Source: Chiloscyllium plagiosum (lineage: Eukaryota). From it: a stretch of DNA of 64,000 nucleotides. The notes beneath the pieces were generated by a model. That model was given only the letters and a program-made list of their open reading frames with translations, did not search any database and was not told where the DNA came from. The stretch is taken from the NCBI RefSeq assembly GCF_004010195.1, contig NC_057716.1, positions 22,879,293 through 22,943,292 of the forward strand, written 5' to 3'. Both the position numbers and the translations under genes were made by a program. Numbering within the stretch: position 1 is the stretch's first letter; the number at the start of each line of letters is the position of its first letter. Below are positions 1 to 64,000 of the stretch, in pieces.

Positions 1-544
1 GTAGAATAACTAAGTTTCTCTGCTGGGATACTTATGTATACTTATTTACACGCCCACACACAAACACACCAAACAGAACCAGATGTGAACATATATTGAT
101 ACGTCAAGATGAAACATTTCAGAGTGGACATCATAAAATGAGAGAAATTCTTAGTGAGCATTGCCTAATGGATCTATCAATGATTTGCAATTTCACATGC
201 TGCTTTGTGAAATGGCAATATGCATTTCTGTTGGGTTCAGTGAAGCAAGATTGCAATTTATACTACTATGGCCTGTGCCCCTCAATTCTTCAAGGAGTGG
301 GGATCCAATATTCAAGCAATACATTCTCACCAACACTTTCCATTTTATCAGCCAATGGCACAGGGCAACAGATAAAAGATGTTTCAAGGTATAGTGATCT
401 AGAGTTTGCAGTTTTCCACCACTACCTTGTCCTTGGAAGTGCAGATCTGTGCGTTGAGATTAAGTAGAAAGATTTGCCAAATGTTGCCTAGCTCAATGCA
501 ATAGTAGGAAGGTACAGACGATATAGAACAACTTGACAGTACAA

Positions 545-1960
545 ATGCAAATATTTCTGCATGCAAGAACAAATCTGTTGTTCCACAACCTTGGGATGTC
601 CCAGAAGTACTTCACAGCTGAAGGACTCTTGAAGTGCATTCACAATGGCATTTCATGCAAATATGGCAACTAATATGGACACAGAAAAGCACCATAAACA
701 GCAAAGTAATAAAGACCAGACCATCAGTTTTCATTTAATAATATTAGCTGAGATAAATAACAGCCTGGGCCCTGGAAAAAATCTCAGTTCTTCAGCAGTT
801 AATGACAATGGATCTTTTACATCACCAGAGAGGGCAGATGTTTACTCAGGTAGGTGTGTGGGGGTGCCGGATGGAACTGGTGAAACCCTAAGGGGGATGA
901 GATGGACACAATGTTTGTGATAAATTTATAATCAAATCTGACTGCACAGACAACTTTCACTCCCTGCCTTCTAATGTACTTTAGAAAAAAAACTTGATAT
1001 TGAGATTTTTTTCTTTCTATCACAAAAAACATTATCTTTTTTTCATGTGTCCTGGCAAATAATTATAAAAGAAACATCACATTAAAGTTACTGACAAAAT
1101 GACCTGGTCAAAATCACAGTACTGCTCGTGGATTGTTGCTGTGCTGAAATTGACTGCCACTACGTTTCCTACAAGGAACAGTGACTGCAATTCAAAACAT
1201 AGCTCATTGGCTCCAACAAACTTTGGGAAATCCTAAGGTTGTGAAAGACACAAGAAAAATACAAGCTCACTTTTGACTAACACTAATGAAATCCCAATTG
1301 TCAATAATGTCATGTGATTCATCGTGAGATTTCCTTCCTCCCTTTTGTTCATTGGGGGGGGGAACAACGGGCATCTCTTCTAACATCATCAAATTGATGT
1401 TCTAACTAAATCTAACAGAATATGTAGTACCAGGACAATGGTGCTGGTCCTTCAGCACAGCTTGCTGATGAACTGAAATGTACTACTGGAGGTATCTGAA
1501 ACAAAACTTACCTGGAATGGTCTGGCATCTTTTCTCAAGTTCAAAGCAAGACTAGAAGATGAGCATAGTTCATGATTTGGCATAATGGTTTGATTGGTAA
1601 TTGTCTACTTTGCACTGGATGAAAGGCAAAGAATAGCATTTTATACAGCATTTTCCCAAACTGTTTTAGAACTAGTGAACTGCAGATAAAATGCAATTGG
1701 TGCTATACCTCAAGAAAAGCAATAACCAACTGGTGCACAGAAGGTTCTCGCAAACAATGAGACATTATCAGATAATCAATTTTAGCTAGATCTGGTGATG
1801 GATAAGCACTCAGACTTTCACTTTCACCTAAGGGGGTACGAAAGGCCTCAGTTTAACATCCTGTGAAAGACAACATCTCCAACAGTCCAACAAGTGCCCA
1901 ACACCTTGTAGTCTTACACCCACAACTTTATTGGCTCTGATGCAAGAGCAATATCCACTT
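545..1960. mobile_element. Cluster of decayed Deu-SINE pieces (about 545-830 minus, 1125-1270 plus, 1630-1960 minus)
   Basis: Recognisable tail, e.g. GCTGTGCTGAAATTG...CTTTGGGA..TCCTAAGGTTGTGAAAG, in both orientations. Confidence 0.55.
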
Positions 1961-2989
1961 GGCCATAACCTTCTGTAATTATAAATTTATCAGGAATCAA
2001 TGGCTTTATATTAGAAAAGTAAGCTGGTAGGGTGGAAGTGAAAGCAATCTTTTAAGGAGCAGTCTCTAGGCATTCAATTTACATTAGTAGAAATTGCTGA
2101 TAGTTCATCCAAAGTCTGCCTGCCTGGTGCAAAAACCAAACAGATGCGAGTCCCATTTCTAAATGGGTTTTCAAACAATGCAATTTCTCCCTGTGATCTT
2201 GGTTGGTGATTTCCCTAATGTAACAGAAAATCTTCATCAATAATATTTTTATCTCCCCCACCAGCTTCCTTAATTGTCTGGTAACTGAAATTATACTTAA
2301 CAATCTAATTGTGTGGACCTTCGGGTGTCATTAACAATTAAACAACTCAAATTAAGGAATGCACTAATTGGGAAGCCAGGACAGTTGGCTCTCTTATTCT
2401 CATATAAGCAGCAAATACTAGAGGTGACTTAACATTGCTGACACATTTGTGCATTTTATCTTCACAGCAGCTCAGTTTGAGTTGTGCACAGCATTATATC
2501 ATTCATGAAGTTAGTGTTACTTAACTTTTTGAAGTTAAATACTGGAAGGTACATTGCGTACACGGTTCACAACAAAGAACAGACAAGTGGGACTGACTGC
2601 GTAACTCTTCCAAAGGATCAGAACCACTACAATGGGTAAAATGCCCTTCTTTTGTGCTGTTTTATTCTGCTTTAAAAAAAAACTACATTTTAAAAAAATG
2701 AGAAATCCTGGTGTCAATCAGTTGCTCCCTTGTTTATTTTACCTCTCCACTTCCAACTAATAACACTGGCGGGGAAGTTCAAGCGTCTGGAATCATGGTA
2801 AGATAGTTATAATTTAACATAATTTCCAAAGTGGTTCTTACTACTGGGCTCACTGAGAAATTGAGTGCTGTTTCAACATTATTAGAATGTATAATTCAAT
2901 TAGTGGGGAGCTTTCTGGATTGAGGGCTCTTGGGTCAAAATCTGCAGTGGGACTACGTGGCACCCGTGGCTGCAGTTATTGTTCGGCAC

Positions 2990-3400
2990 CAATGAACATG
3001 TGCTGTGCAGGTATATCTGTGTCGATGCACACTTGGCTGTGACTGAAGGTGGGAAATAGCACAGTGCTTCATAAGCTTGCCTGTGGTCATAGATATACAT
3101 TGGAGGTGTCAGAAATAACGCCTGGATTCAGTTGTGTACAGGTATTAGTAATTTCAGCCACTTAAAGGCACTAGTGTGACAGTGGTTCCAGCTGTGTACA
3201 GGCATGAATGCAGCAGTGATTCAAAGCTGTGTAATAGTGAGGTTGCAGTTGTTTTAGTGTTGATGTGATAGTAATTCTGGCTGTGTACAGATGTTGCTGT
3301 GTCTAATCAGACCTTGTGCAAAGTGATGATGTGGCAGTGATCATAGTAGTTTATAGGTGTGGCTGTGACTGTGGTCAGAGTTGATATTGATTAGGTAGAA
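2990..3400. repeat. Degenerate minisatellite (CTGTGTACAG-containing units)
   Basis: TGTGTACAG recurs near 3132, 3193 and 3282, with GTGA/CAGTG spacers. Confidence 0.55.
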
Positions 3401-3899
3401 TCCAAGTATAGCAAGGGCAGGGAATGGACTGATGACACTCAGTATATTCCTGGTGTGATATACCTCTCAAGTAAATGTGATGACAAGGTTTCCGGAAGGG
3501 ATGATCAACCCACTATTGCCTGCTCTGTACCCATATCCAATTGGAACTTCCTCCCAAGCAGTATACAGTTCAGGGTCATATGTTTTTAACCATGGTACAG
3601 CTTGTATTGATAACAGCAATCAGAGTTCAATTGTAATTGGGGGCGTACTTCTGCATCACAGCTTGCTGGGAAGTGAAAATAGAGGTAAAGAGAGATGGCC
3701 ACATTATAATGATTTCAGACATCGTTCAATGAGTCATTTGCTTCTCTCTGAATCACAAGGTGATGGGTTTAGGACTCACTTCAGAGACTTGAGAATATAT
3801 TCTAGGACTCTGAGTCCCAAACCTTACTCTACTGTGGCCCCATTTTGAAGCTTTTCAAATTGTCACAACCCCTTCTTTGGGAAAAACCACTTGAGAGCA

Positions 3900-4460
3900 G
3901 AGTAGAATAGAAAAGTCTTTATTGTCACATATACTCAATAGTGAAAAGTTTATCCATTGCCAATTAAAGCACCGACTTCGATGCAGAAGTATCTAGGCAC
4001 AGCTCCTTTAGTTATAAGGCTTTAGACAATAAAGAAATAAAATTTTCAGCATTACAGAATAAAAGTTCATTACAGCAGATCACTCTGGGATGTAGCTTCC
4101 GGTCTGCACTGGGCCCTGGCTTCACCACTGTGCTGGCAACATGCCATGAGGTCACGGCACCAGGCTGGGAGGTCACCATGCCACACTGGGAGGAGGCCGC
4201 TCTGCTAGGCTGGGAGATTGTCATGCCACGCTGGGAGACCAGGAGCTCAACATGCCAGGATGGGAGGCCGCTGTGGGAGACCAGGAGGATGCCACATTAC
4301 TTTAGCAGACGATTATGCAAGGCTGCTGCACCAGGCTCCCAGAAGCCAGGGACTGTCGCCAGAGGCCAGGAGTTGTTGCCCACCAGAGGTCAGTAATCAA
4401 AGAAAGAAAAAGAAAGAAAAGCCGAGAGGAAGAAAAAGAGAGAGAATTAGCGGAGAGGAC
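3900..4460 (-). repeat. Unclassified interspersed repeat with GC-rich internal tandem units
   Basis: The left end (minus: TAAACTTTTCACT...GTGACAATAAA) matches 36300-36375 (plus). Internal CTGGGAG(G/A)..CCATGCCA repeats lie at 4120-4390. Confidence 0.5.
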
Positions 4461-4539
4461 GAGTTCCAGCTGGAGGGTGTGTGGATGGTTTGGTGGGGAT
4501 GGAGCATTGTGGTGACCATTGCTGCCTTGGAACCTGTGA

Positions 4540-4925
4540 CTCCAACATTTCAGCTCACAAACCCACTTGAGTCACAACCTCCACTTTGGGAAGCCTTAAT
4601 CGAGGGAGTGCTGTGCTAATGGAAGCATCATCTTTCCATTGAGACATTAAGCTAAGCTCCACTCATCCTCTCAAGTGAGCATAAAAGATCCCATGGCCTT
4701 TTTACAAAAAAGAGCAGGTGAGTTCTCCACAGACTTCTGATTAACATTTATCCCTGAAATAACATCAATAAACATAGATCATCTCTATGGTCACATTGCT
4801 GGTGGTAGGAACTTCCTGTGCACAAATTGATTCCCATGGTTTGTACATTACAACACTTCAAGTAGTATTTCATGGGTTGTGAAGTGCTTGGGGACATCCT
4901 ACAGAAGCACATACCTTTCTTTCTT
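4540..4925 (+). mobile_element. Deu-domain SINE (SacSINE1/AmnSINE-like)
   Basis: GAGGGAGTGCTG...GAGACATTAA...TAAAAGATCCCATGGC...AGAGCAGG.GAGTTCTCC plus the tail TGTGCACAAATTG...CACTTCAAG. Confidence 0.7.
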
Positions 4926-5479
4926 TTACAAAGAAAAGAGAACTGGCTTAAGAAAAGGCAAAGTAACCATACCTATAAGTGGTCTTATGTTTTTGGCGGG
5001 GGGGGGGCTCTTTTAATCAAAAAGAGAGGTTTTTCAAAGCCATGTCGTAAGTGTCATGTTTGCAAAGAGAAGTTGTATTCAATTGAGGGTGAGGGTGAGA
5101 TGCACAGTCATTACAGAATGAGACATAAGGACAATTGACTGTTTCAGGCTGTAGAGATATCTACCAAAAGTGGGGATTGGTTATCGTTAAAGTAGGTTGT
5201 TAATTCCAAAGAAAATTCTGTAGACTGAACAAATTGCAAAGCAACATGTACCAGTAGGGTCAAAGTGTGTACAACAATGCACCATACTGCATAATACCTC
5301 ACATAAAAATACTTCAGTAAACAATGCCACCATGAATTACTGCAGCCAGAAGGGAATGAATATCTACTGAAAAGAAACTTCAAAGATATAACAACTACTA
5401 CAAGTAAAACAACAGCTGGTTTGGACAGTGATTGGGATCAATTTCCCAAAAAAACTTTAAAGCTTTTTTCAGTTATAAT

Positions 5480-5930
5480 CAAGGCAAACAGTGTCTGGAA
5501 AAGATGCAAAACAAGCTGCCGACCTGTGAAAAGCTGTCCAGGTTCCCGTTGCTTCTGGAGTTCAAAGGCATAATACACAAAGCCTGCAGCTAATGTGAAG
5601 CAGCGCTAATTTTAAAGGCATAAAATGCTATAAACTGGCCTTGAGGGCAGACAGCTTCGAAGCTAGTTGCACCCAAATAAGACATGGTTCATTTAATTCA
5701 CAGCTTAACCTAATGTAACAATCAGCTACATTTTGCCTAAAGTTGCAGCAGGGAAATAGCCAATACTGTGTAGCCAGATTGTTTTTGATAGACGATACTT
5801 CATATCTGACAGGCATATAATGTAAACAGCAGTGCCCAAAATAAAAGCAATCAAATTCAAAATCACACAGCTTGCTTGTATTGTTTTACTTATTGACAGT
5901 TTCATGTTCATAGCACTCCTGATTAGATCA
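5480..5930. promoter_or_regulatory. Putative conserved non-coding element / developmental enhancer
   Basis: Repeat-free and non-coding, with clustered TTCAAAG (5561), CATAAAA (5619), TGACAG (5807), TGTAAACA (5821) and TAAT sites. Inference only; no alignment was run. Confidence 0.4.
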
Positions 5931-7293
5931 TGTCATTTGAATGAACCTGTTACCTGAACAAACCTGCCCTTTGAACAAAACCATCAGCCCAACTGATCCA
6001 TCACCTAAAATGACCCTTAGCTTTAAACTGAATCAATCACCTGAACGAAGTATGGTCTGCAAAATCCATAGGTCTCTCTTTTGAGTAGGCTAGCAAGTTT
6101 TGAGAAGATTGGAGTAGGCTATACAGTTCAACAAAAAAAAAAATCAGTGACCACGACATCTACTGAAAAGGAACAGCTCAAACCTTTAAATGCAGTCACA
6201 TTTATTTCAACAAACTAACAATTATTTTATGGACCTTTAACCAAAGCCCACAGAGCCATTCCTCCCAATTGTGTAATAGAGTACCAACTTCTCCCAGGGT
6301 ATGTGAGGCCTTCACTAGCCACAAGATAAAACAACATACAGATCATTAAGGACCCATGTCTTCTACCGAAAAGGAATTTTACTCTTAAAATCAGTTGTTT
6401 TCTTTTAAATGTTAAGCATAAAGGGACACAAAGACATGAACTGTAACAGCATGAACTGTGAAACTAAATGTTTATTTTTTAATAACTGCAAATTTTCACG
6501 ATTGCCTCTATTTCTTACTTCCACTGACAAAATCAAACTCTGCATGTACCAGGTACAAAGATGAAGCCCAGTTCTGTTCCTGGCCATTGTAAACAGTACC
6601 AATGCACAGGACACAATTCAGTGCTTTAAATTGTTCACATGAGGAATTGTACAATTTTTGAATTTAGAAATTGCTCCAGATGGAGTCATTATTTTGACAA
6701 TCACACCCCCCCAGCTTTACTTTAATCATGGTTCATTTCCATAAAACAAGAAACTCAAACATTAGTGTAAGCAGGCAGTAGCACAAATGGCTGCAAAGGA
6801 AGAAGGAAGCTCAATGGTGTCACTAGTTATTGCAATTTTTAATTGTAATGATTAAAAATGCAGAGATCGCACAACAGGGACAATTATTAAATTACACCAA
6901 AAACAGTCAACACTGCAAAGCTCACATATTATCTATCCATCCATAAAAACAGTCACATGTGCGAAGTTGTCTGTAGGTACACATAGTCACACGGGCATAG
7001 TCCCATTTGTGCACATACAGACTAGTCGTGCACACTATAGTCCATATCAGAATTATACAGTCAGAGTCACAAATACATGTACAGATAGAAATAATTGTTC
7101 CAATTTGTTCAAAATCCCAGCTTCCAAAGTAGATGGTGGATCATATCAAGTAGCATCTCTCTTCCACTGTTGTCTGACTACTCTCAACCAACCTGTGTTT
7201 GCAAAACTCAGAACAATGGGATTTCATAACTGAAAAGCACTTATAAACAATCCCTAGTGTGTTAAGAATAACACAAACAACCAATTTAAGTTT

Positions 7294-7431
7294 CCTACTC
7301 TGAAGAGTCACTGGCCTTGAATCGTTAACTCTGCTTTCTCACCACAGATGCTACCAGATCTGAGTTTATCCAGCAATTTCTGTTTATGTTTCTGATTTCC
7401 AGCATCCGCTGTTCTTTGTTTTCTTTTGTTT
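7294..7431 (+). mobile_element. Solo PLE pLTR-like module (second family), decayed hammerhead, 14 bp TSD
   Basis: CTGAAGA-GTCACTGGCCTT-GAAT-CGTTAAC...CACAGATGCT...TCCAGCAATTTCTG. ACCAATTTAAGTTT occurs at 7280-7293 and 7432-7445. Confidence 0.7.
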
Positions 7432-8399
7432 ACCAATTTAAGTTTGTCTGTTGAGCTTGCAACATGTCTCATGCTTACTAGACACAACATGTATTTGTAG
7501 ATATGGACCTGTCCCCTACATGAAAGGAACCTGCATGACCAACCAGAGCTGGTTTGCTAACCTGCCTCTCATGAAATATAAACTGATGCTCCCTTTGAAA
7601 TGTGGGATTCTTGCATCTGTCCAGATGATTGCAAGCTGAAAAGTCTTATAGCATATTGCATCCCTTTCCTAGCAATATAAAAGTGAATATGTGTTTGAGA
7701 TGCTAAGTCAAAAACATTCAATTCATATTAATGCTACGTGAATGAATAGACTAATTCTTTCCTCTAATCACAAAGGTTTAGGGGACACATACACAATCTA
7801 GAGTAAACAAAGCAGTTCCAGGTTTGATCACAAAATAAACCAGATAAGAGAGATCACTGGACTTAACTCAAATAATGTAAAAATACTTGGGCTCAATATC
7901 ACATGGTTTGCTCAATAAGTCAACGAGATTCAACTAATGCATTCAAAAAGGATTTCAATTAATATCCGGGAAGGAAGAATATCCTTTTGTGGAGAATGTT
8001 TGAATGTGACACTAAGGATTTTTTCTTCAGAGATAAGCTGAATGGCCTTCTCCTGTCCTGTATCCATTTCTATGATTTGACTTTTTAGTCACGTGGCACC
8101 ACCATTAAACCTTATCAATTGCTGACTAATTTAGCACATTTGGAGGTAGGATTTAGAAGCCTCAGGGAGAGATCTAGGAGATATGAGGAGAATTGGTGAA
8201 ATGCCAGGCTCAGCTATTCAGCTGTCTGACCTGTCTCTGAAGAAATGATCTCCAGTGCCACACATGAACCTTCTCCACAGAAGGATATTCTTCCTTTCTG
8301 GTTATTAACTGAAATCCTTCTTGAATGCATTGATTGATTTGCCTCCACTACACTTTCAGGCAGAGTGTAAACTACCTTCTTTTTCACAAAGACCTGCAC

Positions 8400-10170
8400 A
8401 TTGTTTTCTTCTTTGGTGAAGTTACAGACAAAGTATTAAACACCCTAGCCATGTCCTCGACTTTCATGTATAAATCCCCTTTTGGCCCCTAATTAACTGT
8501 ACTCCTTTTTACTATTTAAATCACTGTGGAAGACTTTCTTATTCCCTTGTACGTTAGCTGCCAGTCTCTCCTGATTTTCTCTCTTTGCTTCTTATTTGCT
8601 TTTCAATTTCCCCGTGATCCTTCTGTATTCAGCCTCATTCACAGTTGCATTGTCCACATGACACCTGTTACAAGTTTGGTTTCCTTTCTTATCTTAAACT
8701 CTATCTCCTTTGAAATTCCAGGATTTATTTGCCATAACTTTCCACTTTCTGGGACTAGACCTTAATTGTGCTTAAAATATTTCTTCTCTTCAAGTCACAG
8801 AGATGCACAGCACGGAAACAGACACTTCGGTCCAACTCGTCCATGTCCACCAGATATCCTCACCTAATCCCGTCCCATTTGCCAGCACTTGGCCTATATC
8901 CCTCTAAGCCCTTCCTATCATATACTCGTCCAGATGCCTTTTAAGTATTGTAATTGTACCAGCCTCCACCACTTCCTCTAGAAGCTCATTCCACATACAT
9001 ACCACCCGCTGCGTGAAAAAGTTGTCCATTAGGTCCCTTTTAAATCTTTCCCCTCTCACCCTAAACCTATGTCCTCTCATTCTGGACTCCCCCATCCCAG
9101 GGAAAAGACGTTTTCTATTTATCTTATCCATGTCCCTAATGATTTTATAAACCTCTATAAGGTCACCTCTCAGACTCCGATGCTCCAGGGAAACAGCTCT
9201 AGCCTATTCAGCCTCTCCCAGTAGCTCAAATCCTCCAACCTTGGCAACATCCTTGTAAATCTTTTTGTGAACTCTTTCAAGGCAGCCCACTGTTCAGTTA
9301 CAGTCCTTTCCAACAAGATGTAATTCCAGTTTATCTGACCCGACTTAAGTTGGCTTTGTCCCATTTAAATATTCTTACTCTAAATTGTTCCTTGTTTTTC
9401 TCCGTAGCCAGTCTAAATCTTATGACCCACTTGATATTGTCAGCTACGTGTTCTCCTCTTGACACCTGATTTGCTCTGGATCACCTTATCCACAAGAACC
9501 AGAACTAATAGTGTTCTTTTTTCTTGAACTGGAAACATTCTCATGGAGAAAGTTCTATCAAAAACACCTCAGGAACTTTTGTCCTCTCTGTCTTTTATAC
9601 TACTATTATTCCATTCCAAATACTCGACAACTGACACATTTCTCTGTAATTTCCTTACACCTCTGTTCCTCTATACCATCCCTATTAGTCAGTAGCCTAT
9701 AGATGACACCTAACAATAGCATCTTTTTCTTTTGTTCCTTAGCTCTAGTCAAAGACATTCTGTCCTCAACCCAGTTGGGACATCCTCTTTCTCCAAGACT
9801 GCGATTTTCTTTTATTAATACCACCAGTCCTTACACTTTTGTTTCTTTCCCATCTTGCCTGAATACCTTGTATCCTGGAATATTTAATAATTAGTCCTGA
9901 CTTTTTGTGAATCAGGTCTCTGACACAGCCATATCATATTTCCACATGGTTATTGGCACTTGTAACTCATCAGCCTTAATAACATGCATTCACATAAATG
10001 CACAGAACCTTGATTTAAACTTTATCAATCTTTCCCAGCTAATAGCATACTATTCTCTACTGTAGTACCATCTGTCTCCCCAGCATTCTGTGCACGTTGG
10101 TAGTTCTATACTCCCCTAGTTCCCATACCACTTCCATGTCACCTTCCTAATAGCACAAGCAAAATTGGTC
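8400..10170 (-). mobile_element. Old CR1 LINE (APE region), interrupted by the younger CR1 fragment
   Basis: Decayed endonuclease-region peptides (e.g. MLLLGVIYR..., EEQRCKEITEKC) on both sides of the insertion. Confidence 0.6.
8793..9280 (-). mobile_element. CR1 (HER1-like) LINE 3' fragment
   Basis: Minus-strand ORF2 C-terminus KRFTRMLPRLEDLSYWERLNRLELF / RGHRFRVRGERFK...FFTQRVV..WNEL, plus a 3' UTR. Confidence 0.85.
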
Positions 10171-10543
10171 CCTCCTCTTTTATGCCAATTCCTTCAGTTT
10201 GTAGTTTTACCTACTGACTGGGTGGAGGGAAGGGAGGAGAGGTCGAGTGTGGTGAAAATTGTTTAAACTGAGGGATTTTCTTTAAATAAGAACACTTACC
10301 TTTACATGTATTCTTCTGCAACAGTGATCTGTCCATCAGGCCACATCCACCATACACAAAATGTGAGGTTTTAAATGTGAGCTACATGCCAGCCATTGTT
10401 CACAAACCTCTTCACTCAGAGATCACTGAGAATGCAGAACTCAACATCACAGCAAGGAGACCAGCTGAATAGCATTTAAGGAGACATGGAAGGATATGTC
10501 GATAGGGTAAGATTAAGATTGAATGGACTTCAAACCAGTTGGG

Positions 10544-11765
10544 GTCGAAAAGTATGGCGCTGGAAAAGCACATCAGGTCAAGCAGCATCCAAGGAACAGG
10601 AGAGTTGATGTTTCGGGCATAAGGAGAAAGTGAGGACTGCAGATGCTGGAGATCAGAGCTGAAAAATGTGTTGCTGGAAAAGCACAGCAGGTCAGGCAGC
10701 ATCCAAGGAGCAGGAGAATCGACGTTTTGGGCATAAGCCCTTCTTCAGGACTGACAGTGATAATCTGCAGTGACGTAGAAAGAACTAACGTAGACTCGTG
10801 ATGTGAAAATCTTGGAGAAAAGAGTATGGGAAGTGGCTCGCATAAGGGAGAGTTGGAGGGTTGGATCTAGGATGAGGGGGGGGAAGGAGGATGAGGTGGG
10901 GGAAGGGAGATGAGGAAACTAGTGAAATCACGCTGATGGCATGCAGTTGGAATGTCCCCAAGGTAGAAGGTGAGGCGTTCTTCCTTCATGCATCAGGTGG
11001 CCAGGATTTGAAGGTGGAAGAGGCCTATGACTTGCATGTCCATGGCAGAGTGGAAGGGGGAGTTGAAGTGGTCAACCACAGGGCAGTGGGGTTGTTTAGT
11101 GCGTGCGTCTCAGAGATGTTCTCTGAAACATTCCACAAGTTGATGTCATGTCTCCCCAGTGTAGAGGAGACCACATTGAGAGCAACAGGCACAGTAGATG
11201 AGGTTCGAGAGTATGTTGCTGGAAAAGCACAGTAGGTCAGGCAGCATCCAACGAGCAGGAGAATCGACTGAAGGACTCCGGTCTGAAATGTCAATTCTCC
11301 TGCTCCTCGGATGCTGCCTGACCTGCTGTGCTTTTCCAGCAACACACTCTCGACTCTGATCTCCAGCATCTTCAGACCTTACTTTCTCACAGTAGATGAG
11401 GTGTTTGGATATGCAGGAGAATCTCTGGCAGATGTGGAAGGATCCTTTGGAGCCTTGGATGGAGGTGAGGGGGAGGTGTGGGCGCAGGTTTTAAACCTCT
11501 TGTGGCAGCAAGGAAAGGTGCCAAGAGTGGAGAATGGGTTGGTGGGTGGGGTGGGGGAGTGGCGTGACCTAACAAGAGAGTAGCAGAGGGAATGGTCTCT
11601 GCGGAACACTGATAAGGGTAGGGTGTGAAATATATCTCTGGCAGTGGGGTCTGACTGTTGGTGGTGGAAATGGTGGAGGATGATGCATAGTATCTGGAAA
11701 TTGGTGGGGTGGAAGGTGAGAACCAGCGGGGGCGGGGGGGAGGAATTCTGTTCTATCTTCCTATG
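10544..11765 (-). mobile_element. 5'-truncated Penelope-like element (Neptune-type): linker and GIY-YIG remnant plus tandem pLTR/hammerhead modules, 16 bp TSD
   Basis: Minus-strand peptide PLVLTFHPTN...SDPTARDIF...FRRDHSL...GTFPCCHKRFKTC is typical of the Cys-containing Neptune linker, followed by a decayed GIY-YIG. Two pLTR-like units lie at 10544-10750. CTTCAAACCAGTTGGG flanks it directly at 10528-10543 and 11766-11781. Confidence 0.8.
11205..11387. mobile_element. Fold-back (inverted-arm) non-autonomous PLE-derived element nested in the PLE, 15 bp TSD
   Basis: TGTTGCTGGAAAAGCACAG..GGTCAGGCAGCATCC..GAGCAGGAGAAT is followed by its reverse complement and the tail ...ACTTTCT. CACAGTAGATGAGGT occurs at 11190-11204 and 11388-11402. 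Confidence 0.8.
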
Positions 11766-11999
11766 CTTCAAACCAGTTGGGTTACATAATCTGTTTTGAT
11801 CTAAACAGATATGTAGTTTTCAAGGTTTGCAGAGTGATTTTAAGTAGTTACAAGCCACTAGGATTTTGAAATCCAAAGTAACAAACAACATGAGCAGAAG
11901 TGATGCTTTTCCCACCAATTCAACTCTCCCAACAGCGGCTTTTTCTGCTTGACTGCGTGGGTGAATAGCCCAGAGTTTGAGAAGAGTCTGCTGTAATCA

Positions 12000-12113
<114 letters not shown>

Positions 12114-12454
12114 CTATGAAAAAGAAACACGATAGTTTCAAGGGAGTGTGTAAGCGAGTTTGCATACTCCGAGTCTGTACTACATGGTGTCCATGGTTCT
12201 ATTTTGTGGTTATACAAATCAACTTCTGTTTTTTAAGTCTTGAAGTTCAAAGCCCAAATGTGTCTTTGGGTACAACTGCTCACCGCTAGAAACCGGGTCA
12301 GCATTCAGAAGAATGCCCAGTAGCAACGCCAGTGGCTGATCCTTTCCACACCTCCTCACCCAATAGCTGGGTTCACAGTTAGCATCAGCAAATTCTTCTC
12401 TAGCACATGGTGAAGGGGAAGAGATGAATAGAGATTTAAAAAAAAACTTCAACA

Positions 12455-13120
12455 ACATCAAAGCAAAATATCGCAAATTCTGGAAAAATTGAAATAAAGA
12501 GGAATTGCAACAAATATTCAGAAGGTCAGGAAGTATCTGTAGATGGATAAACAGAGTTAATGTTTCAGGTCCATGACCTTTCATCGGAACTGGAAGAGAA
12601 TTGAAATGAGCAATTGAAATGCGGGCAGGGTGGGAAGAACAAAGGGAAAGGTCTGCAGTAGAGTGAAAAGCAGGAAAGATTAAATGACAAAAGGGTTCAT
12701 GGTGTAAGGCCAAAGTGAAAGGCAATGGGCTAAGTAAGGAAACTAAAGGAGTCAAGAGTAGGAGTTATACAGGATCTTGAATAGTTGCTATTTGAAACAA
12801 AGAGGAAGAATTAAAAGAAAAACAAGAGAGAGAAAAACGCAGCAAAGAGAAAGGAAACAAACTGGGGACATGGGCTACAATCAAAAATTGTTGAAGTCGA
12901 TGTTGAATCTTGATGGTTATGAAGAGCACAATTGAGAAATGAGGTGCTGTTCCTGGAGCTTGCAGTGAACACAGCAGCAATTCAACAGCAGAAAGGTCAG
13001 AGGGGTAACAAGGAGGGAAATCGAAATGACAGGAGGCAGGAAATTCCGGTTGTGCTTATAGACTGAGGGAAATGTTCTGCATTGGGTGTCCCCAGCATAT
13101 AGGAGATCTTACTATGGTTA
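12455..13120 (-). mobile_element. Decayed Neptune-type PLE 3' end with pLTR
   Basis: Minus strand shows a GIY-YIG C-terminal remnant (GGAACAGCACCTCATTT...AACATCGACTTCAACAATTT), a pyrimidine-rich UTR and GTTCCGATGAAAGGTCATGGACCTGAAACATTAAC. Confidence 0.65.
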
Positions 13121-14169
13121 GAAAGCTAATTAATTCTGGGATTTACACTGGATCTACATTCATCTGATTCTCAACCGTACAAAATCAATATATAAGTCAT
13201 TTCCCCTAATTGTTTTTACTCTCCGTCCATGAGCCTGTAGCTGTATCAAATTCCCTCTAGCAACTGTTATGTATGTCTCATTTGGTGATATATAAGACGA
13301 TAAAATAACTTGCATTATGTTTACAATTTTGTTAGCTGCCTTTCCTTTACTTGGCTTAAAGCGATCACTTTAATGTTTTATAATATCTATCAAACTTGTT
13401 ACTACAAAGGTTTGATAATTTTTTACATAAAAATAAATAAATGGGAGAGAAAGAGAAAGTAATGCACTGCTTAATGGAAGGAGCAGCAGAGATCTGAGCA
13501 TATACTCTCATTAGAGTGTCAGATCACGCCAAATGTAGAGGGTTCAAAACCATATTTCCATAATATTTCTTCCTGAATAATTTGTAGAGTTATTCTTAGG
13601 CTAAGGAAGTTCCTGCTGCTCTTTGTAACGTGGCAGTACAAAGAATTTAGTTCTCTTGATTAGTGGAGCTGACACAGTATTTTCTTGTTTGCGCAGGTTA
13701 TGTCTAAGTTCTGACAATCGACATTTTATTTCTGGAGTGACTTCAGAATGTTCCTCTGCAATCACTACAAATCTTGTTCTGTCATTGAGTCTTCAATATT
13801 TTCAGCAAAAACACGTGAAAGGAGTTATTTACAAGAAACATAGCCAATTTAGTTGTGCTTCAATAGTGATGCTCTGTCATATTTCAGTTCAAATCCAGAC
13901 TGGACTCTCTAAGGGTTCTAGAGAAACCAATGGTGACCAGTTTAAGCTGCATCTCAGTTAAAATGTTGCCAATCTGAAAATATTGACTCTCCTTCTGTCT
14001 CCAAATGATGACCCCACGTAGCAGTTTCTTTTTTTGATACCAATGCTGACATTGAGGTCCCAAGGGGAGAACTGTTTTGCTCCCAGCTTTATCCTTTACC
14101 TCTATGTGCAATAAACCAGCTTTGGATGACGAATTTCTCTCCTCTCTTTAAAGCAGTGAATCATCTTAG

Positions 14170-14630
14170 GGCTACAGCTCAGACGGTATCCCTGTATTTC
14201 ACCCAATTGGCCATTTTTCACACTTAATGCTGAATAGTGATTGCAAGATGCCTGCTCACCCATGGGGCATTGCACTGAGCCTCAATATTTTCTGTCTCAA
14301 CGTGTCCTCACTCACAATATTAATCATGCTATTCACCCCATCTCTGAACACATCTTTTACTTCTTTATTTGAGCCATCACCATTCCTTTTGGTGTTGCAC
14401 CACAAAACATTTTGGTGTAATCTTTCCTACCCTCTACCCAATCTCAGACCTTTCCATTTGTTTTACTTCCCACCTTCCATGCTTTCTCATGCTTAAAGCC
14501 TTTAATAATTTTTAACTTTTCTCCCCAGTTCCGATGAGATAGATCTGAAATATTAGCTCTCCTTCTCTCTCCATGTATTGACAAGTTAAGGTTTTCCAGC
14601 ATTTCCTGCTTTTGGACTGCATGGACCATT
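14170..14630 (+). mobile_element. Highly decayed PLE 3' end / pLTR
   Basis: Pyrimidine-rich UTR followed by CAGTTCCGATGA...CTGAAATATTAGCTCT...TTTTCCAGCATTTCCTG, similar to the element at 12455-13120. Confidence 0.5.
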
Positions 14631-16894
14631 CAAGAAGGCAGTTTACCACCACTGTCTCAAGAGGTAGGAAATACATGATGGCCTGGCCAACAATACTGAT
14701 TTTCAGCATCTTTGGTTTTTTTTCCTGTTATCACAGGAAAAACAGCCCATGTATCCTGGTGGTCGGCGAAGAGGCACAGTGAAACTTTAAACAATAATTT
14801 TTTTAAAAAATTTACTATGTATGGCTCTTATAGCACATTATTTTGCAGCCCTGCAGCAGCAAATTAAATCTAACTACATCTAAAAGAGTCTTTAGAAGTA
14901 GCAGCACATCGAGTAAGTAATGACAAAATCGACACGCCACTTCTTCAAGATGATGGATGTTGCCTGCAGTAACCTCTTCACCAGTGTAAGCATAAACAAG
15001 TTTGTTATGTCAGAATAAGCACCTTTGAATGAAGTTAATGTTCCCCTCTCTACAAGGCCAACAGAAATGGGTTCTCCAATAGCACCCACGATAATGGTGG
15101 AAAAAGATAAACTGATTCTTATCACCAAGGTGCAGGAACACTTCAAAAGTATCATCCTACAGATCTCCTTTATTAAGGCCATCCCACAAGCTTTATCAGA
15201 GGAAGTATATAGCTATGCCTTGCCCTGTGAAATCTGATGGCTATCTTGTCTACTTGTCCTGAGGGAGCATTCTTCTGAGGAGTTCCCCAATACATGGCAT
15301 TCTGCCTAGGGGTTGCGGGGTCAATCACGTGGCACAGTAGGATTAATACAGCTCTGCCTAGTCAAAAGCAAATTAGCATGAAATAAAAACTTGGGAAACA
15401 GGAATAACTAACCCCTGCATTGAAACAAAGCCTGAACTCCCCAGTGGCTAAAACTGGCAGAGAAATGATATTCTGTTGTGTGACACAGAACAATTACATG
15501 TCAAGTGATTTGTTTAACCTGGAGCTGAGCTTCAAACTCTATATCCATAGGATTAAGGTTAAATTGACACAAGAAAGAAAATAAAGAAAATAGCAATGAA
15601 ATAGTGTCACCAGAATGTTGGAAACATTTTAAACATCTTTGTTCCCCTGAACATAAAGGGGAAACCAAATTATAAGGAGGGATATTGTTTTGGAAGCAAG
15701 AATACTTGGAAGATTTGCAAAGGTAGGCGAGAAAACCGGAAGCAGGAATACATCTAAAAGTTTGACTTTTGACTTTGTATGATTCAGATTAATCCAAAGT
15801 TTCTCCTTCTTTTGGGAAGTTCAATGTCTAATTGTGCTGCAAGTGGACACACTGAGACCAAGTGGAAAGTATATTAATCAGTTTCTAGATCGGCCGTGAA
15901 TTTACAATTCCTGTTATTATACCCGTGAGGAAAAGGCAAAGGGACTGAACTATTAAGTCCACAATACTTAAATAATGCAGAAAACACTTTATATTAAAAA
16001 CTTGTATATATAACAAATGTAACCAATATTTGAAAATCTATCACTCAGCAATGCACTTTACCCACCAGCAATGATAAAACACTGCTCATAAATTTATATT
16101 AAAACTCTGCTCAATAGCAATTATTTACCAACAAAGATTTATTGATTGCACTTGCCACCAGAGATTTGTGCTAACTGAGCCAATCACTCAGTGAGGCTGA
16201 AGCATTAGGGTGCCACAGGGCAGTAACTCACACTATCAGGTTAAATCCTCCTGATCATTACTGCAACAGTGCAAACAACTAATGATGAGTCATGTGAAAC
16301 TCTCCCCTGGGATTGTCATTTGCACATGTGGTGTTGTTCAGGTGACTCCGGAGGAGAAGTAGTCCTGTTTCGATGGGAAGAAGTTGCACCGACCAATTAA
16401 ATCCCCAGCACTGCCCCTTCAGCACTCCAAGCTAGTCAACAGTGGGGTTCCCTATAAGATTTAATGATAAAGTTGCATATTTACTTAGGAGGAAACCACA
16501 AATGCAGAGACTCCATTATGGGATTTAAATGAAAGCCTTGCTGGCTTGATTTATCCTCTGTAATCTGGTTCTGTCTTTGAAGCAGGTTTATGTAATGCTG
16601 TTACACATAGGTTATACTTTTCCACTTTTACTATCTTCTGATATTTTTGTGTTCAATTATGTGTCGCACATTACTTCTTGGAAACTGCAGGACATTAGGC
16701 TCCAATGCCTGCTTCCCTCAACCTACCGAGTAATTTGCAACTGGAAAGAGTCCGCTTTATGCCATTGTGAAAAGATCACGTCTCCCAGATGACCTGGTGC
16801 TTCATCTTGTAACAGATCTATTGGGTTGCAGGCTTTGTTCAACTGGCTGCAAGGGAATCCCATGGCACTTAATGCAAAGCAGTCGTGGTACTGA

Positions 16895-17160
16895 GATGCA
16901 GCACTCAGCTGTGCAGGAGGCACCATCTCTCCTATCAAGTGGGCCTAAAAGTAATTTCACAGAAGAGTAAGGAAGTTCTGTCTGCTGTCCTGGTCAACAT
17001 TTATGCCTCAAACCAACACTGCTAATCAGCTCTGCTTTTATTGGGAGCTGGCTGTGCACAAATTGGAGGCTGCGTTTTCTACATTGCAACAATGAATACA
17101 CTTCAAAAATACTTTGGTGGCCATAAAATGCTTTGGGACTTCCAGAGGTTGCAACGAGTA
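16895..17160 (+). mobile_element. Deu-domain SINE
   Basis: GTCCTGGTCAACATTTAT...GGGAGCTGGCTGTGCACAAATTGG...ACACTTCAAAA...GCTTTGGGAC. Confidence 0.65.
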
Positions 17161-18849
17161 CCGCAGCAATACGGTACTTATTGGAACTGTGTTTCTTCAT
17201 TGCTCAAACCATGAGTGCTTTATTCATTTAGAAAGCAACTTAGGATTCTTTTTGCTGTGGACAGACTTGGGCTTGTGATGAGGCAAATGTGCCATCAAGT
17301 GAGAGGAAAAATCTTGCTTCAAGATTTTTCGAGATTAGGTTATTTCTTCGTGTGTGCACACTTAATAAGGCAGAAGGGTGGCGACCCAGCTGCCTGTGTA
17401 CCTCCACGCTTGTAAGGCCTGTGGTAAGAAAGCCCATGGGTAGCCTTTCTGCCCTGTAGCCAATTGAGGCCCTCAGGTGAGCAGTTGATACCCACTTAAA
17501 GGCCTTATTCTGCTGATCTCAGTCCAACAGTAAATGGGCTCCCAATCAGAGGGCAGATTTGCTTGCAGGATGCCAGTGGGATCCATTTCCTAGGGTTCTC
17601 AGTGTTTGATCAAAGGACTTGGTCATCAGGAATGAAGAATGGTCCTGCTGAGAGCTAACCCCATGTGCTTGGTGCTGACTCCCACCCAACACAATTCATC
17701 TGTGGCCTTGGATCCTCAAGTGGTCTCATTCAAGGAAAGGTTTGCATATATATGTCTTAGTTGCCCTGAGATCTTCTCTAGAAGAGGTGATGCAGTTGTT
17801 CACTAGTTTGCCAACCAGGTGGTAGGATATCTATTGGTTCTGTTATGTAACACCATGTGTGTGCAGTATTAGGTATCAAAAGCACAGGGAAGTAGCCATG
17901 AATCTAATTACCTCAAGGTGTCCATATCCAGAGGAGAAACAGTTTGATTAATTCTACAGAGCATAAAATGCTGCCTCACTGCTCAGATTGATATTCAAAG
18001 ATTATCCTACGACTTGTAACAGTTTAGGACACACCTACACTCCAGATTGCATTTCAGATCTATTATGAAGAAGAATATTTTACATTTAAAAGTGGTGTAA
18101 TTAAAGTATTTTCTATATAATTATTTAAAAAATAGACAACACATACTTCAGCTAAACATAAAAATTATCTAAAATTCAGTAGAATGTAGGTCTATTTTAT
18201 TTTCCCAACCTTGTTCTCTTTCTATTATTTCCATAACTAAGTACGGTGAAACATATTTTTGCTCCCTTCCATTTAAAAGATCCTTTTCATGTTACAGCCC
18301 CCAACTATAGTCCTGCTATACCATAATTCATCCTCTTGACACTTTACTGTCCCCAATACAAGATATCCTCCAAATTTAGTGCCAGAATGAAGACACACAG
18401 ACACCATAATCTATGCCCTGTTAGATGGTCAATGCTTAATAAAAAAAATTTTATTCTGGCATTTGGTGAAGCCAAATTGTAAACACATTATATAAACATT
18501 TTTAAGATACCATTACAACCGGGAACTGGAACTTTTATCTGTAAAAGTTATTATGGAGAGAGGTAGCAGGGCAATCTCATCATGTTTTTGTGCAATGTGT
18601 TTGAAGTACCAAGTGATGGTGCAGAGGTGTTGCAGCTTTATTCTTTATACTGTGGGCACCTGCTGTGTCAGGTACATTAGCATCCATAAAGCTTGCCCCC
18701 TCTCAAAGACTGGAGAACTGAGGTGACCTTCTCATCATTATCCCATTCATTTCCTCCCACAGTGCTATGCCCATCACACAATCTACTCATCAAAGTGGTT
18801 AAAGCCGGAGCTGGATCCAAGTCCTAATGGGGGAAGCAATCTTGTTGAA

Positions 18850-19540
18850 ATAAAAACCAATGTGTTAAACACTTTATTCTCCATTGTTAAAAGGAAACAG
18901 CCAGTGAGTGTCTGTCCTGCTGCTCGTCATGATTGACACACTTCGGCCCTTACGACAACGGGTTGTACGCTTTATTACATTCGAGCACGTCTCCCCCGCC
19001 TTGTCTCCACACAACTGGAACTGTCATACTGAGAGATCGTGAAGAATACAAATGTAATGTACCCACAGTTCAGCTAATGGGATTTGACACAGGCTTTAAG
19101 TTTAATGAAGAAAGTTGCCAATAGCAACAAAACTGTCACTGCTTGCGAAGTGCAATTAATAAAGGCTCCGACAACATTACTCCAGACTGCAGCTAGCAAA
19201 AGGCACCCTTAGTTCAAGCTGTGGTAAATTAGCTGGCCAATTTTTCTTAAGTATCTGCACCATTTACAGAGCTATTTATTAATTTTTTGTCTGCCACTGG
19301 CACTTGAAAGGATGTAATTTGCACCTGATGTCCATTCAAGATGGGGCTCATTTCAAATGGATCGTGGTATGTGTGTCAGGTAATGAACAGGTTGTCACTG
19401 GGTGCTCAATTTATAACCATTCAGGGAAAGAAAAAGTACAGAAGATTCAACTGGCTAAAACATAGCCTTGTCACAGCTCCTCAATGACCCTCGAGGATTA
19501 CAGTGAACAATTAAACAATTAATCAAGAAATACATGGTAT
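18850..19540. promoter_or_regulatory. Putative conserved non-coding element / enhancer
   Basis: Repeat-free block with retained CpGs and homeobox-type words (AATTAATAAA, TTTATTAAT, TAAATTAG). Inference only. Confidence 0.35.
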
Positions 19541-20749
19541 TCAAATTGTGCCATTCTTTGGGGCTGGGGTGGGGAAACAATGAGTTAATAAGTGCTTCTC
19601 CACTCCCTCAACACTCCTGGGTTAGTGTTAAAGGCTCTGCATAGTTATCAGAAAGGTCTGAGGATAGTCTAGATAAAATTCAGTGCAAATAGTCACTTAG
19701 TAGTTCAGAATCAGGATTATTATCAAAAGAGGGAGATGTTGTTACATTTTTCATCTTGCACTCATCAGGACAGATGCAAGAAAGCCAAATTGCAAAAGGA
19801 ACAACAATTTATACTGCATGAGGAAAATAAGGTGTTTAAAATTTGGCAAGTGGACTTCCATTGGTCAAGTCTTCATCATGAAGGATGCACCAGGGAACAG
19901 TTATTCCATAAGCTTTTGTTTAAATTCAGAAAAGTAAAGATAACCCTGAATGGTTGAGGCATTGTTAGCGAATGCAGTATAAAATTATGGGATTTTACCT
20001 GCATTGTTTCATGACTGGTTAACACTGGATATTGAAATGGACAAACAGAAACAAGTGAAAATTATAGGAAAGGAAAACAGAACCTCTGTATGGTAATCCA
20101 AAATCCACCTACAGACTGGAGTTAATAGAGAATGAATAAAGGAGAATAAATCACAAACAGGAATTCATGAATCAACAGAGTGTTGAGCATTGGCTCTCAG
20201 TCTAACTCTGACTCAAGTTTTAAATTATCATTCTTATTTTTAAAACCTTTTGCCTATTATTGTAACCTTATCCAGCCTTACAACCCACTCCAGTATTTCC
20301 ACACCTCTAATTCTGGCTTTTCTTAACACCCCTGATTTTTTAAACTCTGCCATTGGTGACCATTACTTCAGATGCCATGGCTTCTAGGCTTTTGATTTCT
20401 CTCTCTCAACCTCTAACTCTCCGAACCTTGGAAATTCTCCTCACAAACTACATCTAACCAACACTGGTTCACTTGTCCAATTTTGACTCATTTGGTTCAG
20501 TGCCAAACTTTGTTTGAAAATACTTTACTATTTTATTAACACAAGATTTTGTGGCTGTGAATAAAGTGACTATCTCCAATAAAAATTAAAGAATGATTTT
20601 CATTTTTAAAAAATTTAACCTATTTTTCTAATCAATCTGTTTAGAAACATTATTGCACACCACTAGAGCAGGTGGGACTTGAACTCAGGCCTCCCGGTCC
20701 AGGGGTAGGGTAGAAGATGATCACTGCACACAAGAGGGTGCATAAATAA

Positions 20750-21150
20750 TTTATTTTTCACATACACCAGATGCTTAAAAGTGACTTACAGTCAATGACC
20801 TCCATTTGTAATCACTGTTTGAATTTTCAAGCAGTTTGTGTTAAACAAACTTCCATAACCAAGAACAATATAATGATGAGATCATGTGTTTATGATGTTG
20901 TTTAAGATTAAAAAATGGCCAGGACTCCAGGGATAACACTCTTGCAACTCTTTGAAACAATGCCATGTAACTTATTATTCACCTAAGTAGATGGGACCTC
21001 TTTTCACACCTTGATCAAAAGACAGAACCTCTGACAGTTTAATATTCTGTCAATATAGCCTTGATTTTTGTGTTCAAGTGCTGGACTGGGATTTGAATCC
21101 AGAACTTTGTCATTCAAAAGCAAGAGTGCTACCAATGAGCCTTAACTTTC
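20750..21150 (-). mobile_element. Deu-domain SINE
   Basis: Reverse complement of the tRNA-like head (GGTAGCACTCTTGC...GGATTCAAATCCCA), the Deu domain and the tail. Confidence 0.6.
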
Positions 21151-21284
21151 AGTACTTTTACAATTAACTTTGCAGTTATGGTGTATGCCATTTGGTTAAA
21201 AAGAAATTAAAGGAAAATTCTAATTATATCAGCTGCTGATCATAATGTTCCAATATTCCTTGGCTAAAAGTTTGGCGGCGGAGT

Positions 21285-22290
21285 ACGAGAGGACAGTTAA
21301 TGTTGTGTTGTTGTTTAAAAAGGGTGGAAACTACAGCTTGATCATGACAGGCCAGTCAGCATATGACTGACTACCGTGAAAGAGTTTCTTGTGAGGTAAG
21401 GAAGAAGTTTCAGGATGGTAGTGTGTTTGTTCTAGTCTGCCTGGATTTTACAGTAGGTTTTTTCACAAGGTCCTGCAGAGCAGACTGGTCACAAAATTGT
21501 AAGCTTATCCAAAGATAAGTAGCAGGTTACACCCAAAATTGACTCAGTGGCAGGACACAAAGGATAATTATTGATAGAAACACAGTTTCTCATAGGATTT
21601 TGCAGAGCTCAGTACTGGGTCACTTGATCTTTGTGACAGTATATCATGGATATACACTTAAATGCAGAAGTATGATTCAGAAATTTCACATCGTATGAAC
21701 ATTGGAGAATGGTATATCGCAAGGAAGGCTGCAGGGATTAATTCATTGCTCAGGAAGACAGAAATGTGGCAAATGGAATTTATTCTGGAGGAATATGAAG
21801 CCACACATTTGGGAGGATAACAAGGCAAGTCCATACACAATAAATGGTAGGCTTCTCTGAAAGGTGAAAGGATGGAGGGATCTTTAAATTAGGCTCTTAA
21901 AGATAGTAGGTATATGAGTAGACATGATGATAGTGGGGATACTTTCCTTTATTGGCCAAGGTCCCGAGTTTAAGGGCAGGCTGGTTGTGCTATAACTGTG
22001 GAAACATTAATTAAGAGTGCAGGCACTACTGTGTATAGCTTTGGTTACTGCATTACAGGAAAGATGTTATCACATGAGAAAGAGTATGAAGATACCGTCA
22101 AGAATGTTAAGTTTTGGCTGAGAAAAAAAGATTAGATGGCCTCGGGTGGTATTCTTTGGAACAGAGGAGGCTGGAGACAGACTTAATTGAGGGACATAAA
22201 AATTATGAAGGATCTAGATGGAGCACATAGGAATGATCTATTGCCGTTAGCAGTCAAGTCAATAATCGGGGCTACAGAATTAAAGCAATT
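21285..22290 (+). mobile_element. Old CR1 LINE RT/3' region
   Basis: Decayed CR1 motifs (...CAAGGTCC, CAGTACTGGG, GGCAAATGGAATTTA..., CAGAGGAGGCTG..GACTTAATTGAG). Confidence 0.6.
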
Positions 22291-23239
22291 ATTGGATAAT
22301 GGGTCAAATGGCTTCATCCAATATTTGTATGAAATGTTGGCACGTGACAAAAGCTTTGCCAAACAGCCAGGTTTTAAAGAGGTCTTATAGGAAAAGGCAC
22401 AGGCAGGGAGGTGGAGAGGATTAACAAGGGATTTCTAGAGTTTGAGGTGGGTGGGGCAGGCAGGGGTTGGGGGTGGTGTGGGAATTGCAGTGATGTTGTC
22501 TGGATGGCTGAAGATAAGGCGACCAATGATGGGGTGAAGGAATTCTGGCACTGCCCTTGTGGAAGGGGAACTAAATTAGTACAGCTGTAAAAGTGGTTCC
22601 AGAAACACTCCTTTCCATTTTACAAAGTATTTTCTTCATGATTCCTGAGCATTTTGTCTTATTGAGCAAATACTTGTTAAAAAATAGTTTCCTGAAAGTG
22701 ACTCCGTGGTTGTAATTTACTCCAGAGATTCAGATGGTTTGTACATGAAATAAATATGCTGGAATAATTACAGGGATGAATGTAATCCCATTAAACAGTT
22801 CAGATCATCTCATGTTATAGCAGCAAAGCTCAGATCATTCACACCATTCCTGGAGAGGAGTCTATAACTGTGAAACCATGACCACCTAGTGGATATGCTG
22901 CTGAATTGTGTGGCAAATGAGAATATTGCTCTTTTACACTTCAATGTCATTTTAGTCTTCTTTGATGGCATGAATCACACAACTGTTACAATGGAAAAGG
23001 CTTTATTTCAGCCATCATGTCTGTACTGGCTCTTTGAGCATTTCTGATTTATTGCCAATCTCCTGTATTTTCCCTCTGTATTATTCCCTGCAAATTGTTG
23101 AATAGAAACATCATCTAATGCCCTCTCAAAGACCTCAATTGAACCTGCTTTCACTACACTTGCAGGAAGTATAATCCAGACCATGACCACTCACTAACCG
23201 AAAAGGTTATTTTGCATATCACATTTGCTTCTTTTAGAA

Positions 23240-24780
23240 AAGCCCTTAATAACATGCCCTATCAATCTTATCAGCAGGGATAGTTTCTCCTTATCCACAT
23301 CGAGCAGTAATTGTTCAGGTTGGACTTGCCTTGCTTTTAGTGTGCAGGGTGTACCTGGAGGTAATTTATCACATTGTTGGGTAGATGCCAGTTTTACAGT
23401 TGTACCAGAAGAGCTTGGCTAGGGGAGCAATACGTTTGGAGCATGCCTCCTCAGGACTATTGCTGGAATGTTGTTAGGACCCACATTCAGAGCCTCCAGT
23501 CATTTCTTGATATCATGTGCAATGAACTGAATGAACCAAAAACTAAAATCTTTCAGGCTGGGTACCTGAGAAAAGGCGAGATACATTATCCACTTGGCAT
23601 TCCTAGCTGAAGACTGCTGCAAACGCTTCAGCCTCATTCTTTGCACTAATATGTTGGGCTCCCGCATTACTGAAGATGAGAATATTTGTGGAGCTTTCTC
23701 CTCTTCAGAGTTACTTAATTTTCTACCACTATTCACTGGATGTGGCAGGTCTACGGAGCTTAAATTTGATCTGTTGGTTGTCGAATGTTAAGTCTATCGT
23801 TTGTTGTTTATTTTCTTTGGCACACAAGTAGTCCTATTTTGTAGTTTCACCGGGTTGACACCTCAATTTTATATACACCCGGTCTACTCTTGACATGCCA
23901 TCTTGCACCCTTAACTGAACAGAAGCCTCATCCCCTGGTTTGATGGCAAAGGTACAGCTGGGAGTTATGTAGGACCATGAGATTGCAGATAGCATTGGGA
24001 ATATAATTCAGCTGCTGTTGATGGCTAAAGAGCCACATGCAAGCCAAACTTAAGTTGTTAGATTTGTTCAAAGTCAATACCATTTAGTGCAGTGGTAGTA
24101 CCACACAACATGACGGAGGACATTCTCACCTTGAAGGTGGGACTTTGTCATCACAAGCATGGTGCCGTGGTCACTGTGATTGATACTGGCACGGAGAAAT
24201 GAATCTGTGGCAGTCAGATCGGTAAGGATGAGGTCGAACATGTTTTTCTGCCTTTGTTGGCTCTGTCACCACCTGCAACAGAACCAGACTTGCAGCTTTG
24301 TCCTTTCAGACTTAAACAGCTCAGTCAGCAGTGGTACTGTCAAGTTACTTTTAGTAATGGACATTGGAGATCCCCAACAAAATTACAGTTATCAGCCAAG
24401 GTTGTGCAGTTTGTGGTAATCAGCAGGATATTTGTGTGCCAATGTTTGACCTAATGCTATGGGACATCATGGATCTGGAGTCAATGTTGAGACTTGTCAA
24501 CGCAACTCCCTCCCAATTAGATATACCATTGTGCCGCCACCTCTGTTGGGTCTGTCTTGCTGGCCAGACAGGACATATCCAGGGATGGTGATGTTCGGGA
24601 CACTGACTGTAAGGTATGATTTCGAGAGTATGACTATATCAGGCTGACGCTTGACCTGTCTGTGAAACAGCTCTCCCAATTTTGGCACATGCCACAGTGT
24701 GGAGAATTTTCCTGGGTCGACATGGCTGTGCTTGCCATTGCGATATCTAGCGGGTTAGTCAATACCAGGTGGTCTATCCA
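23240..24780 (-). mobile_element. LINE of a second family, APE endonuclease and start of RT, decayed
   Basis: Minus peptide PKLGEL...QPDIVILSKSYL...ITIPGYVL...DRPNRGGGTMVY is an APE N-terminus; there are many stops and frameshifts. Confidence 0.7.
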
Positions 24781-25583
24781 GTTTGATTCCTTTTTGAGAT
24801 TTTCCCGTGATTAATCGAACTGTTTCAGAGCAGTTAAGAGTCAAACACATTGCTGTGGGTCTGCAGTCAAATGTAGGCTAGATCAGTAAATGACAGTAGT
24901 TTTCTTCCCTAAAGGATTTTTGCAACAATTTGCAATGTTATGATCATTAGACTTGATTTAAATTCAGTATTAAATTCCACCATCGGACATGGTGGGATCC
25001 AAATCTCTGTGCCCAGAACATTACCTGGCTACTCCAATGATAATACCACTAAGCCATTGCCTCCCCATGTTTTAGTAATCGACCTCTTTTACCAGCTTTG
25101 AGAGACCTATACACACATACATATCCTGCCCACCCTTTAGAAGATTACATTTTAATTGTATACGATGCTTTTTTTAAAAACTAAGTTTATCATCTCATAC
25201 TTCTACATATTGAACTTCATTTGTCCATTCCACCAAATTGTCAATGTTCTTTTGAAATTCAACAGTGTCCTCTTCACGAGTTACAGTTCTCCCAAATGTT
25301 GTGTCATACACAAACTTTGAAATGGTCCTCAGCACACCAAAATCTAGGTAGTTATATATATCAGGAAAAGCAAGGATCCCAATTCTTAGCCCCCAAGGAA
25401 TTCTATGACATACCTTTCTACAGCTCAAAAAAACACCCATTAGCCACTACTGTGTTTCTTGTCCCTCAACCAACTTTGTATCCATGTTGCTTCAGTACCT
25501 TTTATTCCACAATTTTTTTCAAGTTCATCATGTGACACTGTACAGGCTGTTCTGCTCTAACAGTTGTGTTCCTCTGCAGTCCT

Positions 25584-25915
25584 GCACGGTAGTTCAGTGG
25601 TTAGCATTGCTGCCTCACAGTGCCAGGGATCCAGATTCGATTCCAGCCTCGGGTGACTGTCTGTGTGGAGTTTGCATATTCTCCCCGTGTCTGCATAGGT
25701 TTCCTCCGGGTGCTCTGGTTTCCTCCCACAGTCCAAAGATGTGCAGGTTAGGTGAATTGGCCATGGTAAATTAACCATAGTGTTCAGGGGTGTGTAGTTT
25801 AGGTGCATTAGACAGGGGGAAATGTAGAGTAATAAGGTCTGGGTGGGTTACTCTTCAGAGGGTCAGTGTGTGCTGGGCTGAAGGGCCTGTTTCCATACTG
25901 TGGGAATCCTAATTC
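25584..25915 (+). mobile_element. tRNA-derived V-SINE (HE1-like)
   Basis: A/B-box head, V-domain TGTGTGGAGTTTGCA..TTCTCCCCGTGTCTGC...GGTTTCCTCCCACAGTCCAAAGA and a CR1-like tail GAAGGGCCTGTTTCC. Confidence 0.85.
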
Positions 25916-27467
25916 TGTAGGAATTCTAATTCTAATATCCTGCCATGGAAAACCGCTATAGAAATCCATGCTGTAGAAGATCACTAATAGAAAAATCGCT
26001 ATACACATTCAGGAGAAAGTTTGCGTTATCAAAACAACTTCCACAATTCATTATAGCCAATTCGTGCTGACGAAACATGTGTTACAGCAGAATGACCTGC
26101 GTCAATACCATTGAAGTCCATATATATCACATCGACAGCCTTACACTCATGACCCTTTTTTGTTATCTCTTCAAAAAACTTCTTCAAGTTAGATAGACAA
26201 TGTGCCCTGAACAAAATCCAAGTTGACTTGTCCTATTTAATCCACATTTATCCATGTGTCTATTTATTTGACCTGATTAATTGTTTTGAGAGATTTTCCA
26301 CACCAAAATCTAACTGACTGGTCTGTAATTGCTGGACATATCTTTACAATTTTTTTGCACAACGGTGTCACATTTGCAATCCTCCAATCCTCTGACAATA
26401 GCCCCAAATTCAGGGAAGATTAAACGATAATGGCTAGTGCCTCTACAATTTCCAGTCTCATTTCCGACAATATTCTTGGTTGAGTCTTATCAGGTTTTGG
26501 TATCTTATCAACTTTAAATATTGACTATTTGCTTGCTCCTTTTCAATTTTAAGCCTTTTTAGTGACTGAGTTTCCACCTCTGTCACCCTGGGCAATACCT
26601 ACCTTAGAGGTAAGGACAGATGCAAAGCATTCATTTAACACTGCCTCCTGCCTCCATATGTAAATAATGTTTTGGTCACTAACCAACCCTCTTCCTCCTC
26701 TTATGACTGATATGCTTATAAAAGACTTTGGCATTTCAATTTAAGTTACCTGCCTGTCTTTTTTGTATAATTCCTCTTTGCTTTTTCACCTCCCTTCAGT
26801 ATTCTGCGTGGTTCTCAATAGTATTGTGATACCTGCTATAAGCAATTATTTTTCTTCCAAACATTAATTTATATCTTCTTTAATATCCAGGGAGATCTGT
26901 ATTTATTTGACCTATCTTTTTTTGAGGAAAAGAGACCTCAACCATTCCTGAAATATCTCCCTGTTTGAAGGAAGCCCATTGTTTTGCTACTGTTTCTCCC
27001 AACAACCTTTGTTTCTGGTCCATTCAGCTCAGCTCCGTTTTTGTCCAATTGAAGTCAGTTTTCCACTAGTTGATTATTCTTTCTTTGGATTGATCAATGA
27101 TCTTTCCACAATCATCCTAAAGCTTATGATACAAGGGTCACTGTCCCCTAAATGTTCTTTCACTGTCACTTGAATGACATTGCCCACCTCGTCCCCAAGA
27201 ACTGGTTCCATCCAGCACTGCCTCTTTCGAGGTGGACTGGATACATTCTGAAGTAGAAAACCTTCCCAAACACCACCTAGGAATGCCTGCTCCTCATTGC
27301 CCCTTACACTACCACAATCCCAGTCTACATACAGGAATTAAAGTCTCCTATTATAACTGATGTTTACATCTCTGCAATTTCCTTGCAGATTTGTTCCGTC
27401 ATGTTCTTTACACTGGTTGATGATCTATATACCGTACTGAATAATGTCGCTGCAACCAACTCAATTA

Positions 27468-30000
27468 CAGTCATAGAGCCATACAGTCATACAGATGTCT
27501 AGCACGGAAACAGTCCCTTCAGTCCAACTTGTTCATGCCAGCCAGATATCCTAAATTAAGCTAGTCCTATTTGCCAGCACTTGGCCCATATCCCTTGAAA
27601 CCTTTCCGATTCATATATCCGTCCAGATGTCTTGTAAATGTTGTAATTATATTTGTGTTCATCATTTCCTCTGGCAGCTCATTTCATACACGCACCACCT
27701 TCTGCGTAAAAAAGTTGTCCCTTAGGTCTCTTTTAAATCTTTCCCCACTCATCTTAAACCTATGCCCTCTAGTTCTGAACTACCCCACGCCAGGGAAAAG
27801 ACCTTGTCTATTTATCCTATCCATGCCCCTCATGATTTTATAAACCTCTATAAGGTCACTCTGAGACTCTAGGGAAAACAGCCCCAGCCTGTTCAGCCTC
27901 TCCCTAAAGCTCAAACCCTCCAACCCGGGCAAAACCTTTGTAAATCCTTTCTGAACCTTTTCAAGTTTCACAACATCCTTCCTATAGGAAGGAGACCAGA
28001 ACTGCAAACAATATTACAAACGTTGCCTAACCAATGACTGGTACTCAATGCTCTGACCATTAAAGGAAAGCATACCAAATGCTTTCTTCACTATCCTGTC
28101 TATCTGTGACTCCAATTTCAAGGAACTATGTACCTGCACTCCAAGATCTCTTAGTTAGCAAGGCTCCCCAGGGCCTTACCATTAAGCTTATATGTCCTGC
28201 CCTGATTTGCCTTTCCAAAATGCAGCACCTTGCATTTATCTAAAACTCCATCTGCAAGTCCTCAGCCCATTTGTGTATCTGATCAAGATCCCATTGTACT
28301 CTGAGGTAATCTTCTTCGCTGTCAAGTACACCTCCAATTTTGGTGTCATGGAGTCATAGAGATGTTCAGCATGGAAACAGACTCTGCGGTCCAACCCGTC
28401 CATGCCAACCAGATATCCCAACCCAATCTAGTCCCACCTGCCAGCACCCGGCCCATATCCCTCCAAACCCTTACTATTCATATACACATCCAAATGCCTT
28501 TTAAATGTTGTAATTGTACCAGCCTCCATCTGCCAACTTCTTCTGGCAGTTCATTCCCGTCATCTGCAAACTTACTAACTATACCTCCTACATTTACATA
28601 CAAAGCATTTATATAAATATGACGAAAAGCAGTGGACCCAGCACTGATACCTGTGACACACCATTGGTCACAGTCCTCCAGTCTCGAAAGCAATCCTCCA
28701 TCACCACCCTCTGTCTTCTACCTTCGAGGCAGTTCTGTATCCAAATGGCTAATTCTCCCTGTATTCCATGAGATCTAACCTCAGTAACCAGTCTACCATA
28801 AGAAACCTTATCGAACGCCTTACTGAAGCCCATATAGATCACGTCTACTGCTCTGCCCTCATCAATCCTTTTCGTTACTTCTTCAAAAACTCAATCAAGT
28901 TAGTGAGTCACGATTTCCCACAGACAAAGCCATGTTGACTATTCCTGATCAGATCTTGCCTTTCCAAATGCATGTACATACTGTCAGTCAAGATTCCCAC
29001 CAACTACTTGCCCACCACTGATGTCAGGCTCACGTGTCCACAGTTGCCTGACTTTTCCTTACCACCTTTCTTAAATAATGGCACCACGTTAGCCAACCTC
29101 CAGTCTTCCGGCACCTCACCTGTGACTATTGACGATCCAAATATCTCAGCAAGGGACTAGCAATCACTTCCCTAGCTTCCCACAGAGTATCAGGATACAC
29201 CTGATCAGATCCTGGGGATTTATCCACCTTTATGCCTTTTAAGACATCCAGCACCTCCACCTCTGTAATATGGATGGTTTTCAAGATGTCACCATCTATT
29301 TCCCAACATTCTATACCTTCCATGCCCTTTTCTACAGTAAACACTGATGGTAAATACACATTTAGTGCCTCTCCCATCTCCTGTGGTTCCATACAAAGGC
29401 CGCCTTGCTGATCTTTGAACAGCCCTATTCTCTCTCTGGTTATCCTTTTGTCCTTAATGTATTTATAAAATCCCTTCGTATTGCCTTAACCCTATTTGCC
29501 AAGGTTATCTCATGTCCGCTTTTTTTCCCCTCCTGATTTCTCTCTTATGTATACTCCTACTGCCTTTATACTGTTCTAAGGATTCACTCATTTTCTGCTG
29601 TCGACACTTGACATATGCTTCCTTCTTTTTCTTGACTAAAACTTCAATTTCTCCAGTCATCCAGAATTCCCTACAATTACCAGCCTTGCCTTTCACCCTA
29701 ACAGAAACATACTGTCTCTGGACTCTCATTGTCTCATTTTTTAAAGCTCCCCATTTTTTAGCCATTGCTTTACCTGTGAACATCTGCTCCGAATCAACTT
29801 TTGAAAGTTCTTGCCTAATACCGTCAAAATTGGCCTTCCTCCAATTTAGAACTTCAACTTTTAGATTCTGTCTATCCTTTTCCATCACCATTTTAAAACT
29901 AGTAGAATTATGGTCACTGACTCCAAAGTGCTCCCCTACTGACATCTCAGTCACCTGCCCTGCCTTATTTCCCAAGCGTAGGTCACGTTTTGCATCTTCT
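27468..30000 (-). mobile_element. Younger CR1 (HER1-like) LINE, ORF2 with internal deletions, to the 3' tail
   Basis: Peptides EHFGVSDHNS..F, KSPGSDQVYP, YMGFSKAFDKV, GVSQVSVLGPLLF..., SKFADD and QFWSPSYRKD; 3' repeat tail near 27468-27495. Confidence 0.9.
28350..28558 (-). mobile_element. CR1 3'-end fragment nested in the RT of the younger CR1
   Basis: Interrupts the host at the FADD/T motif; GTCAT occurs at 28345-28349 and 28559-28563. Confidence 0.8.
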
Positions 30001-33000
30001 CTGGAAGGATTCTTTACTTGAAGCCTCTGATATAGCCTCTTTCTCCAGTACTGCAATGCTGTCCTTAACCAAGAACATAATTCCCCCCTTGGTTTTTCCC
30101 CTCTTCATTTCTTTACTGAGCACCTTGTAATCAAGAACAGTTAACACCCAAATCTGCACTTCCTTAAACCAGCTCTCTGTTATCACCACATCATCATAAT
30201 CCAACATGGTGATCCATGCCTGTAACTCCTTAATATTGTTAATTATACTATACTCTGTGCATTCACATACATACAATGTAACTCTGATTAGACTTCATTC
30301 ATTTTTCCCTTACTTCTAATTCCTTTTATTAACTTACTATTCTCTATTTTAATGTTATCGGCTTCTCTCAGTATTTCATGCATGTTGATGTTACTTTCTA
30401 ATATCCTGTTCGCCCTGCTGAGTTAGTTTATACTCTCGCCAACAGCACTTGCAAAACTCAGTAGGAAACTTAGACTCAGCCCTGTTCAGATGCAATCTGT
30501 TTGGCGTGCACAGGTGCCATCTCCCCCATTGCCAGTCCCAGTGTCTCAGGAATCTAAAAACCTCCCTCCTGCACTATCTTTCCAGTCACATGTCCATTTA
30601 CCTTATCTTCCTTTCTCATAGTGACCTGCATGCAGCACCTGGGGTAATCTAGAGATTACTAATTTAGAGCTCTTGGCTTACTTTCTGCCTAGCTCCAGAA
30701 ATTCCAACACTTAATCAAAATCATTCACCAGATTTGGGCATTGCTGGCTAGGCCAGCATGTACTGCCTATCTCTAATTGCCCTGAAGATAGTTAAGAACC
30801 AACCATACTGCTGTGGGTCTGGACTCTCATGTAGGCCAGACCAGCTACCTATGTCATCAGTACCATTCTGTGACATCCTTGACCTTAGCACCAGTTGACA
30901 TTTGGTTGTTTACTCTTCCAACTTGGACTGTGGGCCTCAACCCTGAATTCTGAAATACATTCCAGCGCCAACTCACAGACACAATTTCAGCTTTTCACAT
31001 ATAGCTAGCTTCACCAAGTTGGTTCTGAACCTATATTTCCAATCTCTAATCTTGGTCAGTTGCACAAAGCAAACATTTCTTTTGGGCTTCCTTTATCCTC
31101 GTTCTCAGTTGCATGAATAATTAATGGCTCATGATTTCTTCTGAGCCCCCACAACTTCTGAGGCTTTATCTGAACCCTAACCCCCAATTTTAGCTGATTT
31201 GGCTGACTCACAAGACCCATCCTGAGGCTCAATGGATCTGATCCTATTACAGCAGTACCACTGTGGAATGGAGCCTCTTCTTCCTGCTCCTCAAAACCTG
31301 ACTAATTGGGCAAACAGAGCAACCTTCTCTTCTGACTAGCTCTGACTGACAAAACTGACTGGTCACTAACTCTAACTGTTTTCAGTAATCTGATGAAAAC
31401 TTTGAAACAAGCTGTGCCCTTACTGTTTGGTATTATTGAAGGCAACTAGCATTTTGGAACAGTCAAATGTAGCAACTGCCTTTTCCCTCAATGTCACAAT
31501 ATTCATAGACATTTGGCTGTAAAGCACAAAATGGATACAAAAAGAAGCTTTAATCACATTAATCTGGATCTTAATTATTCCTACAATTATCCACTTTGGT
31601 TCTATAACTTTAATAGCCTTGCGAAACAAATTCTATTGATCGCAATTTTGTAATTTTTAATTGACCTCCCAGTCTTGAAAAGTCATTTTTGCGTCGAGAG
31701 AGACCCGGTATCCACAACCCTTTGTATGAAGGGCTTCACAAATTGATGGCCTTGCTTTAGTTTTAATGTTATGCCCCTTTGTTCTGAAAACTCCTTCTAT
31801 GACAGGACATACTTTCTCTCTATCTTTATCAATTCCTACAAGCCTAACCTGTCCTTGTAACCTAACTGTTGTAGCCTTGGTATCATTCTGGCGATAGGTT
31901 GCTTTCAGCAACAGCTATAATAGACAATTAACATGTTACACCGATATTCTTTTGAAACTGTAGTAAACAATGCGGGGGTAGGGTGCACATACAGATTTAC
32001 TTCACATTTAATCTGATCATTTCCACACATAATTTGTGGTAAAGGCTTGAAAATAATATACATTTTTCCATTTTCAGTGTGAATACTTTTCCACTTAACA
32101 TGAAAACATTTGCTATCAAAACCATATTTTAAAACCTCACACTAAAACACTCTTATATCACCTTTCTGCTGATCTTTTCTGCTTAAGAGTTGCCAACAGT
32201 ATATGTTCCACTGGTGTGGCAGTGTTTCAGAGGTGCCATTCTCTGGATCTGGGTCCCAGATTTTCAATATAATGAAATGTCCAACTTGGTTAGGTATTAC
32301 AAGAATGAAGATTTGCAGAGAAACAGGGGAACAAAGAAAATTCCTCGTGGACAAGCTCACCGTGGCATCCTCAAGCTATAAAAGAAGCAGATTGGAGACT
32401 GGGAGCAGGTTCCCACCCTTGCCTATTAATCGGGAAATCAGGCTTTGAACAAAGCCAAAACAGAAAAAGTAGGAAACACTCAACAACTGAGGGAACAAAA
32501 TTCAGATAGTCAAACTTTTGGGCCTGAAGAATCTTGCTTCGGAGTGGAATATTAAGAGACTTAAACTAGAACTACCAGCTGATTGCCTTCCTGACTTGAG
32601 TAGTTAGAACCCTACGTTTTTTATTTCAGATTTTCATCACCAACAGCAAATGTTTAGTATGACTGACATCCTGAATAAGCAAAGGAAAATTAGAATACAA
32701 GAGAGCCACAATAATTCTGAACTTGGAACAAGACAGCATACAGTTCTCTGAGCAGTATTGGTCTCTATTCCCTGTAACTGAGCTTCAATCTATACCAGCG
32801 CACGTCTCAAGTTAATTAATTCCAATTGGTGTCTTGTTTTGCTCAATGATCCCATTGCAAATACAGTATTAAGGTTTGAAACACTGCAACACTGTGCGAT
32901 TTGCTGCATTCTGCTTCAGTTTGTATTCTTGAATTTTGAACAGCAATTTTCTATGGCACTGCAGTACTATTGGTCAAGTTACGAGGGTCCACAATTGCTG

Positions 33001-33170
33001 AATAGACCAGTTGAGGTTTTGATGGATTCATGTTGTCTTATGCATTTAACCCTCAACCTTTCTACTCCCAGCATCTAAAATAACCTGACCTCTGTTCAGT
33101 GCCTTGCCAAATGCAACTCATGCCATAACGTTCTCTCGGTCACAAGTGAATAAAACAACCTCAAGCTAAA

Positions 33171-33330
33171 TCTGAAAATGTGTTGCTGGAAAAGCGCAGG
33201 TCAGGCAGCATCCAAGGAGCAGGAGCATCCTGCTCCTTGGATGCTGCCTGACCTGCTGCGCTTTTCCAGCAACACATTTTCAGCTCTGATCCCCAGCATT
33301 TGCAGTCCTCACTTTCTCCTAGAAGATTTT
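33171..33330. mobile_element. Fold-back PLE-derived element, 14 bp TSD
   Basis: Near-perfect inverted arms of about 55 bp (CTGAAAATGTGTTGCTGGAAAAGCGCAG...GGAGCAGGA / TCCTGCTCC...CATTTTCAG) with a 3 nt spacer (GCA). AACCTCAAGCTAAA occurs at 33157-33170 and 33331-33344. Confidence 0.85.
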
Positions 33331-33714
33331 AACCTCAAGCTAAAAACAACACAACTAATTTTAAAACATAAATTGGTGCCCTTGCACTGAAAATCCTCAG
33401 AAGTGTCTAGCTTGGCTAATCCGGCAACCTGGATGGGTATGATTTCTTTTTTGAAAAGAGGTACCTATTCAATATGTAGTCTCGGGCAGAGTAGCTCAAT
33501 AGAATGCAGATCGTTAGGTTACAATGAAAACCTAACAAGCTGTAAGCCGTTTCAAACATAGCATTCTTGTTATATTTAGAAAATGTTTCTCGACAAATTC
33601 ATTTCTCTCTTACTTTAGTTAGCTGGGTATCTAAAATAGATAGAATTTCGTGTGCATCGTCATTTCTGAGGCCTACTGAGAAACTCTGGTATTTTAATGT
33701 CAGTCATAGTACAG

Positions 33715-34060
33715 TGAGTCATGTTCTCATCTGAATTGGGAGATTCTAAGTTCTGGTCCTTTTCAAAAACAAGAGGGCTGCATCTTTTGGATGAGCAGAG
33801 TGATCACCCGCTCTTTCAGATGGATTAAAAGACCCCATGGCACTATTTCAAAGCAGACCAAGATGTGGTCATAATCGATATTAATCCCTCAATCATCATC
33901 ACTAAAATATGACTATTATCTCATTACATTTTATGGGAGCTTGCTGTGTGCGAATTGGCTTCTCTATTTCAGGCAAAAGAAATAACACTTCAAAAATACA
34001 CCACTGGCTGTAAAGTACTTTAGGGTATCGAGTGGTCATAGAAGATGCTATTTAAGTCTA
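33715..34060 (+). mobile_element. Deu-domain SINE
   Basis: TAAAAGACCCCATGGCACTATTT...GGGAGCTTGCTGTGTGCGAATTGGCT...CTGGCTGTAAAG. Confidence 0.7.
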
Positions 34061-34485
34061 TATTCGGACTGCAATCCCATCAAATGAGGCAATTCAAAGT
34101 AATTTGTTGTGGAATGCTTCAATGTGCAAAATTAGATCGACCTCAAGACACAAACAAGGAAGAATGTCTTGGCTTGATGAGTGTACAAAGTTAAGGTTAC
34201 ACTTGCAGTGTGATTTGTTTGCACAAACTGAAACCTGCACTTAGTTTCACAAGGAGTCTGGTCTTTGTAGACAAAAGAAGTATGTCTACACATTATACCT
34301 TTTCTCAAAGAAGAACGAACGAAGTATGGAGATAAGCAATCCAGCTGCATTCCCAAAGCAAAAATGTGACCAATAAAGGCAACTTGCCTGGTTTGAATGT
34401 AATCAGTTAAGACTGATAGTTAACAGCTCGTACTGCATCTCAATGCCAACCATAGCCCAACCAATCAGCACATTCTTGTCATGTT

Positions 34486-34776
34486 TTAGATTAGATTAGA
34501 TTCCCTACAGTGTGGAAACAGGCCCTCTGGCCCAACCAGTCCACACCAACCCTCCGAAGAGTAACCCACCCAGACTAATGTACATAACACTATGGGCAAG
34601 TTAGCATGGCCAATTCACCTGACCTGCACATCTTTGGACTGTGGGAGGAAACCGGAGCACCTGGAGGAAACCCACGCAGACACGGGGAGAATGTGCAAAC
34701 TCCACACAGACAGTCGCCTGAGGCTAGAATTGAACCTGGCACCCTGGTGCTAACCACTGTGCCACCGTGCTGTCCC
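34486..34776 (-). mobile_element. V-SINE (HE1-like)
   Basis: Reverse complement of the same head, V-domain and tail, with a (TTAGA)n tail at the left end. Confidence 0.85.
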
Positions 34777-35747
34777 TCTCTAAATAGTTGTCCCTTTCTA
34801 AAGGTGGTTTTCTAGGCTTCAGTCCTAATGAGTGTAAGTCAAAGACAACTTCATACCTCTTTTTGGTAATGATTAAGGAATATTCAAACCACAAAAGAAT
34901 AATAACAATTTCAGATGTCAGATGTGAGGAGAAAGAGTTGTATAATAAGCTGTTACAAGACAGGAAGCAAGGGTTTTAGAGAAAAAGTTACAAGTTATTA
35001 TCAAGGTTTAACATTTCCTGTAAATAATCCATTGAATTTGCACGAGTACTGGCAGTCCCTAAAGTACTGAAAAAAAAACTCTCTGAATCAAGGGATTCTT
35101 CAAGTATTTTACTGTTTCATCTTGCAGGTTCATTCATGAGAGTGCCTCAGTGTGTATTTATTTATTTATACACACTGCTGAATGACCACAAGACTGAACA
35201 AAAGCAAACCCATAAATACTGGACTAAATAAAATCATGTTCATCAGAATGTGTTTGAATGTTTAGTTTTTCATTGAATACATGAAGATGACCCATTAACT
35301 AACCTATTTTAATTACAAATTCCTATTGACTTCCTGTCCAATTTATATTCTACGCCTGATGGCTTCTCCAGTCTACTAAAAGTTAGAAACCAAAGAGGAA
35401 CATATGAAACTGCTTATGATCTGGAAAATATGACCCTGCAATTATACAAATATATCATATGTTGTAGAACAAAAAAGTCTTCCTATAACATCTACCACAA
35501 CCAAGCTTCCCAGTTGAAAAGGTTGTTATGAGGAGAAATTTATAAAGGCTAGGCTTGTATTCCCTTGAGTGTAGAAAACTAAAGGTTGATTTAATGAAGT
35601 GCTTGAGATGATTAAAAGATTTGATATAGAAAGACCATTTGCTCTGATTGAGCAGGATTATTGGGGCGGAAGAAAGAGTCCAGAACAACAGGGTAGAATA
35701 TTAAAATTTGAACAAGGCTATTCAGGGGTGCTGTAAAAATGACCGAG

Positions 35748-35910
35748 CTTCCAGTTGTCTGTTCAACACACCACTGGTTTCCATCCCAACGTTTCTATCT
35801 CAGATCTGGTTCAATGAAGGTTAACACTATCGGGGAAACAACACCTCAACTTCCACTGAGGTACCTTACAGCCTTCAGGACTTAACATCGAATTTAACAA
35901 TTTCACAATG
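35748..35910 (+). mobile_element. PLE GIY-YIG C-terminal fragment
   Basis: AACAACACCTCAACTTCCACTGAGGTACCTTACAGCCTTCAGGACTTAACATCGAATTTAACAATTTC resembles QHL.F..GTLQPSGLNIEFNNF. Confidence 0.6.
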
Positions 35911-35929
35911 TGAACCACCTGCTCCAGCT

Positions 35930-36190
35930 AGACAGGGTGGTAAAGACGATGTTTGGCACACATGCCTTCATTGCTCAGACCATTTAATTTAGGAGTTGGA
36001 ATGCAATATTGAGATGTTGGTGAGGCCATTTTTGGAGTACTGTGTATAGTTCTGGTCACCATGCCATAGGAAGGATATTATTAAATTGGATGGTTCAGAA
36101 AAGATTGACAAGAATGCTACTGGGATTGGAGGTTTTGCGTTATGAGGAGGAGCTAGATAAGCTGGGACTTCTTTCCCTGGAACGTAGGAA
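35930..36190 (+). mobile_element. CR1 LINE fragment
   Basis: TTGGAGTACTGTGTATAGTTCTGGTCACC...VQKRLTRMLLGLE.LRYEE.LDKLGL.SLERR. Confidence 0.75.
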
Positions 36191-38860
36191 GTTTTACCTA
36201 AGATGGCATAGTAATCTGTCATGCTGAACTTTTTATTTCTTAATTTTTCTAATTTTCCCCTAAAAACATATACTTAAGGATCTGTATCAAGGCACACTTG
36301 TACCTAAGATGGTGCTGTTAGTGGTGATTTGTAAACTTTTCACTGTACTCATATGAGTTCAGGTGACAATAAGCTAATTCTAAGTTTCATACATTTATTT
36401 TCTGCAGTGGAATACAAATAAGGAAGGATTTCAATATGAATTTGATTAAAATTAGTTCGTTAATGTGTTAAAGTTGTCGATACAATGAGAAACTGCATAC
36501 TGAAACCCATATTCTATTGAATGCAGTATTAATTTGTTCAGTATTTTACACAATTGTATTTGCCTTCACTCGGGTGCAGCAATTTTAGGGAATTCAGTGA
36601 ATTTATTTAAGTTCTAAAATGTATAAAATGCCATTGTTGTTCAATAGGTTAAATTAGTGAACTATTAGGCACTTTGAAGAATGCGAATACAGATAGCAAT
36701 GAAATCAGGCATGTCACTTTTAATTTCAACAAACTGAAAAGACAGCAGCTCTTTTTGTGTCATGAATACTTGGTCTCTTGCTTTCTGTAAATCTCAGATG
36801 GTAGTCCCTTTTGTCTTGTGCTGTCTGTAGCCAGTCAGTGCCACAGCAGAATGATGGACAAACAGTGACAGTTCCGCCCTATCAGCTGGCTGATCTGTAA
36901 TAAACCTTAATGTTACCTCCTATGGCTAATTCATCATCTGACCCCTAGACAGTCACTGTGATTGTAAAACTCACTCTCAACAAGGGAGAAGTGACCACAG
37001 AATAGAGAGAGAGGGTAGAGGCCTTAAGAAGAACAGTGATAAGTGCAACCTGTCAACACAAGGACAAAGAAGGGCAGGCCCCAGGGAGCGCAGGAAAAGA
37101 AGAGGGAAAAAAAAATCACTGCAACCAGTTTATCAGATGAGGGTTATGGGTAATTAATTATAAACTCAATTACCCAAACCTTACTTCAGTAGTCTCTATT
37201 CATTAAGAGATAAAATTTGAGCAGCGAGTACTTTCTTACAAACAATCAAGACCACAATCACTTTCCATTTAGGTCAGTCCATTTAACCCTCTCTTAACAA
37301 CTGTTATGACAAGCAGGCATTCAGAAACCTGGCATTCATTTGCTGGGAATGGTTTCTTCAAGCCTGTCCATGTATTTGAGGCAACAATTTTCTCAATCAT
37401 GGCTTCACAAGTAGGACTATTTTCTCTGCTCTACTCCAGAAATGTGGGCACAAGAAGTTGATGCTCAAATGGAGTACTGAGAGACTTACTATCATTCAGG
37501 TGAGATGTTCAACTGGGGGTCTGCCTGGCCTTTTGAATAGATGTAAAAGATATTGCAGCACTAATTTGAAGAACAGAAGTAACATTTTCTTCGATGTTCT
37601 AGTCAATATTTACATTCAGTCCACATCACAAAAAAATGAACTGAGCATTATTACATTGCTGATTATTGTAGGCCTTTTTTATTTTTGGGTCTACCTTATG
37701 ATTTTTTGGCGTCTACTACTTTAGTTTTCATGGGCTCCTTTTTGAATCTCACTAATGTCTTTGGTAGATGATAGTCACTTAGTAACAATATGGTCTGCGT
37801 TTGTGTTGATATTTTGGGAATTTGGATTCATACAGAAGCAAAATTAGAAGAGTTCATCAATATTAACAAAAATCACCAGTCCATTGTACTTAAAGCCACA
37901 ACACAGAATGAAGCATTAACTGCCTAGACACCTCAGTATTTAAAATGAGACAAGAGAGCTGGTGTAAGTTAGCAACAAATTATTTTGTTTTTAAAAACTA
38001 AATCTTCCAAGAGCAAAAGCCATCACTCAAAGACGGTTGTAATAACACATATACAAATCTTTATGAAATAAAGATTCAATATGGAATTATTCAAATGAAA
38101 TAGTGTTTACTTTAATTGCATCTATTACATTCACACTACTCCCAATATTAACTCCTGAACTCCCACAGCTTTAAGCTACAGATTCCTTATTAATTTGCAA
38201 GGATTTCATTACTTCAGTTTACAAATATCCCTTTTTTGAAAAGTTTAGAACTGTTTTCTCCTATTGGCAGTCCCCTTCTTCCTTTTCAGATCTGCTTCAC
38301 ATATTCAGACCACTCACTCCCCTCAAGTCACTCTCCCCACTTTTCAATGCCTCACTTTCCTTTCGCAGTGAGAAAATTGGTTGCTCTCTTTTCCATTTTA
38401 CAACAATGACTGCACTTCAAAAGTACTTAACTGGCTGTAAAGCTCTTCGGGACATCATGAAATTGTGAAAGGATCTATTAGTGCAAGTCTTTCATTGCCA
38501 AGATTGAAAAAGGTAATAAGAGAAGGTCAAGTAAATCATAAAGTTATGGTTAGGTAATACTAAGTTGCACTTTAAAAGCTTAGAAATTATCAGAAGGAAA
38601 GCATGAGGTAATGGTTCCGAGGTTTGCTGCCCCATGACTTAAGAGACTTGGAAACTGTGATATGTGCCTCGACTTAAACATTAGGGAATGTGTGGAAAGG
38701 GAAAGAAGGAAGTTCAGATATCATCAAACATTAAGGGATCACAAAATAAAGAGGGACACCCAAATAATCAAACCGTACCAGTTCAGCAATTATTTTCAAA
38801 AATGTAACACAGAGCAAAATTCATCTTCCACTATTCAAATGGTATTTTGTACACTACATT

Positions 38861-39497
38861 AGTTTTGCTCATGTTGGGTATCGGGTCCTTCATTCTGGTG
38901 AGTTGTTGTCTGAGCGTGCTGTTGGTTTTGTGTGCCGTTATGAGTCCTAGGGGTCGCAGTAGTCTGGCTGTCAGTTCTGAGATGCTCCTGATGTATGGTA
39001 GTGTGGCTAGTCCTTTTGGTTGTGTATTTCCTCGTTTCGTTGTTTTCCTCCGGTGTTTCTCGTTGTCTGTCCCTGCCGCTTCCGGTTGTCAGTTTCAGCT
39101 GTCTGCTGTAGTGGTTGGTATATTGGGTCCAGGTCGATGTGTTTGTTGATGGAGTTTGTGGATGAATGCCATGCCTCTAGCAACATGAATTCGACTGGGA
39201 CAACACTACTATCATAGGGCAAGCCAGACAGAGAACAGCCAGGGAATTCCTAGAGGCATGGCATTCATCCACAAACTCCATAAACAAACACATCGACCTG
39301 GACCCAATATACCAACCACTACAGCGGACAGCTGAAACTGACAACCGGAAGCGGCAGGGACAGACCACTATAAACACCGGAGGAAACATCAAAGAAGCGC
39401 TTCGCAGGAGGCTCCCAAGCACTGATGATGTCACCTAGCCAGGGGACGAAACGTTTGCAACAAAAACTTCCAGCTCGGTGAACAGAACCACAACAAC
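38861..39497. mobile_element. Penelope/Poseidon-type PLE insertion with inverted 5' part and hammerhead-bearing 3' end
   Basis: Minus 38861-39022 encodes QPKGLATLPYIRSISELTARLLRPLGLITAHKTNSTLRQQLTRMKDP (RT-endonuclease linker). Plus from 39181 encodes QHEFDWDNTTIIGQARQRTAREFLEAWHSSTNSINKHIDLDPIY (GIY-YIG C-terminus). 39044-39180 is the inverted copy of 39250-39387. Confidence 0.85.
39419..39458 (+). ncRNA. Candidate minimal hammerhead ribozyme in PLE pLTR
   Basis: GCA-CTGATGA-T-GTCACCT-AGCC-AGGGGAC-GAAA-CGTT-TGC: intact core, stem II with one mismatch, palindromic AAACGTTT, 3 bp stem I. Confidence 0.6.
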
Positions 39498-39579
39498 ATT
39501 TCAATTGATTTCAATTCTGCTGTAATCTTCCTTGTGCACTGCTCACAGCATTGCCCAGGAAATTAATTTCAAAATTGAA

Positions 39580-39960
39580 GTGGTGGCATAGTGGTAACAC
39601 CATTGGATTATTAATCCAGAGGCCCAGTTGAATACTTTGGGGACAAGGTTTCAAATTTCACCATGACACTGGTGAAACTTGTACTCTGTTAATAAATCTT
39701 GAATCATAAAGCGAGTCTCAGTGATGATAGCTACCATCACTATCATCAAATCTTGCAAAAAGCCAACTGGTTCCCTCATGTCCTTTAAGGAAGAAAATCT
39801 GTCATCCTCACCAAACCAGGCAGTCACACTGCAATGTGGTTGACTCTCAACTGCCTTCTGACATGAGCCTAGCAAGCCACTCTGTTCAAGGTTGACTAGG
39901 GATGGGCAACAAATGGTCAGCCCTGCAAGTGATGCCCATATTCAATGAAAGAATAGTAAA
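39580..39960 (+). mobile_element. tRNA-derived SINE of another family with LINE-like tail
   Basis: GGTGGCATAGTGGTAA..TGGATTATTAATCCAGAG...TTCAAAT..CACCATG head and GGGATGGGCAACAAATG...GATGCCCA tail. Related pieces lie at about 24830-25070 and 30730-30845 (minus). Confidence 0.65.
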
Positions 39961-41409
39961 GCAAAAATTCCTGGAAACCGCAAGACTATCTTGGAGCATC
40001 AGTAACATCATCCTTTATTTTGTACTTAATTGCATTGCCCTGTGTGTTGGGCCATCTTCATTTATACAAAATGCACAAAACTAGCCATCTCGGTTTGAGT
40101 TTTTTTTAAAATAAAAGTGAATGTATTAAATTAATACCTAAAAAAAGGACAGAACTTCATCAGCAGTTTACAGGACCATTGGTTTTTCATCTCAAAAGGT
40201 TTCTGCTTCAGTCTTCACTCTCTGTGGTAAAATGGTTCAAGGCAATGATGCTCAGAGCGAAGAACTTGGATGCAAAATCCCACTTAACTCCCAGACCTTG
40301 TCACTGCGACTGCAATGTGTGTCATCTACAAGATGCATTCCAACAACAGTCCAATATTCCTTGCACAGCACTTCCTATATCGCAACATTCACCTCTGGGG
40401 AAAAAAAAACACTGCAGGTGCATGGAAACTCTGCCACATTTGAATTTTCCTCCTAATCATTCACCATCCCGACTTGATATTGCTAGATGTAGTAACTCAC
40501 TGGGTTCAAGCTTAGAACTAATTTCCTAGCACAAGACTGGAAGCACTTTTACCATTCAGACCACTGAGGTCGAAGAAGGCAGCTCACACGCACCTACTCA
40601 AGGCCAGTTAGAGAAAGGCATTAATGACAGCCTCACCAGCAATGACCATTTCCCATGGGTAGGGGGCAGCATTCATCACAACCACTGTAACTACAAAGCA
40701 CCTCTGGATAACAGGCAGAAATGACAGCTATTTTTAAAAAATGTAACAGTCCCTCTGTGTAATGTTAAATAAAAGCAAACTGAATAAAGTTGAAAAATCC
40801 CACATGAGGCAAATTTTGTCATCTTTAAATTTCAAACTGGACAGGAGGTATTAAGTACACAGTAGTACCATTAAGACAGTAGTTAATTTAATTAAATTCT
40901 GCCTTAGTGAATGAAGCAGACTTCAGGACATCTTTCATTGCAAGACATGAAATTACAGCCTGTCAGCTGCCACTGGCAGGGTAAAGGAATGAACTGCAAA
41001 GTAAATAACATTAATGTCCCTGTATTAAGCAACCAGCTTAACTGCGATTTCTCCCTGTTGCTCTAATATGGGCAGAAATCCCATTGCAACGTTTAAGGAT
41101 CTTTAAATTGGGCAACTGAAAGATCAACAGAGGTAGGGTCTCAACGTACAATGATTTATGCATAATTAAAGGCAAAGAAATAAGCCATTTGGCCCAGATA
41201 GCTGGCCAGAGCAGATACTACCATGGTGCCACAGTATCTCCCAAGATACACTCAGCACATGACCGCAAAAGTGAGCTTCACTCTTTACTGGTCCTTTTTA
41301 AAAATAAAGTATTTGTTCATGGGTGTCACTGGTTAAGTCAGCATATATGATTCACAGCTAATCACTCTTGACATCATGTTGAGCTTGAATCACTGAAGTG
41401 TATATTAAT

Positions 41410-41552
41410 GTTTGTGTGTGTGAGAGAGACAGAGAGAGAGCGCATGTGTGTGTGTGTGTGTGAAAGACAGCATGTGAGTGAGTGTGTGCGTGTGAGAGAG
41501 CGTGTGTGAGAGAGAGGGAGTGAGTGTGCATGTGTGAATGTGTGCGCAAGTG
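41410..41552. repeat. Imperfect (GT)n/(GA)n microsatellite
   Basis: Directly visible dinucleotide runs. Confidence 0.95.
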
Positions 41553-43064
41553 AGGGTATTACATCGTACTCTTAACCTGAGCTTTGTAGATGGTGCAGAG
41601 ATTGAGGGAAAGCAGGTGGTGAGTTAGTCATTGCAAAATTTCCTGTCTCTGATCAGCTCTGGAAGCTCGAGTATTTTTATGGCTGGTCCAATTCTGTTTC
41701 TGGTCTATACCAGTGCTTAAGCTCTGCACAATTTCCCTCCCTTCATTTACCCATCATTCTATATCCTTCTCCCTCATGTACTTTTGAAGCTTTATCTTGA
41801 ACACTTCTATGGTAACTGCCTCAATTACTCCATGTCATGGCAGCTTACTATTTGCAAATTATAATTTCATCTGCATTGGGCAAGAATAAACTTGCCTCCA
41901 AAGGAGGTTTTCAGTAACTTGATTCACCTAATGATGAAATTCTGCTTATGCAAGACAACAGATTAACTGGGGAAATCCTGCAACACATCTCTTTATTCTT
42001 GCTTTTAGGCATCTTAAATTTCATTTGCTTCATCACTGGTAGCTGTAATATCAGCTGCCTCAGCCCTCAGTTATGCAATTCCCACGTTCAACCTCAACAT
42101 CTTTGTACCTCTCCAGTCATTCAAAATGTTGCTTTAAACAAAACACTTTGACTGAGCTTTCAGTTACTTGTCTTAACATGTTTTTATACAGGAGTACTGA
42201 ACCCTTGGGCATTGCTAAAAAAGACATTTTGTTGCAGCTTTTCATCTTGCATTCATAAGGACAATTAGCAAGACAAAAAGATTCAATAGACTATCTCATT
42301 ATTCAGTAATATTGCTTTATAGGGTCCAATGTCAAATTGTAGTTCAGTCTGACAATGCTCCTACGAAATGCTTTGGGCAATGTTCATATGCTAAAGGTGC
42401 ATAGATGCTAAACACAAATTATTTTTGTACAGTCTTAATACTCATTGGATGCAACGTCCTGTAGCAAAGTGATTGTACTGTATTTGAGAGCTATTTGAGG
42501 CAGCATCATACCAGAATCGTATTCAACCATTTTTCCCCATGCTGGAGCCCTCCCGAGTGGCCCTGGGTTTGATATGCTTATTGGTGAACTCTGACTCAAT
42601 ATTATCTCTGAACCAGAAGGTCACAGGTCCAACCCATTAAACCACAGAAACTAGCTGATAGTACTGAATAGTAGCAAGAAACTGCCTCCATGTCAGAGGT
42701 GCTGTGCACCATCTCGGGTGGACACCCATGGTGTTGTACATTATGTTTATCAAATTATTTAGTGAATAAAGTGATAGCAACGTAGTATTTTGTGGAGTAG
42801 AAATGGGCATATCAACTCAACAAAAACAGAACATGCTTGTTGGAACTTTCTGCAGGAATTCAAATATAATAGAAACAAACTGAAAAGCATCCTCAATATT
42901 TCAGTATGTGCCCCTAGGTACGTTTCACACCAAGCCATAGGATTCAATTTGAGTTATAGAGCAAAATGGCATAACTCAACAATTATCTCTGAACCAGAAG
43001 GTCACAGGTCCAACCCATTAAACCACCAAAACTAATTGGTACTGTAATGCTGGAATTCTGACAC

Positions 43065-43160
43065 AATAACAGTACTGGGGATATTCAGCAGGTCTGGCTA
43101 TATCCGCAGAGAGATAGAGTTAATGTTTTGATCCCCACAAAGTTTTTCTTCAGAACTGGA
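43065..43160 (-). mobile_element. Decayed PLE pLTR-like module
   Basis: TCAGCAGGTCTGGC...GAGTTAATGTTT...TCTTCAGAACTGG, same family as 7294 and 55388. Confidence 0.55.
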
Positions 43161-44233
43161 ATACTATAATTTTGTAAAACTGTTGAGAAAGTGGCTCAGG
43201 ACCTCCTTACAAAGTCATTACCATCCTCACAATTGGCAAGAAGCTCAGAGCCACGTTTTGCTCATACCTTTCCATTTATACTATGCTGAAGAACTGAGGT
43301 AATCACAGCTACCTTTTCAATGGCAACTAGGAACAGACACTAAACATTGGTCTTGCTACTGTTCACATTCTAAGAATGAATTGAAACAAAAATCACATCC
43401 TTACTATGAACAGACTGACGTTTGTTCAACCCAAGTCCGAGTGCACCCCTAGTTACTGATGACTCCAGTTTTCCCAATCCGAAGTACAAAAGGCAGCAGG
43501 TATGAGAAATCCAAGAGAATGCAGCATTTTCCTTGCGAGTGACAATATCAAATTCATTCCCAGGTTCTAAGTTTATTCACTGAACTGGCCCTGCACCATG
43601 CAAATTAATTTGCAAGCATTCTTTGAAAAATGCATGAGTCAGTTTATTGGCAAACACACAAACTGTTTTTTTGGTAATTAGCTGTTAATTAGTACCACAA
43701 AACAGCTGCTAGTACAATTTCACTGGGCAAACAGAGTCTGTAAACAATGCTTGTAAATCTTGCTAATTTATTAATGACAGTACAACTGTCATCATTTTTG
43801 GCTCAGAGGTACAGAAATACTACTGTTTATTGTATATATAGCTGGAAGTACATATAGAGAAGCTGCACATTAGAGAAGCTAGCTTTCCCAGACAACAAAG
43901 CAATTCTGTGGAATTGATAGAATGCCTATAACTGTAATTATCTGTATAACTGCTCATAATCCAGAAATACAGCCAGGCTACTGAACTTTCCAAATTCCAG
44001 CATGAATGGATAGGCATGCAGGCATACATGTCTAACGGTTCTTTCAATTGTGAAGAGAAGTTACGAAAGTTTTGCACATTCAGAGTGAAACAAATGAGTC
44101 TTTATGGGCAGACTAAGAGTCAGCTTGCACACAACCAGAACTAACAAAAACCTAGAGAAAACATATTGAAAATTGCTTTCATCTTTGACATTCTCATCTT
44201 AATGTAAACTTGCAAAATCCTCCAGTACTTTGT

Positions 44234-44580
44234 GGGTGGCACGGTGGCACAGTGGTTAGCACTGCTGCCTCATAGCGCCAGAGACCCGGGTTCATTTCCC
44301 GCCTCAGGCGACTGACTGTGTGGAGTTTGCACGTTCTCCCCATGTCTGCGTGGGTTTCCTCCGGGTGCTCCGGTTTCCTCCCACAGTCCAATGATGTTCT
44401 GGTCAGGTGAATTGGCCATGCTAAATTGCCCGTAGTGTTAGGTAAGGGGTAAATGTAGGGTTATGGGTGGGTTGCGCTTCGGCGGGGCGGTGTGGACTTG
44501 TTGGGCCGAAGGGCCTGTTTCCACACTGTAAGTAATCTAATCTAATCTAATCTAATCTAATCTAATCTAATCTAATCTAA
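44234..44580 (+). mobile_element. Young V-SINE with (AATCT)n tail
   Basis: Intact A box GGTGGCACAGTGGTTAG, B-box-like GGTTCATTTCCC, V-domain, retained CpGs and a perfect pentamer tail at 44533-44580. Confidence 0.9.
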
Positions 44581-44649
44581 GAAGCTGTAACACACATGAC
44601 ATTGGAAAGGTGAGGTCTCTGTCGCCGAGACTGAGACCATACTGACTGA

Positions 44650-45700
44650 GAAGATGGCAGGTAACAAAGTACCATATCAAAGGTTACAAAGTAAGAGCTC
44701 ATGGACTAAACATATTAGCATGGTGAAGGATTGGTTCATTAGCATGAAAGAGAGTAGACATAAATTAGTTGTTTTGGGGTTGGCAAGATATAATGGAGTG
44801 TCACTGGGATCAGTACTGGGCCCTCAGATATTTACAGACCACATCAATGTGGGGATGTAGGGATAAAGGGATGGAAAGTATAGTTGCTAAATTTGCTGAT
44901 GAGCCAAATATATGTAGGGGAGTAAATTGTCAACAGGAGGTAGTGTGTCTGAAAAGGGATATAGATAAGCTGAGTTAGTGGGCAAATAATTGGCAGATAG
45001 TGTACAGAGTGGGAAAATGCAAACTTGCCCACTTTGGCAGGAAGAATAGAAAAAAAAGTGTACTATTTAAATGGAGAGAGATGGTTGTACAGAGGATCTG
45101 GTGTCCTGGTACATGAATCATAAAAGACTAGTATGTGGATTCAGCAAGCAATTAGGAAGGCAAATGAAATGCTGTTCATTGCAAAGAGATCAGAATTAGA
45201 GGTATACAGAAACTTTACTGCAGCCATACAATGCCCCTGGCGTGATCACATCTCGAATACCATACATAATTTGTGTCTGCCTATTCGAAATGGATATAAA
45301 TTCATTTGAAGCAGTTCAGAAAAATGAGAGATTATCTTATTGAGTGTATGAGGCCCTGAGAAGACTTGACACGGTGAATTGTGAGAGGATGTTTCTCCTT
45401 GTGGGAAAGACTAGAGTTAGGGCACACAGCTGAAGAATAAGCAATCTCCCTTTTAAGATGGAGAAGAGGGGAATATTTTCTTTCAGAAGGTCATTGGTCT
45501 GTGAAATTCTCTTCTCCAGAGAGGAGTGGAAGTGGGGCCATTGAAAACTTTTATGCAGAGTTACATAGATTTTTGATTAACAAAAGAGTTAAAAGGTATC
45601 GTGGTAGGGGGGAAATTAGAGTTGTGACAACAATCAGATTGCCATCAATTGTTCGAGCAGACCTGCAGGGTTAAATGGCCATTTGCTCATAACTGGTATA
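44650..45700 (+). mobile_element. Old CR1 LINE RT to 3' end
   Basis: KVPYQRL, GVSLGSVLGPQIF, VAKFADE and a CR1-type 3' region. Confidence 0.75.
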
Positions 45701-45719
45701 TTCATTTGTAGGTAATGGT

Positions 45720-46105
45720 ATCAGCCATGGCTCAATGGGTAGCACTCCGTTCTCCAAGTCAGAAATCAAGACAGACACACCCAGCCCAGTTGAAGGTGCC
45801 ATCTTTTTAATGGAATGTTAAACTGCATCTGCTTTCACACATGGGCATTAAAAATCCCTGGACACCAATCAAAGACGATTAGGAGAGTTCTCTTTGAAAT
45901 CCTAAACAATGTTTAACCTCCCAAACAATGTTACCATAAAAAAACTATTTGATCATCATTGCGTTGTTATTTGTGGGAGCTTACTGTGTGCAAATTGGTC
46001 ACTATATTTCCTAATGATTACAATCATTACTGTTCAAAAAATGCTTCATTGGTTGCAAAGGGCTTTAGGATGTTCTGAGGACATGAAGTACATGTACTTT
46101 TTTCT
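45720..46105 (+). mobile_element. Deu-domain SINE
   Basis: Head TGGCTCAATGGGTAGCACTC, Deu domain and tail GGGAGCTTACTGTGTGCAAATTGG. Confidence 0.7.
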
Positions 46106-47217
46106 TTAGCATAGCAGCACGCATGTTAAGGAGGTTCCGTTCGGAAAACTCAATTGGTGTCCATCCTCTCTGCTGCTATATCTGAGTCTCCACTGGCAAT
46201 ACATGAACGTGCTGATACAAGGTAAAATCAAGCCAGTATTTCCTTCAGTCCTGGCCAACAACACAGTTACAGCAAGAACAGGGAATAAATCTGAACAAAA
46301 TGTTGAAGAGAGAACTCAAGAATACATGGCTACTTTTTTTGTGGCATCTAAACTGTTCTATTATCAAGATGAAACTTGTTGAGGTCCGTGGAGTATTGAT
46401 GTTTCAGATAAAGATTGTGGATGGTGTCCTGTGGTGTTCAATATGATGGCAGGTTTTATATTGCTTTAAATACTGAAAGGTGGAAAGACACATACACAAA
46501 TTAACTGTTTTCCACTTGCAGCTCCTTATGAAAATAGTTTTCTGCATTCAAAAACCTGTTTCAGGCTTAACAGAGCGTCATTATATGATAATAATTATTC
46601 AGCTTTATTGTTATACTCATTAAGGAAGGGGAGTGAGATGATAATGTCATATATACCGCTAATACTCTGGTCAGATGTGAATGGAAAGCAGAGCTATCAG
46701 TATTCCTATCTCATCAAGAGTTCTCAGGCTAGACACAGTCCATGCTGCTTGTGGAATCCTGATTTAGTGACTGTACTTTAAACGAGACAATAACACCAAG
46801 TTGGAAACTATCTTAACCAGAGCCTTGAAACCATGTTCTCCTTAAAGTAGGCTGCTGGTTCCATTCTCCACACATTACATACTTGGCGATTAATATAAAT
46901 TCTGGCTCAAACTCATGAACTCAGCACATTTAACATGATTGGAGAAGACAATGCTCCAGCCTGATCAGTTAGTCCAGAGGTTCGGAAAAAGGGCCTGAAC
47001 GTGGACTGCCTTTCTCTTCACAGAGCTGCTCAACTTGCTCAGTATCTTAAGCATCTTCTGTTTTTCTCTCGGGGTTAAGCAGGCAGAAATCTGATTGGAT
47101 CAATATTTTTCATATGGCAAACACACTCAGTTTGTTATTTTTATCCCCTTCATTTGTTAATTATCTCCTGCCCCACCTTATTTTTGAATTACATCCCCAT
47201 CGGAAATGCTGCCTTCA

Positions 47218-47395
47218 TGAGGGATGGAATTGGAAGGAGAATGGGGAGGGAGAAAGTGCAAAAGGGGTGGAGGGAGGGAGTGTAGGAACGAGAAAGTACA
47301 AGAGGGAGAAAATATTGCAAGGAAATGAGAAAAGGAAAGAGTAAAGGAAGGAGTAGTTAAAAAAGGACAGAAAAAGAAGGGAGGGAAAAAAAATC
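47218..47395. repeat. Purine-rich (A/G) low-complexity tract
   Basis: Almost exclusively A/G on the plus strand. Confidence 0.8.
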
Positions 47396-49240
47396 ACTCA
47401 CTAGTTATAAGTGGCTGCACTGAACAGAGTACAGTTCAGAATTCTATCCCCAACGTTCCATCTAAGTGCTATGAAATTCGAAGCATACATACATCGCACA
47501 TTTCTGGTGTAAGGACACAGTTTATCTAATTACTTGGAAAGAATTATTTGGACTGCTGTGGGAATAGCGACTACACCGCGTATACAATAGCAGGGGGGAA
47601 AAAAACAAGCAAGTAAGCCTGAGGGAACTTTCAAATCAATTAACGGTCCAGTCAAGGTCCAATTTTATCACGAGCTGCTTGCAGGAGACTGTATCTTTTA
47701 CATTTGAGTAATGTGCAGCCTTTTAACTATTCTACGAGCAGCTTTTTTTTTTTAAAAAAAGGCTTTACTATTGAGTCCCGTGGTCATAAAAGCTTAAGGA
47801 GGAGTTTACAGGGGTCACACTCCATCTCCAAGTCTGACAAATACCTCAACAATCACTAATAACATAGTTACAAGGTTTCTCTTAAAGGAAAGCTTTATTC
47901 AAACCAAAGAAAATCCTATTAAAGACACTATTATCACAACCTCAGTAAAACACACACAATAAGCAATTTAAAAGGCTTGAATTTTTAACACTGACTCCTT
48001 ACTGCCCTCAGCAACTTACAGACTCCTGAAAGCACTGCCATTGAAATAGATTCATGTTCAAATATAGATTCTTGCTCCTGCTGCTTTGCCTTCACATCAG
48101 TGTCCTAATATTCCCTGTGAAGATACATTAACAATGTAGAGAGACTAATGGGAATTTTAATCGGAGTCCATTTCTTCATACATTTACTTTTTCATTATCA
48201 ACCGTATAATTTAATTTGATTCACTGCGAATTTTAACAGGGGGAGCCGGTGCTGCTTGTAAAACAGGATGGATTCAAAGGCAGCACCAAATCATTTGATT
48301 CTCAGAGACCACTTCTAATAAGTGAATAACATGCTTTCTATGCTTTTTATTCTTGATAACATCTTTCACTTGTCTACTTTCTAGCACATTTTTAAACTAT
48401 AATGGTGTGTGTACCCCTTGCAATACAAAAAGCATGAACATGCAGCTGAATGTGGATTGTTGCAATTCAGACCAGGAGTGAATCAGGTTCAATTTCACAT
48501 TGAATTTCAAGCTGAGGTTCGGCTCAGCACCCTCATATGAAAAGGGAGTGGGGGAGGGACGGCAAAGACAAACATTTATGCTCACTCTTCACTTGCTTTT
48601 GTATACCGACATTGGGGTTCGCTCTAAAACTAAGAGCAGACAAGCAGCCCCATGATTTAGTGCAGATACACAGGCTATAAACAGCCATTTGACTGTATTG
48701 AAAGGCAATCAGGTACCTGTGACATTGGGCTCCAGAAAGAATCAGACCTCCTTCAGAAGAAGAAGGGGGAGAGGGGAGACCAGAAAGTGACAAAGGCCCT
48801 ATTACAACCCTGCTTCCCATTTGTTTTATTGTTACACAAAGCTGCTACACTCCACACTATTGCCGCCTTGGCCAGCAGACATTTCAACAATCACGTACCA
48901 CTTACTTCTTTCATGCGAAAACTATTCTGACAGCTCCACGTGCACCAGACTGGGAACCTTTTGCCAAAATAAGACATTCAACTTCTGCAAATATCAACAT
49001 CAAATTCATTCCTCCTTGAGTGTAAGATTCTGGCAATATGACTCACAGACACATAAAAAAATGCAAAATTTGTAGGTACCAATGTCTAAGATATTCTTGC
49101 CTCTCTTAATGCAATAGCATGACTTGGTAGCATAGGACAAGGAACATTTATAAAATAGAGATATTTCCATTTTGAGTATTAAATTTGTATTTTTGCATGT
49201 AGCCACTACGTTTAAAGATTGGTGTGGATTCATCTCCTGA

Positions 49241-49338
49241 GTTGAAAAATGTGGTACTGGAAAAACATAGCAGGCCAGGCAGCATCCGAGGAGCAGGAGA
49301 ATCGACGTTTCAGGCATAAGCCCTTCTTCAGGACTCTC
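49241..49338 (-). mobile_element. Solo PLE pLTR-like module with intact minimal hammerhead core
   Basis: Same family as the fold-back arms. The minus strand begins GAGAGTC-CTGAAGA-AGGGCTTATGCCT-GAAA-CGTC-GATTCTC. Confidence 0.8.
49297..49338 (-). ncRNA. Candidate minimal type I hammerhead ribozyme (sense to AGAP1 pre-mRNA)
   Basis: Core CUGAAGA and GAAA; stem II GGGC/GCCU with UUAU loop; palindromic ACGU stem III with a GUC cleavage triplet; 7 bp stem I GAGAGUC/GAUUCUC. Activity is untested. Confidence 0.6.
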
Positions 49339-51399
49339 ACCTACTATCGTGACTCCAAGTCTACTGATGATAGATTTGGCATCCATTGTTGTTGTTTTTC
49401 AGTTCTCTGAACGAAAGGCATCAGATCCACAGTCCCATGATCTCCTTCACAGGGAAGGTGAAGAGGTTCTGATTTGGGGATTGAAACCTACCATAGTGGC
49501 ACCAATCCAATCCACAGTGACCCCTTAAGGAGTCTGAGTTGTTGTGGTAACATATACTTTTACATGCACATTGTAATGTAGTGCTATGAACAGTTATGGT
49601 GAAGGTTCTAAATTTCTTTCTATCACATGGCTAACCAACAATCTCTCCCACTCTTATCACCCACCAAAGGCGTATGTTGGATGGATTTATAAGTCAATAC
49701 TCAACCTGTCAGGGCACAATAGGAATGCACCTTTTTTTGGCCTTCAATTCCTCATATGGAACTTGAACCAGGGGCTTCTGGCCTAGAAAAAAGGATGTTA
49801 ACTGCAGCTTGAAACAACCTCCCATCAATCATGCTTTAAAAAGAAATGCTCCATTCACACTTAAATAAATGTTTTGTGGGTGCTGAAAGCAGGAAAAAAC
49901 CTGAAGAAAATGTTGAGTTCAGCAGTGTGAATGAATTTGATTAATCAAAGTTGGCATTAAAGTGTCCTGGCTATAATAAGTGATTAAATCTGACAGTGAG
50001 ACAAAGAGAGCTAGACTAACAACAATTCAAACAGAGTCAGTAACACAGCGCACTGACCACTGAGCCCTACAGTGCATGGGGTCTGGATTCACGAAAACAG
50101 AAATATAGTAGTTACAGACAGTCTGGTCATTTCAGGCTACAGTGCAAGGGGAGCCAGATTCATATTGGTACAGATGCAGCAGGTAACTCAAGACACTTAA
50201 AATCAAGACAGTCCAGAAATCTAAGCCAATTGAGCTGATTTAATCAAGTACTTCACCAGAGTTTGCATTCTAATCCCTACAGGTCAATAATTTTTCTCAG
50301 ATCAATAATCTTCACTCCATGTTCAAACAAAATATCAAAAGGAATATTAGCATTAAAATCAATTAGAGAAAACCTATTTTTTTAGAGAAAAAAGGGAAGA
50401 TAGCTGAAGACAAGAGTTCATTTATATCCACTTCAAATCCAGCTTGGTTCCCTTTGTGTCAAATTAAACGATGTTTACGCCGAGAACTGAATCATAAACA
50501 ATTGGCCGTGAAGAAGACTTGTACATGCATTATCATTGCCTGGTTATGTCCACAATTAGAAGCTTCTGGTCACATGGAATTTCCTGGAACTTGGAGGAAG
50601 ATTTACAAGGACACTTATGTGTGTAAGTAAACGTTTGAATAAAAGAATAGGTGATATCAAACATTGCTACAGACAGCTGGATGGAAGCAGAAGAATCACT
50701 TCTTTGATATCCGAAAGAGATGATGCATGGTCGCCTGGGGTATATCACAGCTCTGCTTGCCAAGGCAGCAAGGCACTACAATGAGACATGGCAGCCTCCC
50801 TCACCTTTGTGAAGTCATCTCAACAGGCTATGGGAACACTATTCACCCTCTTTTGGTGTCATTTACACAGAGACAGGGGTCAGACTCTGGTTTTGTGTGA
50901 AAGCAGCAGACAAGACAGGAAGGGTAAAAGCATTGTATATATAAATCAAACAATTACAAGAAAAATTAATTCAATGGTAGGCTTTTTAAGATTGAGATTT
51001 TCAGCCAAGGCAGAAGAACTTTCTTTTACACGTATGAATCACTAGAGCCTTGAATCTGTTCAGACAGGGGTAGGCATCCAGCATCAAATATTGGGTCTTC
51101 AGTAGAACTCAACTGCTGCTTAAAAAGGCCATCTATTTCTTGTTATTAACACAGGCTGACGGGAGACAAACGACAGTCTGTTTCCTCATCAGATTATGTG
51201 AGAAGAAACTATTTTCCAACTAAAACTTTTGTCCTGAAGGCTATTTTCTCACAGATAACATTTATATTGTATTATGCAACATGTGGGACATAATTGGATT
51301 AGAAGATAACAATGTGTGCAAGGGATAATAGAAAAGTCTTTGTATACTGTAAAACACAAGCATAATTGGCACTCTTCTCTGCCTGTGTAATTTAATTCT

Positions 51400-52180
51400 T
51401 CAATTGTCTTCTAGTCTGCCCATGTAACATACCTTTGTTCTTCTCTCCTGCCTGTTGCTATCTCTGCTGGTCTTCTATTTTTCAGCAGCACCATTTATTT
51501 GAATTCTGTTCTTCAACAGCAGTACACCCACAGCAATCTAGTCTTCACTATTCGATCCCCAACTCCCCTCTATTCTTCACCAGTAGTTTCTATTCTTTAC
51601 CAATGCAATTCATTGGTGACCTTCCATTCTTCATCAGTGCTATTCACCAACAGTCTTCTTTTCTTTACTAGTGCTACTCTATTTCAGCATCAGTTGTTAT
51701 TCTCCACCAGCCCAATACTTTGTTATTATTCTTCTTCACCCTCACATAGCTGTATGGTAACCTTTTTTACTTGATAAACGTCCACTGGCACTACATTTCC
51801 ACTAACTAATTTTCTTTCAGGCACCTGGTTTTAATAGTGGAACTCACCAGCAGGCTTCAGTTCTCTATCTACACACGCTACAACCACCCTTCCATTGTTT
51901 CATGCAACTTATTGTCAGCTTACTATTCCCTTCTATGTAATTCACTGGTGATTCCTCACTCTTCTCCAAATTTCACATCTAATCCACTACCCTCCTCTCT
52001 GCTGGCCTCCTTTTGGCTTCTAAGCATTATTGTCCTAAGTTACCCCTTCTTCTTAATATAAGGCATTGCTGGCCATCTACTACAATTCTTTGTTTAGTAT
52101 CAACTGTTCTTTGAACATCATTCCCTGCTACCTACTTCCATTAACCCCTTATTTACTTCAATTCTCAAGGTGACTCATCT
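51400..52180. repeat. G-poor low-complexity tract with decayed TATTCT(T/C)CACCAG-like units
   Basis: Recurrent TTCACCA, CTATTC and ATTCACTGGTGA words with strong strand asymmetry. Confidence 0.55.
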
Positions 52181-52539
52181 TATTCCACATGATCTCCACG
52201 AACTCCCTCTCTGTAGGGTTTTGACAGTATCTGAGATATAGACTCAGTTCTCCATTTCCTTCAGTGCACAAAAGGCTAATCAAAGAGATGCACCTAGCAC
52301 CACGACCTAGTGTGACCAAAGCATGCATAGGGAAACAGGTTATAAATAGTTCAGTACCGAGGACATCAATAGAACTTTACTCACCATCTCAGCATTTGAT
52401 GTGAAAAGCAGGCACAGTCTTGCCTTTGAGGACTTTGAGATCATATGAGGATGTTGTAAAACCCAAACACATAGCCAGCTAGTGCATAACATGAGTGTGT
52501 AACACACTGGTGTGCATACACATGCAAACACACACAGCT

Positions 52540-53160
52540 GCGATCGCATAAACAGACTTCCCATCTGCCATCAGCCATTTCCATGTCACCTTCTTTGAGC
52601 TCATTTGTACTTCATTAACTGCCATTGACTTAACAAGATTTATGCAAATGAGACCACAGGACCTTGCCAACTCCCACTGCAATCAAGTGATTATGTATGT
52701 ACGATTCTCCTGCTATGAAAAATTAATAAATGACAAGCCCAGTCAAGACAAAGCAGAGCCTCTTGTGATTTTTTTCTCCCTCTGCTTAGCTTTTAAAGCA
52801 TTTGCATGCTTCTTTAGAAAACATTGAGTTTGCTTTACATTGGAATTAATCAAAATCTTTCGCTAATTTACCTGAAAGCAGCTCTTTCAGTCATCGAGAA
52901 TAAATAAATACTTGTAATAAATCAATTTAGCTTACCTAACTGGAATTATTAGATAAATAACTGCAATAAGGCAGCTTGGCATGTTTCACATCTCAGCTTC
53001 TTGAATTCACACAGAAGAAATGATGCACCACTCTAATTAGTTATCACAAAAATCAAAGCTGGCCGACGTGGAGGTATTGGCCCACTAATCTAATATTGAT
53101 TGACATGGAATTTTCTGATAATCAACTGCAAATGACATCCTCAAGAAACTGGGATAGTGG
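52540..53160. promoter_or_regulatory. Putative conserved non-coding element
   Basis: Octamer ATGCAAAT (52642) and many TAAT/TAATTA and TGAC sites; no recognisable repeat. Inference only. Confidence 0.35.
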
Positions 53161-53389
53161 TAATCCTTCCATTAATGTTTCTGAATGAAAGTCAACATGG
53201 AGACAAGGATCTGGAGCAATACTGGAACACAAATATTAGACCATAGGAAGTCTGGATCATTTATAACAGGTACACCATAAGCCAGGAAGCACAGGCAACA
53301 CTGATTTACTAATTTTACAATGGCTATTCTAAACAGTTCAGAGTTCACTGTCATGGTTAGGAGAGCTCACCTGAATGCCTGAATCAGAT

Positions 53390-53579
53390 GTGGTGCTGGA
53401 AAAGCACAGCCAGTCAGGCAGCATCAGAGGAGCAAGAGAGTTGATGTTTTGAGCATGAGTTCTTAATCAGGATCATTGAATTGTTCCTTGGTCCTTGGAT
53501 GCTGCCTGACTGGCTGTGGTTTTCCAGCACCACACTTTTTGACTCTGATCTCAAGCATCTGCAGTCCTCACTTTCTCCA
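53390..53579. mobile_element. Fold-back PLE-derived element, 13 bp TSD (1 mismatch)
   Basis: An inverted copy with a decayed hammerhead is followed by a forward copy ending CACTTTCTCC. GCCTGAAT(C/T)AGAT occurs at 53377-53389 and 53580-53592. Confidence 0.8.
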
Positions 53580-54988
53580 GCCTGAATTAGATTCCAACCT
53601 ATAATGCACTCCCAGGCATTTACTGTTGGACATACAGACCACTCCAAACCCTTTGATTATGTTCAAGAGAAGTAATTAACTCCTGCATACCTGTTATAAG
53701 TTGCTAGCTTGCACTTTATTTTTGGGTGTCTATTATTGTACTGATTAATACATCGGTATACCACTCAAACACTCGATTAGATTTCAGCCTCTCACTCCTC
53801 ATATCTTATTATTTTATATATACACCTATATATCTAAACATATACCAACCGAAATTTTGAACAGATTTCAGCCAGTAACTCTTTCTGGGGGTCCATTATT
53901 CCCTATTGAAATAGGGAGAGTATGTCAGGATGCAGAAGGGTAGTATGGTTACTTTTGATGTAAATTTCCTAGCTGTCTTGTGTGCAGGATATTGAGTTAA
54001 CTGCAAAAGTTGCGATACAGGAAAAAGTATAAGTATTTCAGCTAGTGATTTGCCAATGCGAAAAAAAATCTAAAATTTAGATTTAAAAAGGAAAGAAAGA
54101 AACTTATTCTGTGAATTCCATTGTGAAAAACAAAACTCTCAGTGTGCTCTGTGCTTCATTCAGAGAAGAAACTCAATGAGACTCCACATGTCAAGCCAAC
54201 ATAAACCTAGAATGTCAATGTTACATTGCTTAAGACAACATTCAACTTCATTTTAAAAAGCAGGATTCAAAAAAGAAAAAGAAAATGATTCTGTCTGAAC
54301 AAACACCACATGACTGTCAAAATACCTTTTTTGCCTGATTGCATGGGGAAGATTGACACAAAGCCCACACTTGCAGCTGTCAAAAGAATTTCCCCATCCC
54401 CCATATTGAAGCAAGTAAGTTAATTTGCACATTAGTTGAGGGGTTACTGAAGCCTCTTCATTAGAGATTGCAAACAAGAGCAAATAGTCAGTGCACTGGC
54501 CATCGTTATCAGAACTAATTGCCTCAGCTTGGCAAGTGGAGGTAGTCGTGTTCAGATGTCCTCTTGCATTGGCAAATTGGGGCCAAGTCAAACAATATAC
54601 GAGATCACAAGAGTTCTGTTCAATGATCGGATTCAGACACTCGCCTATTTCAGTTCCAACCATGGCACTCCGACAAAGCTGGTCTTTGAAGCATTCCAAG
54701 CTGGAAGCACTCCATATGCAGATAGGGCTGCAGATTGCAGTTAATTAGACCCAGTTCTTAATACTTCCCACGGTGTCGCGAGCATCTTACTCTAATGATC
54801 TTACTTTAGCACGTTTAGGGCCCAGCTAATTGATGTCAAGTGTGCAACTTCTATGTTAATGAAATGGAAAGCATCAAATAAACAGAGAGAGGGGAAAAAA
54901 CAAGAGGCAGGTTACAGAGTTGAAACCATGTTGCTCCATGCCTCCAATTAAAAGGAGCAGTGGGGAGAAAGGGAAAACAGCACCTTAC

Positions 54989-55081
54989 CTGCTTAATTGG
55001 GATTGCTCGGCCACTCCCAATACTGTCTGCTCTGGTGTCAAGATTTTTCTTCTCCTTGTCTAGCTCACTTCCTTTTCGAGA
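54989..55081 (-). CDS. AGAP1: AGAP1 coding exon (93 bp; start of PH domain)
   Basis: ttttctttttctAG|TCTCGAAAA...ATTAAGCAG|GTaaggtg translates SRKGSELDKEKKNLDTRADSIGSGRAIPIKQ, with the AGAP-family motif SIGSGRAIPIKQ. Phase 0/0; the upstream intron is 3197 bp. Confidence 0.97.
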
Positions 55082-55387
55082 CTAGAAAAAGAAAATGACC
55101 ATTGTAAAATAGCAAGGATTAAAAGTTACAAGATACCAAGAAACTTTGTGCACGAACAACTTGATTTAAATACAGTACTGCAAAATGTTAATGGCACTTT
55201 TAGTCCCTCATTACATTACTGAGTCACATAAGTGAGAGACAGAAGATTTACATTATTTGTTTGATGAATATTCGCTTCTTTGTTTTTTTCAGAGAATTAT
55301 TGGAACTGAATTTATTTCACCCTAAGAAGCTGAAGATGAGCAGCCTTTGAACTCTGCAGAGTACCAAATCCAGGGAAAGAGACGTCA

Positions 55388-55492
55388 GAAGCAAAAACAG
55401 AAATTGCTGGTAAAACTCAGCAGGTCAGGCAGCATCTGTGGACAGAAATCAGAGTTAATGTTTTGGGTCCAGTGAGCCTTCTTCAGAACTGA
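55388..55492 (-). mobile_element. PLE pLTR-like module, hammerhead core eroded by CpG decay
   Basis: Minus strand GTT-CTGAAGA-AGGCTCACTGGACCC-AAAA-CATT-AAC; the expected GAAA-CGTT has CG>CA changes. Confidence 0.7.
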
Positions 55493-55679
55493 TTTTTTAA
55501 AAACCAACCATCCTAACTGAGCAGGGAGTGCAATCAGGACCCATTGCAGGGCTTGTGAAGACAGGGCTAAAGGGTCAAGAGCCAGATAGGAAGCCAGAAA
55601 AGATAGGCCTGGAGGAGATGGAGCTGCACAGGGGCCAGGGGAGGTAGGCTGTCTAATCCAAGTTTTGAAACACCAACTT

Positions 55680-55745
55680 TTTCCTATCTACCATCAGTTC
55701 GGAAGAAGAGTCACTGGACATGAAACGCTAACTCTGATTTCTCTC
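55680..55745 (+). mobile_element. 66 bp hammerhead-only PLE fragment, 9 bp TSD
   Basis: GTT-CGGAAGA-AGAGTCACTGGACAT-GAAA-CGCT-AAC. CACCAACTT occurs at 55671-55679 and 55746-55754. Confidence 0.6.
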
Positions 55746-58245
55746 CACCAACTTGAAACCCAGAATACATTTATCTTTTGTCGGCCTGGAGGAGATAGTG
55801 TTGCACAGGGGTCAGTGGAAGTAGGCTGTCTCATCCAAGTTTGAAATCAAGAAAGGAGAAACAAAACTTCCTATGCACTTCAGACAGTTACAGTACAGTT
55901 AATCAGGTGCAAACAGATATTTGAAAAAATCTTAAATAGTCAGTGTTTTAAACATGTTATAATGGTCTCCTGCAATAAGATACACACTTAGTGTCATTTG
56001 TCGAATAGAAGCATCTGACTATGATAAGCAGGACCAGAAAGTGTGGAGGCTACAATAATACATTAGAAATAATTGCTTGTCAACTTATTCTATTCTCTTC
56101 ATTTGATGTAATTTGTGTGATAACCTCAATTTATAACTTCAATCTCTTGTCACTACCATCACCTGTGACAAACTGACAAACAGCAACACATCATTGGTGA
56201 AAATGCTCTTTTCAGACACTTCCAGAGTTCTGAAGGTCACAAACTGAAACTATCATTTGCAGTTTCTGACAGTCCAAATCAACTCAGGATGAAAATGCAC
56301 ACTTCACTATCACTGTGCACTAAAATCTTCCCGAGCAGGGCACAGTACAGCATGCCAACTCTCATCATTATATTTTATCTCTTGGTCTTCTGAGGTCTTT
56401 TCCTCAATCTCTTTACTATCTTTCAGCTGAACTCTTTCCCCCAGTGACAGTATATTGTACAAATAGCTTCAGCATTCCTTTGGCTAAATAAATGCATCTT
56501 ACAGCAAACAGCAACATGCATGTACATTTCCAAAGACCACTCAGGGCCACAGAGGAGGAAAAATAAACTCATAGTTCCAGATCTGCTTCAAAATTAGGAA
56601 TGTGTTTTTAATTTAAACTTTTTTTTTAGCTGGAGTGGGTGGGTAGTAGTATCAAGATTTAATTTGTCCTTGAATGTAATTACATCTCAGCATAACTCAC
56701 GCTGTGAATCACCACTTGTCATGTTTTAAATATAGCAAGAGTTTAAAAATATTGTGATGGACAGGAAACCAAAAATGCATGCTTGACTGCTTGAATTTCA
56801 CTTTTCAAATAACATTTAAACAATATTTATGTATTTGTATTTTTCGACAATTCATTCTTTTAGAGACATTTTGCTATTTTCAGGGCTCAGTATCTTTGAT
56901 CTGTCATTAGGATGTAGAGCAAATGTTAATTAAAATGTGGGATGGTGTTGGAGGGAATGTGAACCATTGCTGAATTATAGCTAAGCGAGGGCATCTAGTG
57001 GCAGAAATCCAGTTCTGCAGCAGTTTTCAAAATCACTTTGGGGGTTGCAAATGTGAAATAAAAATAGCAAATTCTGCAAACATTTTGCAGTTCAAGAGAG
57101 GAGAGAGGATAAGGTGATTTCAGCTAAGTGACTCTATATTTTAATGGAGATTTAAAATTTTTAATGCACAGTCAAAAATCAGAATGCAACTTCTGCCAAA
57201 GTTAGTCATATATTTTGCAAGGGCCTTACGTGAGTGAAATGATTGTATATCAGGACCATTCACATAACCCCAACCTTTATTATCCCACTGATTCATGGGT
57301 GCAGGTCCACAAATAGTAGCAGGTCTTCAGTACATTCCTCAAGTGACCCTTCTTTATATGTTCACTGAGTCAATAAGTGTCAAGTAATTTTGCCTTGAAG
57401 GCATTATGAGCAAGCTGCACAGCAATCAATAACTAGAAGTGTACAATTTCCAGTATGGAGTATCTGAGCAGCAAAGACAAGCGATAGCTTTGGAAGCATG
57501 CTTACAAATTGTGTGAAAGTACCTATTTCAAAGCAATAAGGCAGATGGATTTGATAGCACATATCTCACTATCATTGCTACTTATTGGGGTAAAGGACAT
57601 GCTTATCTCTGTACTGGAAATAAAAATAATTAAGAGCCAAGGAACAAACTAGGAAAGTAATATCACCAGCTATTTCATCTTCTTAATACCCACACCTGCT
57701 CAAGGAACAGATGAGGAGGGTAGGCCACTTAGTCCATCAAGGCTAACATTCTACTCAATACAATTTGTGGCTGACCGAACACTTCAATGCCTTTTACCAA
57801 CCCCAACTCTGTACATCATTAATAATCAGAAATCAATCTCTACTGTAAACATACTCCAAACCCGAGCATCCACAGCCCATAAGGTTCACAACCCTTTGAA
57901 TAAAATAATCACTCTTCATTTCAGACCCAATTGGCATTCCCCCTTATTATTAAATTGGGCCCGCTGATTCCAATCAGCAGAAACATCTTAGCTGTCTATA
58001 TCTTGGAAGTATTTTGTAAGTTTCAGTGAGATCACATTTCATTTCTCAAAACTCTAAAGAATACAGGCCCAGTTTGCCCGACCTCTCTTCATAAGACAGT
58101 CCCACTAGACTGGGAACAAGTAAGCCGACCTAAATTGCACAAGGTATTGCAGTGGTCTAACCAATCTCGTACATAAGTGTCATTTGGTTATCCAGATGCT
58201 GTTTCAGCTAATCAGTGTCCATTATTTATATAGGTACATCGATTA

Positions 58246-58434
<189 letters not shown>

Positions 58435-58851
58435 CTACAAAGCAGAGAAGAAAGCAATTAAAGATAGGAAGAAAACTGCCCTGTGTCATTTAAGACATAT
58501 GCAAGTTATACTCTGGTCAGCTGTGGCCATCTAGCCTCAGGGATGTTGTGGGTTACTGTCCCACTTCAGAGACGTGGGCACATAATTGGGGGCCAGTCTT
58601 CCAGTGCAGTACTGAGAAACCGAAGGAAATGCTGGCTTTCAGATAAGGCGTGTACTCAGGTGGGGTCTTGCTGTGCATCATTTCAGAATGGTTACACTTC
58701 AGTAAGCATACTTACACATTAAGAAACAACAACAAAAAGTTATGGAAATATTCAGGAAAGAGACAGACAGCACTGGGGAAAGAAAGAGAGACTTGATGCA
58801 TCTGGCAAGATGACCTTTCATCATAATTTTCATCAGAACAGCAAACAGATA

Positions 58852-58978
58852 ATGAAGGGCTTTTGTCCGAAACGTCGATTTTTCTGCTCCTCGGATGCTG
58901 TCTGACCTGCTGTGCTTTTCCAGCACCACTCTAATCTAGACTCTGGTTTCCAGCATCTGCAGACCCTCACTTTTGCCT
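58852..58978 (+). mobile_element. PLE pLTR-like module truncated inside the hammerhead core
   Basis: ATGAAGGGCTTTTGTCCGAAACGTCGAT...GGATGCTGTCTGACCTGCTGTGCTTTTCCAGC...CCTCACTTTT. Confidence 0.75.
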
Positions 58979-59421
58979 AAATGGCTTGGCAAATCAGCTC
59001 TCCCTCCCCTTAGGCAATGAACTCACCTGCCACATCTTTACTGGCACATCAAAACAGCACAAGGGGAACAGCACTGGGATCAAATCTTGAACCTTGTTTG
59101 CCTCTTGTACTTTTGTAACTCTCCTTAAATCTGTACCCTCTTGTTATCAATATGTTAGTCATTGGGACCAACTTTGTTATATTTGGGAACCCTGTTAAAC
59201 CCTGGGTAAGGTGTAGCTTTCTACTGAACTATTCTGGACAGCACAGCTAAAGTATAATACATTTTCCAGTATGATTCCACTCATATGTGTTTAACTTCTA
59301 GGAAGGAAGCTGCTCTAGATAAAATGGGAAGCCTGTCATTGCCCTGCAGTGCATGACAGTTTCATTCGATATGTTTCCCAGACTCATTCTGCTTTTTCTA
59401 AATCTTCCCTCAATCATTTAC

Positions 59422-59549
59422 CTGGCTGATGTGGACAGCAGAGACTTGAGCAGAGCACACTGACGAGTGGCTTGGAGAATTGGGCAGCGACTTGCATGGT
59501 CCAATGGAGAGCTGCTGCTTCTTTCGGGTGGCCACTATCTTTTGGGCAA
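59422..59549 (-). CDS. AGAP1: AGAP1 coding exon (128 bp; end of GTPase-like domain and linker; likely orthologue of human exon 7)
   Basis: Minus strand reads tgttttaacAG|TTGCCCAAAAG...ATCAGCCAG|GTaaatga. It translates (V)AQKIVATRKKQQLSIGPCKSLPNSPSHSSVCSAQVSAVHISQ, which I recognise as AGAP1 rather than AGAP3. Phase 1 start, phase 0 end. Confidence 0.96.
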
Positions 59550-59599
59550 CTGTTAAAACAAGGGAGAAGAATTCGGGTTAAGCTGCATCACTTCAGTCG

Positions 59600-59980
59600 T
59601 CTTGATCCTTTCTATCCAAAGACTTGAGCAGACAGTCCTAGTGCTGTACTGAGGGAGTGCTGTACTACCAGAGGTGCCATCAGCCAGATGAGACATGAAA
59701 CAAAGGCCCTTTCTGCTCAACCTAGTCGAAGTTTGAAGATCCTGTGGCACTATTTTGAAAGGCAGAGCAGTTACACCACCAAGTTCAGTACCTCATCGAT
59801 TATTATCCTTCAAATATCACCAAAATATCTGACTATTTTCATGTTGCTGTTTGTGAGACCTTGCTAGGCACAAGTTTACTGCCACATTTCATCCAACAGT
59901 CACTATACTTCAAGATCACTACTGACTCTGAAGTGTTGTGAAGCGTTATGTGTCATTAAAGCAGAAATGTAAGTCTGTCT
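59600..59980 (+). mobile_element. Deu-domain SINE immediately upstream of the 128 bp exon acceptor
   Basis: GTACTGAGGGAGTGCTG..CAGAGGTGCC...GATGAGAC...GATCCTGTGGCACTATTTTGAA. Confidence 0.7.
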
Positions 59981-62707
59981 TCCATTGGTGGAATTTTCCA
60001 TCAGTGACAGACTGCAAAAGCAACCATGCTATTCCCCTGCCTGCCTCTCTATTCTCCCCACTACCAAATACTCCTGAGGAAGGTGTAATTAACGTAAAGC
60101 ACAACTCAAGAAAGTAAAGCTAGGATTCAAACATAAACTGATGCTTTGTCTTACTTGGGTCAGATTTGAAACGAAAAAAAAAACACAAGAATATTGAAAC
60201 AAGAATATTCCTCTTCATGCCTCCCCACCCAGTGATGCCTCCTGAAAATGTGAATGTTTAACTCAATCTAGGGATGTGAATGTCACATGGCAAGGCTGGC
60301 ATTTAGTGCCCACCCCTAACTGGTCTTTGAGTTGTCGTAGAGATTTACTTTGACATAAACTGCCATAAGTGGATGAAGGATGTGGATAAAGATTTGGGGC
60401 ATACTGCCATCTTCTAAACATACACTTGTCCAAGTCTATTGTGGATCTCCAAAGACAACATCAGTATTGAATCCTTAATCAATAAAGTCGTCTTTTTTCG
60501 GTCTAAAATGATGAAACACCTCTAACCCTACAAACCAATGTTTCCACTAAATTCTGCATTCTTCATCAAGGGTGGTACAAAACATTTTAAAGGTCTGCAC
60601 ACCTAAATAAATTGTCCTTGTACTACAAGAAAAATACAAGAATGGTATCTACAAAGCTCCCTGATCTCAACTTTCTTTCAACATTGGGGATGTGCAAGAG
60701 CCAATTTTGATTGCTCCACCATTGGCAATTGTGACTTTGGATTTCTATACTCTACATTCTAGAATCTCCTCTGCACACTGCCTTATCTCTCTTTCGCTCC
60801 TGACCTCCTCATCCAATTTTTTGGTCACCTCTCCTAATTATCTTGACATGGCTGCGTGCTAGATTTTTGTACAGTGTCACTCCAGTGGATCATCTTGGGA
60901 AGCTTTATTGTGGTGATACTAAATGAATACAAGTTGCTGTTGCTGAGTAGTTTTGGCCCCTCATGACGATGATAGAATCACTGTTCCAATTACAAATATT
61001 CACAATTCATGTTCCATTCTTACATTTGGCGAGCAACAGTTCTCATATTGTCCCAATACTAATTTTGACCTGTTCACTACAACAATTCAGGCACATGTAA
61101 GATGATTTCCTTTTTAATATCTCACTGTTTTATTGAAAGAGCTTAATCCCTGTTTGCAGCCCCAACAGTAAAACCGTAGCCACAGATTAGACGCATATGA
61201 AAACTGCAAGACCCACCCATGCCCTATCGCTCTATGTTGCAGATTCCTCATGCACCATCTAGCTATAGCTCCAGTATGCTACCAACAATTAAAGGCAGCA
61301 TTTGTTCCAACACTTGGAATCTGTAAATCACTGTGGTTCATTGTGGAGCTCATTAACATTTGCAGCATTGCTTCTATCAGCATCTGCTTAAGCAGTAGAT
61401 TAATAGAATTGAGAAGCCAAGTTTGCTTTTCTTTCAAATCAACCTTTGCCACAGTCAACCACCATTCTCAAATAAATTAAAAGATATATACTGAAAGGGT
61501 TTACTTTGCACCGAGAAGGACAAACAGAAAAAAAGAGAAAGAAACAGTCGGGAAAATCTGCAGGGACAGGGTAGTCGGAAACTGGAACATACTGGAAGAA
61601 AGCAAAGAGAAACTAGGAGAGAGATTGGGGAGAAATTGGTAGAAGAAGGGGAAAATCTATCAGACAATCAGAAGGAACTGTCAGCTGGGCGAAATTAATG
61701 TTTAAAGTTTCAAGCTGAGTTGTCAGGTGCCCTACACTTTAGAATTACCTTGCCAAGCTTTGACTGGGTGCATTATCGGATAAGCTGAGCAATGAAGAGG
61801 TACTGCAGTAGCCTATCTTATTTAAGGACATAGATATACCTCAGTTTTCATGAAAACTAAACACTAAAAGTTTAAATTTAAACATGCTCGTGCTTTTCCA
61901 AGTTTACCATGACAGAGCTGTGCAAATCAATTAGTCACACCACCATTCAGACCATTGATTGGAGCTCAATTCACAGGCAATTTAAATAATTCAACAGACA
62001 ATCTCAATATTGTTGTCACTGTAGAATCATTTGTTTATTGATAAAATAAGGTTCACAAGAGAACATTAAAAGAAAACTCGTTACAAAAGGGAATTGACAC
62101 CAGGCACTGACAGAAAAGAAAATGTTTGCTGCTTCTGTTTTTCCCACAGTTGATATTACTGACACTTGAGGTTGAAATTTCAGGTCAAACGGAATGAAAG
62201 TATCAGTATTAGCCAACATGCCAGTTTCCCAACGCAGTGCCCATTACCATTGAGCCCATTACCATTGGGGAGTGAGGGCAACAGCACACTTTTGCTCAAC
62301 CCATTACCATGGCTATTAAGACCACTGAAGAGCTCATTGAGGGCACATTCTGATTTTGAGAGAAGTGTACAAATAGCCAAATGAGACATATAGGCAGTGG
62401 AGAGCCAGTCATGACAATCCAGGGATACCAGTGGACCTCACAAAAGGGCGAAAAGTAGAATGGTGAGATGAAGGTTTGTTATTCACACACAGGAATCAGG
62501 CCAGTGCACACTGTGGGGAGTTTTGTTAGCAAGCACTTTAGCAGTGTGGGAAAGTTGCCACCCAGCTGGCATCAATGAGCAAAAGGAAGTTGGGGAGGTG
62601 GGGAAGAGGGATCAAGGATTTCAAATATAACGGAAGGTAAATTAGGAGAGCACCTGAAAATAGGTAATGGAGTCAGGCCTATGCCTTTCCAAGTGCAAAT
62701 AACACAA

Positions 62708-62785
62708 AGTTAAAAATCACACTACACCTGGATATAGTCCAACAGGTTTATTTGGAAGTACTAGTTTTCAGAGTGTTGCTCCTTC
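62708..62785 (-). mobile_element. PLE pLTR-like fragment (further family)
   Basis: Minus strand TGAAGGAGCAACACTCTGAAAACTAG...AATAAACCTGTTGGACTATA...GTGATTTTTAAC, flanked by AATAACACAA and AATAATGCAA. Confidence 0.55.
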
Positions 62786-64000
62786 AATAATGCAACAAAA
62801 TGATAGCCCCAGTAACAATTGCTGTGATCCGCTTACATCGCTTGCACAATCCCATCTTCATGCCATCAAATGGATATTACACCTATATTCGTGCCTATTA
62901 AGTGGGTTCTAGCATAAAACTCAGGGTTGGTATTCCTACTGCAGAGGTGGATGCGGGACCCAGAAATAGTCCCTGTTTCAGTCCTTGATTTCCCATTACA
63001 TTTAATTAACAAAACCTTTCCCAATCTCACTTTATTGACACAACTTATGCAGTTATTGTCATCAGAACTGGGTAGATTCTGATAGAAAGCCTGATGTTTG
63101 TTGTGCATTTCATGCAAATTCAATCAAGTTTCCTTGGTTTTTATTCAACTGGAGTAACTTTCCAAGACTTTGCACTTGTTATAATTTTCTCAAGGTGCCT
63201 TCCATAGTCTGGATTTGCAATTACCAGTGACAGCTTTACCTCGCAAGAGTGTTAGACCATGAGACAATATGAAATAAGAACAGAAGCTAGCCATTCAGCC
63301 TGCTCCACCATTCCATAGTATTGTGGGTTAACCCGAGATTCTTCATGTCCACTCTCCTGCATTTTACCCATAACCATTGATTCTCCTATTGATCAAGAAT
63401 TTATCTCAGCTTTATATATATATAAAAATTGTCTCTGCCTCCTTAACTTTTTGTGGTAAGTGGTTCCAAAGACTCAACCCTCAGAGAAGACATTCCTCCT
63501 CATCGCAGTCTTAAATTGGTGTCCCTTAATTCTGAGATACCCTTCAGTCCTAGGATCATTAAGTGCTATGTTTTTAGGAAGGATTCAATGTGAGGACTAG
63601 ACTCATTTACTGTATTAATGTTTCATCCTGGCTCGATACTGCAACTGTCTTCATTGAGCTGGCCCTGTCCACTGCCACATAACCTCAGTCAGATGGACTG
63701 GGAATTCTATGTGCTTATCTGTGAATATTGCGGTGCCTTCATTTATTTTAGCAGTCCTGTCTTTAGCAGGAATGCTTTAAAAAGTTTGGGCTTACTGAAA
63801 TTCTAGCTCCCTTCCCGCATTAAATGGCAAAGAAATACAATTTATTCACTAAAGGTGCGTCTGCCAGACATGGTGATGTGTGGTGCAGTTTCAATACAAT
63901 ATGTTAGACACATGCATACCTATGCTCTCCCATTTACATTAAAATATCACCCAAGGTAAGAGGAGAGCAGGTACCATCTCTGACAGCTCGGGCAAATATT

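Follow-up and report, generated by a model that had tools for sequence, protein, structure and literature searches.

Short hammerhead-bearing repeats in the introns of a shark gene as probable end stubs of protein-coding Penelope-like elements

The locus described here raises the question of whether the short hammerhead-bearing repeats scattered through its introns are mobile elements in their own right or the by-products of larger ones. The window, a 64,000-nucleotide stretch of Chiloscyllium plagiosum contig NC_057716.1, was described in a first-pass annotation as holding several families of independent, ribozyme-processed modules. Their presence beyond chance is confirmed by profile HMMs, which found 24 arms from five families, named here with their stem II words (A, GGGC, 10 arms; B, GGUC, 8; C, GUCACCU, 1; D, GGAGC, 1; E, GUGCAAG, 4), and by a structural descriptor that gave four matches at a score of at least 7, far above the mean of 0.07 and maximum of 1 in 30 dinucleotide shuffles. 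All ten places named in the annotation contain a family member. The five families are of Penelope type and are the source of 90-140-base end pieces scattered through the window introns. The intron location is also upheld, with three AGAP/centaurin-gamma exons on the minus strand; the two exons predicted by splice-site scan are presumably parts of the AGAP gene. An Rfam scan of the window gave no hammerhead family match, and sub-threshold Rfam microRNA matches at 33186-33270 were rejected, being the hairpin of a family A head-to-head pair. The features of the window are as follows.

7215..7679, plus strand: end of a family E element with hammerhead arm at 7566-7679, core changed; with the B insert skipped, its body matches other E copies as far as about 405 nt before the core
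7294..7431, plus strand: family B solo, core decayed, inserted within the body of the family E element; 14-bp TSD 7280-7293 / 7432-7445
10539..10753, minus strand: family A arms, two in head-to-tail order, 10753-10623 (tailed, G12>A in GAAA) and 10623-10539 (core missing)
10909..11729, minus strand: decayed end of a Neptune-type Penelope ORF (CxxC linker and GIY-YIG), to which the A arm at 10753 may belong as 3' end
11203..11389, both strands: family A head-to-head pair with broken cores, interrupting the GIY-YIG remnant; 15-bp TSD 11190-11204 / 11388-11402
12009..12113, minus strand: host exon, start of the AGAP/centaurin-gamma PH domain (Pfam PH E 6e-4; PDB 2rlo E 3e-13)
12496..12968, minus strand: family B module (12592-12496, U4>C) with a B-type endonuclease-end remnant upstream (12813-12968), a 5'-truncated element rather than a solo
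14526..14615, plus strand: family B arm, weak and old, profile score 21
19693..19960, minus strand: end of a family E element that has a TATA-like box; the core words are unchanged at 19768, the 3' strand of stem I and the palindrome have decayed
33173..33321, both strands: family A head-to-head pair, both arms without the hammerhead core; 14-bp TSD 33157-33170 / 33331-33344
34781..34864, plus strand: weak family E arm; its strand also holds, at 34263-34304, what is left of an E-type protein C-terminus
38840..39499, both strands: young Poseidon-type insertion, with a rearranged inverted ORF piece (38840-39183, minus), then a GIY-YIG end on the plus strand, a TATA-like box and an intact hammerhead at 39422 (plus), terminating at the short 3' end without a tail
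42191..42273, minus strand: family E arm, core changed
43044..43158, minus strand: family B arm in which stem II and GAAA have decayed
46980..47077, plus strand: family B arm, weak, profile score 26
49239..49335, minus strand: family A solo; hammerhead intact (core 49331), 3' end of the short kind without a tail, TSD not found
53386..53578, both strands: family A head-to-head pair with broken cores; 13-bp TSD 53377-53389 / 53580-53592
54989..55081, minus strand: host exon predicted by splice-site scan; it precedes the PH exon
55365..55493, minus strand: family B arm, GAAA>AAAA
55680..55748, plus strand: short family B arm whose start lies in the upstream UTR, bounded by a 9-bp direct repeat
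58279..58434, minus strand: predicted host exon (splice-site scan)
58718..58828, minus strand: family B arm, weak, score 19.6, under the cut-off used for core counts
58852..58974, plus strand: family A arm starting inside the core
62705..62789, minus strand: family D arm, core start lost

The modules had been said to keep their catalytic core words, which is true of only three of the 23 window arms scoring at least 20 (19768 minus, 39422 plus, 49331 minus), and the whole hammerhead fold is kept in two (39422 and 49331). Elsewhere GAAA has become AAAA (10720, 55460), CUGA is altered (12575, 55697), the core start is lost (58855, 62770), stem I and the palindrome are lost (19750), or both the extra base and GAAA are missing (7298). 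Stem II of 58855 is GGGC-UUUU-GUCC, not GGGC-UUAU-GCCC as reported.

At the family level the core (CUGANGA, GAAA, UH) is present together with helices I and II. An extra unpaired base lies between positions 9 and 10.1 in A (119/119), B (23/23), C (28/28) and D (29/29), and the first helix II pair is G-C, or G-T from CpG decay; family E has a helix II of 2 bp without the extra base. Helix III is a palindrome, ACGU in A (82/119), C (19/28) and B (6/23), AGCU in D (17/29) and AAGCUU in E (3/13), and CpG decay explains most departures from it. The fold covaries between families, as judged by script counts of compensatory changes rather than an R-scape statistic: stem I pair 1 is C-G, U-A or A-U, pair 2 is U-A, C-G or A-U, and pair 3 in family C (G-C 20, U-A 5, C-G 3) is paired in all 28 copies. 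Family A has U-U at pair 3. The identification of the modules as Penelope-derived minimal type I hammerheads with a palindromic stem III is sound, the extra base being a feature of A-D and not of E. Stems I and II are predicted to form at 49331 by computed folding, and dimer folds were uninformative (double-hammerhead fold -18.7 versus lowest-energy fold -25.5 kcal/mol).

Each of the five families represents the terminal module (pLTR/ORF start) of a protein-coding Penelope-like element. Three of the parents appear to be Neptune-type, one (C) Poseidon-type and one of another RT-GIY-YIG type. The names rest on the CxxC linker, as given in PMC8557442, on characteristic motifs and on nearest matches rather than an RT tree. 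Family A modules lie downstream of the linker/GIY-YIG in 11 of 12 long loci, and RT, PF26215 and GIY-YIG homologues were found, the nearest of them in carpet sharks. ORF remnants were found upstream of 50 of 73 C arms, 13 of 25 D loci (one probably belonging to a neighbour of another family) and 13 of 60 E arms, and Neptune-type GIY-YIG remnants lie 335-513 nt upstream of 4 of 120 B arms. Family E gave no match with Neptune/Poseidon panels or in a word-indexed protein search; its relatives, which carry RT and GIY-YIG, were found by a full HMMER search. Window ORF remnants were identified by similarity to database proteins, and Pfam gave nothing on the window frames of the decayed ORFs. The description of the modules as solo and without an ORF fails for 7566, for 12575, which has the endonuclease-end remnant, and for 39419, where an ORF end immediately precedes the module. 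No full-length intact ORF was seen for any family, and three genomic long open frames (734-1513 aa) were rejected as mostly N runs. Partial tandems, in which the module abuts the ORF N-terminus and shares its reading frame, occur at five family A loci (L018, L208, L223, L250, L273); such continuity was seen in family A only, and was not found for C among 25 tailed copies. It is highly probable that the modules are by-products of coding elements.

Evenly spaced genome stretches totalling 958.6 kb were sampled. They contain 276 arms, which make up about 2.9% of the 0.96-Mb sample and extrapolate to roughly a million arms. Fully intact motifs number 29 in the sample, against 0-1 per shuffle (20 shuffles), or about 1e5 genome-wide by extrapolation. 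The sample also holds 48 head-to-head pairs, and 94 of the 276 arms were counted as head-to-head.

Family A has two fixed 3' ends, one short and one with a 30-40-base tail. TATA-like boxes stand before the core at -35 in A, -35 in B and -39/-41 in D, and the column-wise match to upstream sequence is no better than chance in A beyond -4 to -7 (n=122), in B beyond -7 (61) and in D beyond -9 (51). In each of these three families this 5' wall stands 28-32 bases after the box. Of the 105 A arms at risk, 58 have their 5' end between +5 and -10 of the core, a rate roughly fivefold the 0.0065 per base found further upstream. The B upstream library consists of 5-7 copies of one subfamily; because of this some B solos are ORF-linked (e.g. 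12575) and the B peak is inflated. The shift of the D wall is seen with mismatch-tolerant estimators and not with an exact-run estimator (median 2 versus 3 in A). Families C and E have no wall, with 1 of 21 C ends falling in -1 to -10. Reads breaking at the A at -4 (165) were not counted as support for a start there, as they include a subfamily whose UTR diverges at that point. The TATA- and Inr-like words upstream point to Pol II.

Insertion by the Penelope machinery is upheld. That the modules have TSDs of their own holds in part: among 16 window insertions tried, the solo at 7301 has 14 bp, three pairs have 13-15 bp and 55693 has 9 bp, and none was found at the other 11. In the sample, TSDs adjoin the front edge of 7 of 32 A solos (2 of 160 controls) and 6 of 33 B solos (3 of 165).

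From these observations we propose that the stubs are likely dead-on-arrival by-products of coding elements, made by the element's own RT starting in the first 90-130 bases of the RNA. The wall, some 30 bases after the TATA-like box, would be the transcription start, i.e. the RNA 5' end, and the element RNA would begin with the hammerhead. Strong-stop-like cDNA from priming at the front module copy would be integrated immediately, and the longer 5'-truncated copies would come from priming at the rear one; the run-off step itself, in which the cDNA ends at the RNA 5' end, is reasonably probable. Priming on both target strands, from one start site each, could produce a head-to-head pair with one tail, and exactly one arm is tailed in 40 of 47 such pairs (p 5e-7). 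Only in the tandem master RNA would the ribozyme be of consequence; the stubs have no promoter box, and most of them decay as ordinary repeats do.

The wall might instead be a stop or processing hot spot rather than an RNA end, with all stubs being 5'-truncated copies primed at the rear module, a reading that we consider unlikely. Candidates for such a hot spot are the fold edge, the C-rich UTR that follows and an endonuclease nick at an ATT-like word. Unpaired arms that extend past the wall into the UTR (36 of 132 A arms) and the frequent microhomology at junctions are in its favour, as is the lack of excess G, expected of a copied cap, before the putative start (11/50 versus a flank G of 0.28). 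No paired A arm passes the wall, however (0 of 52 beyond -18). ATT stands at the wall in family A, though not in B or D, and ATT close to the ORF-pLTR junction is what the anole endonuclease favours. The wall coincides with the 5' edge of stem I in A and B. In D it lies 6 bases beyond the 3-bp stem I, which counts against this reading, and the common distance of all three walls from the TATA-like box also speaks against a hot spot. Head-to-head junctions could be explained by self-priming on an antisense template, as set out by Arkhipova et al. (PMC3846280).

Copying in trans, from short transcripts of truncated TATA-keeping copies or of RT-less deleted derivatives, appears improbable. A non-coding source pool would then feed the stubs, though the stubs themselves cannot spread. 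The upstream box is kept in 73 of the 276 sample arms (about one quarter), and in a rotifer pLTR sequences are reported to suffice for mobilisation in trans. Two direct hammerheads are carried by a rare RT-less derivative of about 0.95 kb that occurs at 8 genomic places. Flanks differ at 3 or more of these, but 5 of the 8 share kilobases of flank and represent one duplicated locus, and the derivative was rejected as a large family. The family A tree shows no sign of solo-only lineages, and tandem master copies give the same pattern without extra steps.

The first-pass annotation had favoured retrozyme-like elements that spread via their own, circular RNAs, which we now regard as very improbable for the stubs. 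Their very high copy number, TSDs, discrete ends and covarying fold would all fit; a 2026 preprint describes pLTR-related tandem retrozymes with one cartilaginous fish among the hosts, and one two-unit C tandem was present in our sample. Against this, same-strand neighbours within 600 nt number only 11 among the 276 arms and are irregularly spaced, and no tandem arrays were found in the window by TRF or among the profile-HMM arms. Units start upstream of the core and not at the cut site, with 5' ends within 3 nt of the cut site at 4/132, 4/60 and 4/50, similar to neighbouring bins. In the 94 head-to-head arms, an antisense arm would pair with the ribozyme, and within families the core columns are, by inspection, kept no better than other columns.

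The family A tree (102 arms, 89 columns, 55 of 99 forks open) required 49 label changes against a shuffled mean of 48.6, and 119 of 200 shuffles were as low. Solo, head-to-head and ORF-linked copies are intermingled in this family and there is no solo subfamily. The claim of non-autonomous, ribozyme-processed lineages of their own is not supported: a solo clade is absent in A, each family forms the end of a coding element, and there are no arrays. In A the solos behave as truncations without subfamilies, the outcome that the first-pass annotation had named as refuting it; they are not plain truncations, however: their 5' ends pile up before the ribozyme. One polyA single-cell run, of which 2% was read, contains reads of two module families crossing the cut site; the raw run, a weak test, showed no transcript start, with no pile-up of read starts or ends, and back-joined reads numbered 2 at most in a library unsuited to circles. 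SINE status appears improbable for the stubs, and retrozyme status was rejected given the lack of arrays, the lack of an own lineage (A) and ends that are not at the cut site, and the retrozyme reading is largely refuted for family A.

Hammerhead-bearing Penelope stubs are already known as a class. Solo minimal hammerheads, most of them single, were described in 2014 as 'probably related to truncated PLEs' (PMC4209133), and share with the modules here the extra base 9/10.1, the G10.1-C11.1 pair, the palindromic 15.2-16.2, several covarying families per genome, close opposite-strand pairs and thousands of copies per vertebrate genome. That paper's main text names no shark, and it does not describe the 5' wall or the one-tail rule of pairs. 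It gives 4,000-9,000 motifs in coelacanth and Xenopus, compared with about 1e5 intact motifs and 1e6 arms extrapolated here with different descriptors. EN+ Penelope-like elements (PMC8557442, PMC3846280) have in common with the parents RT plus a C-terminal GIY-YIG, the Neptune CxxC linker, 5' truncation, partial tandems, an inverted head-to-head copy, a 30-40-bp tail at one end, a pLTR with TATA and Inr, first codons in the pLTR, and solo pLTRs; they differ in that the commonest product here is a stub stopping at the Inr-like base.

In vitro, RT of the anole Poseidon element PAc (PMC11167929) initiates at two internal sites, which lie about 110-120 nt into the ORF and set the tail; both target strands are extended, ribozyme cleavage is not needed, and the ORF starts in the hammerhead. 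That study treats 3' ends, and a 5' pile-up is not reported in its main text or 3 supplement files. PAc is a Poseidon element, and here Poseidon-type C has no wall whereas Neptune-type families do. Animal non-LTR retrozymes (PMC7229834; bioRxiv 10.64898/2026.07.22.740005) share a type I hammerhead, non-coding nature and pLTR kinship, and monomer derivatives are described as common. They are defined as tandem units (at least 2, with complete ribozymes), mostly with canonical ribozymes and expressed as circles, unlike the stubs, which are single or head-to-head with minimal motifs. Neither shark Penelope hammerheads by name nor the 5' pile-up was found in the literature searched; paper supplements, subscription papers and Repbase/Dfam may hold either.

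It is possible, and we suggest it tentatively, that the leader of the Neptune-type RNA, copied into strong-stop-like cDNA from a priming site at 90 or 130 bases from the cap, and not a truncated 3' end, is the main retrotransposition product. If so, the ends of about a million stubs without promoter would record where transcription starts and where the two priming sites lie in vivo, and priming would often occur on both target strands at once, with one start site per strand. In annotation, about 3% of the genome and some 1.8e5 hairpins, a number extrapolated from 48 pairs per 0.96 Mb, should be entered under Penelope stubs rather than under SINEs, microRNAs or retrozymes. From the 5' wall a transcription start can be predicted with single-base precision; the one-tail rule links two in vitro priming sites to two target strands. 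The stubs are a very large natural record of Penelope integration, a poorly understood process.

Profile HMMs for five families of hammerhead-bearing Penelope end pieces (arms), each made from the top genome copies, detected 24 arms in the window, with an arm present at all ten places listed in the first-pass annotation. A minimal type I hammerhead descriptor gave four good matches there, whereas 30 shuffled versions averaged 0.07. Families A (GGGC), B (GGUC) and D (GGAGC) are Neptune-type, C (GUCACCU) is Poseidon-type and E (GUGCAAG) belongs to another RT-GIY-YIG type. The modules are intronic, as had been stated, because the window falls within a minus-strand AGAP/centaurin-gamma gene. Their catalytic core words had been described as kept; CUGANGA and GAAA occur together in just 3 of the 23 window arms scoring at least 20, and the entire hammerhead fold is preserved in two. 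Modules had been said to have their own TSDs; of 16 insertions tried, four have clear TSDs of 13-15 bp and a fifth one of 9 bp, and none was found for the other 11. Other window features are as follows, a stub being a solo or head-to-head paired arm without an ORF.

7280-7445: nested insertion, a B stub within an E element
11190-11402: nested insertion, an A pair within a Neptune-type endonuclease remnant
35836-35904, plus strand: lone Neptune-type endonuclease C-terminus remnant, no module found adjoining
25584-25784, 34581-34752 and 44239-44444: separate repeat family of ~200 bp, 85-90% alike, which we take to resemble V-SINE
44533-44580: (TAATC)n run, after the repeat at 44239-44444
29126-30294, 8788-9265 and 27480-28518: decayed LINE-like fragments, by their motifs presumably of CR1/L2 type

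One hundred evenly spaced 10-kb stretches of the 27 longest contigs (958.6 kb readable) contained 276 arms (A 138, B 60, C 22, D 51, E 5), which were present in 86 stretches and made up 2.9% of sampled bases. Extrapolation from this large-contig sample to 3.56 Gb gives ~1.0 million arms (bootstrap 0.87-1.18 million). Intact motifs numbered 29 in the sample versus 0-1 per shuffle (20 shuffles), or ~1e5 genome-wide by extrapolation. Family C (window 38840-39499; genomic loci L104-L127) is young, its 40 best genome copies being 98-99% identical across 250 bases; ends with and without the tail, a 3' extension of 30-40 bases, occur among them.

All five families are the terminal part of a protein-coding element, and the nearest protein relatives of these elements are from carpet sharks. 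Of 12 long loci picked for their long frames, 11 have the A module downstream of GIY-YIG and a CxxC linker, and one copy, L206, runs from RT through to the A module with a 13-bp TSD. A Poseidon-type GIY-YIG end precedes 50/73 family C arms and a Neptune-type end 4/120 family B arms, four more B matches being neighbours or unrelated pieces. A second Neptune-type ORF is found upstream of family D at 13/25 loci, separated by a long CA-rich UTR; at L068, L159, L268 and L279 this 3' UTR, with a CA-rich microsatellite, occupies 700-800 bases between ORF and promoter region. Coding remnants precede 13/60 family E arms, with 348 homologues including an RT protein and GIY-YIG proteins. At five loci the sequence is continuous from the A module and its tail to the N-terminal part of the ORF, and at L208 the frame opening in the stem II loop agrees with that of the ORF, interrupted by a single stop. 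The A module is therefore both front and rear of its element, since GIY-YIG precedes it and it continues into the ORF N-terminus, an arrangement shared with an anole element (PMC11167929). The A and B modules also contain pyrimidine-tract-AG words resembling splice acceptors. Proteins P0008, P0026, P0123 and P0124 are named as host-gene isoforms yet contain Penelope pieces, which hints at exonisation or mis-annotation.

Covariation was counted across copies with intact core words in all five families. The predicted family-level covariation was borne out, stem I pairs differing on both strands between families (pair 1: C-G, U-A, A-U; pair 2: U-A, C-G, A-U), and inside family C pair 3 is G-C in 20 copies, U-A in 5 and C-G in 3. 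The G10.1-C11.1 pair is retained, and helix III is palindromic in every family (ACGU, AGCU or AAGCUU). Core words are intact in 47/91 A, 8/38 B, 11/19 C, 7/32 D and 1/5 E sample arms spanning the core. Inside families the core columns vary, by inspection, about as much as the others and broken pairs are mostly CpG decay, which suggests that selection worked on master elements and not on copies. In family E (window 19750-19785, minus strand, and other copies) helix II is just 2 bp, the palindrome is 6 nt, and the eight bases that immediately precede stem I could pair with the stem II loop, to which they are complementary, in a possible pseudoknot or competing fold.

The stubs had been read as retrozyme-like, ribozyme-processed non-autonomous elements. 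This reading is not supported: there is no independent A solo lineage, there are no arrays, and 5' ends show no excess at the cut site. On a tree of 102 A arms (33 solo, 35 paired, 34 extending into UTR; arms with >20 gaps or short cover excluded) the three classes intermingle: they take 49 label changes, shuffled labels take 48.6, and each class is represented in the supported subfamilies. The underlying alignment is short, and where a subfamily is absent from the upstream library its ORF-linked copies may have been counted as 'solos'. Sample neighbours comprised 48 head-to-head pairs, 2 tail-to-tail and 11 irregular same-strand cases, with no tandem arrays among the 276 arms or, by TRF, in the window. 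In one polyA single-cell run, a weak test, reads span cut sites and no heaped read ends or circle joints of note were seen.

The best retrozyme-like candidate seen is an internally deleted, RT-less A derivative (L335-L342), ~0.93-0.96 kb from hammerhead to hammerhead, which retains the promoter region and two direct hammerheads and is a true non-autonomous form. It matched eight places (G000 C8:72.23 Mb and seven others; 40 candidates scored), five of which are copies of a single duplicated locus, with kilobases of flanking sequence in common; the other three have other flanks, two with a different breakpoint. A family C two-unit direct tandem (L255:2125-2462), its units 226 bases apart and each with a hammerhead, is the one case in the sample. 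Both forms are rare relative to stubs and absent from the window. A preprint reports retrozymes in one cartilaginous fish (Li et al. 2026 bioRxiv 10.64898/2026.07.22.740005), and either form could satisfy its retrozyme definition.

Stub 5' ends pile up in a wall just before the hammerhead core. In family A (132 scorable arms), 58 of the 105 arms reaching +5 stop by -10, against a background farther upstream of 0.0065 ends per base. The peak is common to A, B and D, the B figure being inflated by a small upstream library; the same mapping gave none in C and E. Ends were not enriched near the cut site. Column by column, element sequence runs out after -4 to -7 (A), -7 (B) and -9 (D), and a TATA-like box starts at -35, -35 and -39/-41, respectively; a cruder estimator of wall position did not show the D shift. 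Inr-like words are located at the wall, where no cap-derived G was seen; the TATA and Inr labels are assigned by resemblance to the consensus. TSDs adjoin the front edge in 7/32 A and 6/33 B solos versus 1-2% of controls, with frequent microhomology, and exactly one arm is tailed in 40/47 A, B and D pairs.

The modules are real and of a known kind. A 2014 study (PMC4209133) described minimal hammerheads that occur singly, form families and stem mostly from truncated Penelope elements, and it also noted pairs on opposite strands; a tail and an inverted copy are standard for Penelope-like elements. The literature searched held no paper naming sharks for minimal hammerheads or describing the 5' wall; repeat libraries and supplements were outside its scope.

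The sequences themselves show the layout of the module, its pair of 3' ends, the wall, the one-tail rule and the shared ancestry. The anole element primes internally at two sites and extends both strands, cleavage being dispensable (PMC11167929). TATA, Inr and first codons are placed in the pLTR, the terminal module, by PMC3846280, and PMC2377424 and PMC6765202 have the upstream pLTR driving transcription of the downstream copy. The wall is probably the RNA's 5' end and stubs are probably run-off cDNAs off the module's front copy, paired stubs arising if both target strands prime. Paired stubs would form long hairpins, and stubs would be dead ends because they lack the upstream box. The finding is of modest interest, for its bearing on the mechanism of Penelope integration.
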